Assembly (NCBI GenBank): GCA_024137785.1
Contig: JAHRHZ010000271.1
Coordinates: forward strand, 11,667,144 to 11,731,143
Source: Ginglymostoma cirratum
Lineage: Eukaryota
Direction of reading: 5' to 3'
DNA length: 64,000 bases
Shown here: positions 1 to 64,000 of the stretch, piece by piece
Layout: each line of letters starts with the position of its first letter
How positions within the stretch are numbered: position 1 is the first letter of the stretch
Position numbers and translations under genes: made by a program
The notes under the pieces: model-generated
Databases searched by the model: none
What the model was told of the DNA's origin: nothing
The model's input: only the letters and a program-made list of their open reading frames with translations

Positions 1-3000
1 CACCGAAATGGCTGGATAAGAAACCGGGCAGCTCTCAGTGATCTACCATTGATTACAGGCTTAAATAAAACTATCTCAATCATGGCAGGGTCAGTAGTGA
101 CTAGCCCCTAGCCATAATGAGGCAAGCTCCACAGGCAAAACATTTCCCTTTACTGGACATTAGTAATGGATTTTGAACTATCCCCCTCCACCTATGGGGC
201 CATTATAAGTTTGCCTTCACATTTCAGAGCCAGCTGTACACATGGACCTTCTTGACTTGGGATTTTTACAATATCTATTTTAGATCAGTGCTATCTTTTT
301 CAAAAACATTTTTGGTCTATTTATGTTTCAGGCATTAAAGTAAAGCTTTGGATGTTGAGCATTGATGGTCTATTTCCACTGCAATAATAATGCCTTAATG
401 TTTTTTTCTCCCCTAAACTTGATTCTGCTCCTATTTTTGCAAGCAGTACTTTTCTTTTCCATTAAAATTAGCGCTATTTATTTTTCTTGGAAAAAGTGCC
501 ACAAGACAAGTGAAGCGAAGGAGGATTGGAAATATGCTGGGCAGCAGCAGTGTGTCTAATAGGAGATCCTATAGGCTGGATGTGATGGAAACAAAGCTTG
601 GGTATCCCCCAGTCAAGTAAACAAAATCAGTCTTATACCCTCTTAATATGATTTTGGGTCCATAAAGAATTATAAATCAAAAATCAGATTTACTACAACA
701 TTTGAAGAGCCAGTGTACTGATTTTCCTTAGCCTGTTGAAGAACATGCACCAATGGTTTAGGCAGAGGATTTGCGAAGCCTGGTCCCCATTTCCTTTGTA
801 GTCACGGTTCTGCTATACATTTGAGATGAGCAAATCCAAAAATAAGAACTAGAGAATCTTCACTCCGATCACATTCAACATTTGTTTGGCTACTTGCACA
901 GCAGACTATAGGAGAAAGAAAAATGCCTCTCTAGCAATAGCACTTATTTTCCAGTAATCAGGCAAGCACCTACCACTTGATAATATATATTCTGTTAAAG
1001 GGAATATACGAATAACATATGAACAATGATGAGCAGGAGAAGATTGTTTTCAAATATGAGAAGATCCAGCAATCCAGTCCCATATCATTCAAATGCTTTA
1101 TACACCCTAAAATATAGATTCTACCCTGCACCCGAAGCCTGTGGTCTGTTGAGTGAGGGGTAATAAACAGAAAGGCCATTGAAGGACAAACACTTGCCAT
1201 GACTCATGGCTCCTCTGATGCAAAATCTCATTGACAAAACAGATGGAGGATTTTGCGGATGATCCTGAAAATGCAAAGAATACAACAACATTGGCACAGT
1301 TCACAGACACCAGAGGCAATTTTAATAACTGACAGTCATCTGTAACTTCCTCATGCCCTTTATAAAAATTCTCCCTCAAGCACACACGTTGCCAATGATG
1401 CTGGGCAAATACTGTCAACTATAAAAATAAAAAAAAAAGTTTTTCTAAAACTTCAGAAACAAATTATTTTCTTTCTGAAATGTTGTATCTGAATCCAATG
1501 TGCTTGCAACCACACTGTCTCCATTTGCTAACAGTTGATGTTTAGAATGTAATACTCTCAACCCAGTCCCTGCTTTTGCATCTAGTAAGGTGCTTGTCTT
1601 CTGAGTGCCAGTAAAGGGACCTGCTGAGGTTGAGATAGCTGTCAACCTCTGCCGGCATAACCAAAGCGTCATCTTGCTTCAGGCTATAGCACTTCATCAA
1701 TAACAGCAATAGACTGGCTGACATCACAAGAAGTCGCTGGAGGGTTGGGCAGAATGGTTTTACTTCCTGCTCCACTTCTGGTGTTTGTGCTGCTAATCTG
1801 TGTGCGAGCAGACTCCAAGGTGCTAATTACGTTGCTGAAGTGTCCCCCAAGCTGTTTGTATTTTGCTGAGCAGGTAAGTGAACCTGCTGAAAGAGAAGGT
1901 GATAGCAGCCGCCTGAGCCAGCATGATGGATGTGAAGTCTGTCTTCTCTGATATGAAGGCCACACTGCAGTCAACTCTGAAAATGTTACATGCCCCAAGG
2001 CAGAAGGCAGCGTTTCAATGTGTAGCAGGATGGCCTCGCTTGTGGGTAGAAGAATATTTAACATTATCTGTCATGTGATTGATCCATCCAACAATGTCAC
2101 TGATGACTCTCTCTAATCTATTGTGTCCTCAGTGCATCTTTCTTACACAGGACCCATGAATTCAGATTTCCTGTCATCTTCAGTGAACAATAAGTTGTGA
2201 GATGAACCCTGTGTTTTCCGTTTGGAGCCACTGCGGTCTGTGTGACTCAGTGGCTGAACAACGTTGTAAAATCAAAATGATCTATTTTGAACTGCACTAT
2301 GTGTGTGTATGGTCTGGAATGTAGCCCAGTATGGTGGAAAATATGGCAGCCAGGCCCACTCAATCACAGCGTGCCCCTGCTTCAGAATCCTCATGGCAGC
2401 GAAACCTCCTGCCTTCAAATCAAACAGTGAAAGGAGCTGGTGAGGCACTTCCAGCTGCTGCCAGCAGAATGTTAAGAGAGCTCATTAATGAGCCAATTCA
2501 CACCCATCATCTCTGAGCTCACTGTGGCTTTGCGGTTGTATAGAGGCAAAATAGGAGCTTTCTCATGCTTTCTGAAGGCTGCCTTCCTATCCGGTTTACT
2601 TACCCCAGGTGCATAGGAGGGAGCGGGGGGTGGGGGGAAGGATTGTTCCTTGTAATCAGGCACCCTGTGCTAAGTTGAGGGAGTCAGCTCCTTGTGGGGA
2701 AATGGCCCCTGATTCCCTCACTTCATCCTTACCGTGACCACTTTGCTATGATACCTACCTAATGATTTCTATCTCATTTACTTTTGGTCTGGAATCCCAC
2801 CGTGATCTTGGAACTTTGGTAGGTTCATTGCAACCCACAACCAGCACTCCTACTGGAGCTGGTGGGAATGAAAATCTGCTTGCCTCTGATTGGATGACAA
2901 CCACGGAATGACACCTCTGGGGGCCTTAATTAAGGGGAGGCCCTGATGGTGGCTATTTAAATGCCTAAAAACCACCTGACTTCATCAGGTCTTCCCCCAA

Positions 3001-3394
3001 AAAACTGACAGGATTTTGCCACCACTTCTCCGATTGGCCGGCAAAACTCCTGACAGCCTGACAAATTCCCTACCTTTGAGTCACTGTATCTTATTAGATT
3101 AATGGATGAAAGCCTCCTATCAATTTAATTTCCATGAGCACATACTGTAATTAAGGCTGCACATTCCCATGATGGCAGTTTCTCAACAAAGGGAACAATT
3201 CCAAATGTAGATAGACTTCATATGAAATTTTATGTGAAGCAAATTATGAAAATCAGCTGCTCCCAAAACCAACAGTTAAGAAACAATTTAAAAACAATGT
3301 CAGTTCTACCAGGAGAAGACAGTGAAACCTATCAACTAAATTAATCTAGCCTGGTGAATTTGTACAGATAAAAAAAAAGGATTTTACAGAATAT

Positions 3395-4021
3395 TGTGAT
3401 GATACAATGGTTTTAGAAGGTGTATTTTGTCTTTTTTGTTAATGAGGAAATGTTGAGGCAGAAGGACCAAGCAATCTTCTCCAAAGCTCATTAAGTAAAT
3501 AGCTTGTGAGGCCTTGGTTTTCTTTCAAAGTTGGAACAATAGAAGCAGCCTGAATGGGTGGGATCAAGCTCTCACAGAACCAGGGTTTTGTTTTAGTTTT
3601 AGCTTTCAGTAGCAATTGTTTTGGTCTTGAAGCTGAACGTGGAAGCTTTTATTCCTTTCTCTGTCACAGCTAAAAGCGAGAGTTCTCTTCTTGCTGCTAT
3701 GTGAGACAATCTATTTTACTAAATTTGCCTTTGCCAAGGGTATGTTAATGTGATATTACAATATTGGAACAGTTAATTAGTGGTAGTTGATATATATTTA
3801 TAGTTTTGTTAAGCATTTCTACAGAGTTACAATTAAGCTAATTATTTTTTTTAATTATTATTTTGCCTGTATTTTAATTATAGTGTGTTTTATTTCAATC
3901 CTGGTAGTTTGACCAATTGAATTCCAACTGAAAAACGACTCTTGCCTTTAAAAGTCAGAAGAAGATAGGGTCTAGACTATCTTCTTAATATATTTGAAGA
4001 GGTTTGGTCTGGTCTTTAACA
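3395..4021 (+). mobile_element. Solo LTR (Gypsy-like)
   Basis: Starts TGTGATG, ends TTTAACA, flanked by a 4-bp TSD ATAT (3391-3394 and 4022-4025); no internal ORF. Confidence 0.7.
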
Positions 4022-4047
4022 ATATGTTTCACTATAAAAGGAGACTA

Positions 4048-6130
4048 TTTTTATTTGTTGATGGAATGTGCATATCACTAGCTGGGGCAGCCATTTGTGG
4101 TACCCATCTCTAATTGCCCTGGAGAAGGCAGTGGCAAGCTGATTTCTTGCAATCTATGTGAGGTAGTGAAACCCACAAAGCTGCTTGGAAGAGAGTTCCA
4201 GGATTTTTACCAAGCTGCAGTCATATTGTTTCAAGTCAGGACGGTGAGTGGCTTAGAGCAAACCTTGCAAATGGTGGAAATGCTCATGATTCTGCTACCC
4301 TTGCCATTTCAGATGGTAGAGGTTACGGATTTGGGAAGATACTGTTGGAGAAACCTTTGTGTCCTGCTGCAGTATATATTGCAGATGGAACACACAGCTC
4401 CCACTAAGTGTCAGTGGTGAAAGGAGTGAATGTTGAAGGTGGTTAGTGGAATACCAGCTAAACAGGCTGCTGTGTCCTTTATATTATGTTGACCTTCTTG
4501 AGTGTTTTTGGAGATGCATCCTCCCAGGCAGGTAGGCAGTATTCCATCACAGTCCTGATTTGTGCCTTGTAGATAGTTGGCAAGCTTTGGGGAGTCAGAA
4601 GGTGATTTACTTGTCACTGAATTCCTAGCATCTGACCTGCTCTTATAGTCATAGTATTTCTATGACTGATCTAATTGTGTTTCCAATCAATGATAACATC
4701 CAGGATGTTGGTAGTGTGGCTTCAGTGATGGTAATGAAATTGAATTTTAAGGGATGATGGTTAGCTTTTCCTTTGATGGAGATGGTTATTGCCTGGCACC
4801 TGTGTGACATGAATGTCTCTTGGCACTTATTGACCCAAGGCTTGATGTTGTGCAGATACTGCTGCATATAGATGCAGACTACTTCAGTATCTGAGGAGTC
4901 AAAATTGATTGTCAGCATTGCGCGGTCCTCAGCAAACATTCCCACTTCTGCAGAGATGTCCTGGAGTTAACATGATTGACCTCCAATAACCACGACTATC
5001 TTCCTTTGTGCTAGTTATGACTCCAACTAGCGGAGAATTTTCCCCTGGATTCCACTGAATCCGGTTTTGCTCGGGCTCTTTGATGTTATATTTAGTCAAA
5101 TGCTACTCATTGTCAATAGAAGTTACTCTCACCTCTCATCTGTGATTCAGCTCCTTTGTCCATGTTTGGATCAAGCCTGTAATGAGGTTATAGGTTGACT
5201 GATCCCTCCAAAATAACAATTGAGCATCAGTGAGCAGGTTGACATCACTGTTGGGGACCCCTTCTATTACTTTGATGATTCAGAGTAGACTGATAGGATA
5301 GTAATCAGCTGGGTTGGATTTGTTGTGCTTTTTGTGTACAAGACATTCTTGGGCAATTTTCAACTTATTTAACTGTCAGGTAGATGTATATGTTGTTGCT
5401 GTTATGCTGCAGCTTGTATAGGAATACGTCAAGGTCCGAACGCACATCCTCGGTATTATTATCAGAATGCATCAAGACCTACAGAACCGTAAGTATCCAC
5501 CGCCTTCAGCTTTTTCTTGATATCATGTAGAGTGAATAAAATTGGCTGAAGACTGATGTTAGGGGACTTCAAGAGGAGGCTGAGACTGATTGTCAACGCT
5601 GTACCTCTAGCTTGATGCAAGTGCTTCAGAATTGTCCTTTGTACTGACATGCTGGGCTCTCCCATCATTGATGAAGAGGACATTTATGGAATGTCATCCT
5701 CTTGTTAGTTTTTTAATTGCCCACTATCATTCACAATTGGGTGTGACAGCACTGTAGAGCTTAGGTCTGATCCAATATTTGTGCGACTGCTTTGCTTTGC
5801 CTGCTGCAAGCTGTTTCTGCTGTTTGACATGCAATTTGTCTTGTGCCATAGTTTCATGAGGTTGACACCTCATTTTTAAATATGCCTGGTATGGCTCCTG
5901 GCATGCTGTCTTGCAGTCTTCAATAAACTAGTGTTGGTGCCCTGGCTTAATGATAATGGTAGAGTGAGGTATATATTGGGCCATGATGTTACAAATTGTC
6001 ATTGAATACAATACTGCTGCTGCTTTCATTGATGATCTTTTTCCAGATGGTGGGCCTATTCAAAATCTATCCCATTCATCACAGTGAGTGTCACACAATA
6101 TGATGGGAAGTATCCTGAACGTGAAGACCA
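4048..6130 (-). mobile_element. Decayed CR1/L2-group LINE, 3' part (RT C-terminus and 3' tail)
   Basis: ORF 4649-4945 (MFAEDRAM..DSSDTEVV..MQQYLHNIKPW..CQAITIS) resembles the RT FADD region and following motifs; 3' tail at 4048-4110 matches the tail of the SINE at 6805-7354. Confidence 0.8.
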
Positions 6131-7001
6131 TTCACTCCATTGAGTCAATGCTAACCCTTTGAAGGAGCTTTCCGATTATTTCCAATTCCTGGTTCTATCA
6201 CCTTGTCTTGCAAGTTTTATTTTCTTTTTAGAGTATATATCCAATACACTTTGAAAGTTAATCTTCAATCTGCTCACACCCCTCTTTCAGAAAGTTCATT
6301 CTAAATCATAACAATTCAATTCATAAATAAATTCATCTAATGTTGCCAATGATTATTTAGTCAGACTACTATTATCACAGCAGAAAGCACTTTTGAAGAG
6401 TAATTTGTAAAATCTCTTCCTGTTACTTTATGAATGAAGCATGGCTCCCTCTTTGTTGCACTAGAGAAATTGACTTTAGGTGGTACATATTACGTGATTG
6501 CCATCCATTAATTTATAAGTTTGAGCTTGTACCCTGAACAGAACTTTGGGGACTTAGACCAGGGCCAGGATATATTCAAATCTCGTGGCCTGGCTGCTTA
6601 AGTTATTACATATTGACCTCATGCCATACTAGTTTATCTATATTAAAAGTATGTGAAGCCGCTAATATAAATTGTTGGACGTGAAAAGTGGAAAAGCACC
6701 TGCTTTGTTATAAAATTTTCCTTGAAAAATCAAGCATGCGTACGTACAAATTAGGAGCAGGACTTGACCTTTTGTCCTCTTGTGCTTACCCTGACATTTA
6801 ACATGGGAAGGCAATGGCCTAGAGGTATTATCACTAGATTATTAAACCAGAAACCCCACTAATGTTCCAGGGACCTGGGTATAAATCCTGCCAAGGAAAA
6901 AGGTGGAATTTGAATTCAATAAAAAAAAACTTCTGGAATTAAGGGTCTAATGATGGCCATGGAATCATCATCAATTGTAGGGAAAACCCATCTGGTTCAC
7001 T

Positions 7002-7222
7002 GATAACACAGTGTGGAGCTGGAGGAACACAGCAGGCCAGGCAGCATCAGAGGAGCAGGAAAGCTGATGTTTTGGATTGGGACCCTTCTTCAGAAAAACT
7101 GAAGAAGGCTCCTGACCCGAAACGTCAACATTCCTGCTGCTCTGATGTTGCCTGGCCTGCTGTGTTCCTCCAGCTCCACACTTTGTGACCTCTAACTCCA
7201 ACATCAGCAGTTCTTACTATTT
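7002..7222. mobile_element. Palindromic PLE-derived mini-element (family A)
   Basis: About 90-bp inverted arms around CTTCAG-AAAAA-CTGAAG; exact 14-bp TSD CCATCTGGTTCACT (6988-7001 and 7223-7236). Confidence 0.9.
7099..7126 (+). ncRNA. Minimal hammerhead ribozyme motif
   Basis: CUGAAGA-A-GGCUC-CU-GACCC-GAAA-C-GUC: conserved core boxes, helix II with one mismatch, palindromic ACGU helix III, GUC cleavage triplet. Confidence 0.7.
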
Positions 7223-7434
7223 CCATCTGGTTCACTAATGTATCTTAAGGAAAAACACAATATTGTTGACTTTTTACTACCCTCTCGACAATTAGGGATG
7301 GACAATAAACACTGGCCTAGCCAGTGATGTCAATATCTCATGAGTGAATAAAAATCATGCCTGACATGATTATGATCTCTATTCTACTTCCCTGCCTATA
7401 CTCTTTACTTCACTGTCAATCAAGAATCTATCTA

Positions 7435-8480
7435 AAAGCAAAATATTGCCAACGCTAGAAATCTGAAACAAACACAGAGAATGCGAGAATGCTGCAAAAA
7501 CTCAACAGGTCATGCAGCATTTGTGGAGTGAGAAACAGAGTTAACATTTTGAGTTGAGTATGAATCTTCTTCAGAGCAGGAAGGTATTGGAATATTTTTA
7601 ATATACACTTTTTGGCAGAGGAAGAGCAAGGAGGCAGATTTTAGTCCACTTATTTAAGGACAGATGTCATTTCATTGGAGGTAGTTTCACTAGGATGATC
7701 TTTGGTATCAGGGGATTGTCTTATGAGCAAAAGCTAAACAGGCTGCAACTGTACTCACTGTAGTTTAGAGAATGAGAGGTCATTGCATTGAAACATATAA
7801 GATTTTTAAGGAGCTTGACAGGGTAAATGCTGAGAGGATGTTTCCCCTTGTAGGAGAGTCTAGTCTCAGAATTAAGGGGCGCCAATTTAAGGCTGAGATG
7901 AGGAGGAATTTCTTCTCTCTGAGGGTTGTGAGTCTTTGCAACTCCTTGCCATGGAGACAGCTGTGGTGGCAGAGTCCTGGTGTACGTTTAAGGCTGAGAC
8001 AGATAGATTATTGATCAGTAGGGGATTCAAGGATTACGGGGAAAGGGGAGGAAAGTAAATGTGTGGAATGTCAGATCAGCCATGATCCTACTGAACAGCA
8101 AAGCAGGCTCGAAGGGTCGAATGCCCTTCGAAGGTTCCTATTTTTTACGGTCTTATGGATGATATAGAGGCCTACTGCGAAAGACAGTGTTGTTAATGGG
8201 GATGTTGGACCTAAACAAAATATAAAATGGGGGAGAATGGGTCCTCTCTGCTCAGAGCAAAGCATACAAAACACAAACATGACAAGGCTGTGGGGGAGGC
8301 CTGTTGGACAAGGTAAGAAATATGGCGTTCAGACAAAATGTGGTCAGTTTCTGAAGTTTTGCCATTTAATATTGACACTTTAAGGTTGTGAAGGGTTTTA
8401 GCGGAAATTGAGGTGTTGTAACTTGTGCTAGTGCTGTGCTTCATTGGAACATGGCAGCAAGCCCAGTTCAGAAACGTTAG
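7435..8480 (-). mobile_element. PLE 3' end (GIY-YIG C-terminus and 3' UTR) containing a nested CR1 fragment
   Basis: 7435-7575 is the PLE terminal motif (CAGCATTTGTGGAGTGAGAAACAGAGTTAACATTTTGAG..CTTCTTCAG); 8340-8470 resembles the decayed end of a PLE ORF. Confidence 0.55.
7640..8156 (+). mobile_element. CR1 LINE 3' fragment
   Basis: ORF 7772-8014 MRGHCIETYKIFKELDRVNAERMFPL..RRNFFSLRVVSLCNSLP is the CR1 ORF2 C-terminus; GGTCTTATGG tail. Confidence 0.9.
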
Positions 8481-8701
8481 CACGGGAACCATAATGTATA
8501 TTAAAGTGGCAAGCAGCTGGGAGTTCAGGGACATTCCAACAGACAGGGTGAATGTGTGCCCCAAAGCTATTGAACTCAGCCCTCAAAATATTCAACAATT
8601 CTGCCTCCAGTGTTCTCTGAAGAAAAGAATTTCTGGGCCTGGTGACCTTTTGAGAGAAAAAGATTCTCACCTCCATCTTAAATAGGAGACTCCTTGTTTT
8701 T

Positions 8702-9270
8702 AAGAGATAGTGGGAACTGCTGATGCTGGAGAATCTGAGATAACAAGGTGTAGAGCTNNNNNNNNNNNNNNNNNNNNNNNNNNNNNNNNNNNNNNNNNNN
8801 NNNNNNNNNNNNNNNNNNNNNNNNNNNNNNNNNNNNNNNNNNNNNNNNNNNNNNNNNNNNNNNNNNNNNNNNNNNNNNNNNNNNNNNNNNNNNNNNNNNN
8901 NNNNNNNNNNNNNNNNNNNNNNNNNNNNNNNNNNNNNNNNNNNNNNNNNNNNNNNNNNNNNNNNNNNNNNNNNNNNNNNNNNNNNNNNNNNNNNNNNNNN
9001 NNNNNNNNNNNNNNNNNNNNNNNNNNNNNNNNNNNNNNNNNNNNNNNNNNNNNNNNNNNNNNNNNNNNNNNNNNNNNNNNNNNNNNNNNNNNNNNNNNNN
9101 NNNNNNNNNNNNNNNNNNNNNNNNNNNNNNNNNNNNNNNNNNNNNNNNNNNNNNNNNAGCATCAGAGGAGCAGGAAAGCTGACGTTTCAGGCCTAGACCC
9201 GAAATGTCAGCTTTCCTGCTCCTCTGATGCTGCTTGGCCTGCTGTGTTCATCTAGCTCTACACCTTGTTA
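8702..9270. mobile_element. Palindromic mini-element (family A) containing the assembly gap
   Basis: Arms mirrored around TTTCAGGCCTAGACCCGAAA; 11-bp TSD TCCTTGTTTTT (8691-8701 and 9271-9281); inserted in a minus-strand CR1 fragment. Confidence 0.85.
8758..9157. other. Assembly gap (400 N)
   Basis: Run of N. Confidence 1.
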
Positions 9271-10699
9271 TCCTTGTTTTTGAACTGTGTTCTGATTCTA
9301 GTCCAACTTCTAGAAATAGTTCTCTTCTCTCCCACAGGGGTTGTATCCTTTCAGTATTTACCCTGTGAATTCCCCATTAGATTTTATATGCTCCATGAAG
9401 ATCACCCCTCAGTCTTCTAATCTCCAATGGATAAAAGCACAAACTGTTAAAACTATATATTCATTACCTTTAAGTGTGCTGAAAATATATATTTCTAAAG
9501 AAAGGTCAACAAAGGAACTTAATCGTTTGTATTTAATAGAAACACTTCCATTACTTATAAATGTTAGGTAGAGAGCATAAAGAGCTGATTAATTGAAACT
9601 CTGCCACAACTTCTAATATAATTAACGTTTGTGCAAATTTACATTTTGCATATATTACAGAAGCTCCGCATACAATTTCCTAAATCAGATTTTAATATCC
9701 GTCAATAACTTTTAAATTTATTCTGTGCCATTAACATTTTTGCTTCAGAGGTGGGAACAATGACTGGTGAGTAGGATATGAGAATATCACATCCTATTTC
9801 TGTTTAATTGCAAATGTAATGTTAACATAGCCAGAATTGACAGCCACCTGAGGTTATTTTATTAGGAACTGAAGCTGCCAATTCCAACCCTTAATACTGT
9901 AATTCAATGCTAACAAAAGCTGGAAAAGTTTCCTGTATTTCAAGTCACAGATTAACTATCTAGTATGTAAGAGGTAAACTAAATGTAAGTGAAATGATTT
10001 CAGTCTTGACATGTGATCTTTTTTGACGACTTGGAAACCTATCACATTGGCAGTAGAACTGCTGAAGGCTTCTTGTTGTACGTGCATTAGGAACAGGAGT
10101 TTGACCTTGCTTATGAAGGAATGCTAAGCAAGTTGAAATATTTAGTGGGTGTTCTAGGACTTAATACACTGCACTGACCTTAAGGCTGATATCCTGCACC
10201 AGCATCTCCTAAAGGATTTCTAGATATACTTCAGATTCCAGAAATGTTTGGGGGCAGAATGGTAGGTTCAGTGAGTCACCATGCTCAGGAATTAACCTGA
10301 CACATCCATCACTCAGGGTTTCAGTAGCCTCACAGCCACACAGTAGACTTTTCTCAAGCAGATCCCCAGCTCTGCTGAAATATAGATGATAGAACTATAT
10401 CTCTGACAGACTTCAAGGACGTGCAGCTAGAAAGAACAGTAATAGACAAGTTAAACCAAGAGGTGGAAAATGTAAAACAGTAAGCTGGAGAAAGTTGTGG
10501 TTCATTTGCAATTTCAAACCCCTCCAAACTGGGTTGATGTAAGCTGGAGAATTGGCATGTTAATTTCCAATTTGGAACTTTATTGTTTTCCCGGAGTCAA
10601 TGTTGTGTTTAACAACTCGAGGCCATGAACCACTTTTTTTCCTGAATATCTGTTTCTTGTTTTTATGTCAGAGCTAAACATTTTTCTGTTGTTATATCC

Positions 10700-11140
10700 T
10701 ACTCTGAACTGATTTTATTCCCTATCCCCACAACCAATTCCATTCACTTTGCCTTTAGTTCTACGACACCTTTTATCTCTAATCTCCATCTTTTGAACCT
10801 TTTCTTGACCTTCCCTTTTGATCTACTTCTTGCACCCCTTTTTTAGTGACACAAAACCTCCCCCAGAAAAACAGAAATTGATGGAGAAACTCAGGACGCC
10901 TGGCAGCACGTGGAAAAAAAAGCAGAGTCAATATTTTGAGTCCAGAATGAAGACCCTTCTTCCAGAAATTGTTTCAGATTTCCAGTATCTGCAGTTCTTT
11001 GTGTTATAAAACCCTACACATTTCCACCTCAGTTCAATCCAAATAAGAGCCATATTGTAATCAAAGCATTACCTCAGTTTGCCTCTCCTCTGATGCTGCC
11101 AGATCTGCTGCGTTCCCGTCACATTTTCACTTTTATTTCT
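10700..11140 (+). mobile_element. Old PLE 3' end
   Basis: Pyrimidine-rich UTR ending CCTCTGATGCTGCCAGATCTGCTGCG..CATTTTCACTTTTATTTC, similar to the other PLE termini. Confidence 0.5.
10864..11008. mobile_element. Mini-element (family B): antisense arm plus inverted tail
   Basis: AAAAACAGAAATTGATGGAGAAACTCAG..GACCCTTCTTCCAGAA followed by TTTCAGATTTCCAGTATCTGCAGTTCTT. Confidence 0.75.
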
Positions 11141-12429
11141 TCACTTCACGAAGACAGTCTGAAAATGTCAATACAGTTGTGGAAGCAAGAGAGGTAGTGG
11201 AAAAATAGTTGTCGTCAGTGTAGAGGGATCTTCATCCATTCAGTATTGATGCAGGGAGCACATAAGTAAAAGAGAAGGGAAGCCAAGAAACGGTAGGGGC
11301 TGTGGCTTAGATTGGGTGTGGGGGTATGATGGGGCAGAGACGTGGTTGGCGATAGATTAGGGGTGGAGTAGGTTGGAGACAGAGGTGGTGTGGGGATAAA
11401 TAGGAGATGACTGTTGTTAGGTTGTGGGAAGGCATTGACAACTTTGAAAATGGAGAATAGGATGTTTTGTTACACTTTATACAAATCTCCAAACCCAATT
11501 TGTCCTGAGTATTTTTGGCAAGGCAGAGCCCCAAAGTGGCCAAATGGGGTCTTAACATAAAACCTGGTTTACCCTGCATTTATTACAAGATGCTGTCATA
11601 ACAAAGGAATTAAGGGGCACAATATGAATGGTTACTCATGGCATCATTAAAGAGACAATGATCACTTCAATTGCATATTTACACTCATTAAGAAGACTGT
11701 GCAGCACTTAGGGGAGAGTATTTGACTTTAGCACATGCTTCTAAAAGTGAACAGCTGTTTGGGAGTAAACCAATTGCTAATGATGATTTTGAGTGCAACC
11801 TAATGATCATTGACCATTTCCTGCTCATTTGCTCCTGGAGCTTTGAAGAGAACTTGGAGATAGGATTATCCTGAAGGCTGTAGTTGAGTGTAAGTTATCT
11901 GACTCCGTGATAACAGAGTCAGTGGTTCAGAAATGTTCTGCTGCGGGGAAAATAGTTTAATCGTTGCTTGCATGTTGAACCTGTAGCTTTCAGTTTTAGC
12001 ATCACCAGGAACATTCAGATTATGGTAATCAATAATTAGGACTAAAGTTGTATGCTAAATCCTGACTTCCAAGCAATTGTGTCTTATAAGCACAGCATAT
12101 TTTTAGTACCTGTGTTCTTTTGCTAAATAATCCCCAAATTTATCAGTTGCTAAACGTAGCCTGAAACAACCTCCAAATACAACAGAGGTAAATTTTAATA
12201 TCCTCAGTAAACAGTGCATTGATCAAAGTCCACATTAACCAGTGCCATTCAGTTTAATGCAGGCAGTGGACAAATTTGTCCTGCCTATTCATATCAGTGA
12301 TTTCCACATCAGCAGGAAGCCCATGCAGTTACTTCATAGCAACTTTGGCCTGCAGGTTTTAAGGGAAGGTGTGATATGTTTGTTTGAGATACGAGGACAT
12401 TGTAAAGAGTTTTGATGGACAATCAACAA

Positions 12430-12538
12430 TCGGGCCTAGGCCCGAAACGTCAAGCTTTCCTGCTCGGCCTGCTGTGTTCATCCAGCCCCACGCCTTGTTA
12501 TCTCGGATTCTCCAGCATCTGCAGTACCTTTTATCTCT
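12430..12538 (+). mobile_element. Family A single arm starting at HHR helix II
   Basis: Begins with the perfect 16-bp palindrome TCGGGCCTAGGCCCGA, then AACGTC, arm and tail. Confidence 0.85.
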
Positions 12539-12879
12539 GATACAGTATCTGCCATGATGTTTCCTGTAGAGTTAAAAGCTTGAAACCTCAATAGAAAGTG
12601 GCAAAAGGCAAACAAAATTATAGCAACAGCCAAAATAAACTTGCAAGTAAGTTGATGAGAATATTTATACAGTGCTGGTAAGGAGATTTGAGTATGGGAG
12701 TAGAGGGTATTTTTTTCAAAATATTTGTTTATTTCTGCACTTCTGCAAACAGAAATGCCACATGTTCCTTGTTAAGTTCACATATGTAATAAAATATAAA
12801 CACTTACTGGAGGTAATGATCTGTGGTAAACATGTTTCACCACAGAACCATTTCTAACCATGATTAGGAGTGGGAGTGA

Positions 12880-13005
12880 GGGTTTTTGTTTGTATTTTCT
12901 AATCAACCTGTTCAGAGATGTTATTACATGCTTCTGGAGTAGGGTGGGTCTTGAACCAAGACTTCCTGGCTCAGAGACAGGAACACTACCACTGTACCAC
13001 TAAAG
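12880..13005 (-). mobile_element. Short tRNA-derived SINE fragment
   Basis: Reverse strand reads TAGTGGTACAGTGGTAGTGTTCCTG..GGTTCAAGACCC (A/B-box-like). Confidence 0.5.
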
Positions 13006-13069
13006 GGGCCAATAACTGATTTCAAAAGCAGCCATTAGTCTCCTCGGTTACTCCAGTTACACAAGTCAC

Positions 13070-13144
13070 AGGCACCACTAGAATTTGAACCCAGGATCAT
13101 CCTGTTTACCAGGCAGGCATGTTAAGTAAATAAGCCATGTTGCC
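13070..13144 (-). pseudogene. tRNA-Thr pseudogene
   Basis: Reverse complement GGCAACATGGCTTATTTACTTAACATGCCTGCCTGGTAAACAGGATGATCCTGGGTTCAAATTCTAGTGGTGCCT is colinear with vertebrate tRNA-Thr(AGU), with a decayed D-loop and anticodon reading GGT. Confidence 0.7.
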
Positions 13145-13636
13145 ATCAGACAGTAATGGGTTATTTAAGTTACCTGGCTCAGTTCACCTGTGCATGCTTA
13201 CAGAAAGGCATCAGCTGCAAGGTCGAGTGCCAAAATGACAGCACTGTTGCTTAATGAGCATTTTGTGTTGACTGATGTCCTGATTGGCCCACCCTGCACA
13301 TTTCTGGGAATTAATTAGTGACGTGAGCTTAGGCACCAATATGGCTTTAAGCTCAACTTTGTATCAGATATGTGCACATCTGAATTGCGGTGTTATTTTG
13401 GAACACTAGGAGGCCAAATAACTGCCAAAAAAACGGATGCAACTGAACGCAATTTTGACCTTCAAAAGAATTGATATATATCTTGCATTGCTGCACTTTT
13501 TAATATTATTACATGCTGGCTACTCAAGATATCCAAGTACTTTAAGGATGTAGGTGTGATTTGCAAATGAGCACCAAGGAAATGACTCAGTTTGCATGAT
13601 GTGTTTTCCATAGTTGAGCAGCTGGAAGTATGTGGG

Positions 13637-13804
13637 GAGATAGTAGGAACTGCCGATGCTGGAGAATCTGAGATAAAACGTTGTGGAGCTGGATGAACAC
13701 AGCAGGCCAAGGAGCATCAGAGGAGCAGGAAAACTGACATTTCGGGTCTGGACCTGAAAGGTCGGCTTTCCAGCTGTGTTCCTCCAGCTCTGTGCCTTGT
13801 TATC
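13637..13804. mobile_element. Palindromic mini-element (family A), right arm partly deleted
   Basis: Tail and left arm, centre TTTCGGGTCTGGACCTGAAA, shortened right arm ending CCTTGTTATC. Confidence 0.85.
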
Positions 13805-14704
13805 ACAAAGGAAGTGAAAATTTATTTCTCGAAGAAGAATAAATGCTTTTGCTGAAACTAAAGATTTTATAAATGCCCCAAACAAATGAGTTTTTCTTTT
13901 GGTTCAATCAGGAGGAGGCAAAGAACAAAATTCCATCAATTATCTCAACAGGCATCTCATAAAATTGGTTGCAAGGTCAGAGTATGGCTTGTTTCATTTT
14001 TTTTAATTTAAAGAATAACTGACGTCACCTATTTATTTTGTTGTTTATCATATTTCACAAATGACAGGTAATTTGTAAAATGCAATTGGCCTGCAAACTT
14101 GTGTACTTTCTTCAGAGCATTAAAAAAAAATAAAATTGTCTCTTTGTTGCTTTTCCGTTTAGGACACAGTTCCTGAGCAATTTAAGATGTGAAGTGACAA
14201 TTCAAATGTTTAAGATACTCTCGGGCGGCCAAGATGTGGACTTGAGTTTAAATGCTGCTTTAATCCATTGTTGAGTACAATGATTAAAAAAATTTGAAAG
14301 TTGCATCCAAATGGTCACTCAGAAGCTTGTTAAAACAGCTGATTACTTTTCAAAATGCCCATTGGAGTTCATTAAAAGTCTAAACACTTTGAAAACCATT
14401 GCTGGTCCTCTCCCTAACAAAATCTACCCGAGATGAAACAAACTGCTGGTATGAATTAGAATGAAATTTAAAGCTATAATCAATTTCATATTCCAGAAAA
14501 TGCTGGAGCTGTGAGGAAGACTTCTGAAAAACTCCATTGTAATACTTTGAGGACATATTGACAAGACTTCAGCCACACTTTAGCAATATTTACTGCACAA
14601 ATTCTTCTAGGTCTTCACTCTACAAGAGCAAGTAACGTTCTGATCCATCCTGCCGGATGCTTCACTGGACTCAACAGGAGAAAAGGAGTGTTAAATCATG
14701 GGTA

Positions 14705-15290
14705 TCATGGAATTTAGAAGAATGAGAGGAGATCTCATTGAAACAGATTAGATTCTTAAGGGGCTCGACAGGGTAAATTCTGAGAAGATGTTTCCCCTCG
14801 TGGGCAAGTCTCGGACTAGAGGCCATTGATTCAGAATAAGGGGCACCAGTTTAAGGCATGAGATGAAGAGGAATTTCTTCTCTCAGAGGATTGAGAGTCT
14901 TTAGAACTCCTTGCTACAGACGGCTGCAGTGGCAGCGTCCTTGTGTGTACTTAAGGCTGAGATGGACAGATTATTGATCAGTAGGACAATCAAGGATTAT
15001 GGGGATAGGGCAAGAAAGTGCCTGTGAGGAAAGCCAGATCAGCCATGGTCCTATTGAATGGTGGAGTAGGCTTAAGGGGCTGAACACCCTACCCCTGTTC
15101 CTATTTTTTTATGGTCTTGTCGCGTTATAGATGGTGTAGAGGCCCAGTGCAGAAGTTGAGGAGATTGTTAATAATGGTGTCACTGCAAACAGAGATGTAA
15201 AATAGGTGTGAATTAAGGTATGAAAGGGAGCGAGCGAGTGAGTTCCTCTCTGCTTACAGCAAAGTATACAAGACACAAGAAAAACAAGGC
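14705..15290 (+). mobile_element. CR1 3' fragment plus downstream flank shared with 7640-8280
   Basis: RRMRGDLIE-type coding remnant and ATGGTCTT tail; the sequence after the tail is homologous to 8154-8277. Confidence 0.8.
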
Positions 15291-15899
15291 TACGATCCTA
15301 TTGCATGGTGGAGCAGGCTCAAGTGGCTGAATGTTCCTGTTTCTTATGGTCTTATGGTATCTTGCAATGGAGTCCTATTTGACTGGATTGAGAATGCAAG
15401 GTCAGGATGGTCAGAACAGTACCAGCCATTCAGACCAGGATAATAAGCTGGAAAAGGTGGCACCTTTTCCAAATGCTGTTTTGAGGACATCTCTCCTCCA
15501 TCCCTGGATCATCATCTGCAGGCCATCCTGTGTCTTTTGTGAGAACCTGTGTGCCCTCTCCCTTTGTTCCTGAGCCAACCTGCTGAAGTGCATCAGCCAC
15601 GATACTCCACACTTTCAATGAGAGTGGCTGTAGGAGGCTATATATGCTGCTCCAGAAAACTTGCACATTATCAGATTTTCAATCCCAGCCCTGCGAGTGT
15701 CTGTTTAAACTGTCCAAAAATTGTCAAATTGTGGTAACCATTAGTTAGGACCAAAACAGTGTGCTAAATCCACAATTTCAAACAGGCATGTTGTATTAAC
15801 ATAGCACCCATCTAATGTTTGTTTTCACCATTGAGCCAAAGAAACAACTAATATGTTTTACATTTTGAGACTTGTGCAAACTTTAAGTAAGTAGTACAA

Positions 15900-17150
15900 T
15901 TTGAATGGCCAATTTTTCTACTGAAGAAAAGTCAAAGATTAATAGTTATTCAATATCCTATATGGGGTTCGTTTTGGGTTATCTCACAAACTGTGCTCAT
16001 CAGTTTCATTGATAATCAATATTTGAATAACACTGCTTTCATACCAATCTTGCTGACACAATCCATGTCACAAGGTTGTTCCATCAACTGATGCTACCAA
16101 TCATCTTCTGATTTTTTTTATGACAGTTTCCCACGGTCACTCAAAATCTCCTTTGTCACTTTCAAACCAACTATATTGCACTTTCGAATTTGAGGTTAAT
16201 TTTTCCAGCATGCTTTTTTGAACAGTCTATCAAACAATTCTTTTGAAAATCCTTCACTTGGAAGGTACACAAGACTTTAATTTCCAAAGCCCTATTCCAA
16301 TGGGGCACTCTGTGTCCCATCTGAGTCTGTTGTAGGATAACTGATAATGTTTGATTTCCATTATTGTTATTCAACAAATCTATTATCATTGCATGTGTGA
16401 CTACCAGATTAGTAGGGAGCAAATTAGACTTGGGGACGAGAAGGTAAACTTTTCCTTTCCTTATTTTAACAGTTCTCATATTCCATTTTGCATATTGTTG
16501 AGTTTGTTGTTGTAGGAACAAGAGCCAGGTGAATCTCATTGAGTATGAGATCCCTGATTGGGGTTGTTAACCTGGGCCAATTAGGCTGACTACCTGGCTG
16601 ACAGATATAAACAGGAGTCTCAAAGAGTGTCCTCATTCTCAGAACTGGCCCTGAGCGACCTAGTCAGAGTCCATGTACCATGCATGTGTAAATAAGAGGT
16701 GACTTGGTGATGGGATAATGGCCTCTCTAGAGTTATTCCACTTGTTGTCTTAGAAACCTCTGTTGAAGGGGAATATATGCATGAAGGTAAAGGCTCAGAA
16801 GGAAATCCTCCATTTCCCATATTTCCAAGTCTTGAATTCTCCCCTTATGCCAAACAGTCCTTGATTTGATCATTGTAGACAAGGGCTATTGAAATTCAAA
16901 TTCCAACATATTTTAACACCTGAGACCTTCATGGACTAAAGTGACCTTTAAAAAGGATAAATATTGTCCGAAGCTGGCTGAGGCAGTCACCTGGTTAAGT
17001 CAAGCTCGTGAAAGCATCCATAAACCAGGATTCATCTGATTCAAAACTAACTTCATTATTAAAGGTACTAGGCATTCAGATCCATATCTTACAGTTGATT
17101 CGTACTTTTCAGCAACTTACACATTGGAATGAAAGTTGGCTGTAGGCCAC
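15900..17150 (-). mobile_element. Possible ancient Copia-like RT/RNaseH remnant
   Basis: Broken frames read LKYVGI (about 16900) and PWETVIKKIRR (about 16110); heavily decayed. Confidence 0.25.
16511..16740 (+). mobile_element. Short solo LTR (about 230 bp)
   Basis: TGTAG...AGTTATTCCA, GATATAAA TATA-like box, near-TSD GTTGT/CTTGT; homologous to 41956-42180. Confidence 0.7.
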
Positions 17151-17192
17151 ATACTTCATGGAAAGATAATGGACTAAACTACAGAATACATA

Positions 17193-17521
17193 TCATAGAA
17201 TTCCCTACACTGTGGAAACAGGCCATTCGGCCCAATAAGTCCACACCGCCCCTCCGAAGAGTATCCCACCCAGGCCCATTCCTCTGCATTTTCCCATGTT
17301 TAACCCACCTACCTAAACATCCCTGGGCACTAAGGGAAATTTGACACAGCCAATCTACCTAGCCTGCACATCTTTAGACTGTGGGAGGAAACCGGAGCAC
17401 CCAAAGGAAACCCACGCAGACACCGGGAGAATGTGCAAACTCCACACAGACAGTTGCTCAAGGGTGGAATTGAACCCAGGTCCCTGGTGCTGTGAGGCAG
17501 CAGTGCTAACCACAGTGCCCC
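17193..17521 (-). mobile_element. HE1-type V-SINE
   Basis: tRNA head (GTGGTTAGCACTGCTGCCTCACAG..GGTTCAATTCC), V-domain (GTGTGGAGTTTGCACATTCTCCC..GGTGCTCCGGTTTCCTCCCAC) and CR1-like tail. Confidence 0.95.
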
Positions 17522-19504
17522 ATTGAGCTGTATTTCAATGGCTGAATAATTTGGGAAATATGAATTGTAACAGCTAAGCGTAAAAAGCATATAAAAATAT
17601 TTGTTGAGACAAACCTAGAGATGTTATTGTGAAATATTTAATATATCTTTGAGAAATTAGCTTTGAAATATTGTGGAGATGACTAAATATTTTAAAAAGG
17701 TCAACGAAAATCCTTTCTTAAATTATTTTATCTTGGAAACCATGATGTGTTGTGATAATTGCTGGTTTTGTTTGCTTGAGTTCACTTCAAGAAAAGCACT
17801 TGAGTATTTTATGACTGGGGTTTATGGTTGTACCATTTGAGCAATGTTTGCAGGATTGGAATTTCTGTTGGAATTCGTTCGGGAAAGCCTGTTAAGAATA
17901 AGCTGTACTGTTGATTTTCTCCTGTTTTCAAAACATCTTTGTGATGAATCGAGTGTGATCAAAAAAAAAATCCCAGTTTGGTGTTTTCTGTGTAAGCTGT
18001 GTCTGCCAAGGTTCCAGAGACAACCGTGTACAAATAGTGATGTAGCCACGCGTGTCAGCACACTAGTACTTCATAAAACTCTGTGCCTTTTACCTTCAAA
18101 AGTAATCAACCTTAACCAGAAAGTTATTTTTGCCCTTTTTAAAGCGCATGTCTTTAAAAGAAATCTTTTTTAGGTGCGCATTTGTGTGTGTGCTGCATTA
18201 TTTAGAAGAGAATGCATTCATATTTTTATATTACAAACTAGTAACCAATTCTGCAACTTGACTACATGGTTTTGTTTTATAATGAATTGCAACTTTGTGT
18301 TTGCTGAAGAAACTTAGTTGATGGATTTTTTTAATAAGATAACTTATAAGAATTTAATACACAAATTAAAGCAACAAAATATTTTTCTTTATATATTTTA
18401 AATTATTAATCACATTAGTAGCACTGACAATTAGTTACCAAAAACATGCTATGGAATGTGATTAATATAACAAATGAAGGTAGGAGGATTAAATAATTTC
18501 ATTATTTATTAAGTGAGAATGGAGAGAAAAGGTTTCTACTTCCTAATCAATGAGTCCAATACACTTCCTATTTTGATTAGATTCTTTGATAATACTTTGT
18601 CTTCTCCATATGTCCACAGTCCAAAATATAAACTTTTTGAAAATGGCGACTGAGCCAAGCATGGAAATTGCACAACCGAAGATAATTTTTGTACATAATG
18701 GGGTAAATTAAAGTTTTAGTATTCTGATTACAGAACTTCATTTATTTCAAATACTTAACACTGAGTGGTATATAACCAGACAGAATAATTTGCACAAAAA
18801 TATTTCTGATTTGCAGTCCTGTTATGTAACACTTTAGCAAGGGGCATTTGCATCATATGTTTGTCCCATACGAAATGTATCAGCAATCATTATTAGTGTT
18901 ATATCAGCCTTGGTTGCTACTAAGTAAAATGACATCATTGCACAGCTGTACCTCTATAATCCTGCTGATCTGGTGCAAAACTGGAATGGAGCTGCTTGAC
19001 CTGCTGTGTTCATCCAGCCCCATGCTTGTTATCACGGTATAGGGAGTGGTGTTTTACAAAGACAGACCAGCACTTCAACTGTTGATGATGAGAACGTATT
19101 GTGTATACCCATAATCAAATAAACAGGTAAAAGGTGCAATACACTCAGTTGTGAAACATATCATGGCACCAAGTCTGAATCTAGTTTTGAATCATGGTTT
19201 ATTATGAACTACTGAAATATGCCATTCTTTCTCTTTGCAATGATCACATATTAGTGTGAACATGGTAGATATGTCTAGCACACTTGTTTTGTCAAGGGCA
19301 ATCCACTTCTTAAATTATCCTCTTTCAGAAAGATTAATCTACATGCTGAGAAGTAAAATCCATTCAGACCTGAAGCAGATTTTTATGTTCTATGGGCCTT
19401 TTTATACTATAGTCTCACTGGAGGCATAACGTTGATTGGAATTGACAAGAATAATGTGATTTATAAGGAGATAATTGAAATCTCATAGAGGTAAAGAAAT
19501 CATT

Positions 19505-20398
19505 GATCAAGAAAAACTATAGGTCATTCGACCCCTCAAAACTACTCCACCACTTATTGTGATTATCTTTGATCATCAAGATCAAGACCTAATCCCGCCA
19601 TCTTCCCATATCCCTTGATCCCTTTATCGTCAAGATCTGTACCTATTTCCTCCTTGAAAACACACAATGTTTTGGCCTCAAACATTTTCTGTGGCAGTGA
19701 ATTCCACAGGCTCACTGCTCTCTGGGTGAAGTTATTTCTTCTCATCTCAGCCCTAAAAAGTTTACCTTTATCCTAAATCTGAGCCTGGTCCTGGACTTCC
19801 CCACCATCGGGAACATTCTTCCTACATCTAACCTAATCCTGTTAAAATATTATAGGTCTTTATGAGATCCCTTTCGCTCTTCTAACCTCCAGCAAATACA
19901 ATCCTAATAAAATTAACCCCTCCTCATTCCTCAGTCCTCCCATTTTCGGGAATCAATTTAGTAAACCCTCACTTCACTCCCTCTGTCCTCAGATAAGGAG
20001 GTGAAAATTGCACATAATATTTCACGTGTGGCCCCACCAATGCCCCGTATAATTGCAGTAAGATATCCTGTTCCTGTACTTAAACCAGGATATGAAGGCC
20101 ATCGTACAGTTGGCTTTCCTTACTGCCTGCTGCATCCATGTGCTTACTTTCAAAGACTGGTACGTGAGGGCACCCAGGTCTCATTAAACATTCCCCTCCC
20201 TCAGTTTACAGGCATTCAAATAATAATTTGCTTTCCTATTTTTGCCATGAAAATGGATAATTTCACACTTTATCCACATTATATTGCATCTGCCATGCAT
20301 TTGCCCAGTCATTTAGCCTCTCAAAATCACATCTCTACGTCCTCCTCACAGGTCACTCTTCCACCCAGCTTTATGTCATCTGCAAGTTTTGCAATATT
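19505..20398 (-). mobile_element. CR1 3' fragment
   Basis: ORF 19563-19745 MRRNNFTQRAVSLWNSLPQ. Confidence 0.85.
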
Positions 20399-20939
20399 AT
20401 GTTATAACCTTGTAACTGGTTTTCCCTGAACTGTTGTGACCTCTTTGATCTTGGTTTCCACTGTGCTCTCTCAGCTGGCTGCTGTTTAATTTAGTTTGGC
20501 CAATTTTCTGCCAGGCCTGATTTCTCCAGCTGTGGGTCAATTTGGAATGTCCCATTTTGGGCCTGTAGTCATTCGACCACATGGCTATCTTCCAATTCCA
20601 TCTTCATCACAATGACCCTGCATGCTCCATTGACACCATCCTTGATCCTTCACCCATGCAAGGTATAAATCACTAGGCTTGGTACATCATGCCCGCTCTC
20701 AGTCCAACTCAAACACCGCTTCAAGACTTTACTTTGGAGTTCAGCGTACTGCAACTTGTATGTTTCCGCAAGGTCACTTTTTGTGCATGAATACACATGT
20801 ATCTAATATATTTGAACAGGTTGCATCTTATGTTTCTCAGCTTAGTTTCTTAATACTTACTGACATGGTGCTACTTGGAAGCTTCCAGCTTCGGAGTTCT
20901 GGATAGCTTTTTAGCAGATAGATGTCTATGAAGTCTGAG

Positions 20940-21780
20940 GAATGGGTAATTTTTCCTTCAAGAGACAAAGGGAGAGATTGAGTTTGCTGGATTGAATGGA
21001 AGAGCTGTCAGTGATGCTACAAGAGCAGGGAGGGTGATGAGGTGCCTCCAGTGAGTAAATAGGAAATGCAGAGGCCAGGAAGGATTAGGGTTTAGGAGGA
21101 GGAGGTGGGCAAGAGATGTTGAGCGGACGTGAAGACTGCACTAGTGAGAGATGCGGTCCATGGGCCTTAGTGAGAAGCACGTGGAGTGATTCAGTCAGAG
21201 AGCGTGGTGGTCCTGTGAGTGTGACATAGCAGTTGAAAGATGGTGGCACTTATTCTTGTGAAGCGTAGAGCATCATGAATGTTCTTCTTGCTCTGCTGTG
21301 GATTCTGTTTAACCCGGGACACAGCATTGATTTGGATGGTTATCTGTTTCCATGCTGGTTGACTCAGGTAGCGTGATTTCCTTTGCTGGTCTGCAAGATA
21401 AAGCATTGCCCTCCCCTGTACATCCCTGTCCACTGGCATATCCCATTCCCTGCTGGTGAACTGAGGCCTCTTTTGGGCCATGTCCTCCATGATGACAGTT
21501 GAGCAGCACGTTGTGAGGTATAGTTCTTCACTTGTAGTGTCTCATGTGCAGTAGAAATGGGGCTTCACTATGGCACCAGCAACATGAATGTTATGAGCTC
21601 CCAGCAAAGGGCAGCACTTCCACCTGGCTCTACAATAAGCACACTGTACAGGCTGGGTGCATTATTAATGCGATGAAGCATGGAAGGTTGCCTGAGAAAA
21701 ATCACAATGGGCTTTGCCAAATTGGGTGCAGTCAAACCTATTCAAAAATACTCTGTGATTAGAAATGGGAGAATTGAGCC
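20940..21780 (-). mobile_element. PIF/Harbinger DNA transposon relic
   Basis: Contains a Myb/SANT-like frame; candidate TIR GGCTCAATTCTCCCA (reverse strand) near 21766-21780. Confidence 0.55.
21254..21490 (-). pseudogene. Myb/SANT-like DNA-binding domain (Harbinger ORF, MSANTD/NAIF1-like)
   Basis: KRPQFTSREWD..V..RAMLY...PAWKQITIQINAVSRVKQNPQQSKKNIHD fits the R.F..E...L...AW..IA..VNA....R...Q.KKW.D trihelix pattern with degenerate positions. Confidence 0.65.
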
Positions 21781-22023
21781 TTGTTAGATTTGGCAGCTGC
21801 CATGGTTTCTGTTGTCAATTTGTTGGAGATTTCTCCCCATGGTGTTCTGAGTACAACAGGTTCTGGAAGTGTGGATAATCCATTGCTTATTTTATTGCAC
21901 TATTTTTTAGACTGTGGTCCTTACTGGCCTAGTTCAGTACAGCAACCCTGGATATCTTCCTCTGTCTCTCTGTTGATAAGGAATTCTTGCTTTGATCTAT
22001 TTCTGTAATGGTCCCTGCACATG

Positions 22024-22751
22024 ATGGCACAGTAGTTAATGCTGCTGCTTCACAGCACCGGGGACCTGGGTTTGATTCCAATCTCAGGCAAATGCATGCG
22101 TGGAGTTTGCACATTCTACCTGTGTCTGCGTGGATTTCCTCTCACAGTCCAAAGACGATGTTGCCATGTATGGGAGACTTGAGTTATAAAGAAAGCTGGA
22201 TAGGCTGGGACATTTTCACTCAACATAGGGGGTTGAGAGGTGACCTTTATTGAAGTTTATAAAATAATTAGTGGTATAAATAGAGATAATGGCAGTTGTC
22301 TTTTCCCTAGGATGGGGGATTTCAACATTTTTAAGGTGAGAGGAGAGAGATTTAAAGAAGACATGAGGGGCAAATCTTTTACTCAGAGGGTGGTTTGCAT
22401 GTGGAATGAACTTCTGAGGATTACAATGTTGAAAAGACATTTGGATAAGTACACAAATAGGGAAGGTTTGGCAGAATATGGGCCAGGAGCAGGCAGGTGG
22501 GATCAGCTTAGTTTCAGATCATCTTCGTTATGGGCTGGATCTCGGGTCTGTTTCTGTGCTGTATGACTCTTATTTGCAGGTTAAGTGAATTTGCCATGCT
22601 AAATTTCCCATAGTGTGCCGGCTAAGTGGATTAGCCATGGGAAGTGCAGAGTTAAAGAGATCGGTTGGGGGTGGTAGGATGCTCTCTAGCAGGGCAGTGT
22701 GGACTTGATGGGCTGAATGGCCTGCTTCCGCACTGTAGGGATTCTATGATT
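22024..22751 (+). mobile_element. HE1-type V-SINE split by a CR1 insertion
   Basis: Head and V-domain 22024-22156; remainder and tail 22571-22751. Confidence 0.9.
22157..22570 (+). mobile_element. CR1 3' fragment inside HE1
   Basis: ORF 22240-22566 IEVYKIISGINR..FTQRVVCMWNEL; ends TGTATGACTCT. Confidence 0.9.
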
Positions 22752-22910
22752 CACACAAAGTAGTTGGCAGACGTTAACGCAGATCAAATCCTAATATAGC
22801 TGCTATTTGTAAAATGTTGAATCATATTTTCAATTGGTCCAATATTAGGTTACTTTGTGTCTTTGGCATAGATCATGCCACTCTCTTTCAGTTGAGGCAA
22901 TTAACCTTTA

Positions 22911-23051
22911 AACATAAACAGAAAGTGCTGGAGAAGCTTAGCAGGTCTTAGTTACCTGTGGAGAAAAACCAGGGTGGGCGTATTGAGTCCCAGTGACCCT
23001 TCTCGAGAACATGCTTCAGATTTCCAGCATCAGCTGTTCTTCGTTTTATTT
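22911..23051. mobile_element. Mini-element (family B): antisense arm plus inverted tail
   Basis: Same layout as 10864-11008; 12-bp TSD AATTAACCTTTA / AATTAACTTTTA with one mismatch. Confidence 0.8.
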
Positions 23052-24089
23052 AATTAACTTTTATACTGTCTCAGGCATTAGCTTGGACAGCTCTCATACT
23101 GTCACTGTATTGATGAGGTAGGAGAGCTATCCACATCTTTGGGGAAACACTGTCAGAGTTTCTGTTTACCCTTGGAAATATTCATTGAATTTCAAAAGCT
23201 GTCTTGTGATTTTTCTCGTAAGCCAAGTGTGCCAGGGTGCAAGTAGAAACTAAATCCATGTGCTTTCTGGGAGATGTTTTATTAGATTCCTTGTTTCCAT
23301 TTTAAAGACAGATTCCCTTACAAATACAGATAATTATACATTTGTGGCAATGTGCACATGTTTCATTTACAATGCTTTCAATGAGGAGATAAATCAGTCA
23401 AAGGGTTATCTACAGACCTTGTTCCTCAGAACAAACACAGCGAAGCTGCCTTTGACTAACAGGAACGGGACCATTGGAACAATTCCAGTGTTGAGGTTGT
23501 TAACATCTCCCTGTGCTGTCATAGACAAAACAGAAAAGCATTTCAAACCTAAGAGATGATAATACAAATATTGGAAATCTGGATCAAAAACTGAAAATAC
23601 TACAGACAGTGATCAGGCTGGGTAGAATCTGTTTGTACGTCACTGTTCAATTGATATTTTTGCTTCTGTGCTTTACAAAATGCTAAGCATCTGCAGTCTT
23701 CTCTGTGGTTCCCATAAGATATAACAACCTGCAACAGAGGAACACATCTCAAGAAGGAACTGGATCTCAGTCATCTTGTGCAGAAAACAATGCATTCTAC
23801 ATATTTTGTAAACTGGATTGGAAACTAGATTTGTCAAAGGTTAAACACATTTCGGATGAACTTCCTTAATCTAAAAACCAAAACTTCCTTATTTCCTGGG
23901 TTAAACTAAATGTCCCGAACCTATCTTGGGTTATAAATGTTCATTTTTAACAAGGGAGTGACAGAAATACTGCAGAGTGTTCAGCAAGTGCCAAAGGTCC
24001 TGGAGTAAGAAGGACCATACAGACGGGTGTGCAACCATCCCTAAAGCTTCTAAAAACAACATGTTTTTATTTTTCATCCATCATGATAG

Positions 24090-25085
24090 GCAGAGAATGT
24101 ACTAAGGGGCAAACAATTTTTAATACATGCAGCAGATGCAGGGTAGGGACAATAGACAGGTTTTTGAGTTGGCAGGCTGTAAGTGATGATGTCCCGTGAC
24201 AATCTGTGTTGGGGCTTCAAATATTCACCATATTTATGAACAAATCTATGGTAGAAAACCATGTCTCAAAATTCAACAAACATAGGTGGCATAGTAGTGT
24301 ACATGGAGGCATGAAATTACCGAGATTATGATGGATTAAGTGTATGAGCCAAACTGTGGCAAATTAGTTTCAAAGTGGACAGGTGTGACATTATCCACCT
24401 TTCACCTAAAATGAATAAGACAGGCCACTTTCTAAATTTGAACAAGATAAAATCAAGAAAGGGCAAGTGGACTTGAAATCCAGACACACATATCATCAAT
24501 ATGTAACAAACATATACAAAAAATAATGTTAAAAACTAGTGGAATATAACCCATTATATCTGGAAGAATAGATATAAAGGGTAGAAGTCATTCTTCAGCT
24601 ATATCAGTGGTTGGTTAGACTGCGTTGAGTGATTGTGAGCAGTAATGGCACTACATTGTAGGACTGAGTTAATGCCTTTGACGAGCGTAGTGTAATAGAA
24701 TAATATTTGAATTAGGTTTAAATGACTAGAAGATATAGACTAAAAAGGGTGGTATTCCCTGGAATTAGAAGGCTAAAGGGAATTGGCAATGGATAGAGAA
24801 AAAAATATTTTGGTGGGTGGGAATCTAGGCCCCCAAGACATTATCTAAAAATTAAGAGTCAGATCTTTCAACGGTAAAACTAGAAAACATTTGTAAATGT
24901 GAAGGGAGGTAGAAGACTGGCATTCTTTTGTGTAAATGACAATTGGTGCTTAATCAATTATTAATGTTAAACCATGATTGGAAGTTTTTATTAATCATAC
25001 ATTGAGGCCTCTGAGCCAAAGGCAACTATACACAGTTAGGTTTTAAATCAACTATAATCTCAGGAACATGAGGTGCCACTGGCCG
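24090..25085 (+). mobile_element. Ancient CR1 fragment
   Basis: Highly diverged CR1 ORF2 motifs in the expected order. Confidence 0.55.
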
Positions 25086-27699
25086 TCTGTATTTGTAGAC
25101 AAATAAAGGGCTTTACCTTAGCCTAACCTGCTCGGTGTAAAACTAATGGAACTGGATCAGTGGCTTTTTTACCAAGTCCATAGCCCCTACCAACTTGGTT
25201 TCTCTCACACATTGAAGATAAAATTACCCTCATGGTTTTAACTACAGAGACAGATATCTGTTTTTAAGTTGTAACAATGACTGCTTTACTAATATATTTT
25301 AATTCTTAAGTACATTGTTCCAATATTTCAACAGAAAAGCTATCAGTTTACAGTGCTGACAGATCTGGTTCTGTTGATTGTAAACATATCAAACTATTCC
25401 CTATCTCCCTAAATTTTAATTCCAAACAAAATTGCATCAATTATCACACTTGGAAAACAACAGCTACTGAAAAGCTATTGTGTTAGCTTGGTTGTACACT
25501 GAAAGATATTGTGATTTAGAAAATAATATCTCATTAAAATGAATAATATCGTTTACATCAATGGAGCCTTGCAAGCAATTATGCTTTGTCAAGCAGCATA
25601 ATTGAATTAATATTATCAATGAATGTTTATGAGAAATCATTGGTTTACAAGATAATAGTCTGTATGTCTTGAGAAAGCCTACATACAGAAACATGAAAAC
25701 AGAGCCAAGTGTTATTTTCCCTCGTTGCATTTGAAATTGGCCCCAATGTACATTGTGGAGTTAGTCTTATATGGAACATTAAGCTATTTGTGACATCAAT
25801 GATGTCTATAAAGTAGTGCTACGACAGTGAAACTACAGTAAATCAACCTGTGACTGGGCTGAAAAATTTAATAGGCATGGTGATAGTCCTATCCATGCAT
25901 AACCAATCCTATCGCTGCCATTCTCCAAAGATAAATGAGATTAAATCCTGATCAGGCACTTATCTGTCTGCCATCAGGGCTCTGAGAGACTTCAGGATAA
26001 AGATCCGATTTCCATCTGCGGCCGGTCAATCAGAGTCCAACAGCACTTCAGTACTAGTAGCGCCACCAGGAATAATGGTCACTATTGGTACTGCAAGTAG
26101 CCCAAGTTGAAGGTATCCAATAGAGGAGAAGCAAATGGGGGGGGGCAGTCAGGCAGGCCCAGACCAAGCAAAGGGACAGAAGGATTGGTTTCAAAGTTTG
26201 GGAAGTATATTCCCACTGGGATGGTCCTTATTTCTGTTATGCATAGAATGTCTGACCAAGAAGGCTCTGTCACCAGCCACAGGCAGATGACTAGTATATA
26301 ACTGGAGGCCTGTTCACAAAGCATTCCCCCCGCTCCTCCTCCCATCTCCACTCTCACAATGGGGTAGAATAGGCATTTAAGGGGCTTAATTGCACTTATT
26401 CAGAAGAAGTCACAAGGATGACAGGTTGTCTAGGTGTGCCTTCAGTCCCACTACTCAACTCTATATGCTCCAACCCTGATGTGCCTATAAGGTAGAGCTG
26501 ATCTGCAGCTGAAATGTACATTCTACACTGAAGTTACAATATTTCACAACCTCTACATTAGAACTCTGCATTTTGTTTCTATTAACCATTCAATCCACCT
26601 CAACTTGTCTGTATTGCAATGTGCATGGGATCAGCCCAGGATCCAAAGGTTCTTTTTCTTATCTTCTTCCAGAGGGTTAGTGCTGATTGGTTGGCAAGTT
26701 GATTTTGTTGCTGCAGGAATGCATTTGGTTCCTATGGAAAGGCAAAGTATCTCAAAAATTTGAACGAATGATAAGAAAACTTCATGGTCATTTCCACCAG
26801 CAAAATGCTACTATCCGTCCAAAAAGACTTTCTGTCGATTGTACAATGTTGTGTATGAATTTCAGTGCTGGTGTGATGCCAAGTGCATGAGTCATACTGA
26901 CTGGCTCATTGAAGTAAATAGCATGATCCTTCCTCTGTCTGTAATAAGCAAGCAGGCCACCTGTGCAGACCCCTAAACAAAATGTCCACTGTAGAATATG
27001 CTTCTGTGTTTGGGCTGCACTTGCTAAACAATCCTAAATATGCTCATAACTACACGAAAAACCATGTTAAGATAATCAGTCAAGTTTGTAATGGCGCTCA
27101 CTTATGCTCATGAGAAGCAACATTCATTGTGATCTGTTTCCTGCACAGAATATGAATATGTTAAAGCCCCATGCCTTTTATCATGAATTACTGAACAATG
27201 TGAGAGCCTATAGTTGCCTTACCTTCTCTATGACAATTCCTTGACTATTTAGAGTTTGCTTGCCAAGCTCTGGTCAAGCCTTTCCCCTGTATTTTAAGTT
27301 CTTGTGACTGTTTGAAATTGTGTTCTTCCATTTGTCCTGAACAATGCTTGACAAAAAAACGTTTCAGCGACATCTTTCTCTTTCCATCAATATTCATTTG
27401 TTGAAGACTTGCAGTGAGTTGAAATTTATCATTCATCAAATAAAATCTGCCGAATGATAGATGATTTTGTAATATATTTCATTTTAATACTTATGTTGCT
27501 AATAATTTTTGTAACATTATCATTTTAGCTGCACGCGTTCCACTTATGTGAGGTAAATTTGCATCAACACAACTGTTGTTGTCCTGATAAAAATTAGGGA
27601 TAATTATTAAAAATTAGAGCTCACTTTATTCAGAAGCCATTCTATATAATAGCGACAGCAGAGGGCCCTAAAAATCTAACATTAAATCCTTCATTGTTT

Positions 27700-28306
27700 A
27701 GTCCTTTGAATACCGGAGTCGGGACATTACGTTGAGGTTATACAGGATGTTGGTGAAGCCCCTTCTAGAGTACTGTGTGCAGTTCTTCTCACCCTGCTGC
27801 AGAAAGGATGTTATTAAGCTGGAGAGCATACATAAAGATTTACCAGGATGTTCCCGGGAATGGAGGGTTTGAGTTAAAAGGAGAAGCTGGATAGGCTGGG
27901 ACTATTATTCACCAGAGCATAGGAGGCTGAGGGGTGACCTTTTTCAAGGTTTATAAAATCATGAGGGGCATAGATAAGGTGAATGACAGGTGCCTTTTCC
28001 CTAGATTGGGGTATTTCAAGACTAAGGGACATTTTTTAAGTTGAACGGAGATAGATTTTAAAAAAGACAAGGGGGGCAACATTTTTACTTAGAGAGTGGA
28101 CCATGTGTGGAATGAACTTCCAGACGAAGTAATAGATGCTGGTACAGTTACAACAATTAAAAGATATTTGGATAAGAACATGAATAAAACCTGTTTGGAG
28201 GGATATGGGCCAAGCGCAAGCAGGTGGGACTAGTTTGGTTTGGGAACACAGTCAGCATGGATTGGTTGGACTGAAGGGTCTGTTTCTGTACTGTATGACT
28301 CTATGA
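27700..28306 (+). mobile_element. CR1 3' fragment
   Basis: LVKPLLEYCVQF motif through the TGTATGACTCTATGA tail. Confidence 0.9.
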
Positions 28307-29526
28307 TAACTTTAAACTGTGATTTTTTTTTTCTCAATGTCGGTAGCTGTTTCTAAACTGAACAATGATGATGAGTAATTTAAATTTTGATGCTAGACTC
28401 TGGGGGCTGAATGAAAGAGTTGGTGCAGGACCCAATAACTGGAGAGTGGTCTAATGTTGTGCCTTTGTTGAAGAAAGGTTGTAAGGAGAAACCAGGGAAC
28501 TATTGACCTGCGAGTCTGAATTCAATCGTGGGTAAATTGTTGGAGGCGATTACAAAAGTTAGATTTATGAACACACGGGCAAAAATTAATTAAGGATAAT
28601 CAGCATGGTTTTGTGCAAGGAAAATCATGTCTCCAAACTTAACTGTGTTTTTGAGGAAGTTACCAAAAAGATTGATGATGGTAGAGCAGTAGATGTTATT
28701 TATTTGGATTTTAGTGAAGCGTTTGACAAGGTTCCGCATGACCGATTAACCGGTAAAGCTAGGTCACATGGGATTCAGGGTGAACTTGCCAATTGGAAAC
28801 ATAATTGGCTTAACGGCAGGAGACAGAGAGTAATGGTGGAGGCAACAAACGTGGAGCTGGTCAAACACAGCAGGTCAGACTGCATCTGAGGAGATGGGAA
28901 GTCAACGTTTCTGGCCGAAATGCTTTGTCAGGGCTGGGGACGGGGTGAGGAGCCCAGAAATAAAAAGAGGGAGGAATGTGGAGCTGGATAAAAGTAGGTG
29001 GGATGGTGATAGGTGGATGCAGCTAGGAGGTTATAGCAATTGGTCAGTGGGAAGGTTAGGGTGGATAGGTGAGTAGGAAGATGTAGAGATTAGGACAGTT
29101 TAGGGAGGTGGGACATGGGATAAGACTGGGGGTGGAGGGATTTTGAAGTTGGTAAGTCAATATTCAAGCCCTTGGGCTGTAAGATCCCAAGGTGAAATAT
29201 CAGGTGTTTTTCCTTTAGTTTACGTTTGGCCCCACTCTGACAGTGGAGAGACCAAGGACGGACATGTTGCCAGGAGAGTGGGAGGGGGAATTAAACGAGA
29301 TGGCAACCAGAAGGTCGGGTTGGTTGGTACATGTACAATGCAGATGCTTTGTGAACTGGACTTGAGTCTGCGTTTGGTCTCCCTGATGTAGGGAGCAAGG
29401 AATGCAATAAATCAGATTGGATGAAGTGCAGGTGAATCTCTGCTGGATCTGGAAAGATTGTTTGGGGCCTTGGATGGAGGTGAGATGGGAGGTGTAGGGG
29501 CAAGTATTGCACCTTTTGCAGTTGCA

Positions 29527-29574
29527 GTGGAGGGTACCGGGGTGGAGGGTACCGGGTGGAGGGTACCGGGTGGA
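29527..29574. repeat. Three tandem copies of a 14-15 bp unit GTGGAGGGTACCGG(G)
   Basis: Direct reading. Confidence 0.9.
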
Positions 29575-29710
29575 TGAACAGCCCCTGAGGAAAGCAGACA
29601 GGGGCGGGGAAGGAAGTATCATTTTGGTGGTGGGGTCAGACAGGAGGTGACGGAATTGTCGGAGAATGATGCAATGGACTTGGAGGTTGGTGGGTTGGTA
29701 CGTGAGGACT

Positions 29711-30460
29711 AGAACATAAGAACTAGGAGCAGGAGTAGGCCATCTGACCCCTCGAGCCTGCCCCGCCATTTATTAAGATCATGGCTGATCTTTCTGAGAC
29801 TCGCCTCCACTTAGCCGTTCACTCACCATAACCCTTAATTCCTTTACTGTTCAAAAATTTATCTAGCCTTGCCTTAAAAACATTGTGAGGTAGCTTCAAC
29901 CGCTTCACTGGGCAGGGAATTCCACAGATTCACAACCCTTTGGGTGAAGAAGTTCTTCCTGACCTCAGTCCTGCATCTGCTTCCCTTTATTTTGAGGCGA
30001 TGCCCTCGAGTCCTAGTTTCACCTACTAGCAGAAACAACCTCCCTGCCTCCACTTTATCTGTTCCCTTCATAATCTTATATGCTTCTATAAGATCCCCCC
30101 CTCATTCTTCTGAATTCCATTGAGTATAATCCCAGTCTACTCAGTCTCTCCTCATAATCCAACCCTCTCAACTCTGGAATCAACCGAATGAATCTCCTCT
30201 GCACCCCCTCCAGTGCTAGTATATCTCTTCTCAAGTAAGGAGACCAAAACTGCACACGGTACTCCAGGTGTGGCCTCACCAGGACCCTATGCAGCTGCAG
30301 CATTGCCTTTTAAACTCCATCCCTTGAACAATGGCAGATAAAATTCCATTTGCCTTTTTAATCACCTGCTGTACCTGTAATCCCACCTTCAGCGATTCAT
30401 GCACAAGGACACCCAAGTCCCTTTGCACAGTAGCATGCTGCAATTTTTTACCATTTAAAA
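29711..30460 (-). mobile_element. Relatively young CR1 3' fragment nested in the PLE
   Basis: Near-intact LVRPHLEYRVQFWSPYLRRDILALEGVQRRF and KNFFTQRVVNLWNSLP; GTTCTTATGTTCT tail. Confidence 0.95.
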
Positions 30461-33400
30461 CACAGTGACTAATGACACTCTATCCTTATTGTTGTTGTGG
30501 GGAGGGAGTTTGAGGGCAAAAATGCGGGAAATGGGGGAGATGCGATTGACTGCATCTTTAATTATAGAGGAGCGGAAACTATGGTCTCTAAAGTAGGAGA
30601 ATATCTGGGATGCCCTGGAGTCAAATGCCTCATCCTGGGAGCAGATGCTGCAGAGGCGGAGGACTTGAGGTTATGGGATTGCATTTTTGCAGGAGGGTGG
30701 GTGAGAGGAGGTGTAGTCGAGGTAGTTGTGTGAGTCAATGGGTTTGAAATGGATGTCAGTAGTGAGTCAGTTTCCAGAGACGGGGCCAGAGAGGTCCAGG
30801 AAAGGAAAGGAGGTGTCAGAAATTGTCTGGGTGAGTTTGAGGGCAGGGTGGAAGGTGTTAGAAAAGTTAATGAACTGTTGGAGCTCCTTGCGGGAGCATG
30901 AAGTAGTGCTGATATAGTCATCAATATAACGGAGAAAGAGGTGAGGATGGTGCCGGTGTAGTTGTGGATGAGGTTCTGTTCCATGAATCCTACAAAGAGG
31001 CAGGCATAGCTCGGGCCCATACGGAAGCCCATAGCCAACCCTTTAGTTTGTCAGAAGTCAGAGGAATCAAAGGAAAAATTGTTGACGACCAGTTCTGCCA
31101 AGTGGATGAGGGACGGGAACTAAGTGGATCTATAGGAGGGGAAGAAGTGGAAGGATTCCTTGTGGGGAATGCAGGTACATAGGAACTGAACATTCGCAGT
31201 GAAGATGAGGTGTTGGGGGCAGGGGAATTGAACGTTTTGGAAAAGGTAGAGGGCATGGGTTGTGTCACAAAAGTTGGTGGGGAGTTCCTGGACTAAAGGG
31301 GAAAGAACGGAGTCAAGGTAGGGGAGATAAACTCAGTGGGGCAGCAGCAGGCAGAGATCATGGGTCGACCGGGGCTGTCAGGTTTATAGATCTTGGGTAG
31401 GAGAGAGAAACAGGGATGCGGGGTTGGTGAACTATCAGGTTGGAGGCTGTAGGCAAGATATCTCCTGAGGTGATGAGGTTGTTGATGGTCTGGGAGATGG
31501 TGGCTTGGTGATCAGAGGTGGGGTCAAGATTGAGGGGATGGTAGGAAGAGGCATCAGAGAGTTGGCGTCTGGCATCAGCAATTGTAGAGGTCAGTTCGCC
31601 ATACTACCATCAGAGAGGGACACCCTGAGCTGGAAGTTTACTTTTCAGACTGGGAGGCCTGTGACTAGTTGTGTACCACAGGGATCGTTTCTGGGTCCTC
31701 TTTTGTTTGTCATTTATATAAATGATTTGTGTGATAATATAGAAGGCTTGTTTAGCAAGTTTGCGGACAATACCAAGGTTGGTGGCATTGTAGACAGTGG
31801 AGAAGGTTTTCAAAGATTACAAAGGGATGTTGGTCAAATGATTCAATGGGCTGAAAAATGACAGCTGGAGTTCAATCTGGATAAATGCGACATATTGCAT
31901 TTTGGTACAACAAACAAGGGTAGGGATTACACAATTAATGGTCGGGCCTTTTGTAGTGTTGTAGAACAGAGGGGTCTTGGGATGCAGGTACATAATTCTT
32001 TGAAGTTTGTGTCACAAGTAGACAGGGTAGTTGAAAAGGGGCTTGGCACACTTGCCTTTGTCGCTCAGTTCTTTGAGTACAGGTTTTGTTGAGGTTGTAC
32101 AGGACATTGGTGAGGTCTCTTCTGGAATACTGTATCCAGTTCTGGTCACCCAGTTATAGGTAGGATATTATCAAGCTGAGCAGGGTTCAGAAGAGATTTA
32201 CCAGGATGTTGCCAGGTGGGGAAAGTTTGAATTATAAAGAAAGGCTGGGACCTTTTTTTTTAACTGGAGTGTAGGAGGTTGAGAGGTGACCTGATAGAAG
32301 TTTGTAAAATAATGAGTGATATTAATAGAGTTAATGGTGGTTGTCTTTTCCCTAGGATAGGTGATTACAAGACCAGGGGGCACATTTTTAAGGTGAGAGG
32401 AGAGAGATTTAAAAAAGACATAAAAGGCAATTTTTTGACACGGGGTGGTTCGCGTATGGAATGAACTTTCCGAAGAAATGGTGGATGTGGGTACAATTAC
32501 AAAGTTTAAAAGACATTTGGATAAGTACATGAATAGGAAAGTTTTGGAGGAATATGGGTCAGGTGCAGGCAGGTGGGACTAGTTTTGTTTGGAATTATAT
32601 TTGGCATGGACTAGTTGGCCCGAAGGGTCTGCTTCCATGCTGTATGAGTCCATGACTCTGACTCTATGACCTGAATCATTTTGAGCCTTGTTCATATTTA
32701 TTTGCAAACTGAAAGTATGTGACTGAGCTGAGTCTACCAGTGGCTTAGACCTTCAGCACTGAGATTCACTTGAAAGTCAGAATGGGCAGGGCTTCAGTGG
32801 TAATTAGGCACATTATCTCTTTCAATGTGAACATAGAGATGGAGGTGTCAGGTATGGGTTGCACTCTATTATTTGGAAATAACCATTTATCATTAACAAA
32901 TACAAGCAGTTGCATTTTTCGTTAGCAATGATTTAGTGGGACTGTGTTGATAAATGAGGGAAAAATGCTCAGTCTATTGCAGCGAAATAAGAATGGTCAG
33001 AACATAATAATATAGTGGATTTCTGTCATTGATGTTGTTCATATTTTCCAGTCATTTGTCACTGTTTTACACAAAATTTCAAATGTCAGAATATCCCAAA
33101 GGATACACAATATTTCTCAACTCTTATTATAGACACTGGTACAGGGAGGACGTTATAATAATCCTAGCTTAGAAAGCTGCCTCCAGCTATGCACCTTCAC
33201 TTATTATGTTATAACAATAAATTGTAAAAAAATGTTACTAAAATACTCCAGATCCATGAAATGGGAGTTGGAATGTTGGTCCCTTATTTCTCTGATGCAA
33301 TCCAGGTGGAATTAGATTGCAATGTCAATGGATTGTCTCCCTGCAAACAGTGGGATAAATCAGCAAAAATGTCTAACTAGTCAGACACAGTCAGCCTGAT

Positions 33401-33917
33401 GCCAAGCCTAGACAGCCATCAGTGTACAGTATGATATATGAAGCGAAATGGCATTTACACCTGAGGAATTGACACTCTGGAAGAACTTGCCTAAGAGCGC
33501 CTCGGTATCCTGATTTACAGTCATTTCATCAGGAATATGTTGACAATATGCTGAGTAACAATTAGAATGAAATACGATACAACTGGCTTTATTAGTTGGA
33601 TCATGAGATTCTTTCGTCTGCAGTTTGTTAATCTGAAACTGTTGCAAGGACGCAAAATAATAAATACAGCATCTGCCATGCCTAGCCTTATTGCCTTCCC
33701 TTCCTTGGATGCCTTTCAATGTCTTCATGTGAGACAGTCACAATATTAAAACAATATTTGTTTGCACCCTTGATATTTCATAGATTGCGCCATTAACATT
33801 GTAAGAGGCAAGGTGAATTGACTAATCAGATGACGCGTTTTCACACAGATGATGTCAACATCACTAATTACAAGACAGAATTGGAATGGTGTTTGGTCAG
33901 AATATTAATTGAGGAAT

Positions 33918-34115
33918 AAATTACTGCAGATGCTGGAATCTGTACTGAAAACAAGAAATGCTGGAAATCACATTGGGTTGGGCAGCATCCATGGAGAGAG
34001 AGCAAGCTAATGTTTTGAATCTAGACAATTCTTCATCAGAGTTGAAAATATTAGCTTGCTCTCTCCACGGATGCTGACCAACCCCCTGTGATTTCCAGCA
34101 TTTTTTGCTTTCATC
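33918..34115. mobile_element. Palindromic mini-element (family C)
   Basis: Inverted arms (GCAGCATCCATGGAGAGAGAGCAAGCTAAT / ATTAGCTTGCTCTCTCCACGGATGCTG); exact 11-bp TSD AATTGAGGAAT (33907-33917 and 34116-34126); degenerate CUGAUGA motif on the minus strand. Confidence 0.85.
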
Positions 34116-34142
34116 AATTGAGGAATGTTAGTTAAACCTATA

Positions 34143-34243
34143 ACAAAAACAGAAGTTGCTGGCAAAGCTCAGCAAGTCTGGCAGCATTCGTGGAGGAAAA
34201 AAATCAGAGTTAACGTTTCGGGTCCGGTGACCCTTCCTCAGAA
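34143..34243 (-). mobile_element. Family B single arm
   Basis: TSD TAGTTAAACC(T/A)ATA at 34129-34142 and 34250-34263. Confidence 0.85.
34212..34241 (-). ncRNA. Minimal hammerhead ribozyme motif with intact core
   Basis: CUGAGGA-A-GGGUC-ACCG-GACCC-GAAA-C-GUU with a perfect 5-bp helix II; helix I is only about 2 bp in this copy. Confidence 0.75.
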
Positions 34244-35389
34244 GTGGTGTAGTTAAACCAATATTTTGGTTTTGAATTCTGAAGTTTTTAAGAGGGATGC
34301 ACTGGTGTTTTTCGATCCCCTAAACTCCTATCTTTTCAGAAATGTTCCAAACAGCCTCCCAGATGACACAGAGCTTTAGTGAAAAAAAGGATAATCCTTC
34401 TGTCTATTTAATTAGGAGCCATTGTTTTGATCACCATAAGGACAATATTGGACCAGGCAGTCCATTGTTGCAATCTATTAAAGAATAGAATGTGTGGAAG
34501 AATCAAAGATAAGAAAATAAGCAGCAGGATTCCAGGGTTGAATTGAAATGCCAAAAGAAATCTTCAGAACTCCCTTGAAAGCCTTTCCAAGTTGGTTGAA
34601 TCACTGATGTTTTAGTAGTTCAAATCTCTTCTCCTGTAACTGAATTCCCTAGGATTCTTGAGAAATGTCCCTTGTGTTCCAATTATGAGTATGATTTCTG
34701 CTTTTACCAGGCAACTGGCTGCAATTTCTCTAGCTTCTAATCTTTATTCCCTGCACCAATTCAAATATGCTGGTCGGTGTCCTTAACTCTATTGTCAGCT
34801 GCAATGAAGAATTAATGTCTCCCAGGATTTTCTCCTGCTCAAACTGCTTACACTCTGCTAACAGCAGCTCTCCCAGGTTCAAGCTGTAAAACTAATTTCT
34901 CTGAACACGCAAAAACTTTGATAAATTGAAAGCAGAGATCATTTTTAGCTTCCAGCCCTCTCCATGGGCTACGTGGTCCACTCTGGGCTGTCCTTAACTT
35001 GACCTTTAAGCTAATGCTTTTTCAGCTAATTTAGCTCTACTCCCTCTGGAATGCCATCGCTGCACCTGAAAGCAATATGACCCCAACTTTTGGGATGGAC
35101 GAGAAGCGCCTAAAGGAGGCTGAAACTTCAGGATGAAGACTTGACAATCTATTGTGGATTTGGGACTGCAAGCTGGGGGGCAGGGAATGATAACTTAGTA
35201 GGGAGGAGGTTAATTTATTTGTAAGAGGAGGGATATGATAAGGTTTGGATAGGAATGGCTAATGTGAATAGTACTTCTCGTCAGTGGACAGGAGCATCCT
35301 GGCTTGAAGGCAGGGAGCGTATAAATTTGAGATATTCTAAAACTTTTCTACTTATGTCTTAACATTGCAACAGTGTCCCTTCCCTTTAC

Positions 35390-35810
35390 CTTGCTCATTA
35401 ATCATAGTTCCCAGTTGAACAATGTCTTGATATTAAAATTCTCATCCTCATTTTAAATTCCTCCATGGCGTCATTCCACCATTTCTCTGAAATCTCCTCA
35501 TGTTCCACATGCCTCTCACTTTTCTAAGCACAATCTAAGTCTAACCTCTTTAGCATCCAAGATTTTAATTGGTCTGCCAGTTGTGTCCATGTCTCCAAAC
35601 ATTAAGCCTTGACTTTTCCTCCACACATCTCTTCACCTTCTTAACTCATTTTCCTACTTTGACAGTCCTTAAAGCCTCACTCTTTGACTATGCTTTTGGT
35701 AATCTGACCTAATATCTTCTTGTGTGGCTCAGTGCCATGTTTTAAAATGCATCCATGAAAACCCTTGGGACAATTTATGTTGTTAGTGGCACAGTAAAAA
35801 TAGAAGCTAG
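35390..35810 (+). mobile_element. L2-like LINE 3' fragment
   Basis: TTAAAATTCTCATCCTC.. and tail CATGAAACCCTTGGGACAATTTATGTTGTTAGTGGCACAGTAAAAATAGAAG resemble L2/Deu-type 3' ends. Confidence 0.55.
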
Positions 35811-35954
35811 AAATCTTGTTGTTAATATTGTCACTTGACTCTCTGCCTACCTTCAGTGTGCAGGCAGCAGACAAACACTGTACTCATAGACACAAGATGC
35901 AGTGTGCCATGAAAAATAGATTAAAGAAAGACAAGTTTTTTAAAAAAAAGAAAA

Positions 35955-36430
35955 AAAAAGCCAAAATGCTGAAAATGCTTCCTGGATCTGGCAGTATCTG
36001 TGAGGAAAGAAACAGAGCTAATGGCTTTAAAACTGGGAAAATTTAGAGATGTGGTAAGTTTTGAACAAGTATAAGGCAGGGAGGAAAACAGCAAAGTCTA
36101 AGGTCTGTTATAAGGCTGAAGGCGCAAGAAATGAAATGACAGCAGGGTTTTTGGAACAACAAACAACAGGAGTGTTAATGGACCAAATAAAGAAATAAAT
36201 GATGTTTCTACAAAAGATGTGAAGCTCAGAACCAACAATGGCTACAGTCAAAAGCAAAAATTTTAAAGAAGGAAATGAGAGAAAAAGTAAAAGTAGCAAA
36301 GAAGAAGGAAACAAAATTGGGGCTCAAGTTACAATCTGCAATTGTTGAACTTGACATTGAGTTTGGGAGGCTGTAAAGTACCTGAAGATGATGTACCTGT
36401 TTCTTGAGTTCATAGAGCTCCACAAACTCC
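35955..36430 (-). mobile_element. Old PLE 3' end
   Basis: Terminal motif at 35955-36025; 36330-36410 encodes a decayed GTLQP..NVKFNN ORF end. Confidence 0.6.
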
Positions 36431-36499
36431 AAGTACATAACATAAAGATCTGATTTTCCAAACTGTGCGTCCTGTGTAATGAGGGTCTACTTTTAAAGC

Positions 36500-37920
36500 G
36501 CATTCATACAATTATTAACAAAATGTCAGACCATGGGATTAAGAGACTGTGAAGCACAGATACTAATTTGATTAACAGACAGAATGCATGAAATACAGCT
36601 CAATGGTTGTTTGATCAACCAGAAGAAAGTTGACAGTGATGTTTCCCAAGATTAATAATAGAACCTTTGATCTTTTTGAGATATACAAGTGACATGGAGA
36701 TGAGCATAAAGGGAATTATTTCAAAAGTTTCAGGTAACACAAAACTCAAACATATATAATTTATGGTTAGTAAGTTTGACACTAAAATTGGAGTTGTAGT
36801 GGTCAGCGAAGAAGGTTATCTGAGAGTACAAAGGGATCAGATGGGCCAACGGGCCAAGGAGTGGCAGATGGAGTTTAATTTAGATAAATGTGAGGTGTTG
36901 CATTTTGGAAAGGCAAATCAGGGCAGAACTTATACACTTAATAGTAAGGTCCTGGGGAGTGTTGCTGAACAAAGAGACCTTGGAGTGCAGGTTCATAGTT
37001 CCTTGTAAGTGGTGTCACAGGTAGGCAGGATAGTGAAGAAGGCATTTGGTAAGCTTGCTTTTATTGGTCAGTGCATTGAGTATAGAAGTTGATAGGTCAT
37101 ATTGCAGCTGTACAGGACATTAGCTTGGTCACTTTTGGAGTTCTGCGTGCAATTCTGGTCTCCGTCCGATAGGAAGGATGTTGTGAAACTAGAAAGGGTT
37201 CAGAAATGATTTATGAGGATGTTGCCAGGGTTGGAGGGTTTGAGCTATAGAGAGAGGCTGAATAGGCTGGGGTTATTTTCTCTGGTGTGTTGGATTGCTG
37301 AGGGGTGAATGAGGTTTATAAAATTATGAGGGGCTTGGATAGGGTAAATAGACAAAGTCTTTTCCCCGAGGTGGGGGTGTCCAAAGCTGGAGGGCATAAG
37401 TTTAAATTGTCAGGGTAAAGGTACAAAAGGGACCTAAGAGGCAACATTTTCTCACAGAGGGTGGTGTGTGTATGGAATGAACTGCCAGAAGAAGTGATGG
37501 AGGCTGGTATGATTACAGCATTTAAAAGGTATCTGGATGGGTATATGAATTGGAAGGGTTTAGAGGGATATGGGCCAAGTGCTGGCAAATGGGACTAGAT
37601 TAATTCAGGATATCTGGTTGGCATGGACGAGTTGAACCAAAGGGTCTGTTTCCGTGCTGTATATCTCTCTGACTCTATCACTGTAAGAGGATAGGAGCAG
37701 ATTTCAGGAAGACATAAACAAATTGGTGCAATTGGTAGGCACATGTCAGATTAAGTTCAGTGTAGCGAGGCCTGAAGTGATATATGTTGATTAGAAAATG
37801 CAGGAGAGACAATATAGAGAAGATGATAGAATTTTAAGGGGAGAGCAGGAACAGAAACGCCTAGTGGTATATATGTATATATATTTATGAAGTTTACAGG
37901 ATGAGTTATGAATGCTGTAA
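36500..37920 (+). mobile_element. Ancient CR1 interrupted by a younger CR1
   Basis: Diverged RT segments 36500-36760 and 37680-37920 continue across the insertion. Confidence 0.55.
36763..37678 (+). mobile_element. Younger CR1 3' fragment
   Basis: WQMEFNLDKCEVLHFGKANQGRTYTLN..EQRDLGVQVHSSL through the CTCTGACTCTAT tail. Confidence 0.95.
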
Positions 37921-38825
37921 AAAGGCGTGTGCAGCAACTGCTGATGCTTTCACCGTACTGAAGGCCACAATGGAAAGGCAAATTCCAGAGAGCTGACTTA
38001 TATTAGAATCCAGATGCCTGCAGTTATAGTAATCGCCTGTGGGGTTAAGAGACTGTGGAATCCTGGATACTACGGGGACCATACTGATTGTCTTGCTCAT
38101 ACCCACCAGTGTACAAACAGTCTGATCACTCTATATCTATGCTGCTATTCACACTGGTTTATTTTAGCCTATTTCCGAAGCACAGCCCTTGAAATTAGCA
38201 ATGCCAGCACACTCTGCACGTTCAGAAAACCCTCTCTTTCTACTGCAATCTCTCTGCCACACATCACCTCTACTCACAACCTCCTCAATACAGTCCTGGC
38301 AACCGGCTTTCCACTCCACTCTCCCGGCTCCTCGGTCCTGTCAATATTGGGGCTACTGGTTGGGTTACTCAGAGTTGGGGATGATGGTATATTACGGTGC
38401 TAGAGGTGACTGGGATTAGGTGGTTGTGCAGATTAGGTGGGGGATGGAAGAAAGAAAAGTTGAATGACGAATACATTTCAAAAGCAGTCAGCTGGCATTG
38501 AGCAAGTGGCGTGTCTTCAGCTCATGCCACCAGAGAGGAAGTTTGGTTTCAGTCGAACTATGTTTCATTACTGGCCTCACTACTCACCTCACTGCTCCAT
38601 GCTGCAGCCAGGATAGCAAGGCCCTGCTGCATGATGGAGAGGATGCAATTTAAAATGTAGTTAATGACACGGACCTCCACTTCACTGCTGACTGTAGGAT
38701 CCAATCCAATTGTGTCCAATCTTTGGTGTCACACTTTAGGGAGAATATCAAGGCCTTAAATAGGGTGCAGACAAGACTTACCTCAAAGGTGCCAGGAATG
38801 AGGAATGTCAGCCATGTGGAGAAAT

Positions 38826-39250
38826 TAGAATTAGAATTGGGTTTTATTGTCGTGTGTACTCAAGTACAGGAGTACAGTGAAAAGTCTACAATGTCACCGC
38901 ACACAGCACCAGCTTAGGTACAAATTTCCTTGTCACAAATATTAGGTACCAAAATAGATTAGGTACAAAAATAGAGGAATAAAGAATAAAGCTAAAAGCT
39001 CTACATTACTGTTCTTCATAGTACAAATTAGTAAAATTAAAAATAAAGTTGAAAGATGGATATTACAGTCCTTCTGTAGCTTGCATTCACTCCATGCTGC
39101 CAGCCATCCACATGTGGTTTCGCTCCCCCACACAACAAGCCAAACCCAACTGGGTTCACAAGCTGCTGGCCGCTGTGAAAGGCTGACTGCACCGGGGGTG
39201 CTAGTCCGTCAGCAACTGGCTGCCCTGTTCCAGGCCCCGGGCCCACCACA
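38826..39250 (-). mobile_element. Non-LTR element 3' end with (TTCTAA)n tail
   Basis: Reverse strand ends AATAAAACCCAATTCTAATTCTAATT. Confidence 0.5.
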
Positions 39251-39255
39251 ACTGT

Positions 39256-40178
39256 TGTAATGAAGTTGGGTCAAATAATTGTGAGGTGGAAGGCAGGAAG
39301 CTAAAACGTGTGGTTTCTTTAAGAGATTTGTGCTTTGTCTGTACTTGGAAATTTTTAAAAATGTATGGCTGTGAGCCTCAAAAAGTGAAAGAAGTGTATC
39401 AAAAAGTAAAAAGTGCCTTATGGGTGGCAGGCAAAACAGCAGGCTTGTCTTTGTTTTGTGACAATGAGTTTGAATTCAGCTAATTACCTTGCGAAGCACC
39501 TAGAAACAGCTAATTGAATTTAAATTTGATGGTGTTGCCAGTCTGAAACCTATCATATTATAAGAATTTGATTATGTCATTACGGGTATATAAGATGAGG
39601 GTATTTGGAAAATTGGAGAGAACCAACTGCCATCTGAAAGAGAGAACAGTCTGCCACCTGCCAGATTTAGCACCATTCGTCTCTCAGAGAAAGACCACTT
39701 AATTAATCAAAGCTACTGCGGTATTTTAGCTCAGAGTCCTCATTGAAGAAATTGTAGAAATAAAACATCCCTGACAGCATAATTACTGGAAGAAAGGTGT
39801 TTGTGAAGAGACTGGAGATGACAGAATATTCCAGAAGACAGTCTGTGTGAACTTGAAGAGATTAAGTTATAATTTATTGCTTCTTATTAATTGGGTTTAT
39901 ATTAGTCGGTCTTGTCTTTATTTAAACAGCATTTCAGTAGAATTCAGACCAGTCAGGGAGTGATTAGTAATCTCAGGGGGGATTGTCAGTTTGTTAGTAA
40001 TTTTGTTAATTTGTTCATTGTTAGTTTAAAAAAAATTGTTTCTTGTTCCTTGTAAAGTGGAGATCAGGGATTTTCTTTCTTTTAAGCACTCTTTTAACAG
40101 ATTATGAGAGGAAAGGTGAGCTTTTCTGGGTGTTTCAGGGGTAATTATTAGAAGGGAACCTCAACTCCTGTCATAACA
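39256..40178 (+). mobile_element. LTR (about 920 bp) followed by a possible PBS remnant
   Basis: Termini TGTAATGA and TCATAACA form an imperfect inverted repeat; TATATAA at about 39587; followed by TTGGGGCTTGT; no clear TSD. Confidence 0.6.
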
Positions 40179-40799
40179 GATTGGGGCTTGTGTTTTAGTT
40201 TGATTATCAGAGGGGTTTGGCCATTCCCTGTTGTAACACTGTCCCACTCCACTCTGGGCCCAGGCACCTTGCCCCTTACCCATGTGCCGCACCACTAAAG
40301 CCCAGAAGATTATGGGGAGGATTAATTGTGATGTTCAAAAATATGAATAGTTTTGATGGAGTAAAGAAGGATGAATTGTTGCCAGTGGTAGAAAAGGCAG
40401 AAACCAGAAGAAGCAGATTTAAGATGATCAGCGAAAGAAATAGGAGTGACATGAGGAAATAGTTTTGAAGTAGCTGCTTGTTATAACCTGAAATGGTCTG
40501 CCTAAAACAAGGTGAAAATATTTTCAATGATAACTTTCTGAATTTTATTGAATAAACACTTGAAGGGTAAAAGTTGGAATGGTGTAAGAGCAGGGAGGCT
40601 GGGACTTCCAGCGTTTTTAAAGAGTTGTACTGGCCTGGTGGGCCGAATTACCTCCTCAGCTTTGTGTTTTGTATGATCCTAAAATTCTAAGAGCAACATC
40701 ATGGAACCCAATGTCATTATTACAAAGGGGAGATATTGGATTTCCCCACTTAATTGTCTATTTGCTCTCAATTAAGTTTGCTGTAACTGTTGCACACAA

Positions 40800-41200
40800 G
40801 TAACAGTGAAGAGAACTATAAACTTCTTCAAAAAATTCAAACAAGTTGGTCAGACATGACCTCCTCTTGACAAAATCATGCAGACTGTTCTTGATTAATG
40901 TCTGCATCTCCAAATGCAGATTAATTCTGTCCCTCAGAATAGCTTCCAATTATTTGCCCATTAGGTAGGTTACACTGACTGGCCTGTAGCTTCTTGGTTT
41001 ATCCCTTGCTCCTTCCTTGAATAATGATACCACATGGGCTCTCCATCAGTTCTCAGAAAAGAATGGAAAAGTATTGTGTGTGCCATTCCTATTTCCTCCC
41101 TTGCCTCACTCAACAACCTATAATATACATTTCATCCAGCCCTGGAGGTTTATCTATTTTTGAAACTGCCGGATCATTCAGAACCCCCTCTCTCTTTATG
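40800..41200 (-). mobile_element. CR1 RT fragment
   Basis: EAILRDRINLHLE..RSCLTNLFEFFEEV. Confidence 0.85.
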
Positions 41201-41539
41201 CTACTTTCTTTTAAGTATATCCAAATTTTAAAGTTAATTCTTAAATGCAGCTGATCTTCTAGCATTGTCTTTGTGGGATCATTCTGATCTTTAGATTAAC
41301 CAAGAGGTATTGACTCTGTATAACTCATTATATCAACAGCTATTAGTATCTTCATGACTGTCTCACCATTTATGCAACTGTTTGTTCAATGAAGCATAGG
41401 TGAACCTTTTGCTTTTAAGTTTGAATTCAGACAGTAGATCAATTACTTGCCAGTTCATGCTGGGGGATTTGGTATCAATCCTTCTGCTGAATTTTTGTCA
41501 TTTAACTTTACACACGTTTTCTGTTTGTAGAACTGTAAA

Positions 41540-41730
41540 AGTTACTATTGCCCTACCAGACGATGTTGCTGCTTTCTCATTAAAGTTTAACCGGAGGGTT
41601 GCCATACCTCAGGCGAGGGAGCATTGGAGAAGGAGAGTCCTTCATGGCAACTTCAGCCTGTACAAGAATAGAACCCACACTGTTAGCATGACATCACATT
41701 GCATACCAGCTGACCAAGCTAACTGTACTT
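41540..41730 (-). mobile_element. tRNA-derived SINE (same family as 63355-63585)
   Basis: Shared GAACCCACACTGTT(A/G)GCAT and (C/T)TCAGG(C/T)GAGGG segments. Confidence 0.65.
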
Positions 41731-41955
41731 AATATTCCTTTCTATTTTTTGGCTTGAAACTTAACTTGATTTAGGGCTTTTTCAGTTGGATTTGTATTAT
41801 TCCTGAACATAGCATACATTCAGTTTATTTGTCTTTTGAATGTCTCCACAAATTCTCTTTGCTCACCTTGGGGCTGACTCCTGACAATCATTCAAATTTG
41901 AAATAGCCTTTAAGTTGAGTGAGTTTGAATCAGCTGGCTCTCTCAATAATGTGGC

Positions 41956-42180
41956 TGTAGTGATTGGAACCAGATTGACCTCGTTGACTACAAGATCATT
42001 GGTCCAGATTAACAACCTCAATCAATCAGGAAAGCCCTGGCTGACCGATATAACCAGGAGATTAGAATTCTTCAGTCCAGGAAACTGACACCAAGCTGGC
42101 TGGCCGTGGCCAGTGTATTGTGCACAAGTAAATAAAGGGTGACTCGGAGATGGGATACCAGCCGCTGCGCAGTTATTTCA
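41956..42180 (+). mobile_element. Short solo LTR (about 225 bp)
   Basis: TGTAG...AGTTATTTCA, GATATAA, AATAAA; near-TSD GTGGC/GTTGC; homologous to 16511-16740. Confidence 0.75.
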
Positions 42181-42659
42181 GTTGCTAAGTTGGGGATGTA
42201 CATGGTTTGCGAGAAATCTTATCTTATTTTCCTCTGTTTTCTGAGCCATGGGAACTTACGGAGGCATTATATTTTGCTTATAGCTGCTGTCTTTGGCCTG
42301 AAAAAGACTAAGGCTCTTTTTTTTTTGCTAGGTTTGTTTTCTTCAAGCAAAAAAAACTTCCCAGCAACACACAATGTCACAATCGAAATGCAACAGTAGT
42401 GAGATGCTTGATGTCCTCTGGTGAGCTGATTTACTATACCGAATAATTTCCAGATAAAATGTGTCTCAAAAACAGATGTTAAGTTAGCTGGCCTATGGTT
42501 ACCTGTCTTTTCTCTGCTTTGCTTTGCTTTTAAATAAAGCTATTACATTGGCTGTTGTCCAATTTTCTCGGACTTTTCCAGAATGTAAGTATCCCTAGAA
42601 AGATAGCTACCTGTTCCTCCACTATCCCTGTAGCGGCTTCCTTTAATATCACATAATAA

Positions 42660-43860
42660 AGACCAGCTTGTGTTTCAAATTCCACATTCCTAGCTGTCCC
42701 TGATAACCTCAGAACTTATTAGAAAGGGTCACTCAAACCTAAACGTTAACTCTGATTTGTCTCCACAGATGCTCCTGCTGAACTTTCCCAGCAATATATG
42801 TTTTTGTTTCTGATTTAGAGCATCTGCAGTTTTTTCCATTTTTACTTGGTGACCCTTAATTTAAACCAGTGCCTCCTAGTTCTGGAGTCACACCCAAGGA
42901 ATTATCCTTTCCAGTTCCACCATGTTAATGCTATTCAGGATCTTTTATACTGCAATCAACTCTTCCCTTTTCTAAACTCCAGTGCAATCAAACCCAGCCT
43001 TTCCAACCTAGCCTCACAGGCAACCCATTCATTCTAGCTATCAATCTAGTAAACTTCCTCTGAACCGTTTCCAATACATTTACATCCTTTCTTCCATAAG
43101 GAGATCCAAACTGCGCACAGCATTTGAGATGTGGCCTCACCAATGATCTGTATTTAAAAGCATAACATCATTATTTTTATATTCCATTTATTTTGTAATG
43201 AAAGATAGTATCCCATTGGCCTTTTTGATGATGCGGTTTTCCTGCATACTGACATTTGAGTGACTTATGCACCAGAGCCTAGATCTTTCTATGTCTCATA
43301 ATTCCACAGTCATTCTTCATTAAAATAATACTCTGATTTTTCTTTGTTCTGTGTCAAAGTGAACAACTTCATGTTTTTCTGCAAAATTTCATCCACCAGA
43401 TGTGTGACCATTCACTCAACCTATCTATATCAGTCTGCAAACATCTTATGTCCTCTTCACATTATACTTTCCTACCTGTCTTTGAGTCATCTAAAAAATA
43501 GCTACCATGCTATTACTTCCCTGAACTAAATCATTGATATAAATTGTGAAAATTTGAGGTCCCAGCACAGACTCCTGCAGATCTCCATTGATCACATCCT
43601 GCCTTTCAGACAAACATATTATTCACACATGTTCTGTTTTCTGCCAGCCAATCTTCCATCCATTTTAATATGAGACACCTTACACAATGAGCTTTTGCTG
43701 CCCACAATAACCATTGGTGTGGCAGTTTATCAAATGCCTTCTGGAAATCCAAAGACCATATATCTGTGGGCTACCTTTAATCTACTGCATGTTGTACTCC
43801 TTCAAAGAGGTTTAATAGATTGATCAAATATTATTTTCCTTTCATGAGACCATGCAGACA
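42660..43860 (-). mobile_element. Old CR1 fragment
   Basis: Diverged CR1 ORF2 sequence on the minus strand (e.g. TCAAATGCCTTCTGGAAATCCAA encodes LDFQKAFD). Confidence 0.8.
42708..42846 (+). mobile_element. Family B arm with degenerate HHR and tail
   Basis: AAGGGTCACTCAAACCTAAACGTTAACTCTG..CCACAGATGCT..CATCTGCAG. Confidence 0.75.
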
Positions 43861-43882
43861 AACCCCAACTGCCTATCTTTGA

Positions 43883-44086
43883 TAAGAGATAATGGGTACT
43901 GCAGATGCTGGAGAATCTGAGATAACAAGGTGTGGGGCTGGATGAACACAGCAGGCCAAGCAGCATCATAGGAGCAGGAAAGCTTGACGTTTTTTAGGGT
44001 CTAGGCCCTAAAAAACGTCAAGCTTTCCTGCTCCTATGATGCAGCTTGGCCTGCTGTGTTCATCCAGCCCCACACCTTGTTATCTC
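43883..44086. mobile_element. Near-perfect palindromic mini-element (family A)
   Basis: 84-bp arms 43919-44002 and 44003-44086 with two mispairs; one-sided tail 43886-43918; TSD CTGCCTAT(C/T)TTTGA at 43869-43882 and 44086-44099. Confidence 0.95.
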
Positions 44087-45279
44087 TGCCTATTTTTGAG
44101 ACTTCTTATCCTGTCCTAAGGCAACCTAATCTTAAACTAGCTGCTGCAAAAGCTTTTTGGTATTTGCTATGACTTAATATTTGTTTAGTCAGAGATTTGT
44201 TCTCACTGAAGCAAGATGACTATTGTGTGAGAGGTCATTTTCAACTTGTACAGGTATTGTTTAACCAGTGTTTCCAGGTCATTGCAGACTTTTCAACGTG
44301 TTGAACTAGCAAGCTGGTAAAACTTGCTGAACAGCTTTAGAAAAGTTGACAATTCAAAAAAGGGACTGTGAATTTTAAAGTTCTTATAGGTATTTACACC
44401 AAATTTGCAGTGAGGCAGAGGCTTGTTATAACTCAACCTATGGATATGTCCAACTTCCATCTCTCTCTGTCAGTGTTCTATCATTGACACAATCCCTACT
44501 GTCTCCCAATTTTCCCTCCTACATGACTCAGCCACTGAATTCTAGCTACAATGCCAAGGCTCCAAACTATGCTGCGTCAAACTGCCCAATCACAACCTCT
44601 ATCCCCAAAAATCATATTCAAGAAAGATGTCTGCTGGGCTGTGGTCTCCTTCAAAGCATTCTCTGTCCAATTGCAAGTCAAATCTATCAATCGACATCGA
44701 TGACCATGCCTAATATATATTTTTCCTGGCTTGGAAATCTTGTCACAGAAAATATCAGGGTCTGTTACCCAAAGGATGATGAGAGCTTCTGAGGAAACCT
44801 GTTAGACCTTGTAAATTGAGCAATTAGATTTTTTAAAGATAGTGTAATGGAAAGAGTTAACTATTTTTTGAGGAAATAGCTGACCTGTGCAAAGCATTTT
44901 AAGCAGAACATTTTCTCAAGGCCACAAACTTAGTTTGATTTTCCATGACACAACAAATAAATCTGAAGAGGGTGATTTTATCAGACATCACATGATGCAA
45001 TTCACATCATATCACAAATTGCAGTACGTGAGACAAATTAATGCTGGGTCCTAACATGCACGATTTTCAATCTGTCAGAACAATACGTAAAATATTTAAT
45101 CCTAAAATCTTGGGTATAAATTTCACTGAATGATAAATAGCATTTTTCTTAAAACTGCCCTTTCTCCCTACTGGATTTTTTTTTCTCTCATTCTTTACAT
45201 GAGTGACCATGCTCAGCTTCTCTATTAGGTACAGCTTTTTTAAAAAAAAATGTACAATATTTCTGCTTGTAATTCAGCT

Positions 45280-47335
45280 GTAAGAATCCTACGCCGCACT
45301 AACTGACTGTGTCTATAGTATGTGTGCTTTTTCTACAAAAAAGAATGTATCTGCAAATACAAATTCACCCCACACGTAGGTGCGTGTGTGCGTGTGTGCG
45401 TGTGCGTGCATGTGCGTGTGGTCACCCCTAGTGCAACATGAACGCAGGATCCCAGTTGAGGCCATACAAATGGGTACCGAACTTGCCTAACAACCTCTGC
45501 TTGGCAACTCTGCATTGTTATGTATTCCAAAGTTCGCCTTGGAAGTCTACCCAAAGATCCGAGGCCAACTGTCCTTGACCACTGAAGTGTCCCCCTACTG
45601 GGAGGGAACATCCCTGTTTGGCAATTGTTGAGTGGTGTCTGTTCATCCGTTGTCAGACCATCCCGTGCCTCGGGGCATCCTTGCCTACAGCATATGAGAT
45701 AGACAACACTGGCTGAGTCACATGAGTCTCTGCCTTTGTATGTGTGGGTGGTGTTTCCACATGCAATGGTAATAGCAGATCCACGACATGGATATGTCTT
45801 GCAGAGGTTGCCATGACAGGGTTGTGTAGTGTTTTGGTTACTGTTGTCCTGAAGGCTGGGTAGTTTGCTGCAAACAAAGGTGTGTTTCAGTTTTGGTGGT
45901 TGTTTGAAGGTGAGAAGTTGAGGTGTGGGGAAGATCTTGGCGAGGTGTTCATCGTCATCGATAATGTGTCGAAGCCTGAGAAGAACATGATGTAGTTTCT
46001 CCACTCGCAGGAAGTACAGGACAATGAAGGGTACCCTATCAGACGTATCCCGTGTCTGTCTTCTGAGGAGGTCATTACGGTTTTTCACTGTGGCACGTTG
46101 GAACTGGCGATCGATGAGTTGAGCATCGTATCCTGTTCCTATGAGGGCATCCTTCAACACCTTGAGGTGTCCATCACGTTCTTCCTCATCTGAGCAGATC
46201 CTGTGTATGTTTAGGGCTTGCCTTCAGGGGATGGCTTCTTTAATATGTTTCAGGTGGAAGCTAGAGAAATGCAGCGTCGTGAGGTTATCTGTGGGCTTGC
46301 AGTAGAGTGAGGTACTGAGGTGTCCATCCCCAATGGAGATACATGTGTCCAAGAATGACACTGATTCTAAAGAGTAGTCCATGGTAAACCTGACGGTGGG
46401 ATGAAACTTGTTGATATTGTTGTATGGTTGTTTCAGTGATTCCTCGCCATGAGTCCAAAAGAAGAAAATGTCATCTATGTAACTGGTGTGTAGCATTGGT
46501 CGGAGGTTCTGTGCAGCAAAGAAGTCTTGTTTGAACCTGTGTATGAAAATGTTGGCATATTGGGGAACAAATCTGGTTCCCATGGCTGTTCGGTGTGTCT
46601 GGCTGAAGAACTGGTTGTCGAAGGTGAAGACATTGTGGGCAAGGATGAAGCGGTGGAGTTGTTGGATGGCGTTTGAAAATTGGCAGTTGTTGGTATTGAG
46701 TACTGAGGCTGTTGCAGTGATGCTGTCATTGTAGGAGGTGCTGGTGTGGAGTGCCAAAACATCGTGATGAAGAATATTCCTGGCTTGACTAGTCCGTGAG
46801 TGCTGAGTTTCTATAAGAAATCTGTAGTGTCGCGACAGAAGCTGGAGATTCCTTGTACAATGGGTTTCAAGATGCCCTCAACATAGTCAGAGAGTTTCTC
46901 ACACATGTCCAAGTGTGTTGGCTTTGTGTATCTTTAGAAGGCAGTAGAAGTCCTCTATGTGGGAATTGTGTGGGATGAGAGTTCATGTGGTACTCTGAAG
47001 GACTGGATCTTGGCCAGTCTGTTCATTTGACGGGTGTGTAATTTGGTCGGATTGGCAAGTAGTTGTCTGTAGTGTTCCTCGTTGTTCAGTTGTTGGTACA
47101 TTTCCTTGCAGTAGTCTGTTCTATTCTGTATGATGATGGCCCCTCCTTTGTCTGCTGGCTTAATGGAAATGTTGTGATTGGTCTTGAGAGCATGGATGGT
47201 GTTGTGTTCTGCCCTACCTTGTGAGTGCAGATGATGAATCTGTGTTAACATGTTTTCTGATGGCTTGAGCAAACCTGTCAAGCCCCAGGCAATGGCCCTC
47301 CGGAGGGGTCCAATTTGACTGTGTCTTTGCCCCCT
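45280..47335 (-). mobile_element. PLE body (RT plus GIY-YIG), frameshifted
   Basis: IKPADKGGAIII; TAMGTRFVPQYANIF..SYIDDIFFFWTHG..FHPTVRFT..SFLDT..LYCKPTD; PCHGNLCKT..CDSASVVYLICC. Confidence 0.95.
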
Positions 47336-47387
47336 CACGTGCACGTGCACGTGCACGTGCGCGTGCGCGCACACACACACACACGTG
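47336..47387. repeat. (CACGTG)4 plus GC/CA alternating purine-pyrimidine tract
   Basis: 52 bp of uninterrupted alternation. Confidence 0.95.
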
Positions 47388-47784
47388 AATTTGTATTTGC
47401 AGATACATTCTATTTGGTTCAAAAAGCACACAATTGATAGACAGTCAGTCGATGTGGCATTTTATAAATTCTTACTTTAGAAATAAAACCAGTCTGACTC
47501 CAAACCAAAACACAAACAGATTCTAAACAAGGCTCACACCTAACATGCATTGTGTGACCTAAAATGTCACCACTTCTTTAGAATGATAAAACCTTTAGCT
47601 CTCTCAGGACAGTGGCTTGAAAGAAATTCGGGATTTACACATACATATTAATCAATTAAAACCTTGTAACTGATTAATGATTTAACAACATCTTAGGTTT
47701 GTTTAATACATCCTCATCAGTGGTGTGACCCTTTGAAATTTTACTTATAAGCTCTGTGCCTGATACTACCTCTCTCACTAACAC

Positions 47785-47813
47785 CTGAAGGAGGAACGAG
47801 ACTCCAAAAGCTT
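47785..47813 (+). ncRNA. Degenerate HHR motif in the PLE pseudo-LTR
   Basis: CUGAAGGA-GGAACGAGACUCC-AAAA-GCUU; core substitutions suggest it is inactive; flanking TCAC/GTGA could form helix I. Confidence 0.45.
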
Positions 47814-48074
47814 GTGATTTCAAATAGGCCTGTTGGACTATAACCTGGTGTCATGTGATTTGTGGCCTGTGGTTGCCTGGTGGTTCACAAGAAGTGTGAA
47901 GGAACAGAGAAAGACATCTATCCTGCAGGGCCAAGGACCCCAGATGGTGACCAGGTAAGTGCCTGAATTGTTTTTGTTAGTACTGAAGCTCCAGAATGAT
48001 CACTAGGTCTCCAGTTTGTTGACACGTCCACTGTCATGACAATTATATCCACCAGATAAATTCCAGAACCAGGC

Positions 48075-48545
48075 GTCATGGTCTAAGGATATGCAGCAGG
48101 CCACTTTGGATTGAGAGGAAGAGAAATTTCTTCACCCAGTAAGTGCTGAGCATGTGGAACTCTCTGCCACAAAGTGATTAAGGCCAAAACATTGAATGTT
48201 TTCAAGAATGAGTTAGATATAGTACTTGGGGTTAAAGGGATCAAAGGGTTTTGGAGATAGCAGGAACAAAGTTGGATGAAAACTGAAAGAACCATGGATG
48301 CTGTAAATCAGGAACAAAAACAGAAGTTGCGAGAAAATCCCAGCAGGTCTGGCAGCATCTGTGAAGAAAAAGAAACAGTTAACATTTCAGGTCCAGTGAG
48401 TTCTGAGGAAGAGTCACTGGACCGAAAAATGTTAACTTTTTCACTGATGCCGCCAGACTTGCTGACCTTTTCCAACAACATTGGATGATTGGCCAAGATC
48501 ATACAGTAAACTCAAAAGGCCCACTCCAGATCCTACTTTCTATGC
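48075..48545 (+). mobile_element. CR1 3' fragment split by a palindromic insertion
   Basis: AATTTCTTCACCCAG..TGGAACTCTCTGCC motif and tail. Confidence 0.8.
48280..48480. mobile_element. Palindromic mini-element (family B)
   Basis: Inverted arms; HHR-like CTGAGGAAGAGTCACTGGACCGAAAAATGTT at 48403-48433; exact 8-bp TSD TTGGATGA (48272-48279 and 48481-48488). Confidence 0.85.
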
Positions 48546-48889
48546 TTTTCATCCATCTTTCACTACAACATGTTCAATGTGAATGGTTATGTTCAGAAGC
48601 GTAGAGAAAATGAGAGAAAATTGAGGAAATCATCTAAACAGAACAAAAGATGTAATGGGAAAAGAACACAAGTATGATTTCTAAATTGTTGCTTGTCAAG
48701 GAACATTTACAATGGGTTAGGGGAAATGATAACACACAGACGGTCTTTATAGTGTTTCTTTGGCTGCCATCGACATTATTTGAATCATGAATTATTTGGG
48801 TATCTATAAATTCCAATAGCATACATAACTTGACATCTTTTGAGTTTGAAACTCCTTTTCAACTTGAACTCTGACTACACTCTGGTCGG

Positions 48890-49035
48890 TGGCTTATGAA
48901 TTTAAATCCCACTCCAGAGATTTGAGCCCAAAATCAATGGTAACAGTCTGATGTAGGACTGTCGGAGTGCTTCACTGATGCATAAGCAATGGTTCAGGAG
49001 AGCACTTTTCAGTCATTGGAAAAGATCCCAGGATT
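48890..49035 (+). mobile_element. Old Deu-type SINE fragment
   Basis: AATCCCACTCCAGAGATTTGAGC..GGAGTGCTTCACTG resembles the Deu-domain start. Confidence 0.35.
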
Positions 49036-49758
49036 TAATCAGAGAACGGTACACAGAGTTATGAACTCCAGGAGTGTCAAGGATCAAAGTGATCACGCAG
49101 GAGGGTAGCTTTGATGCCAAGATCAGATCAGCCATAATGATGATGATTGACAGAATGCGCTCAGAGGGTAGTTATCCTATTGCAGCTTCTGTTTCTTATG
49201 ATCTTCTCTCTCGAAGCTTAGATATATATAGACAGCTCAATTCCCCAGGCTATTATTTTTCAATGTTAGCAAAGACAAGAGTGTTGTCTCGGAACAGAAA
49301 GAGTTTGTATACATTGCTTTACAGGAAACTGCTCCATATTTTAAAATTTGAAATTGCAGCTTTGTAACCGGCTGGGAATTGCACAGCAATATTTTCAAAG
49401 CGTAACTAGTGTCAGACAGTTTTTGACTTGCTCCCGGAGGGTAACCAAACTTGAGAGGAACTGAAAAATTGAATCCTGCTCTTTAAGTGGGAAAATATCA
49501 AGCACGTGAGACAGGAGATGATTGACTGTGAGAAACTTATGACATTCTATCTTGAAAGGAACGGTTCATGAATGTTTTAGATAATTTATGCCAAAAGTGA
49601 CATTTGTCCATGAAAAGCTAGTGGTGCCCCACAGATCTACTGAAACTCTTAGCATATTAATAAAGTCGCAATTGAGGATGACGCGGCATATTGCACTGTG
49701 TAAGGCTAAAACATGCTTAACTGCAGGGAACTATTCTTAAACTAAACTTTGTTAAACA

Positions 49759-50087
49759 GGCAGCATCATGGCTCAGTGGTTAGTACTGTTGCCTCACAGT
49801 GCCAGGGACTTGGGTTTGACTCCTACCACGGGCGACTGTCTATGTAGACTGTGTGTGTTTCCTCCGGGTGCTCTGATTTCCTCCCACAGTCCAAAGATGT
49901 GCAGGTTAGGTGGATTGGCCATGCTAAACTGCCCATAGTGTCTAGGGATGTGCAGGCTACGTGGGTTAGCCATGGGAAACACAAGGATAGGATTGAGGGT
50001 GAGTCTGGGTGGGATGCTCTTCAGAGGGTTGGTGTGGACTCTATGGGCCAAATGGCTTGCTTCCATACTGTAGGGATTCTATTCTAT
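49759..50087 (+). mobile_element. HE1-type V-SINE
   Basis: tRNA head, V-domain with a deletion, tail GTAGGGATTCTATTCTAT. Confidence 0.95.
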
Positions 50088-50239
50088 CTTAGTTACACGT
50101 CCCTGAGCAGAGTGGGCAGCACAGCAAAATGCTTGACTGTTGTAACATATTATACTCCCACCCGGCTTAAAACACTTGTGTATCCAAAGATGAAATGATA
50201 CATGTGAGTAATAGTCCAGAATTCAACATGACTAAACCA

Positions 50240-50440
50240 AAATAAACAATGGCTGAAATTTGTGAAGAGAGAAATAGAGATTATTTTTTGAGTTTATTGT
50301 GGGTCTGTCTGAAGAAAAATCATACTGCACTCAAAATGTTAACTCCCTTTCTGTCTTCATAGATGGTGCCAGATAATGCTAGGTTTCGCCAGCATTCTGC
50401 GTTTGCTTCACATTTCCAACTTTTGCAATATTTTGCTTTA
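50240..50440. mobile_element. Old palindromic mini-element (family B-like)
   Basis: CTGAAGAAAAATCATACTGCACTCAAAATGTTAACTC plus a partial inverted arm. Confidence 0.55.
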
Positions 50441-50466
50441 ATACCTGAAACTTAACAAGCTCATAC

Positions 50467-50661
50467 CTATTTACTATAGACACAGCAAAACCAACCATGA
50501 CCAAAATTGCCGGAGTAATTTAGGTGTCTTTCCTTATATTGAACAAAAATCATTTTGGAAGAAGTAGTGAAAGAACATTGTGTTTCTTCTTCCTCCTTGT
50601 GTACTTTTAACTCATCTATCTGGGTTATTTCTGTTTCTGTCTGGATAATGTCATAACCCAC
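50467..50661 (-). other. Candidate exon of an unidentified host gene
   Basis: TTTTTCTAG acceptor, open frame VGYDIIQTETEITQIDELKVHKEEEETQC.., candidate donors G|GTTGGT (50495) and TAG|GTATGA (50466); protein not recognised. Confidence 0.3.
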
Positions 50662-53600
50662 CTAGAAAAACACACTGATACTTCAGACCCACTACTTCCA
50701 TGTATCTAGGGTCATGTTATCTTTTCTAGCAATATGAATAATCTTGACATTGACTGACTGTTCATATGAAGTCTGTTGGTTCAGGCTCAAAGTTACATTT
50801 AAACCTTTCAATGAATTCCAGCAGATTATCGTCAGTATAGATTAGTGTTTGCAAATGTTTCGGACATAGACTTCAAAGTGTTGAAAAGTCTTTAATATTC
50901 CCAAAGTCTCATTTTGTATGGTGCAATACTTCCTTTGAAATTGGTTTAGTTTCTTAGAAGGGTAGGCCAGTCATTTATCTATTTCGGATTCATTTTATTG
51001 TAATGAAATTACATCTTAAGTCACTAGCATCAATAGCCATTTTAAAGGGCTTGGTTAAGTCATAGACAGTCAACACCCATTCATTTTTCCCGATTGTTTT
51101 CAGTTTCTCAAAGGCTGCTTGCAATCTGCTGACCATTTCACTTTTGCTTGATTTTGTATGAAATTTACTAAAGGTACAGCTATCATGCTGAATTTAGGCT
51201 CAAACCTCTGGTCAAACCTGTCAATTTGTTTTGGATGGGCAGTGTCCAGTTTTCCTTTGGCCACTTCACTTGAGTTGCTGTTCTCTCATGTCATGAATAC
51301 TTTCACATCCTTTTTCTCATATTTTGATGGGGCCTACTCAAAATACAACATCTTCTTATTGGACTTTAAATTATTGACTGACTAGGACATTCCTCTTCAA
51401 AGCACTCTCCAGCTTCTGAAGTCTCTTTTTCACCCCTATTATAAACTTAAATTCTTTCTCTTGCCCTTTCTCTCCATCTTGCATCTCTAATTCCAGCCCT
51501 CTTAAATTCCACTTCAATCCTTTTCATTTCCAATCATGTTTGAAATTTCTTATCCTTCTCTGTCCTTTGGAATTTCGTCTGTGGCTTTTTTAATTTTTAT
51601 CCTCATGCTCAAGCTGTTTTTACTGTAACTGAATAGGACCTATTCTAACATTTCACCATAAGGAGTATTCGGTTCCTCCTATGTTTCTAACAAACCCAAA
51701 AGCTGTGCTACCCCTTTGATTAGCTCTGCCTTCTTAGCCCTGACAGATAATTCCACTTCCAAGTTACTTGCCAATGTACTTAAAGCTTTTATGATCTTTT
51801 TTAAGTTTGTCAGGGACACCCCTGCCATCTCTGGAAAAGCTTTCATGCCTTTTTTTGGTGTTACAAAGCCGAGTGTTTCCTTTATCAGTTATCACCTATT
51901 AACTACACAACCAAATCTTGGTTGGCTTTGTTCCAAAATCATCCCAACAAGACACCTGACCCCCCACCCCCACATAATCTCTCATCACAATCTACTCGGG
52001 GTAATATATCCCAGATACCCAGAATCTGCTATGCTTGGGATTGTCACAAAAGTTAAACATCTAACCAAATTGATCAAAGTACCCCAATTTCCTGTCTGAC
52101 AAACTCAGAAAATACTGACAGGTTTCTGCATTTAACAAGAAATTATTACTTATGACAAATAAACAAGTTCTAACCATAGGCAAATAAAATATGAATTACC
52201 AACTTACAACTTTTTACTCTGCCCCTTCTTAAATCCCTGTGCACACAAATAGACTGACACAGACAAACAAACAAAAATAGGCGTTATGAGTAGAGGAACA
52301 AAAATATTAAGGGATTCAAAGTGTCAATTTGTTTCTTCTAAGCCCTTTGGATCTCCAATCTTCTTTCCTAGTCCTGTCGGTTCTTTAATCCAGGCACAGG
52401 GCAGTTGGCACACTAGGTACCAGAACAGTAATTTACAGTAATTAGAATAATGGGAAGACTTAGAGGTCACCTATGGTTGGGTTGGACAAAATAGAAGTGA
52501 TTAGAATGCTTCCAATTGTACAAGTATCCAGCCAAGGGCCCATAAATACTAAATACTTTATAATAAATCCATTAGGGAAACGAGTTTATTTTCAGAGTAG
52601 GGAACCCGTTAAGAATTGAGGCAAATGATTTAGATATTTTTGAGAAGAAAACTGATGTATACATGAGGGAAAAGAGAATAGAAAAGATATGTTGAAAGAG
52701 TGAGATGAGCTACATTGAATGTGAGGACACAGAGTAAAAACAGAAGCACAGACTGAATAATCTATTTGTCTGCTGCAAATTCAATGCTAGAAACACAAAT
52801 AGATTATAAGATCCGTGTAAATAAAAAAAAAAAGACCCTCACTCTTTGTTCCATGCTCCTGTTGGTCAAGGTTGGAAGAATATTCGTTCTATTGTGTGTT
52901 TTGCAGAAATTATGCGGTGAGTGTGCAACAGATTATATCACCTCATGTAAAACAGCATATGTTGTGCATTGTATAGATGAGAGTTTCAGACTGCTTCTTT
53001 TTCCCCTAATGAGAAACTGAACACTATGCTCAGGTATATGAAGTATGCCTTTTTATTTATTATACAGCAGTCTAGAGCAGCTGTCAAGGACTTTACTTCC
53101 GACATCATAAAGTCATGATGTCAAGGGGACATCTATGAGCACAATGCTTGACCAACCAGTCTGGTAAAGTGAATATCTGCTGCTCCCTATCACCTGGGAG
53201 AAGATTTACTCACCCAGATTGCACCCAAAGCCACATTGACTTTGCTTCTTTTCTGCTTGACTAATTGGCAAAACAGCTACCTGACACTTCTTGTACATAT
53301 TGAACTTTCCAGTAATTTTGCCTCAAGGATTTATTCATCACAGTAGAGATAATGGACTGTTGACATCTACCAAAAAGCAAGGAGTGAACTGCAACTTACA
53401 TTGGCCTGACTTTTCATTTTTCGTGCAATTTTACATAGAAATTTCACAAAGGTGAGACCATTTAGCTCAAATTATCCAAGCCACTATTTATATTCCATAC
53501 AGTCCCCTACCACCTTACTTCATGGGTATAATCTTCTACGCAATTCTTCATATATTTCCCTTTAACACATCCACATCGGTCACTCCTTATGGAAGCTAAT

Positions 53601-53799
53601 TCCACTGTCTGTCTACTCACTGGGTGGAGGCATTTCTCCTGAGATATTTAATCAGGACTATAGTTTTAACCATTACTTTTGCTTTTCCCACAAGTGGAGA
53701 CTTTTTTCTCTTTACTGTTTAGCTTGATGTCTGGAGAAATTATGTCAAAATGGCCAAAAAGTGCAATTTCAGTGGTAAGAGAACATTGGGTCTCAGAGT

Positions 53800-54130
53800 T
53801 GGGATGTCACGTTGTGGCTGTACAGAACATTGCTGAGGCCATGTTTAAAATATTGCGTACAATTCTGGTCATCTATCTATAGGAAGGATGTTGTTAAACT
53901 TGACAGAATGCAAAAATGATTTACAAGGATGTTACTAGGACCGAAGAGGTTGAATAGGCTGGGGCTTTTTCCCCCTGTAGTGTTGGACGCTGGGATTGAC
54001 TTCAAAGGCTTATAAAATCATGAAGGGTATGGATAGGGTGAATAGCCAAGGTCTTTTCCCTAAGGTGGAGGGGAGTCCAAAACTAGAGGACATTGGCTTA
54101 AGGCAAGAGGGGAAAAGTTTAAAAAGGACC
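53800..54130 (+). mobile_element. CR1 3' fragment
   Basis: TGCGTACAATTCTGGTC..AGGAAGGATGTTGTTAAACTTG motif series. Confidence 0.85.
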
Positions 54131-55059
54131 AGCAATCCTCTCTTTACTGCTTAAACAAAGCAACAGCGTAAATACAGTTCAAAATGATTGCAAAAACTTG
54201 TAGTTAAAACTGCAATATCCTTTATTCCTTTGGTCCACAATCCAAAAATAACATAAGAAAACACAGTCCTTTCAAGAACTCCTTCCATAGACATCAATTT
54301 GATGTTACTGTCTCAATATGTCAAATTATGTCAAAGCTCAAAGTCAAAGACTTTGGCCACCATGTCCATTTAATGGTTGGGCCTGTGCCAAAGAATTGTT
54401 TTCTTCAAAAACCCAGAGACACATTGTTTGGCAATGTATTCTTTGATGCAAGTAAACTTTCAATCCTTTTCACTTTGGACAGAAGGCATTATTTAGACAA
54501 TTGTTGGTTTATCTTGGTCCCCCTTTGTCAGTTTCCCTCTCTCAAGCAAAGAATACAAGTGACCCTGACTTATGTCTCTGAGTCATCGCTACATATGTGA
54601 ATGCATCTTGGCTCTTTCTAGTGACTGCAACCTCGCTTTTCCTTACAATCTTGCTGGCTTTCCAACAGGCCCTGCTCACCAACATTCAACTTTCTTAGTT
54701 TCATGACTTTTTTTACCATGACACAATCATCTTCATTTTAGCATCAAAGCCAGACAAAAGGAAGACAATGTCAACCTTAAGCAAACTGAACCTTATCCCA
54801 GGAGAGTGCTTAAATACCAACTTGTGAGATGAGCATCATTTTAGTGACTGTGGCATTATCTAAAGGTGATTTCTAAGTTCACAGCATTTCCTTGGTGATG
54901 AGAGTATTTTTGTTAAATTTAAGAATGTAATCTGCGGAAGTCACACTTGGTAGCTACATCCTTTCAGGGAATGCAATGCTCAGTGCAATCTCATTTATCG
55001 TTCTGCCATGAGCCCAGAATATCAATAATTTCATAAAAGCCCATTGTTCTGGAGTCTAG

Positions 55060-58000
55060 CATCATTGAATAGATTCATGGAATGGTTACAGCATAGGATG
55101 AAATACTTTGACTTATTGCATCTTTACTGGCATAGAGCAATTCACTTGGTGTCTTTGTTATGTATTTCTTCCTTTCAGAAATCCATCCATCCATCCAATC
55201 CAATCCATTTCAAATGCATTGATTGAATCTACCTCAACCATAGTCTCATGTAATGCATTCAAGACCCTAGCCACTCATTGCCTGAAAAAAGATTTTATTC
55301 GTGTTGCCACGGCTCCTTTTGCCAGTTACATTAAATTTGTCCCGTCTATCCAGTTCTCTATCCAGACTGCTCGTGGTTTTGAAGACTTGTATCAAAGTCA
55401 ATAGGAAGGGCTTCCATTCAATTGATGTACTGGTCATTTAAGATCACCATTACATCTTCCTGGAGGAATGTGCCCATTTCCCTCAATCTTGTCTTAACCC
55501 TTAATTAATTAAATGATGTAGCACATTGCTCCCAAAGTCAAGATAGGCCTCAAACTTCTTGCGCAATTCTGCCACATTCCTTCCAATGGCCCACATCACT
55601 CAGGCCCATATAGCATTCTACTCAGTTTTTTTTAATTAATCTTTCACACAGTGGTGTTGACCAGAGGCATGCCTTGCACCACCCCACAGACAATAGGCTT
55701 CCTTTTCGTGACATATTTACTGTGGTTACTTGCCATGGAACCTCAATATCCTGGAATAAAAGTCTGACATTCTCAGCCATTTTTAACTGGGTTGGGTTTG
55801 CAGAGTCAGGAAGTGTCCTTTCTCTGGGCGTCCTATTTATACATAGAAACAGAGGGGATAAAAGTAGGAATAGGTCATTCAATACGATCATGGCTGTTTA
55901 TTGGGATCAAGACCACAATCCCGCCCTCCTCCTTATCCCTTGATTCTTTTAGCCACAAGAGCTACATCTACCTCTTTCTTGAAAATGCACAATGTTTTGG
56001 CCTCAACCACTTTCTATAGGAGTGAATACCACAGGCTCACCATGGTCTGGTGAAGAAATTTCTCCTCATCCCAATCCTAAGAGGTTTTCCCCTTATCCTT
56101 AAACTATGACCCCTGGCACCTCACCCATGTTATCGATGACACAAATATCTCTCCTGATCAGGTTCCAGGGATTTATTCCCTTCATGCATTTTATGATGTC
56201 CCACACCTCCTCTTGTATGGAGATTTTTCAAGATACCACTATTTATTTCATCAGTTCTCTAGCTTCCACATCTTAACAGGGTCATAGCGATAGAATCATA
56301 CAGCACAGGGACAGACCCTTTGGTCCAACCAGTCCATGCCGAACATAATCCCAAGCTAAACCAGCCCCACCTGTAGCCCTCATTATTTTATATACTTCTG
56401 TAACATTGCATGCTCCGATGAGAGAAGTCCCAGCCTATCCAGCCTTTCTTTACAACTCAAACCTTCCATATACACAACATCCTGGTAAATCTCTTCTGAA
56501 CCCTCTCCAGCTTAATAATATCGTTCCTATAATTGGGCAACCAGAGCTGGAGTACACCACTGTAAACACTGATGTATTATCTGGGTGACAAAGTCAGAGG
56601 TCACATGACACACGTGTGGCAAGGAATTCCAAAGACTTGCAATCCTCGGAGAGAAGAAATTCCTCCTTATCTCAGTCTTAAACTGGCGCCCCTTTTTTTT
56701 TCTGGGACTATGGCCTCTGGTCCTAGCCTCTCCGATGAGCAAAATCATCGTCTTGGTGTTTGTCCTGTCAAGCCCCTTGAAACAGATAGGATTCTTAATG
56801 AGATCATCTCTCAATCTTCTCAATTTCAATGAGTAGAGTAGCAGATCATTTAACTTTTGTTCCTACGAAAATCTCTCCAGACTGGGGGTAATCCTAATGA
56901 GTCTTCTCTGAACTGCCTCCAATGAAATAATATCTTTCCTTAAATTAAGGGATTAAAACTGCTCATAATCCTCCAGACGTGCTCTCACCAGCCCCTTGTA
57001 CAGTTGCAGTAAGACTTCCCTACTCTTATACTCCAAACCCCTGGAAGCAAGGACCAACGTCTATTAGCCTTCCCGGTTACCTGCTGGATCTGTATGCTAG
57101 CTTCCTGTGTTTCATGCACAATTTCCCCCAAGTCTCTTGTGTTGCAGCTTTCTGAAGCTTTTTTTCTCCATTTAAATAATACCCTATTCTGTTCTCCTTT
57201 CCAAAATGGACGACTTCACATTTTCCCAAATTATACTCCATTTTTCCAACTTTTTACACACTTGATAATCCTAGGAATATCTCTTTCTCTTTCTAAAACA
57301 TTTGCATTTCCCTCACAACTTGCCTTTACACTTATTTTTGTATCTGCAAATTTGAAATATTCACTTCCTTCAAGTCATTAATATATTGTAAACAGTTAGG
57401 GTCCCAGCACTGATCACTGTGGAACCCCTCTGGTTACAGGTTAGCAATCCAAAAAAGAACCCCTATTCCCACTCGGTGTTTCCTACCCATTAGCCAATTC
57501 TCTATGCATGCTAATATACCACCCCCAATACCATGGACTTTTATCTTATGACTTAACCTTTTGTGAGGTACCTTGTTGAACAGTTTCTGGAAGTCCAAAT
57601 ACAACACATCTACCAATTACCCTCTATCAACTCTGATTGAGACTTCCTTGAAAAACTCAAATTATTTGGACACTATTCCCCTTCCATGAAGCAATACTTA
57701 CTCTGCTTGATTAGATTATGCTTTTCCAGTGGTCTACTATTACTTTCTTAATAATTGATTTGAATATCTTTTTCCAATTATAGATGTTGGGCTAATTGGC
57801 CTGCTTTTTGCCTGTCTCCATTTGTGAATCGGGATGTCAGATTGACAGTCTTCTAATTCTTTGCTTCTCCAGAATCTAAGGACATTTGGAAAATTACAAC
57901 CAATGCATCCACTATTGCTGTAGCTACCCCTTTTAGGATCCTAGGATGCTAATCATCAGGACAAGGGGAGTTATCTGCTTTTTCACTTGATGAATTTATC

Positions 58001-60745
58001 TAATGCTACTTCTACGGTGATGGTAAGGGTACTTAATTCCTTCTCTGCATCTTTAATATTAATGAAATGTTCATACTATCTTCCGCCATAAAGAATGAAA
58101 CAAAATATCTCCACCGCCAATTCCTTGTTCCCCAAAACTATGCACTCTCGTCCTACGCTCTCTTAAAAAGCCAGACAACATCCCAGTATCTACCCTGTCA
58201 AGCCTCATAGAATCTTAAACGTTTCAATCAGGTTGCTCTCATTCTTCTAAATGCCAATGATTACAGGCCCGACCTTCTCAACCTCTCCTCAAAGAAAATC
58301 CCTTCATGCCCAAGATCAAATCAGTGAACCTTTTCTGAACTGCCCCCAATGTCAATATTTCTCTCCTTATTAAGGGGACTAAACTATTTACAATATTCAA
58401 GGTGCAATCTAATTAGTACCTTGTATAGTTTTAGCAAAACTTACCTATTTTTATATTCCATTCCTTTTTAAATGACAGCAAATATTTCACTTGCCTTCCC
58501 TGTTGCTTCCTGAACTTCCGTGCCAACTTTATCGTGATTTATGCATGAGGCCCCCCAAATTCCTCTAGGCTTTAGCTTTTTGCTGCCTTTCTCCATTTAT
58601 TCTTCTCCACTATTCTCCCTACCAGAGTGCATAACGTTACACTTAATTTTCCATCTGTCAACTCCTTGCCTATTCACTTAGTCTGTCTGTTTTGCTCTGC
58701 AGATTCTTTGTGTCAATTTTGGTCACTTATCTTCCCAGCTATTTTTTTTCTTTTATCCACAAACTTGATAATTCACTTCCATTATCCAAGTCTTTAACAT
58801 ATGTATTGTAAATGATTGTGTTCCAAACACTGATCCTTGTGGTAATCCACTAGTTATAGATTTCCATCCTGATAACTCCACCCCCCATCACACTACTTTT
58901 TATGAATTAGCCAAATCTCAATCCATCATAATATACAATTCCCAATGCCATGGCCTCTTTTTTTTGTAGTATAGATTTATGTGTAGAACCTTATGGAAAG
59001 CATTTTGGAAATCCATACATATTGTATCTTTTGCTTCGCTTTTGTCAATCCTGCTTTTTACCTCCTAAAAGAATTCTAATAAATTGATCAGGCATGATTT
59101 CCCCTTCATGGAGCCATGCTGACTCTGATTATAACATGTATTTCTACATGCTCTGCTATTCCATCCTGTATCATAGACTCCAACAGAGACAGGTGTTGAC
59201 TAGTCTATTGTAACCTCTTTTGTTTCTCCTTTTTGTCTCCCTCCCTTTTTGAATGAGGCACAACAGCAGGTATCTAATCCCCTGGAAATTTGTCAGAATC
59301 TAAGGATTCTTAAAAGGTTAATACCAATGCATTCACTGTGTCTGTGTCTGTGTCTGTGTCTTTAACATCGTAGGATACTCCCAACCAGGTCAAGGAGACT
59401 TTTCAACTTCAGCTCCATCAGTTTCCATAGTGCATTTCTCTAGTGACTTATTTATTTAATTATAGAGCCACGGATTCATACAGCCATGGATTCATAGAGC
59501 CATACAGCATGAAAACAGGCTAGTCAGCCCAACTAGCCCTTGCCAATCAGGTTTCTTAACTGAACTTTTTCCATTTGTCTGCATTTGGCCTAATACTGCT
59601 CAAACTTTCCTATCTATGTATCTGTTCAAGTGTCTTTTAAATGATTTCCCATGCACAGAGCCATGTTAACTACTTATTTATTTGTTACTTATTTTTATGT
59701 ATTTATTTCATACCACTTCCTGTGGCAGCTCATTCCATATATGGACTACCCACTATATGAAAAGGTTGCCCCTCATGTCCCTTTTAAATCTTTCCCATCT
59801 CACCTTACACCTACATCATCTAATTTTGGGCTCCCTTACTCTGGGGGGAAAAAACCTTGGCTTTTCACCTTATCTATGCCCCTCATGATTTTATAAACCT
59901 CTATAAGGCCACCCCTCAGCCTCCTACGCTCCAGGAAAAAAGTCCCAGTCTATACAACCTCTCCTTATAACTCAAAACCTCCAGTCTCAGTAACATCCTT
60001 GTAGATCTTTATTGTACCCTTTCCAGTTTAATATAGCAGGGCAACCAGAATTGAACGTAGTACTCTAAATGTACAGCCATACCATGATGTCCCAACTCCT
60101 GTACTCAATGCCCTGGCTGATGACGACAAAGATCTTCATCACTACCCTGTCCAGCTATGATGCCAATTGCAAGGATCTATGTACCTGCACCCCTAGGTAT
60201 CTCTGTTTGACAACACCCCTGCACTGGTTTGTCTTACCAAAATGCAAAACTTCACATTTATCTGCATTAAACTCCATCTGCCATTTCTCAGTCTACTCAG
60301 CCAGTTGATCAAGATCCCATTGCACTCTTTGATAAACTTCTTCACTGTCCACTATACCATCAATTTTACCGTCATCTGCAAACTTACCAACCATGCCTCC
60401 TATATTCACATTCAAATCATTAATATCAATGATGAACAACAGTGGACCCAGCACCGATCCTTGCTGCATACTGCTGGTCACAGGCCTCAAGTCTGGAAGA
60501 CAATCCTCTACTATCACCCTCTGTCTCCTACCATCAAGCCACTTTTGTATCTAATTGGCTAGTTTTCTCTGGATCCCTTGAGATCTAGCCTTATTAAACA
60601 GTCCACCATGCGGAACCTTGAGGAAGGCCTTCCTAAAGTCCATGTAGATAACATCTACCACATTGCCCTCATCTATCTTCTTGGTCACCTCTTCAAAAAA
60701 CTCAAGTTTGTGAGACACTATTTCCCACACAGAAAGCCATGTTGA
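55060..60745 (-). mobile_element. Cluster of at least six minus-strand CR1 fragments of different ages
   Basis: Peptides KLRRLRDDLIK..RRNFFSPRIASLWNSLP (56527-56829), VDVLYLDFQKLFNKVPH (57434-57616) and QGSVLGPLLFIIDIND..KFADD (60293-60517); separate tails at about 55070, 55855, 56285 and 59460. Confidence 0.9.
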
Positions 60746-61054
60746 CTGTTTATTTATTTCATCACCACCAATTCCTTCCCGCTGGATTATTCAGTATTTT
60801 TAGAAAGCTACTTGTGTTCTATATCATGAAGGCTAATGCAAATATTTATGCAACTCCTTTGCCGTTTTCTGCTTCGCCACTATTACTTCACCAGTTGCAT
60901 TTTCTAAGGGCCTATGTTCACTTTGGCCTCCCTCTGAGGATATTTAATTTAATTTATTCATTAATTACTCCTGGATCCGTGCTCTTTACACTTGATGAAT
61001 GCACCGTCTTTTACATTTTACTGTAATTTGTTTTACACCAGAATCATTTTTTTA

Positions 61055-61158
61055 CTTCAAAGAAGGGTCCCTGGACTCAAAACATTAACTCTGCTTTCTC
61101 TCCTTAGATGCTGCCAGACCTCCTGAGTTCCTCCAACAATTTTTGTTTCTGTTTCAAT
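61055..61158 (+). mobile_element. Family B single arm with degenerate HHR
   Basis: AAGAAGGGTCCCTGGACTCAAAACATTAACTCTG..GATGCTGCCAGACCT. Confidence 0.75.
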
Positions 61159-61540
61159 CTTAAAAAAAGAAGCTTGTTAATTATATGACAATGAGAGGGT
61201 GAAAGCACTAGAGACCTGAACAGAAGCTGGAGACCTTGGTTTTAGTTTAAAGATTAGAATGCTCACCAATCCTACTCATAAATTTCCCTGCACTAAGTCA
61301 CATTATGGTCTGTGATGTCACTCCACTGCTGCTCTCGCTGCAGGCAAACCTCTTCATCAACGCCTTTGATCCTCTCCACTCACCTCACCCTCTGGAGACT
61401 TTACCTCTTGAAGCACCTCTTTCCTCCGCTGTCCCAATGCCCACTTTGAGCCCAATTAATCTTCAATGCCATTTTTACAAAATGCTGTACTATGCTACTT
61501 ATGCATCAAAACTGAACTGTTTTTATTTAATAAATGCAAT

Positions 61541-61850
61541 GAACAACAAGGTGGCTCAGTGGTTAGCACTGCTGCCTCAGGGACCCGGGTTCGATTACAC
61601 CCTCGGGCAACTCTCTGCGTGGAGTTTGCACGTTCTCCCGCGTCTGCGTGGGTTTTCTCCGGGTGCTCCAGTTTCCTCCAACAGTCCAAAGATATGCAGG
61701 CTGAGTGGATTGGCCATGCTAAATTGCCAGTAGTGTTCAGGGATGTGTAGATTAGGTGGGTTATAGGGGACAGCTCTGAGTGGAATGCTCTGAGGGTCAG
61801 TGTGGACTTGTTGGGCTGAAGGGCCTGTTTCCACACTGTAGGGAATTCTA
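61541..61850 (+). mobile_element. HE1-type V-SINE
   Basis: GGTGGCTCAGTGGTTAGCACTGCTGCCTCA..GGTTCGA; V-domain; tail. Confidence 0.95.
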
Positions 61851-62435
61851 CAAAAAAAGTCACCTAAACATTGAGCATCTATTTAGGAATCCAAAATCCT
61901 AAAACTTACAGCGTTTTTTTAGCTGCTGAACAAATTAATTTAAGATAAATGTGTTGTTTTCATGCAATAGTTTTATATGATATCATTTCCATGTAATGGG
62001 CTGAAAATATTTCATGTAAACGCTTGCCAATGCAATGAAGGAGAATATTATAGACTGAACTTCTTTCAAATGAGACTCAGCAAGTCTCATTATCAATGGG
62101 AATGGTTTCTGGCACACTACAGGGACAAGGAGCACTGCTGCTTTGTTTTTTTTGTGATTTTAATACTGTTTCTGGTATGTAATAATGTACTGATGATATG
62201 TGATTTTATGTGATATCAAAGTTTTTGATGTCTCTTGCCAGTCGATGAACTTCATGCAGCCACGGCGTGTGAACAGCCAAGCTACCCACAGTATTCTACC
62301 CACCAAAATCAATTCATGCCAGCTCTTGTGCAGCACCCTCACACAATTCTAGTGTGTGCCAATTGCATTCTCAAGACCTCATTCTGTAATCTGGCCTCAC
62401 AAAATTAATGCCATCATTTAAAAGTCATCTATTGT

Positions 62436-62755
62436 GGGTAGCACAGTGGTTGGCACTGTTGTCTCACAGCGCCAGGGACCAGGGTTTGATTCCACCTTCA
62501 GGAGACTGTCTGTGTGGAGTTTGTACGTTCTCCCTGTGTCTGCTTGGATTTACTCCCACTGTCCAAAGATGTGCAGTTTAGGTGGATCGGCCATGGTAAA
62601 TTACCCAAAGTGTCCAGGATGCGTAGGCTAGGCGGATTAACCACGGGAAATGCAGAGTTATTAGGGGAGATGGGTTGGGGTGGGATGCTCTTCAGAATGT
62701 CAGTGTGAAGCGAATGGGCCAAATGGCCTGTTTCCACCACTGTAGGGATTCTATG
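62436..62755 (+). mobile_element. HE1-type V-SINE
   Basis: tRNA head, V-domain, tail GTAGGGATTCTATGA. Confidence 0.95.
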
Positions 62756-63354
62756 AAATATGTTGATGTAGTTGAAGGCACTGCATGCAAGGAATTTTGT
62801 GTGACAGAATGCAAAGTCAGGCCCAATAAACTTTGATACAAAATTAGGTAAACTTAACAAAGACAATGAGGAGTATAATTAAAGATCATGGTCTAAATTT
62901 TCATTCGTAATTTGGAAACCCAATATCAGAATAATTTCTGGGTCTTATCCCCACACCCTGTCAGTTTCTTGTAACAAGATTTTTAACAGTAGAAGAACCT
63001 AATTAGTCCAGAAGTGGATTTGAGGCCAAATTGTAAGGAGCAAGATTGGTCTGGAGAAAGGAATTACACACACAGATTGGCTTATAAAGGAAAATGGCAG
63101 CCATTACTGGGTTGACCATTGTCTGTGGGAATGGAGCACGCTTGACGGCTGAGAGCCAGCACCCTCACGGCTCACACACTTGTTGAAAATCTCTCTCCTC
63201 AAGTACTCCAGCCTCTCTTCTCAAGTGAGGTTAACTTTGTGCCACCGCAAGAGCACCTCCGTTTGATTATTCCTTTATATACAAGACTTTCCATCAGCAG
63301 CCACCATAACAAGTGGTTGCCACTGTGCTCTTGGCACTTGTGAACGAAATGTAA

Positions 63355-63585
63355 AGTGACCATTGTCTTGCTCTCAGGGCTGCTCTGTCATTAGAAAGAG
63401 AGAGAGAGAGAGGGACAGAGAGAGAGAACTGATGGCAGCTTAACCTGAGGATCGCCATGCTTCAGGTGAGGGGAGAGGTTGGGAAGGCAAATTCCATATG
63501 GTAACCTCTGCCATGCAGGAATTGAACCCACACTGTTGGCATCACCCTGCATCACAAACCAGCTGTCCCGCCAACTGAACTGAAT
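63355..63585 (-). mobile_element. tRNA-derived SINE with internal (GA)n expansion
   Basis: Reverse strand AGTTCAGTTGG..GGGTTCAATTCC (A/B boxes); homologous to 41540-41730; GA-rich run 63395-63427. Confidence 0.75.
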
Positions 63586-64000
63586 AACCCCAATGAGAAC
63601 TAGTAAGTCCCAGACCATTCACTTTTCCTATTATTAACACTGAAAATTTGGTTATGTTCCTCTCTAGCCATTGATAAGAAAGTTGATGGGTCGGTGGGAG
63701 GTATATGTGTTGCCAGTTTTCTCATTCACCACTCCTCACCCAGTCATTCCTTTAAACATTCCAGTGCTTGTCAGAACTGGCACATCATCTGAGTGCACTC
63801 TTTTCAGAATTCAGCCACATCCGACACTCTCCTCAGATGATAGATAATCTTATCTATATACATGAGACTGATTCCACAATCTTCAGAAATAACCATGGTC
63901 AAAGTAGCTTTAATGAACTTGCAAAAAGTGTTGTACAAAAAAAAGGGCCAGAATTTGACCTAGTGCTATCCAGCATCAACCTGACAATACATTAAGATGG

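Follow-up and report, generated by a model that had tools for sequence, protein, structure and literature searches.

Background

Twin priming of L1 involves two primed strands and leaves an inversion, with microhomology at the junction and a target duplication. Inverted pLTRs with palindromes at their junctions have also been published for Penelope-like elements (PLEs) (PMC8557442, PMC3846280), and the origin of these inverted structures has been described as unresolved (PMC8557442). In the EN+ PLEs (Craig et al. 2021, PMC8557442; Arkhipova et al. 2013, PMC3846280) an inverted, 5'-truncated copy is placed head-to-head, a tail of 30-40 nt is found at one end, the target duplications are near 8-10 bp, and the palindromes at the inverted junctions, one of them with a 15-bp overlap, have been read as self-priming, there on antisense RNA (PMC3846280). 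The word "ribozyme" has 0 matches in the main text of Arkhipova et al. 2013 (PMC3846280), and we found no paper in the literature that ties the junction palindromes of inverted pLTRs to helix II of the hammerhead ribozyme (HHR).

Metazoan PLEs carry minimal type I hammerheads, which, in the available portion of Cervera and de la Pena (2014, PMC4209133), comprise the CUGANGA box, one extra base before helix II, GAAA and a palindromic minimal helix III; the same portion records pairs of minimal hammerheads "in opposite strands" 100-700 bp apart, and its palindrome of interest is helix III, in connection with dimer cleavage; no junctions are mapped in that portion. For the Poseidon element PAc, the available part of an in vitro study reports that both target strands are nicked and extended, that two RT start sites define the tail, and that insertion does not need HHR cleavage (Frangieh et al. 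2024, PMC11167929); that part leaves aside how inverted copies and their junctions arise. Non-LTR retrozymes are non-coding derivatives of PLE pLTRs with a type I HHR, arranged as head-to-tail tandem arrays (bioRxiv 10.64898/2026.07.22.740005).

Here we describe a repeat family (family A) in a 64-kb stretch of DNA, referred to as the window. Family A shares with the EN+ PLEs the head-to-head, 5'-truncated architecture and the tail at one end, but its junction palindrome is helix II, its elements are only ~200 bp long, and loop orientation, as seen at the metagenome loci below, favours two cDNAs over self-priming. It differs from L1 twin priming in that its two arms have sequence in common and so make up a palindrome, and in that the junction clusters on an RNA structure.

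Results and Discussion

Family A and its relationship to PLEs

Family A is made up of short pieces of a PLE pLTR, truncated at the 5' end and bearing a minimal hammerhead (Table 1). The hammerhead reading, put forward in an initial annotation of this DNA, fits the published layout in PLEs, as the tail-bearing arm of copy 7002 presents the box, the extra base, helix II, GAAA and the palindromic helix III of the minimal type I. A helix I closing the core was not found in 7002, in which the box follows a run of A and folding predicts the junction hairpin; an Rfam search gave no hammerhead at E <= 1, and the hairpins gave only sub-threshold miRNA-like matches. For the related copy 48400, a helix I of 4 bp is discernible by eye. 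Scanning of the window with the pattern CTGANGA...GAAA placed the box, among family A copies, only at 7099, which bears out the earlier statement that it is kept in 7002 and lost in 8702, 12430, 13637 and 43883, i.e. in four of the five core-bearing family A copies. The box that these four copies have lost is the catalytic one.

A putative link to an ORF with RT and GIY-YIG parts is a relative that lies 3' of such a broken ORF and is identical to the 7002 tail arm in 63/98 columns (64%); a parent ORF of family A proper was not seen. The RT of this broken ORF matches an RT remnant at 46224-46877 (tblastn 34-39%, E 1.5e-12), and an atlas lead (score 0.93) points from the ORF to GIY-YIG clusters in which 27% of the members have the family; of 6 proteins scanned with Pfam, the five PLE fragments matched neither RT nor GIY-YIG.

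An inverted 5'-truncated copy adjoins the 5' end of four family A and four related-family copies in the window, and the family A tail, i.e. the 33 nt between the two 3' ends, is carried on one arm only. Target duplications of 11-15 bp accompany 6/8 inverted copies vs 1/7 single arms of the window; among the family A inverted copies they are clear (11-14 bp) at three of four, that of 13637 being weak (6 bp, 8% of null), and they are absent from the four tail-bearing single arms 12430, 7577, 42718 and 50308. The family A profile had no match in 5 shuffled windows. A MITE or palindromic DNA transposon was rejected, as the tail is at one end only and the duplications are 11-15 bp long and differ in sequence; a retrozyme reading was rejected, as the copies are dispersed and head-to-head, not two or more head-to-tail HHR units; and so was the reading of the hairpin repeats as miRNA genes.

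That the fold-backs are artefacts of assembly or library preparation, or due to chance, is highly improbable. The 400-base N run that interrupts the left arm of 8702 and the unusual likeness of the 43883 arms would suit such an origin, yet the elements are bracketed by target duplications (the one of 8702 encloses both of its pieces), the arms of 7002 and 13637 have diverged, and the tail is on one arm only at 30/41 and 19/20 loci of two metagenome families considered below.

Table 1. Family A copies, related-family copies and PLE remnants in the window
Feature	Coordinates	Strand	Details
Left target duplication of 7002	6988..7001		right copy 7223-7236; 14/14 match; 0/391 random pairs as high
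7002, short inverted arm	7002..7096	-	box kept; ends at proximal 3' end
7002, tail-bearing arm	7097..7222	+	box 7099-7105, extra A, helix II 7107-7118, GAAA 7119-7122, ACGT helix III palindrome, tail
Left target duplication of 8702	8691..8701		right copy 9271-9281; 11/11 match
8702, tail and outer part of tail-bearing arm	8702..8757	-	N run follows
8702, inner tail arm, shared helix II, short arm	9158..9270		helix II 9189-9200 is the axis
Related-family copy 10962	10867..11003		inverted short arm ends just 5' of box, joined to tail alone; no target duplication found
Copy 12430, tail-bearing arm	12430..12537	+	helix II 12432-12443; 14-nt internal deletion
Copy 13637	13637..13808		tail arm (minus strand); helix II 13744-13755 shared; short arm decayed
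Short family A fragment	18991..19035	+	ends at proximal 3' end; no ribozyme core
Related-family copy 23003	22908..23046		short arm and flipped tail, form as 10867..11003; target duplication 11/12
Family-A-related pLTR piece	28836..28945	-	decayed ribozyme; 3' of PLE ORF remnant, same strand
Broken PLE ORF	29215..31107	-	RT part has YIDD motif; C-terminal part GIY-YIG-like
Related-family inverted copy	33916..34113		box on tail arm; short arm stops at GAAA; target duplication 13/14
Left target duplication of 43883	43869..43882		right copy 44086-44099; 13/14 match
Copy 43883	43883..44086		tail arm (minus strand); helix II 43997-44008 shared; short arm
Related-family inverted copy 48401	48280..48482		box on short arm; tail arm begins inside helix II; target duplication 13/15

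Junctions of the copies in the window

The fold-back copies 8702, 13637 and 43883 are head-to-head pairs in which a single helix II is common to both arms and the CUGANGA box is gone. Their symmetry centre had been assigned to the helix II stem-loop, and this is where we find it: at 9189-9200 in 8702, within GGGTCTGGACCT (13744-13755) in 13637, and in GGGTCTAGGCCC (43997-44008) in 43883. In 43883 the arms (43919-44002 and 44003-44086) show 98% complementarity and adjoin directly (0-nt spacer), and the hairpin has a folding z of -23.6 (vs 200 shuffles). Both arms have an A-run instead of the GAAA core and, unlike those of other copies, they have 10 alignment columns (~4 events) in common; such private changes fit equally one copied cDNA, later arm-to-arm conversion or a shared RNA template. 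The right arm of 13637 is decayed (47/64 aligned columns match, with a 23-nt deletion). Copy 12430, said to begin exactly at the palindrome, does open with a perfect 16-bp palindrome (12430-12445: 2 nt, helix II and GA), but the helix itself begins 2 nt in; no target duplication was found for it, and it is probably a fold-back copy minus its short arm.

Other copies join elsewhere. The arms of 7002 meet upstream of the box, not at helix II, and its left arm has the box with its GAAA mutated; in 48401 the short arm extends further 5' than the tail arm. About ten arms in the window begin just 5' of the CUGANGA box, and this edge is the other junction cluster, helix II being one of two. Helix II is a real, recurrent junction, and it is neither the sole nor clearly the main one. 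We rejected the idea that it is the uniquely longest self-complementary run, which is true for 12430 only.

Contigs of a related species

Loose contig ends in four runs of a related species reveal the two 3' ends 33 nt apart, with at least 954/932/995/700 contigs ending before 13637 (four runs) and at least 218/211/193 before 13670 (three runs). Among the matches listed, the largest class of loose ends at the end of helix II (at least 1043/1028/970/784 contigs) has a consensus that runs on into the box (agreement 0.49-0.51), so that most related-species contigs leaving helix II appear to go on into the box. Summed depth just past helix II, at 13758, is 608-1183 vs 438,000-557,000 in the preceding bin, a drop unusable as a count of shared helices, since contigs break at palindromes, the reference arm is decayed there and the loose ends are those of the matches listed. 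The table of joints for this species consists of single contigs and gives no distribution. The right flank of 13637 (13793-13880) is present with 3 differences in related-species contigs (organism A); the left flank is without contig cover.

If a single palindromic master copy had been amplified, the four window copies would represent one event. We find this quite improbable. It would suit the prevalence of box-less copies in the window (4/5), when box-keeping contigs are the largest related-species class among the matches listed, as well as the diagnostic changes that 12430 and 43883 have in common (100/110 columns). However, helix II read from the tail arm differs among all four copies at two asymmetric positions, as different crossover points predict, though this is weak, single-base evidence, and one subfamily of metagenome family 2 combines spacers of 15, 22 and 28 nt with both loop orientations.

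Metagenome families

In the 109 loci of the metagenome set, inverted hammerhead cores are separated by 4-34 nt; the pattern covers spacers up to 34 nt, and joins with a box on both arms are outside the count. Families 1-4, with variant boxes and 250-nt flanks, are putatively of PLE origin, to judge by core motif, arms and tail; a search with an exact 24-nt family A motif gave 0 metagenome loci. Three unrelated families peak at a spacing of exactly one helix II, with 14/41, 4/20 and 4/9 loci, where 0.2-1.7 loci are expected under five nulls (P <= 5e-10 in family 1, whose 14 loci compare with a neighbour mean of 1.9). At only 5 bp, the helix II stems of these families do not exceed the other stretches of the arm that are self-complementary. 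Unselected extra copies, sought in 38 kb of metagenome flanks, were too few. The earlier proposal that helix II is the join point is supported in the sense of a preferred junction, by this one-helix peak in three families; that other copies of the superfamily in the window join elsewhere is a point absent from the initial annotation.

The tail could be called at 13 metagenome loci; in 5 of them the kept loop is turned towards the tail arm and in 8 towards the short arm. This bears on snap-back self-priming, also suggested initially, by which one cDNA passes helix II, folds back and extends on its own strand to make the second arm. The polarity is right, in that what lies 3' of helix II is present twice and the box is missing, the two 43883 arms have private changes in common, and self-priming has a precedent in the proposal for PLE junction palindromes mentioned above. 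A tail-primed snap-back, however, keeps the loop in the tail-arm orientation only, opposite to 8/13, and leaves unexplained the short arms that end at the second fixed 3' end as well as copies 48401, 10962 and 23003. Snap-back may make a share of the copies; as the sole mechanism it is disfavoured, and as the general explanation we regard it as unlikely.

Deletion after insertion, raised as an alternative in the initial annotation, deserves somewhat more credit, although we still think it rather unlikely. In a 7002-type pair the two copies of helix II, being self-complementary, also form direct repeats, with a short hairpin made of the two boxes between them, and replication slippage or hairpin repair would leave one helix. 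From such deletion one would equally expect the one-helix peak and loops in both orientations, its 7002-type precursor is present in the window, loss of palindromes is visible in the tail-bearing single arms that have no target duplications, and 12430 retains 2 nt of the inverted arm. On the other hand, arm identity gives no sign that shared-helix loci are older than those with long spacers (Mann-Whitney p 0.29 with n 14 vs 12, and 0.87 with n 4 vs 9), and nearly undiverged metagenome copies (arms 93-100% identical), including those with arms 98-100% identical, already have the shared helix, although this would also be compatible with rapid loss from perfect palindromes while they are young.

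A proposed model of integration by two cDNAs

The model that we favour, and to which we give about an even chance, is that these 5'-truncated PLE pLTR insertions are formed at integration by two cDNAs that anneal through helix II. The PLE protein would nick both target strands ~11-15 bp apart, and one cDNA would be primed per strand, at two internal RT start sites ~33 nt apart; nicking and extension of both strands and the two start sites are taken from the literature, and the target duplications and two fixed 3' ends are observed. The distance between the start sites would place a tail on one arm and none on the other. Both cDNAs would usually halt after ~100-130 nt, within the ribozyme region, and their 3' ends would anneal most readily via the helix II stems, because self-complementary sequence is the only means by which two copies of one strand can pair. 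Fill-in would then leave a single helix II as the axis and drop the CUGANGA box. We infer this joining step, made at integration; the architecture, the one-helix peak in other families and both loop orientations are observed. Copies 10962 and 23003, which consist of an inverted short arm and the tail only and have the form of L1 twin priming, together with 48401, with its short arm further 5', call for two primed strands.

Conclusions

Helix II might have a second, non-catalytic role at the DNA level, as a built-in annealing site by which two cDNAs primed on opposite strands close the integration, a suggestion that we offer tentatively and consider rather doubtful. If true, it would account for both the inverted pLTRs and the palindromes at PLE junctions across animals, and might be among the reasons why weakly cleaving PLE ribozymes persist. 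A junction at helix II with either loop orientation weighs against the published self-priming as the only route, and makes the question of PLE inversion directly testable in vitro with the PAc system already established. In such genomes, many short palindromic repeats would then be ribozyme halves that are dead and arise afresh with each insertion, rather than MITEs or miRNA genes, and, if transcribed, would form long dsRNA hairpins.

Identity of the family A repeats

A search profile made from ten arms in the window gave 29 matches there and none in five shuffles. The arms read CUGANGA (the box), one extra base, helix II (the self-complementary stem between the box and GAAA), GAAA and an ACGT palindrome, which is the minimal Penelope-like element (PLE) hammerhead layout that Cervera and de la Pena described (PMC4209133). 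A relative with 64% identity to the 7002 arm sits on the 3' side of a broken ORF that bears an RT YIDD motif and terminates in a GIY-YIG-like part; matches of such fragments in a protein-cluster atlas are leads, Pfam having made no call on them. No family A pLTR was found beside a second broken PLE ORF. One arm of each pair (the tail arm) is 33 nt longer than the other (the short arm). Contigs of organism A, a related species (four runs from four studies, 20,953-33,316 contigs per run), have one fixed end before 13637 (954, 932, 995 and 700 contigs) and another before 13670 (218, 211 and 193 contigs in three runs), to which a further class, clipped at 13682, also points. The two fixed ends agree with the PLE tail and with the pair of RT start sites that Frangieh et al. 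reported (PMC11167929). In 6 of 8 inverted copies, against 1 of 7 single arms, the element lies between target duplications of 11-15 bp, with boundaries fixed by eye beforehand and 391 random pairs as the null. The repeats are thus short insertions of a PLE pLTR.

Junctions in the window

According to the initial annotation, the inverted pairs 8702, 13637 and 43883 are centred on helix II, and indeed each has a single 12-bp stem followed on either side by GAAA and the remaining arm. Its description of copy 12430 as beginning at the palindrome was likewise borne out, as was the loss of the box in these four copies but its retention in 7002. The features are collected below; many LINE 3' fragments elsewhere in the window are presumably CR1-like, and the window may bear a general likeness to cartilaginous-fish DNA.

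Features of the window, with handles of related-family copies in brackets
Position	Feature	Observation
7002	family A inverted pair	junction upstream of the box; box present on both arms, which start just 5' of it
8702	family A inverted pair	left arm interrupted by a 400-base N run; both pieces bracketed by one target duplication
12430	family A copy	starts with a perfect palindrome of 16 bp, made up of helix II and 2 nt of an inverted arm
13637	family A inverted pair	
43883	family A inverted pair	arms 98% complementary; hairpin fold z = -23.6
43990-44016	part of 43883	GAAA core changed to an A run, identically in both arms
10867-11003 (10962)	related-family copy	inverted short arm that ends immediately 5' of the box and is fused to the tail alone
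22908-23046 (23003)	related-family copy	as 10962
33916-34113 (34043)	related-family copy	arm starts just 5' of the box
48280-48482 (48401)	related-family copy	short arm starts just 5' of the box, extending further at the 5' end than the tail arm
7577	related-family single arm	starts just 5' of the box
34244	related-family single arm	starts just 5' of the box; target duplication
50308	related-family single arm	starts just 5' of the box
61057	related-family single arm	starts just 5' of the box
42718	related-family single arm	starts within a few bases of the box
45333-47461 (minus)	second broken PLE ORF, other family	RT-like by atlas, score 0.96
17200-17520	dispersed repeat	presumably SINE-like
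22000-22740	dispersed repeat	presumably SINE-like
49800-50080	dispersed repeat	presumably SINE-like
61580-61850	dispersed repeat	presumably SINE-like
62440-62750	dispersed repeat	presumably SINE-like

The A run shared by both arms of 43883 reflects either a source RNA with a dead ribozyme or homogenisation of the arms.

About ten window arms start just 5' of the box. Of the loose ends that organism A shows at the end of helix II, the largest class (1043, 1028, 970 and 784 contigs) has a consensus, in agreement at 0.49-0.51 across 30 letters, that continues into the box. Helix II is therefore one of at least two junction clusters within ~25 nt. The five related-family single arms in the table all begin no more than a few bases from the box, which speaks for a fixed 5' end of the template or an RT stop at this point; only 34244 among them has a target duplication. 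Copies 10962 and 23003 correspond to the plain twin-priming form of PLE insertion, a comparison taken from L1.

Helix II junctions in metagenomes

Four copies from a single window carry little weight, and therefore an independent set was sought by scanning metagenomes for two GAAACGTC cores in inverted orientation with 4-34 nt between them, which yielded at least 109 loci; this pattern cannot pick up a join that has the box in both arms or one that lies 3' of GAAA. On clustering, the loci listed formed families of 46, 21, 9 and 4; these are AT-rich, have arms of ~50 nt and, by inspection, resemble family A in nothing but the core. The other 29, which were singletons or fell into clusters of 3 and 2, were put aside. 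Among the matches listed, families 1-4 comprised 41, 20, 9 and 4 loci once those sharing flanks had been merged, although some merges may be wrong and that of L025 with L058 cost one one-helix case, and a tail is present on exactly one arm in 30/41, 19/20, 6/9 and 2/4. The boxes of these families are variant, and the architecture suggests that they are PLEs.

Again among the matches listed, the spacer equals one helix II in 14 of 41, 4 of 20 and 4 of 9 loci of families 1-3, whereas five nulls predict 1.1-1.7, 0.5-0.8 and 0.2-0.4 (P <= 5e-10, <= 0.008 and <= 5e-4). The helix length was taken from long-spacer arms in families 1 and 2 and fewer loci stand behind family 3. Stricter clustering gave 13 of 42 listed loci for family 1. 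None of the four listed loci of family 4 has a one-helix spacer, and one arm begins ~3 nt before the box; in L018, L028, L046 and L049, as in the singleton L038, this start is constant and the other end variable.

Three young copies of one subfamily (L064, L090, L109) have different junctions inside helix II, two with a 2-nt overlap. In L012 (280-535), a tandem array of ~29-nt units with the GAAAC core extends from one arm, a satellite that has the ribozyme region as its seed. GC-rich inverted repeats that match the pattern (L080, L087, L097; L007, L071, L092; L041) are probably bacterial and resemble intergenic repeats; L041 is a perfect palindrome of at least 250 nt per side, possibly an assembly artefact.

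Mechanism of joining

The helix II loop is non-palindromic in families 1 and 2 and thus reveals the donor arm: among the matches listed, a tail call is available for 13 one-helix loci, and in these the loop faces the tail arm in 5 and the short arm in 8. The initial annotation regarded helix II as a snap-back, template-switch or deletion point; the recurrent junction stands, given the one-helix peaks in families 1-3, but snap-back is less favoured. A tail-primed cDNA folding on itself would agree with the changes common to both arms of 43883, but it predicts the tail-arm loop only, and copies 10962, 23003 and 48401 need two primed strands, which makes it unlikely.

The Poseidon element PAc nicks and extends both target strands from two start sites, according to the accessible part of PMC11167929, and because of this the simplest model has two cDNAs. 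One cDNA would be made per target strand, and their 3' ends would meet; being of the same sense, they could anneal only via self-complementary sequence, and helix II would offer two self-complementary stems on one register at the usual stop of synthesis. That the 3' ends join by annealing through helix II, a last step that we infer, seems to us evenly poised. Helix II is not uniquely long among the self-complementary runs of these arms, and therefore the position of RT stalling is probably as important as pairing. The evidence leans towards annealing of two cDNAs over snap-back.

If a 7002-type pair lost the stretch between its two helices once it had inserted, the product would be identical and both loop orientations would arise, but shared-helix loci among the matches listed are not detectably older and some have arms 98-100% identical, so that we consider such a deletion rather unlikely. 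Amplification of a single palindromic master is quite improbable, because the four copies have helix II in four versions when it is read from the tail (single-base evidence) and because junctions are mixed within one metagenome subfamily.

Relation to earlier work

The feature is real and the class of element already known: according to PMC8557442 and PMC8969392, PLEs regularly have tails and inverted pLTRs with 5' truncation. Arkhipova et al. 2013 (PMC3846280) described palindromes at inverted junctions and proposed self-priming, with no mention of a ribozyme in the available main text; minimal hammerhead pairs on opposite strands are noted in the available text of PMC4209133, and tandem forms are covered in that of a retrozyme preprint (10.64898/2026.07.22.740005). 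The accessible portions of PMC6765202, PMC5625713 and PMC9977147 hold nothing further on junctions. Searches of the open literature turned up no paper that puts the junction on helix II, though supplements, subscription papers and Repbase/Dfam notes may record it. The new and partly tested detail is that inverted PLE insertions of several unrelated families are recurrently joined at helix II.

Follow-up and report, generated by a model that had tools for sequence, protein, structure and literature searches.

A 204-bp insertion lies at positions 43883 to 44086 of the window (the window being the whole 64,000-nucleotide stretch of Ginglymostoma cirratum DNA that was analyzed). It consists of a 36-bp tail and two head-to-head arms that turn in stem II of a hammerhead motif, and it contains no ORF (Table 1). 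The two arms, 43919 to 44002 and 44003 to 44086, are 84 nucleotides each, abut without a spacer, and are complementary at 82 of 84 positions (98%). Only two pairs are mismatched, one in the stem (43962/44043) and one in the loop (44000/44005). The hairpin fold has a z of -25, and 0 of 200 shuffles fold equally well. The sequence GACGTTTTTTAGGG at 43986 (+) has its complement at 44006, and CATCATAGGAG at 43964 has its mirror at 44031; window-wide, each occurs only at its two places. An 84-bp hairpin with variants mirrored in both arms, as claimed in the preliminary description of this locus, is therefore present at exact positions, and both of the variants highlighted there are symmetric. The span of 43883 to 44099 that was given for it is correct at its start and too long at its end, where 44087 to 44099 is the right target-site duplication (TSD) and the element stops at 44086.

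Table 1. Parts of the insertion and its flanking target-site duplications, in window positions
Feature	Position	Strand	Basis or remark
Left TSD, 13 bp, ancestral version	43870..43882	+	Direct repeat of 44087-44099 with 1 mismatch; retained in the relative's contig
Penelope "tail," 36 bp, left side only	43883..43918	-	No mirror at right; in the relative, family contigs stop in piles at either end of the tail
Left (tail-bearing) pLTR arm, native part	43919..43992	-	Aligned with window copies
Left-arm alleles: GGGG at 43934-37, extra T before GACG, T at 43969	within 43919..43992	-	First two common to the 12.4-kb copy
Three extra T's (six-T run versus three)	43993..43995		Family has TTT-CGGG here, as read from the relative's loose contig ends behind 43984 and 43992 and from window copies; slippage or untemplated addition at the junction would account for them
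Exact 13-nt native sense-strand hammerhead stem II with 5' bulged A	43996..44008	+	Reverse complement of the family continuation in the relative's run X7
Mirrored scar: T and six A's, replacing the native GAAA-box G and three A's	44009..44015	+	Direct reading; the relative's contigs over 44013 are three bases shorter
Right (tailless) pLTR arm; mirrored T allele at 44036, unmirrored change at 44043	44003..44086	+	82/84 complementary to the left arm
Right TSD, one post-insertion change at 44094	44087..44099	+	Comparison with the left copy and the empty site

Symmetry of this kind could be produced by assembly or polishing, if the real arms were unequal and reads in flipped orientation mirrored them. 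Assembly does struggle with such hairpins: a 400-N gap (8758 to 9157) stands where homology implies ~22 missing bases. At the present locus, however, the two halves of the scar and the asymmetric loop all lie within 26 bp, which is spanned by single reads and k-mers. Moreover, two asymmetric sites survive in the assembled sequence, and the longest identical runs between the arms are 43 and 37 bp. An artifact of this sort is very improbable.

Other classes of hairpin were also considered. Rfam gives only sub-threshold miRNA matches (MIR2118 at 45.9 bits against a gathering threshold of 85, and MIR528 at 27 against 62), and we rejected a miRNA precursor because these scores are below the gathering thresholds and are generic hairpin matches. 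We also rejected a MITE or other nonautonomous DNA transposon because the left terminus is an unmatched 36-bp tail and the symmetry is central rather than terminal.

The insertion and its family

The layout is that published for PLE (passages of PMC3846280 and PMC8557442): the pLTR is inverted, 5' truncated, and head to head with a palindrome at the junction, a tail in the 30- to 40-bp range (36 bp) is present at one end only, and the target site is duplicated. The duplication is set at 13 bp by the empty site described below, and a shared C makes a duplication of 14 bp with an element of 203 bp equally possible.

Contigs from four runs (X2, X5, X7, and X9) of a relative, which is a species other than that of the window, were aligned to positions 43450 to 44550. 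The site is empty in three of the four runs (X2, X5, and X7, representing three samples from three studies). The empty-site contig reaches 43877 and resumes at 44095, and the 217 bases that it skips are the 204-bp element plus one 13-bp target copy. Among the contigs listed for run X9, none spans the site, which is evidence neither way. The flanks of the relative differ from the window at 21 of 428 and 23 of 456 positions (44 of 884 in total, or ~5%). Between the two TSD copies there is 1 change in 26 bases, and the arms and TSD together have 2 changes in 188 bases. The insertion is younger than the split from the relative and has a true TSD, and since the site is empty in a relative with only ~5% flank divergence, the insertion is young. 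Based on its anatomy, its TSD, and the empty site, we conclude that it is a young, 5'-truncated copy of a shark Penelope/Poseidon-like retroelement in the usual head-to-head layout.

In the relative, the ends of family contigs accumulate at 43885 and at 43918 to 43921. These are both ends of the tail, in agreement with the two RT start sites described in passages of PMC11167929. Four of the five head-to-head junctions of the hairpin family in the window (at 43.9, 9.2, 12.4, and 13.7 kb) turn in stem II, while that at 7.1 kb does not. The family appears to be linked to a Penelope RT/GIY-YIG ORF only indirectly, through a pLTR that is 74% identical over 61 bases at 28851 and ends a decayed RT/GIY-YIG-like body at 28851 to 31615 (-). 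This body has RT-like and GIY-YIG-like pieces and is interrupted by a LINE-like insert at ~29720 to 30470. The protein-atlas neighbors of one piece carry HTH_animal/RVT_1, which we treat as a lead only. Pfam finds no family related to PLE in any of 9 pieces and no PLE-specific family in 60 ORFs of the window, and a PDB search with one piece was empty.

Spurious annotated proteins of Rhincodon typus and Stegostoma tigrinum read through the hairpin pLTR family. These nine (P0001 to P0009) are public shark gene models that contain translated pLTR pieces, and they include a named Stegostoma zinc-finger HIT isoform; the pLTR pieces in such models would be either annotation artifacts or exonization. 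Pattern scans found 0 family copies in viral contigs, 0 in prokaryote genomes (twice), and 0 in metagenome contigs, for which another scan gave 3 loci that match over 22 to 25 bases only and are due to chance. Word-indexed protein searches with the translation of the arm gave no match, and RNA folds of three short pieces are no better than those of shuffles.

Two whole hammerhead motifs were detected in the window by a motif scan, at 7099 (in the hairpin's own family) and at 34241. The family therefore has the CUGANGA core, stem II, and GAAA box within one motif, which this copy does not: the GAAA box is replaced in both arms of the 43883 to 44086 insertion, and the CTGANGA core is found on neither strand of 43700 to 44300. 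It had been proposed that the mirrored change destroyed the GAAA box in both arms at once. The box is indeed gone, but no ribozyme was lost with it, since the CUGANGA half is absent from the insertion. On its sequence, the copy is truncated inside the motif and was already a half-ribozyme, with no function implied. A functional double ribozyme was rejected.

Several other elements in the window were noted. The sister hairpin at 8701 to 9272 has a tail, an 11-bp TSD, and the native loop orientation, and it contains the 400-N gap mentioned above. The copy at 12423 to 12538 belongs to the hairpin's subfamily. It has a tail and a fully palindromic stem II, has lost 14 bp internally, and its inverted arm is just ~8 bp long; a TSD was looked for there and was not found. 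The older hairpin at 7002 to 7222 turns upstream of the core, and both of its arms retain the CUGANGA half around an A5 spacer; it has a 14- to 17-bp TSD and is inserted into another repeat. Another older hairpin, at 13637 to 13807, has an internally deleted right arm and turns in stem II. The hairpin at 33919 to 34113 belongs to another hammerhead-bearing family and has a 14-bp TSD, with the whole motif nearby at 34241 (-). A second, apparently different Penelope-like remnant lies 1.2 kb from the insertion at 45333 to 47461 (-), with open pieces of 296, 217, and 168 amino acids whose atlas neighbors, recognized at a low score, have HTH_animal and GIY-YIG. Within this remnant, at 47320 to 47390, are palindromic units of the CACGTG type that adjoin a CA repeat.

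Alleles shared with other copies

Both highlighted variants had been described as private to this copy, and they differ in how they bear comparison with other copies. Two further alleles are symmetric across the arms, GGGG (43934 to 43937) and an additional T ahead of GACG (GGGGCTGG and GCTTGACG). Both are present in the 12.4-kb copy (12423 to 12538), and GGGG is also present in the fragment at 18991 to 19033. This comparison identifies GGGG and the extra T as subfamily alleles that derive from the source element. Mirrored subfamily alleles follow from both arms having one source, which requires only a common template and no arm-to-arm copying.

At the CA(G/T)AGG site, T is present in 0 of the 5 other window arms that cover the site, none of which is in this copy's subfamily; the subfamily mates at 12423 to 12538 and 18991 to 19033 lack the site. 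Tyr stands at the CATAGG codon, as it does in this copy, in 2 of the 9 spurious shark proteins, a biased sample in that it was a Tyr-bearing query that first retrieved both of them (P0001 was recovered again with a Ser-bearing query) and a protein-level comparison in which Tyr does not prove the same codon. The Tyr-bearing P0002 is the only one of the 9 proteins with the QP motif of this subfamily. On these two proteins, CATAGG seems to be present again in whale-shark copies. P0001 has an older-type loop, and its Tyr may be recurrent rather than inherited. Together, these comparisons suggest that CATAGG is probably inherited from the source subfamily and is not private.

The TTTTTTAGGG center gives a different result. 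The six-T form is present in 0 of the 6 other window arms that cover the end of stem II, of which only 2 carry the exact GACGTTTCGGG and the other 4 carry decayed versions. A normal-length box is read in frame by 8 of the 9 spurious proteins, and P0002 is unreadable there. Among the relative's contigs listed over position 44013, the three extra bases are lacking in 3 of 3 from run X2, 4 of 4 from run X5, and 5 of 5 from run X9, as well as in the 4 contigs listed from run X7 (182/504 depth); as contigs drop rare variants and these derive from another species, they are a weak test of privacy. A second copy of the TTTTTTAGGG scar was not found among the window arms, the 9 shark proteins, or the relative's listed contigs. 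That the TTTTTTAGGG center is private to this copy is therefore plausible in the data compared, and this is the only part of the earlier claim of privacy that stands.

The same data bear on an explanation that needs no copying between arms, in which TTTTTTAGGG is an ordinary variant carried by a source whose ribozyme is dead. Two cDNAs started at two nicks, one having the tail and the other lacking it, would each have read the variant and annealed in stem II, which is self-complementary. Passages of PMC11167929 describe two RT start sites, priming on both strands, and a ribozyme that is dispensable in vitro, all of which would suit this explanation, and the tailless end of our copy coincides with a common family end in the relative. 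However, the 12.4-kb subfamily mate keeps a normal GAAA, 8 of 9 spurious proteins are in frame through a box of normal length, and the relative's listed contigs are without the three extra bases, which is weak evidence for the reasons just given. In addition, the T of the scar exactly complements the bulged A, which argues for templating by a hairpin. We consider TTTTTTAGGG as a plain master allele to be quite improbable.

Origin of the mirrored center

Read from the tail side, the family has GACGTTT, then C, stem II, and T, after which comes the CUGANGA core in complement (run X7, 21 contigs behind 43992, 0.97 agreement). The left arm of our copy is native to 43992, and three extra T's follow. 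The stretch at 43996 to 44008 then has the loop orientation of the tailless arm, which is opposite to the native orientation from the tail side, and its first base is the A that PMC4209133 (in passages) places, conserved and unpaired, between positions 9 and 10.1 of the hammerhead. Across stem II, the G of GAAA has given way to a T that complements this native bulged A, and the A-run on the right mirrors the T-run on the left. For comparison, the hairpin at 9158 to 9272 has the native loop orientation from the tail side, the 13.7-kb hairpin retains that seen in an older subfamily, and the copy at 12.4 kb is symmetric. We infer that the TTTTTTAGGG center is a junction scar, in which three extra T's were joined to the 13-nt native sense-strand stem II and the product was then copied across.

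Since the scar on the right side is the exact complement of that on the left, the left arm is needed as its template, and it is likely that one fold-back (arm-to-arm) copying step made the mirrored center. The preliminary description had proposed that one arm was copied from the other, either by snap-back synthesis during insertion or by later conversion. Arm-to-arm copying fits the center scar, with its complemented bulged A and mirrored run, but is not called for by CATAGG, for which a common template suffices. Snap-back during insertion agrees with the published reading of such junctions (passages of PMC3846280), but not in its plain form from a normal template, because the loop is reversed. 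A plain snap-back of tail-primed cDNA from normal RNA would give the opposite loop orientation and no scar. It is possible that a symmetric junction such as that at 12.4 kb acquired two point changes, at 43996 and 44000, which is less economical. Addition of TTAGGG by telomerase at the center was also rejected: AGGG already belongs to stem II on its sense side, and what comes after it is the loop, with no further repeats. TTAGGG occurs 28 times in the window, on both strands.

We propose that the center was mirrored by fold-back at insertion or by way of a scarred parent copy, with a rough probability of 0.65; the order of junction events is reconstructed from this one locus. Both arms would have been made at insertion from one source, so that every allele of that source would be common to them, including GGGG and the extra T and probably also CATAGG. 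The tail-side cDNA would stop in the T-run, slip, and gain three T's. Its scarred end would be joined to a tailless cDNA that had run through stem II and one base past it, to the bulged A. Such a junction of two cDNAs would leave a scar at the left only, and the strand crossing the loop would then fold back at GGG/CCC and copy the scarred arm, placing the scar in both arms.

The fold-back may have occurred as the second strand crossed the loop during this very insertion, which we hold tentatively and at somewhat less than even odds. Only slightly less probable is that it came one generation later, when the transcript of a parent hairpin scarred on one side was retrotransposed from the parent's tail. 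The cDNA from the tail would cross the flipped loop and snap back in the ordinary way, or two cDNAs would read the one scarred arm. Copying of both arms from an already scarred parent is a third option beyond the two raised earlier, and all three would yield an identical sequence. The layout of the copy (one-sided tail, head-to-head arms, junction palindrome, and TSD) matches that of published PLE, and we count this in favor of fold-back at insertion or by way of a scarred parent. Counted against the scarred parent is that the second scarred copy it predicts was not found in the window or in the relative's listed contigs. A further proposal, which we regard as rather unlikely, is that the scarred stub was remobilized from its tail, that the new cDNA snapped back in stem II to give the flipped loop and the symmetric scar, and that shark hairpin stubs are in part a self-propagating nonautonomous family. 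If this were true, the stubs would not be just dead-on-arrival truncations, and loop orientation and scar symmetry across the many genomic copies would separate self-priming from two-nick priming in Penelope elements.

Alternatively, the scar could have remained one-sided at insertion and been mirrored later, by a replication template switch that copied the inner 33 to 37 bp across. The switch could have been an intrastrand fold-back or an interstrand switch that also flipped the loop. Homogenization of arms together with loop inversion by template switching is known (passages of PMC8794818 and PMC8604942), and a near-perfect hairpin with a 4- to 6-nt loop is an ideal substrate for it. Both highlighted variants lie within the inner 37-bp identical run, just outside of which (arm position 44) is an unmirrored substitution. 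The arms have 1 mismatch in 81 pairs, while 4 are expected at maximal age. However, this deficit is not significant: with equal rates assumed in both lineages, the probability of at most one mismatch is 0.09 if the insertion is as old as it can be and 0.40 if it is half as old, and the single change in the 26 TSD bases gives no sign of a much older age. The arms of older hairpins in the window diverge freely (13 mismatches in 93 columns at 7.0 kb and 2 in 34 at 9.2 kb). An insertion as young as this one has had little time for a later event, and no conversion is needed for CATAGG if it is a subfamily allele. The similarity of the arms appears compatible with no later homogenization, as the arms are no more alike than age allows. 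We therefore consider mirroring by a later switch to be unlikely and favor mirroring by fold-back at insertion or through a scarred parent.

Meaning and known systems

The arrangement of this element is already known and has been interpreted in print as self-priming, and only its center looks peculiar to this copy. Taken alone, the locus is of little weight, being a dead stub whose class is known and whose arrangement has been published; it serves as a worked example. The passages that bear on the inverted arm of Penelope elements in papers of 2013, 2021, and 2024 (PMC3846280, PMC8557442, and PMC11167929, respectively) do not settle how it is made. The junction carries three readable marks, which are the arm that bears the tail, the direction of the stem II loop, and whether the scar is one-sided or mirrored. 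With ~5 family hairpins per 64 kb, a shark genome is a large sample in which these marks could be counted without bench work, and as countable marks they bear on the origin of the inverted arm. We found no paper on shark Penelope hairpins or their arm-to-arm variants in a search of mostly nonsubscription literature.

The copying step that we propose has a counterpart in short-range template switches (passages of PMC8794818 and PMC8604942), in which a single event can perfect a stem, copy a bulge across, and invert the loop. Those events occur in replication and were detected by comparing parent and child, whereas at the shark locus the orthologous site is empty and offers no earlier state for comparison. 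Among nonautonomous PLE derivatives, the retrozymes of a preprint (10.64898/2026.07.22.740005, in passages) are tandem units rather than head-to-head stubs.

The minimal PLE hammerheads of Cervera and De la Pena (2014, PMC4209133), as described in passages of that paper, have core boxes around stem II and an unpaired base at 9/10.1, as does the shark family, and pairs of hammerhead motifs are reported there 100 to 700 bp apart on opposite strands. The shark copy itself differs from them in being without the CUGANGA half and GAAA, and it is not a ribozyme motif. Poseidon PAc of Anolis carolinensis (Frangieh et al. 2024, PMC11167929) likewise has a hammerhead in its pLTR, a likeness to the shark family that is drawn from its description. 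Passages of that paper define the tail as the segment from one RT start site to a second, report nicking and extension on both strands of the target, and show that ribozyme cleavage is unnecessary for insertion in vitro; they give no account of how the inverted arm arises, and they call the later steps unvalidated.

The closest likeness in arrangement is to the EN+ Penelope elements Pen2a, Pen2, and Pen3a of Adineta vaga (Arkhipova et al. 2013, PMC3846280). The passages of that paper on these elements contain no analysis of arm-to-arm variants. They describe the same head-to-head pLTRs with a palindrome at the junction, an optional tail, and a TSD, and the palindromes are read as self-priming; the same inverted-pLTR layout is given for PLE in passages of PMC8557442. 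The A. vaga elements have an optional one-arm tail of ~31 bp and a TSD of 8 to 10 bp, compared with 36 bp and 13 bp in the shark copy. The shark copy differs from them in that it has no ORF, has arms of 84 bp, turns in hammerhead stem II, and carries a scar in both arms.
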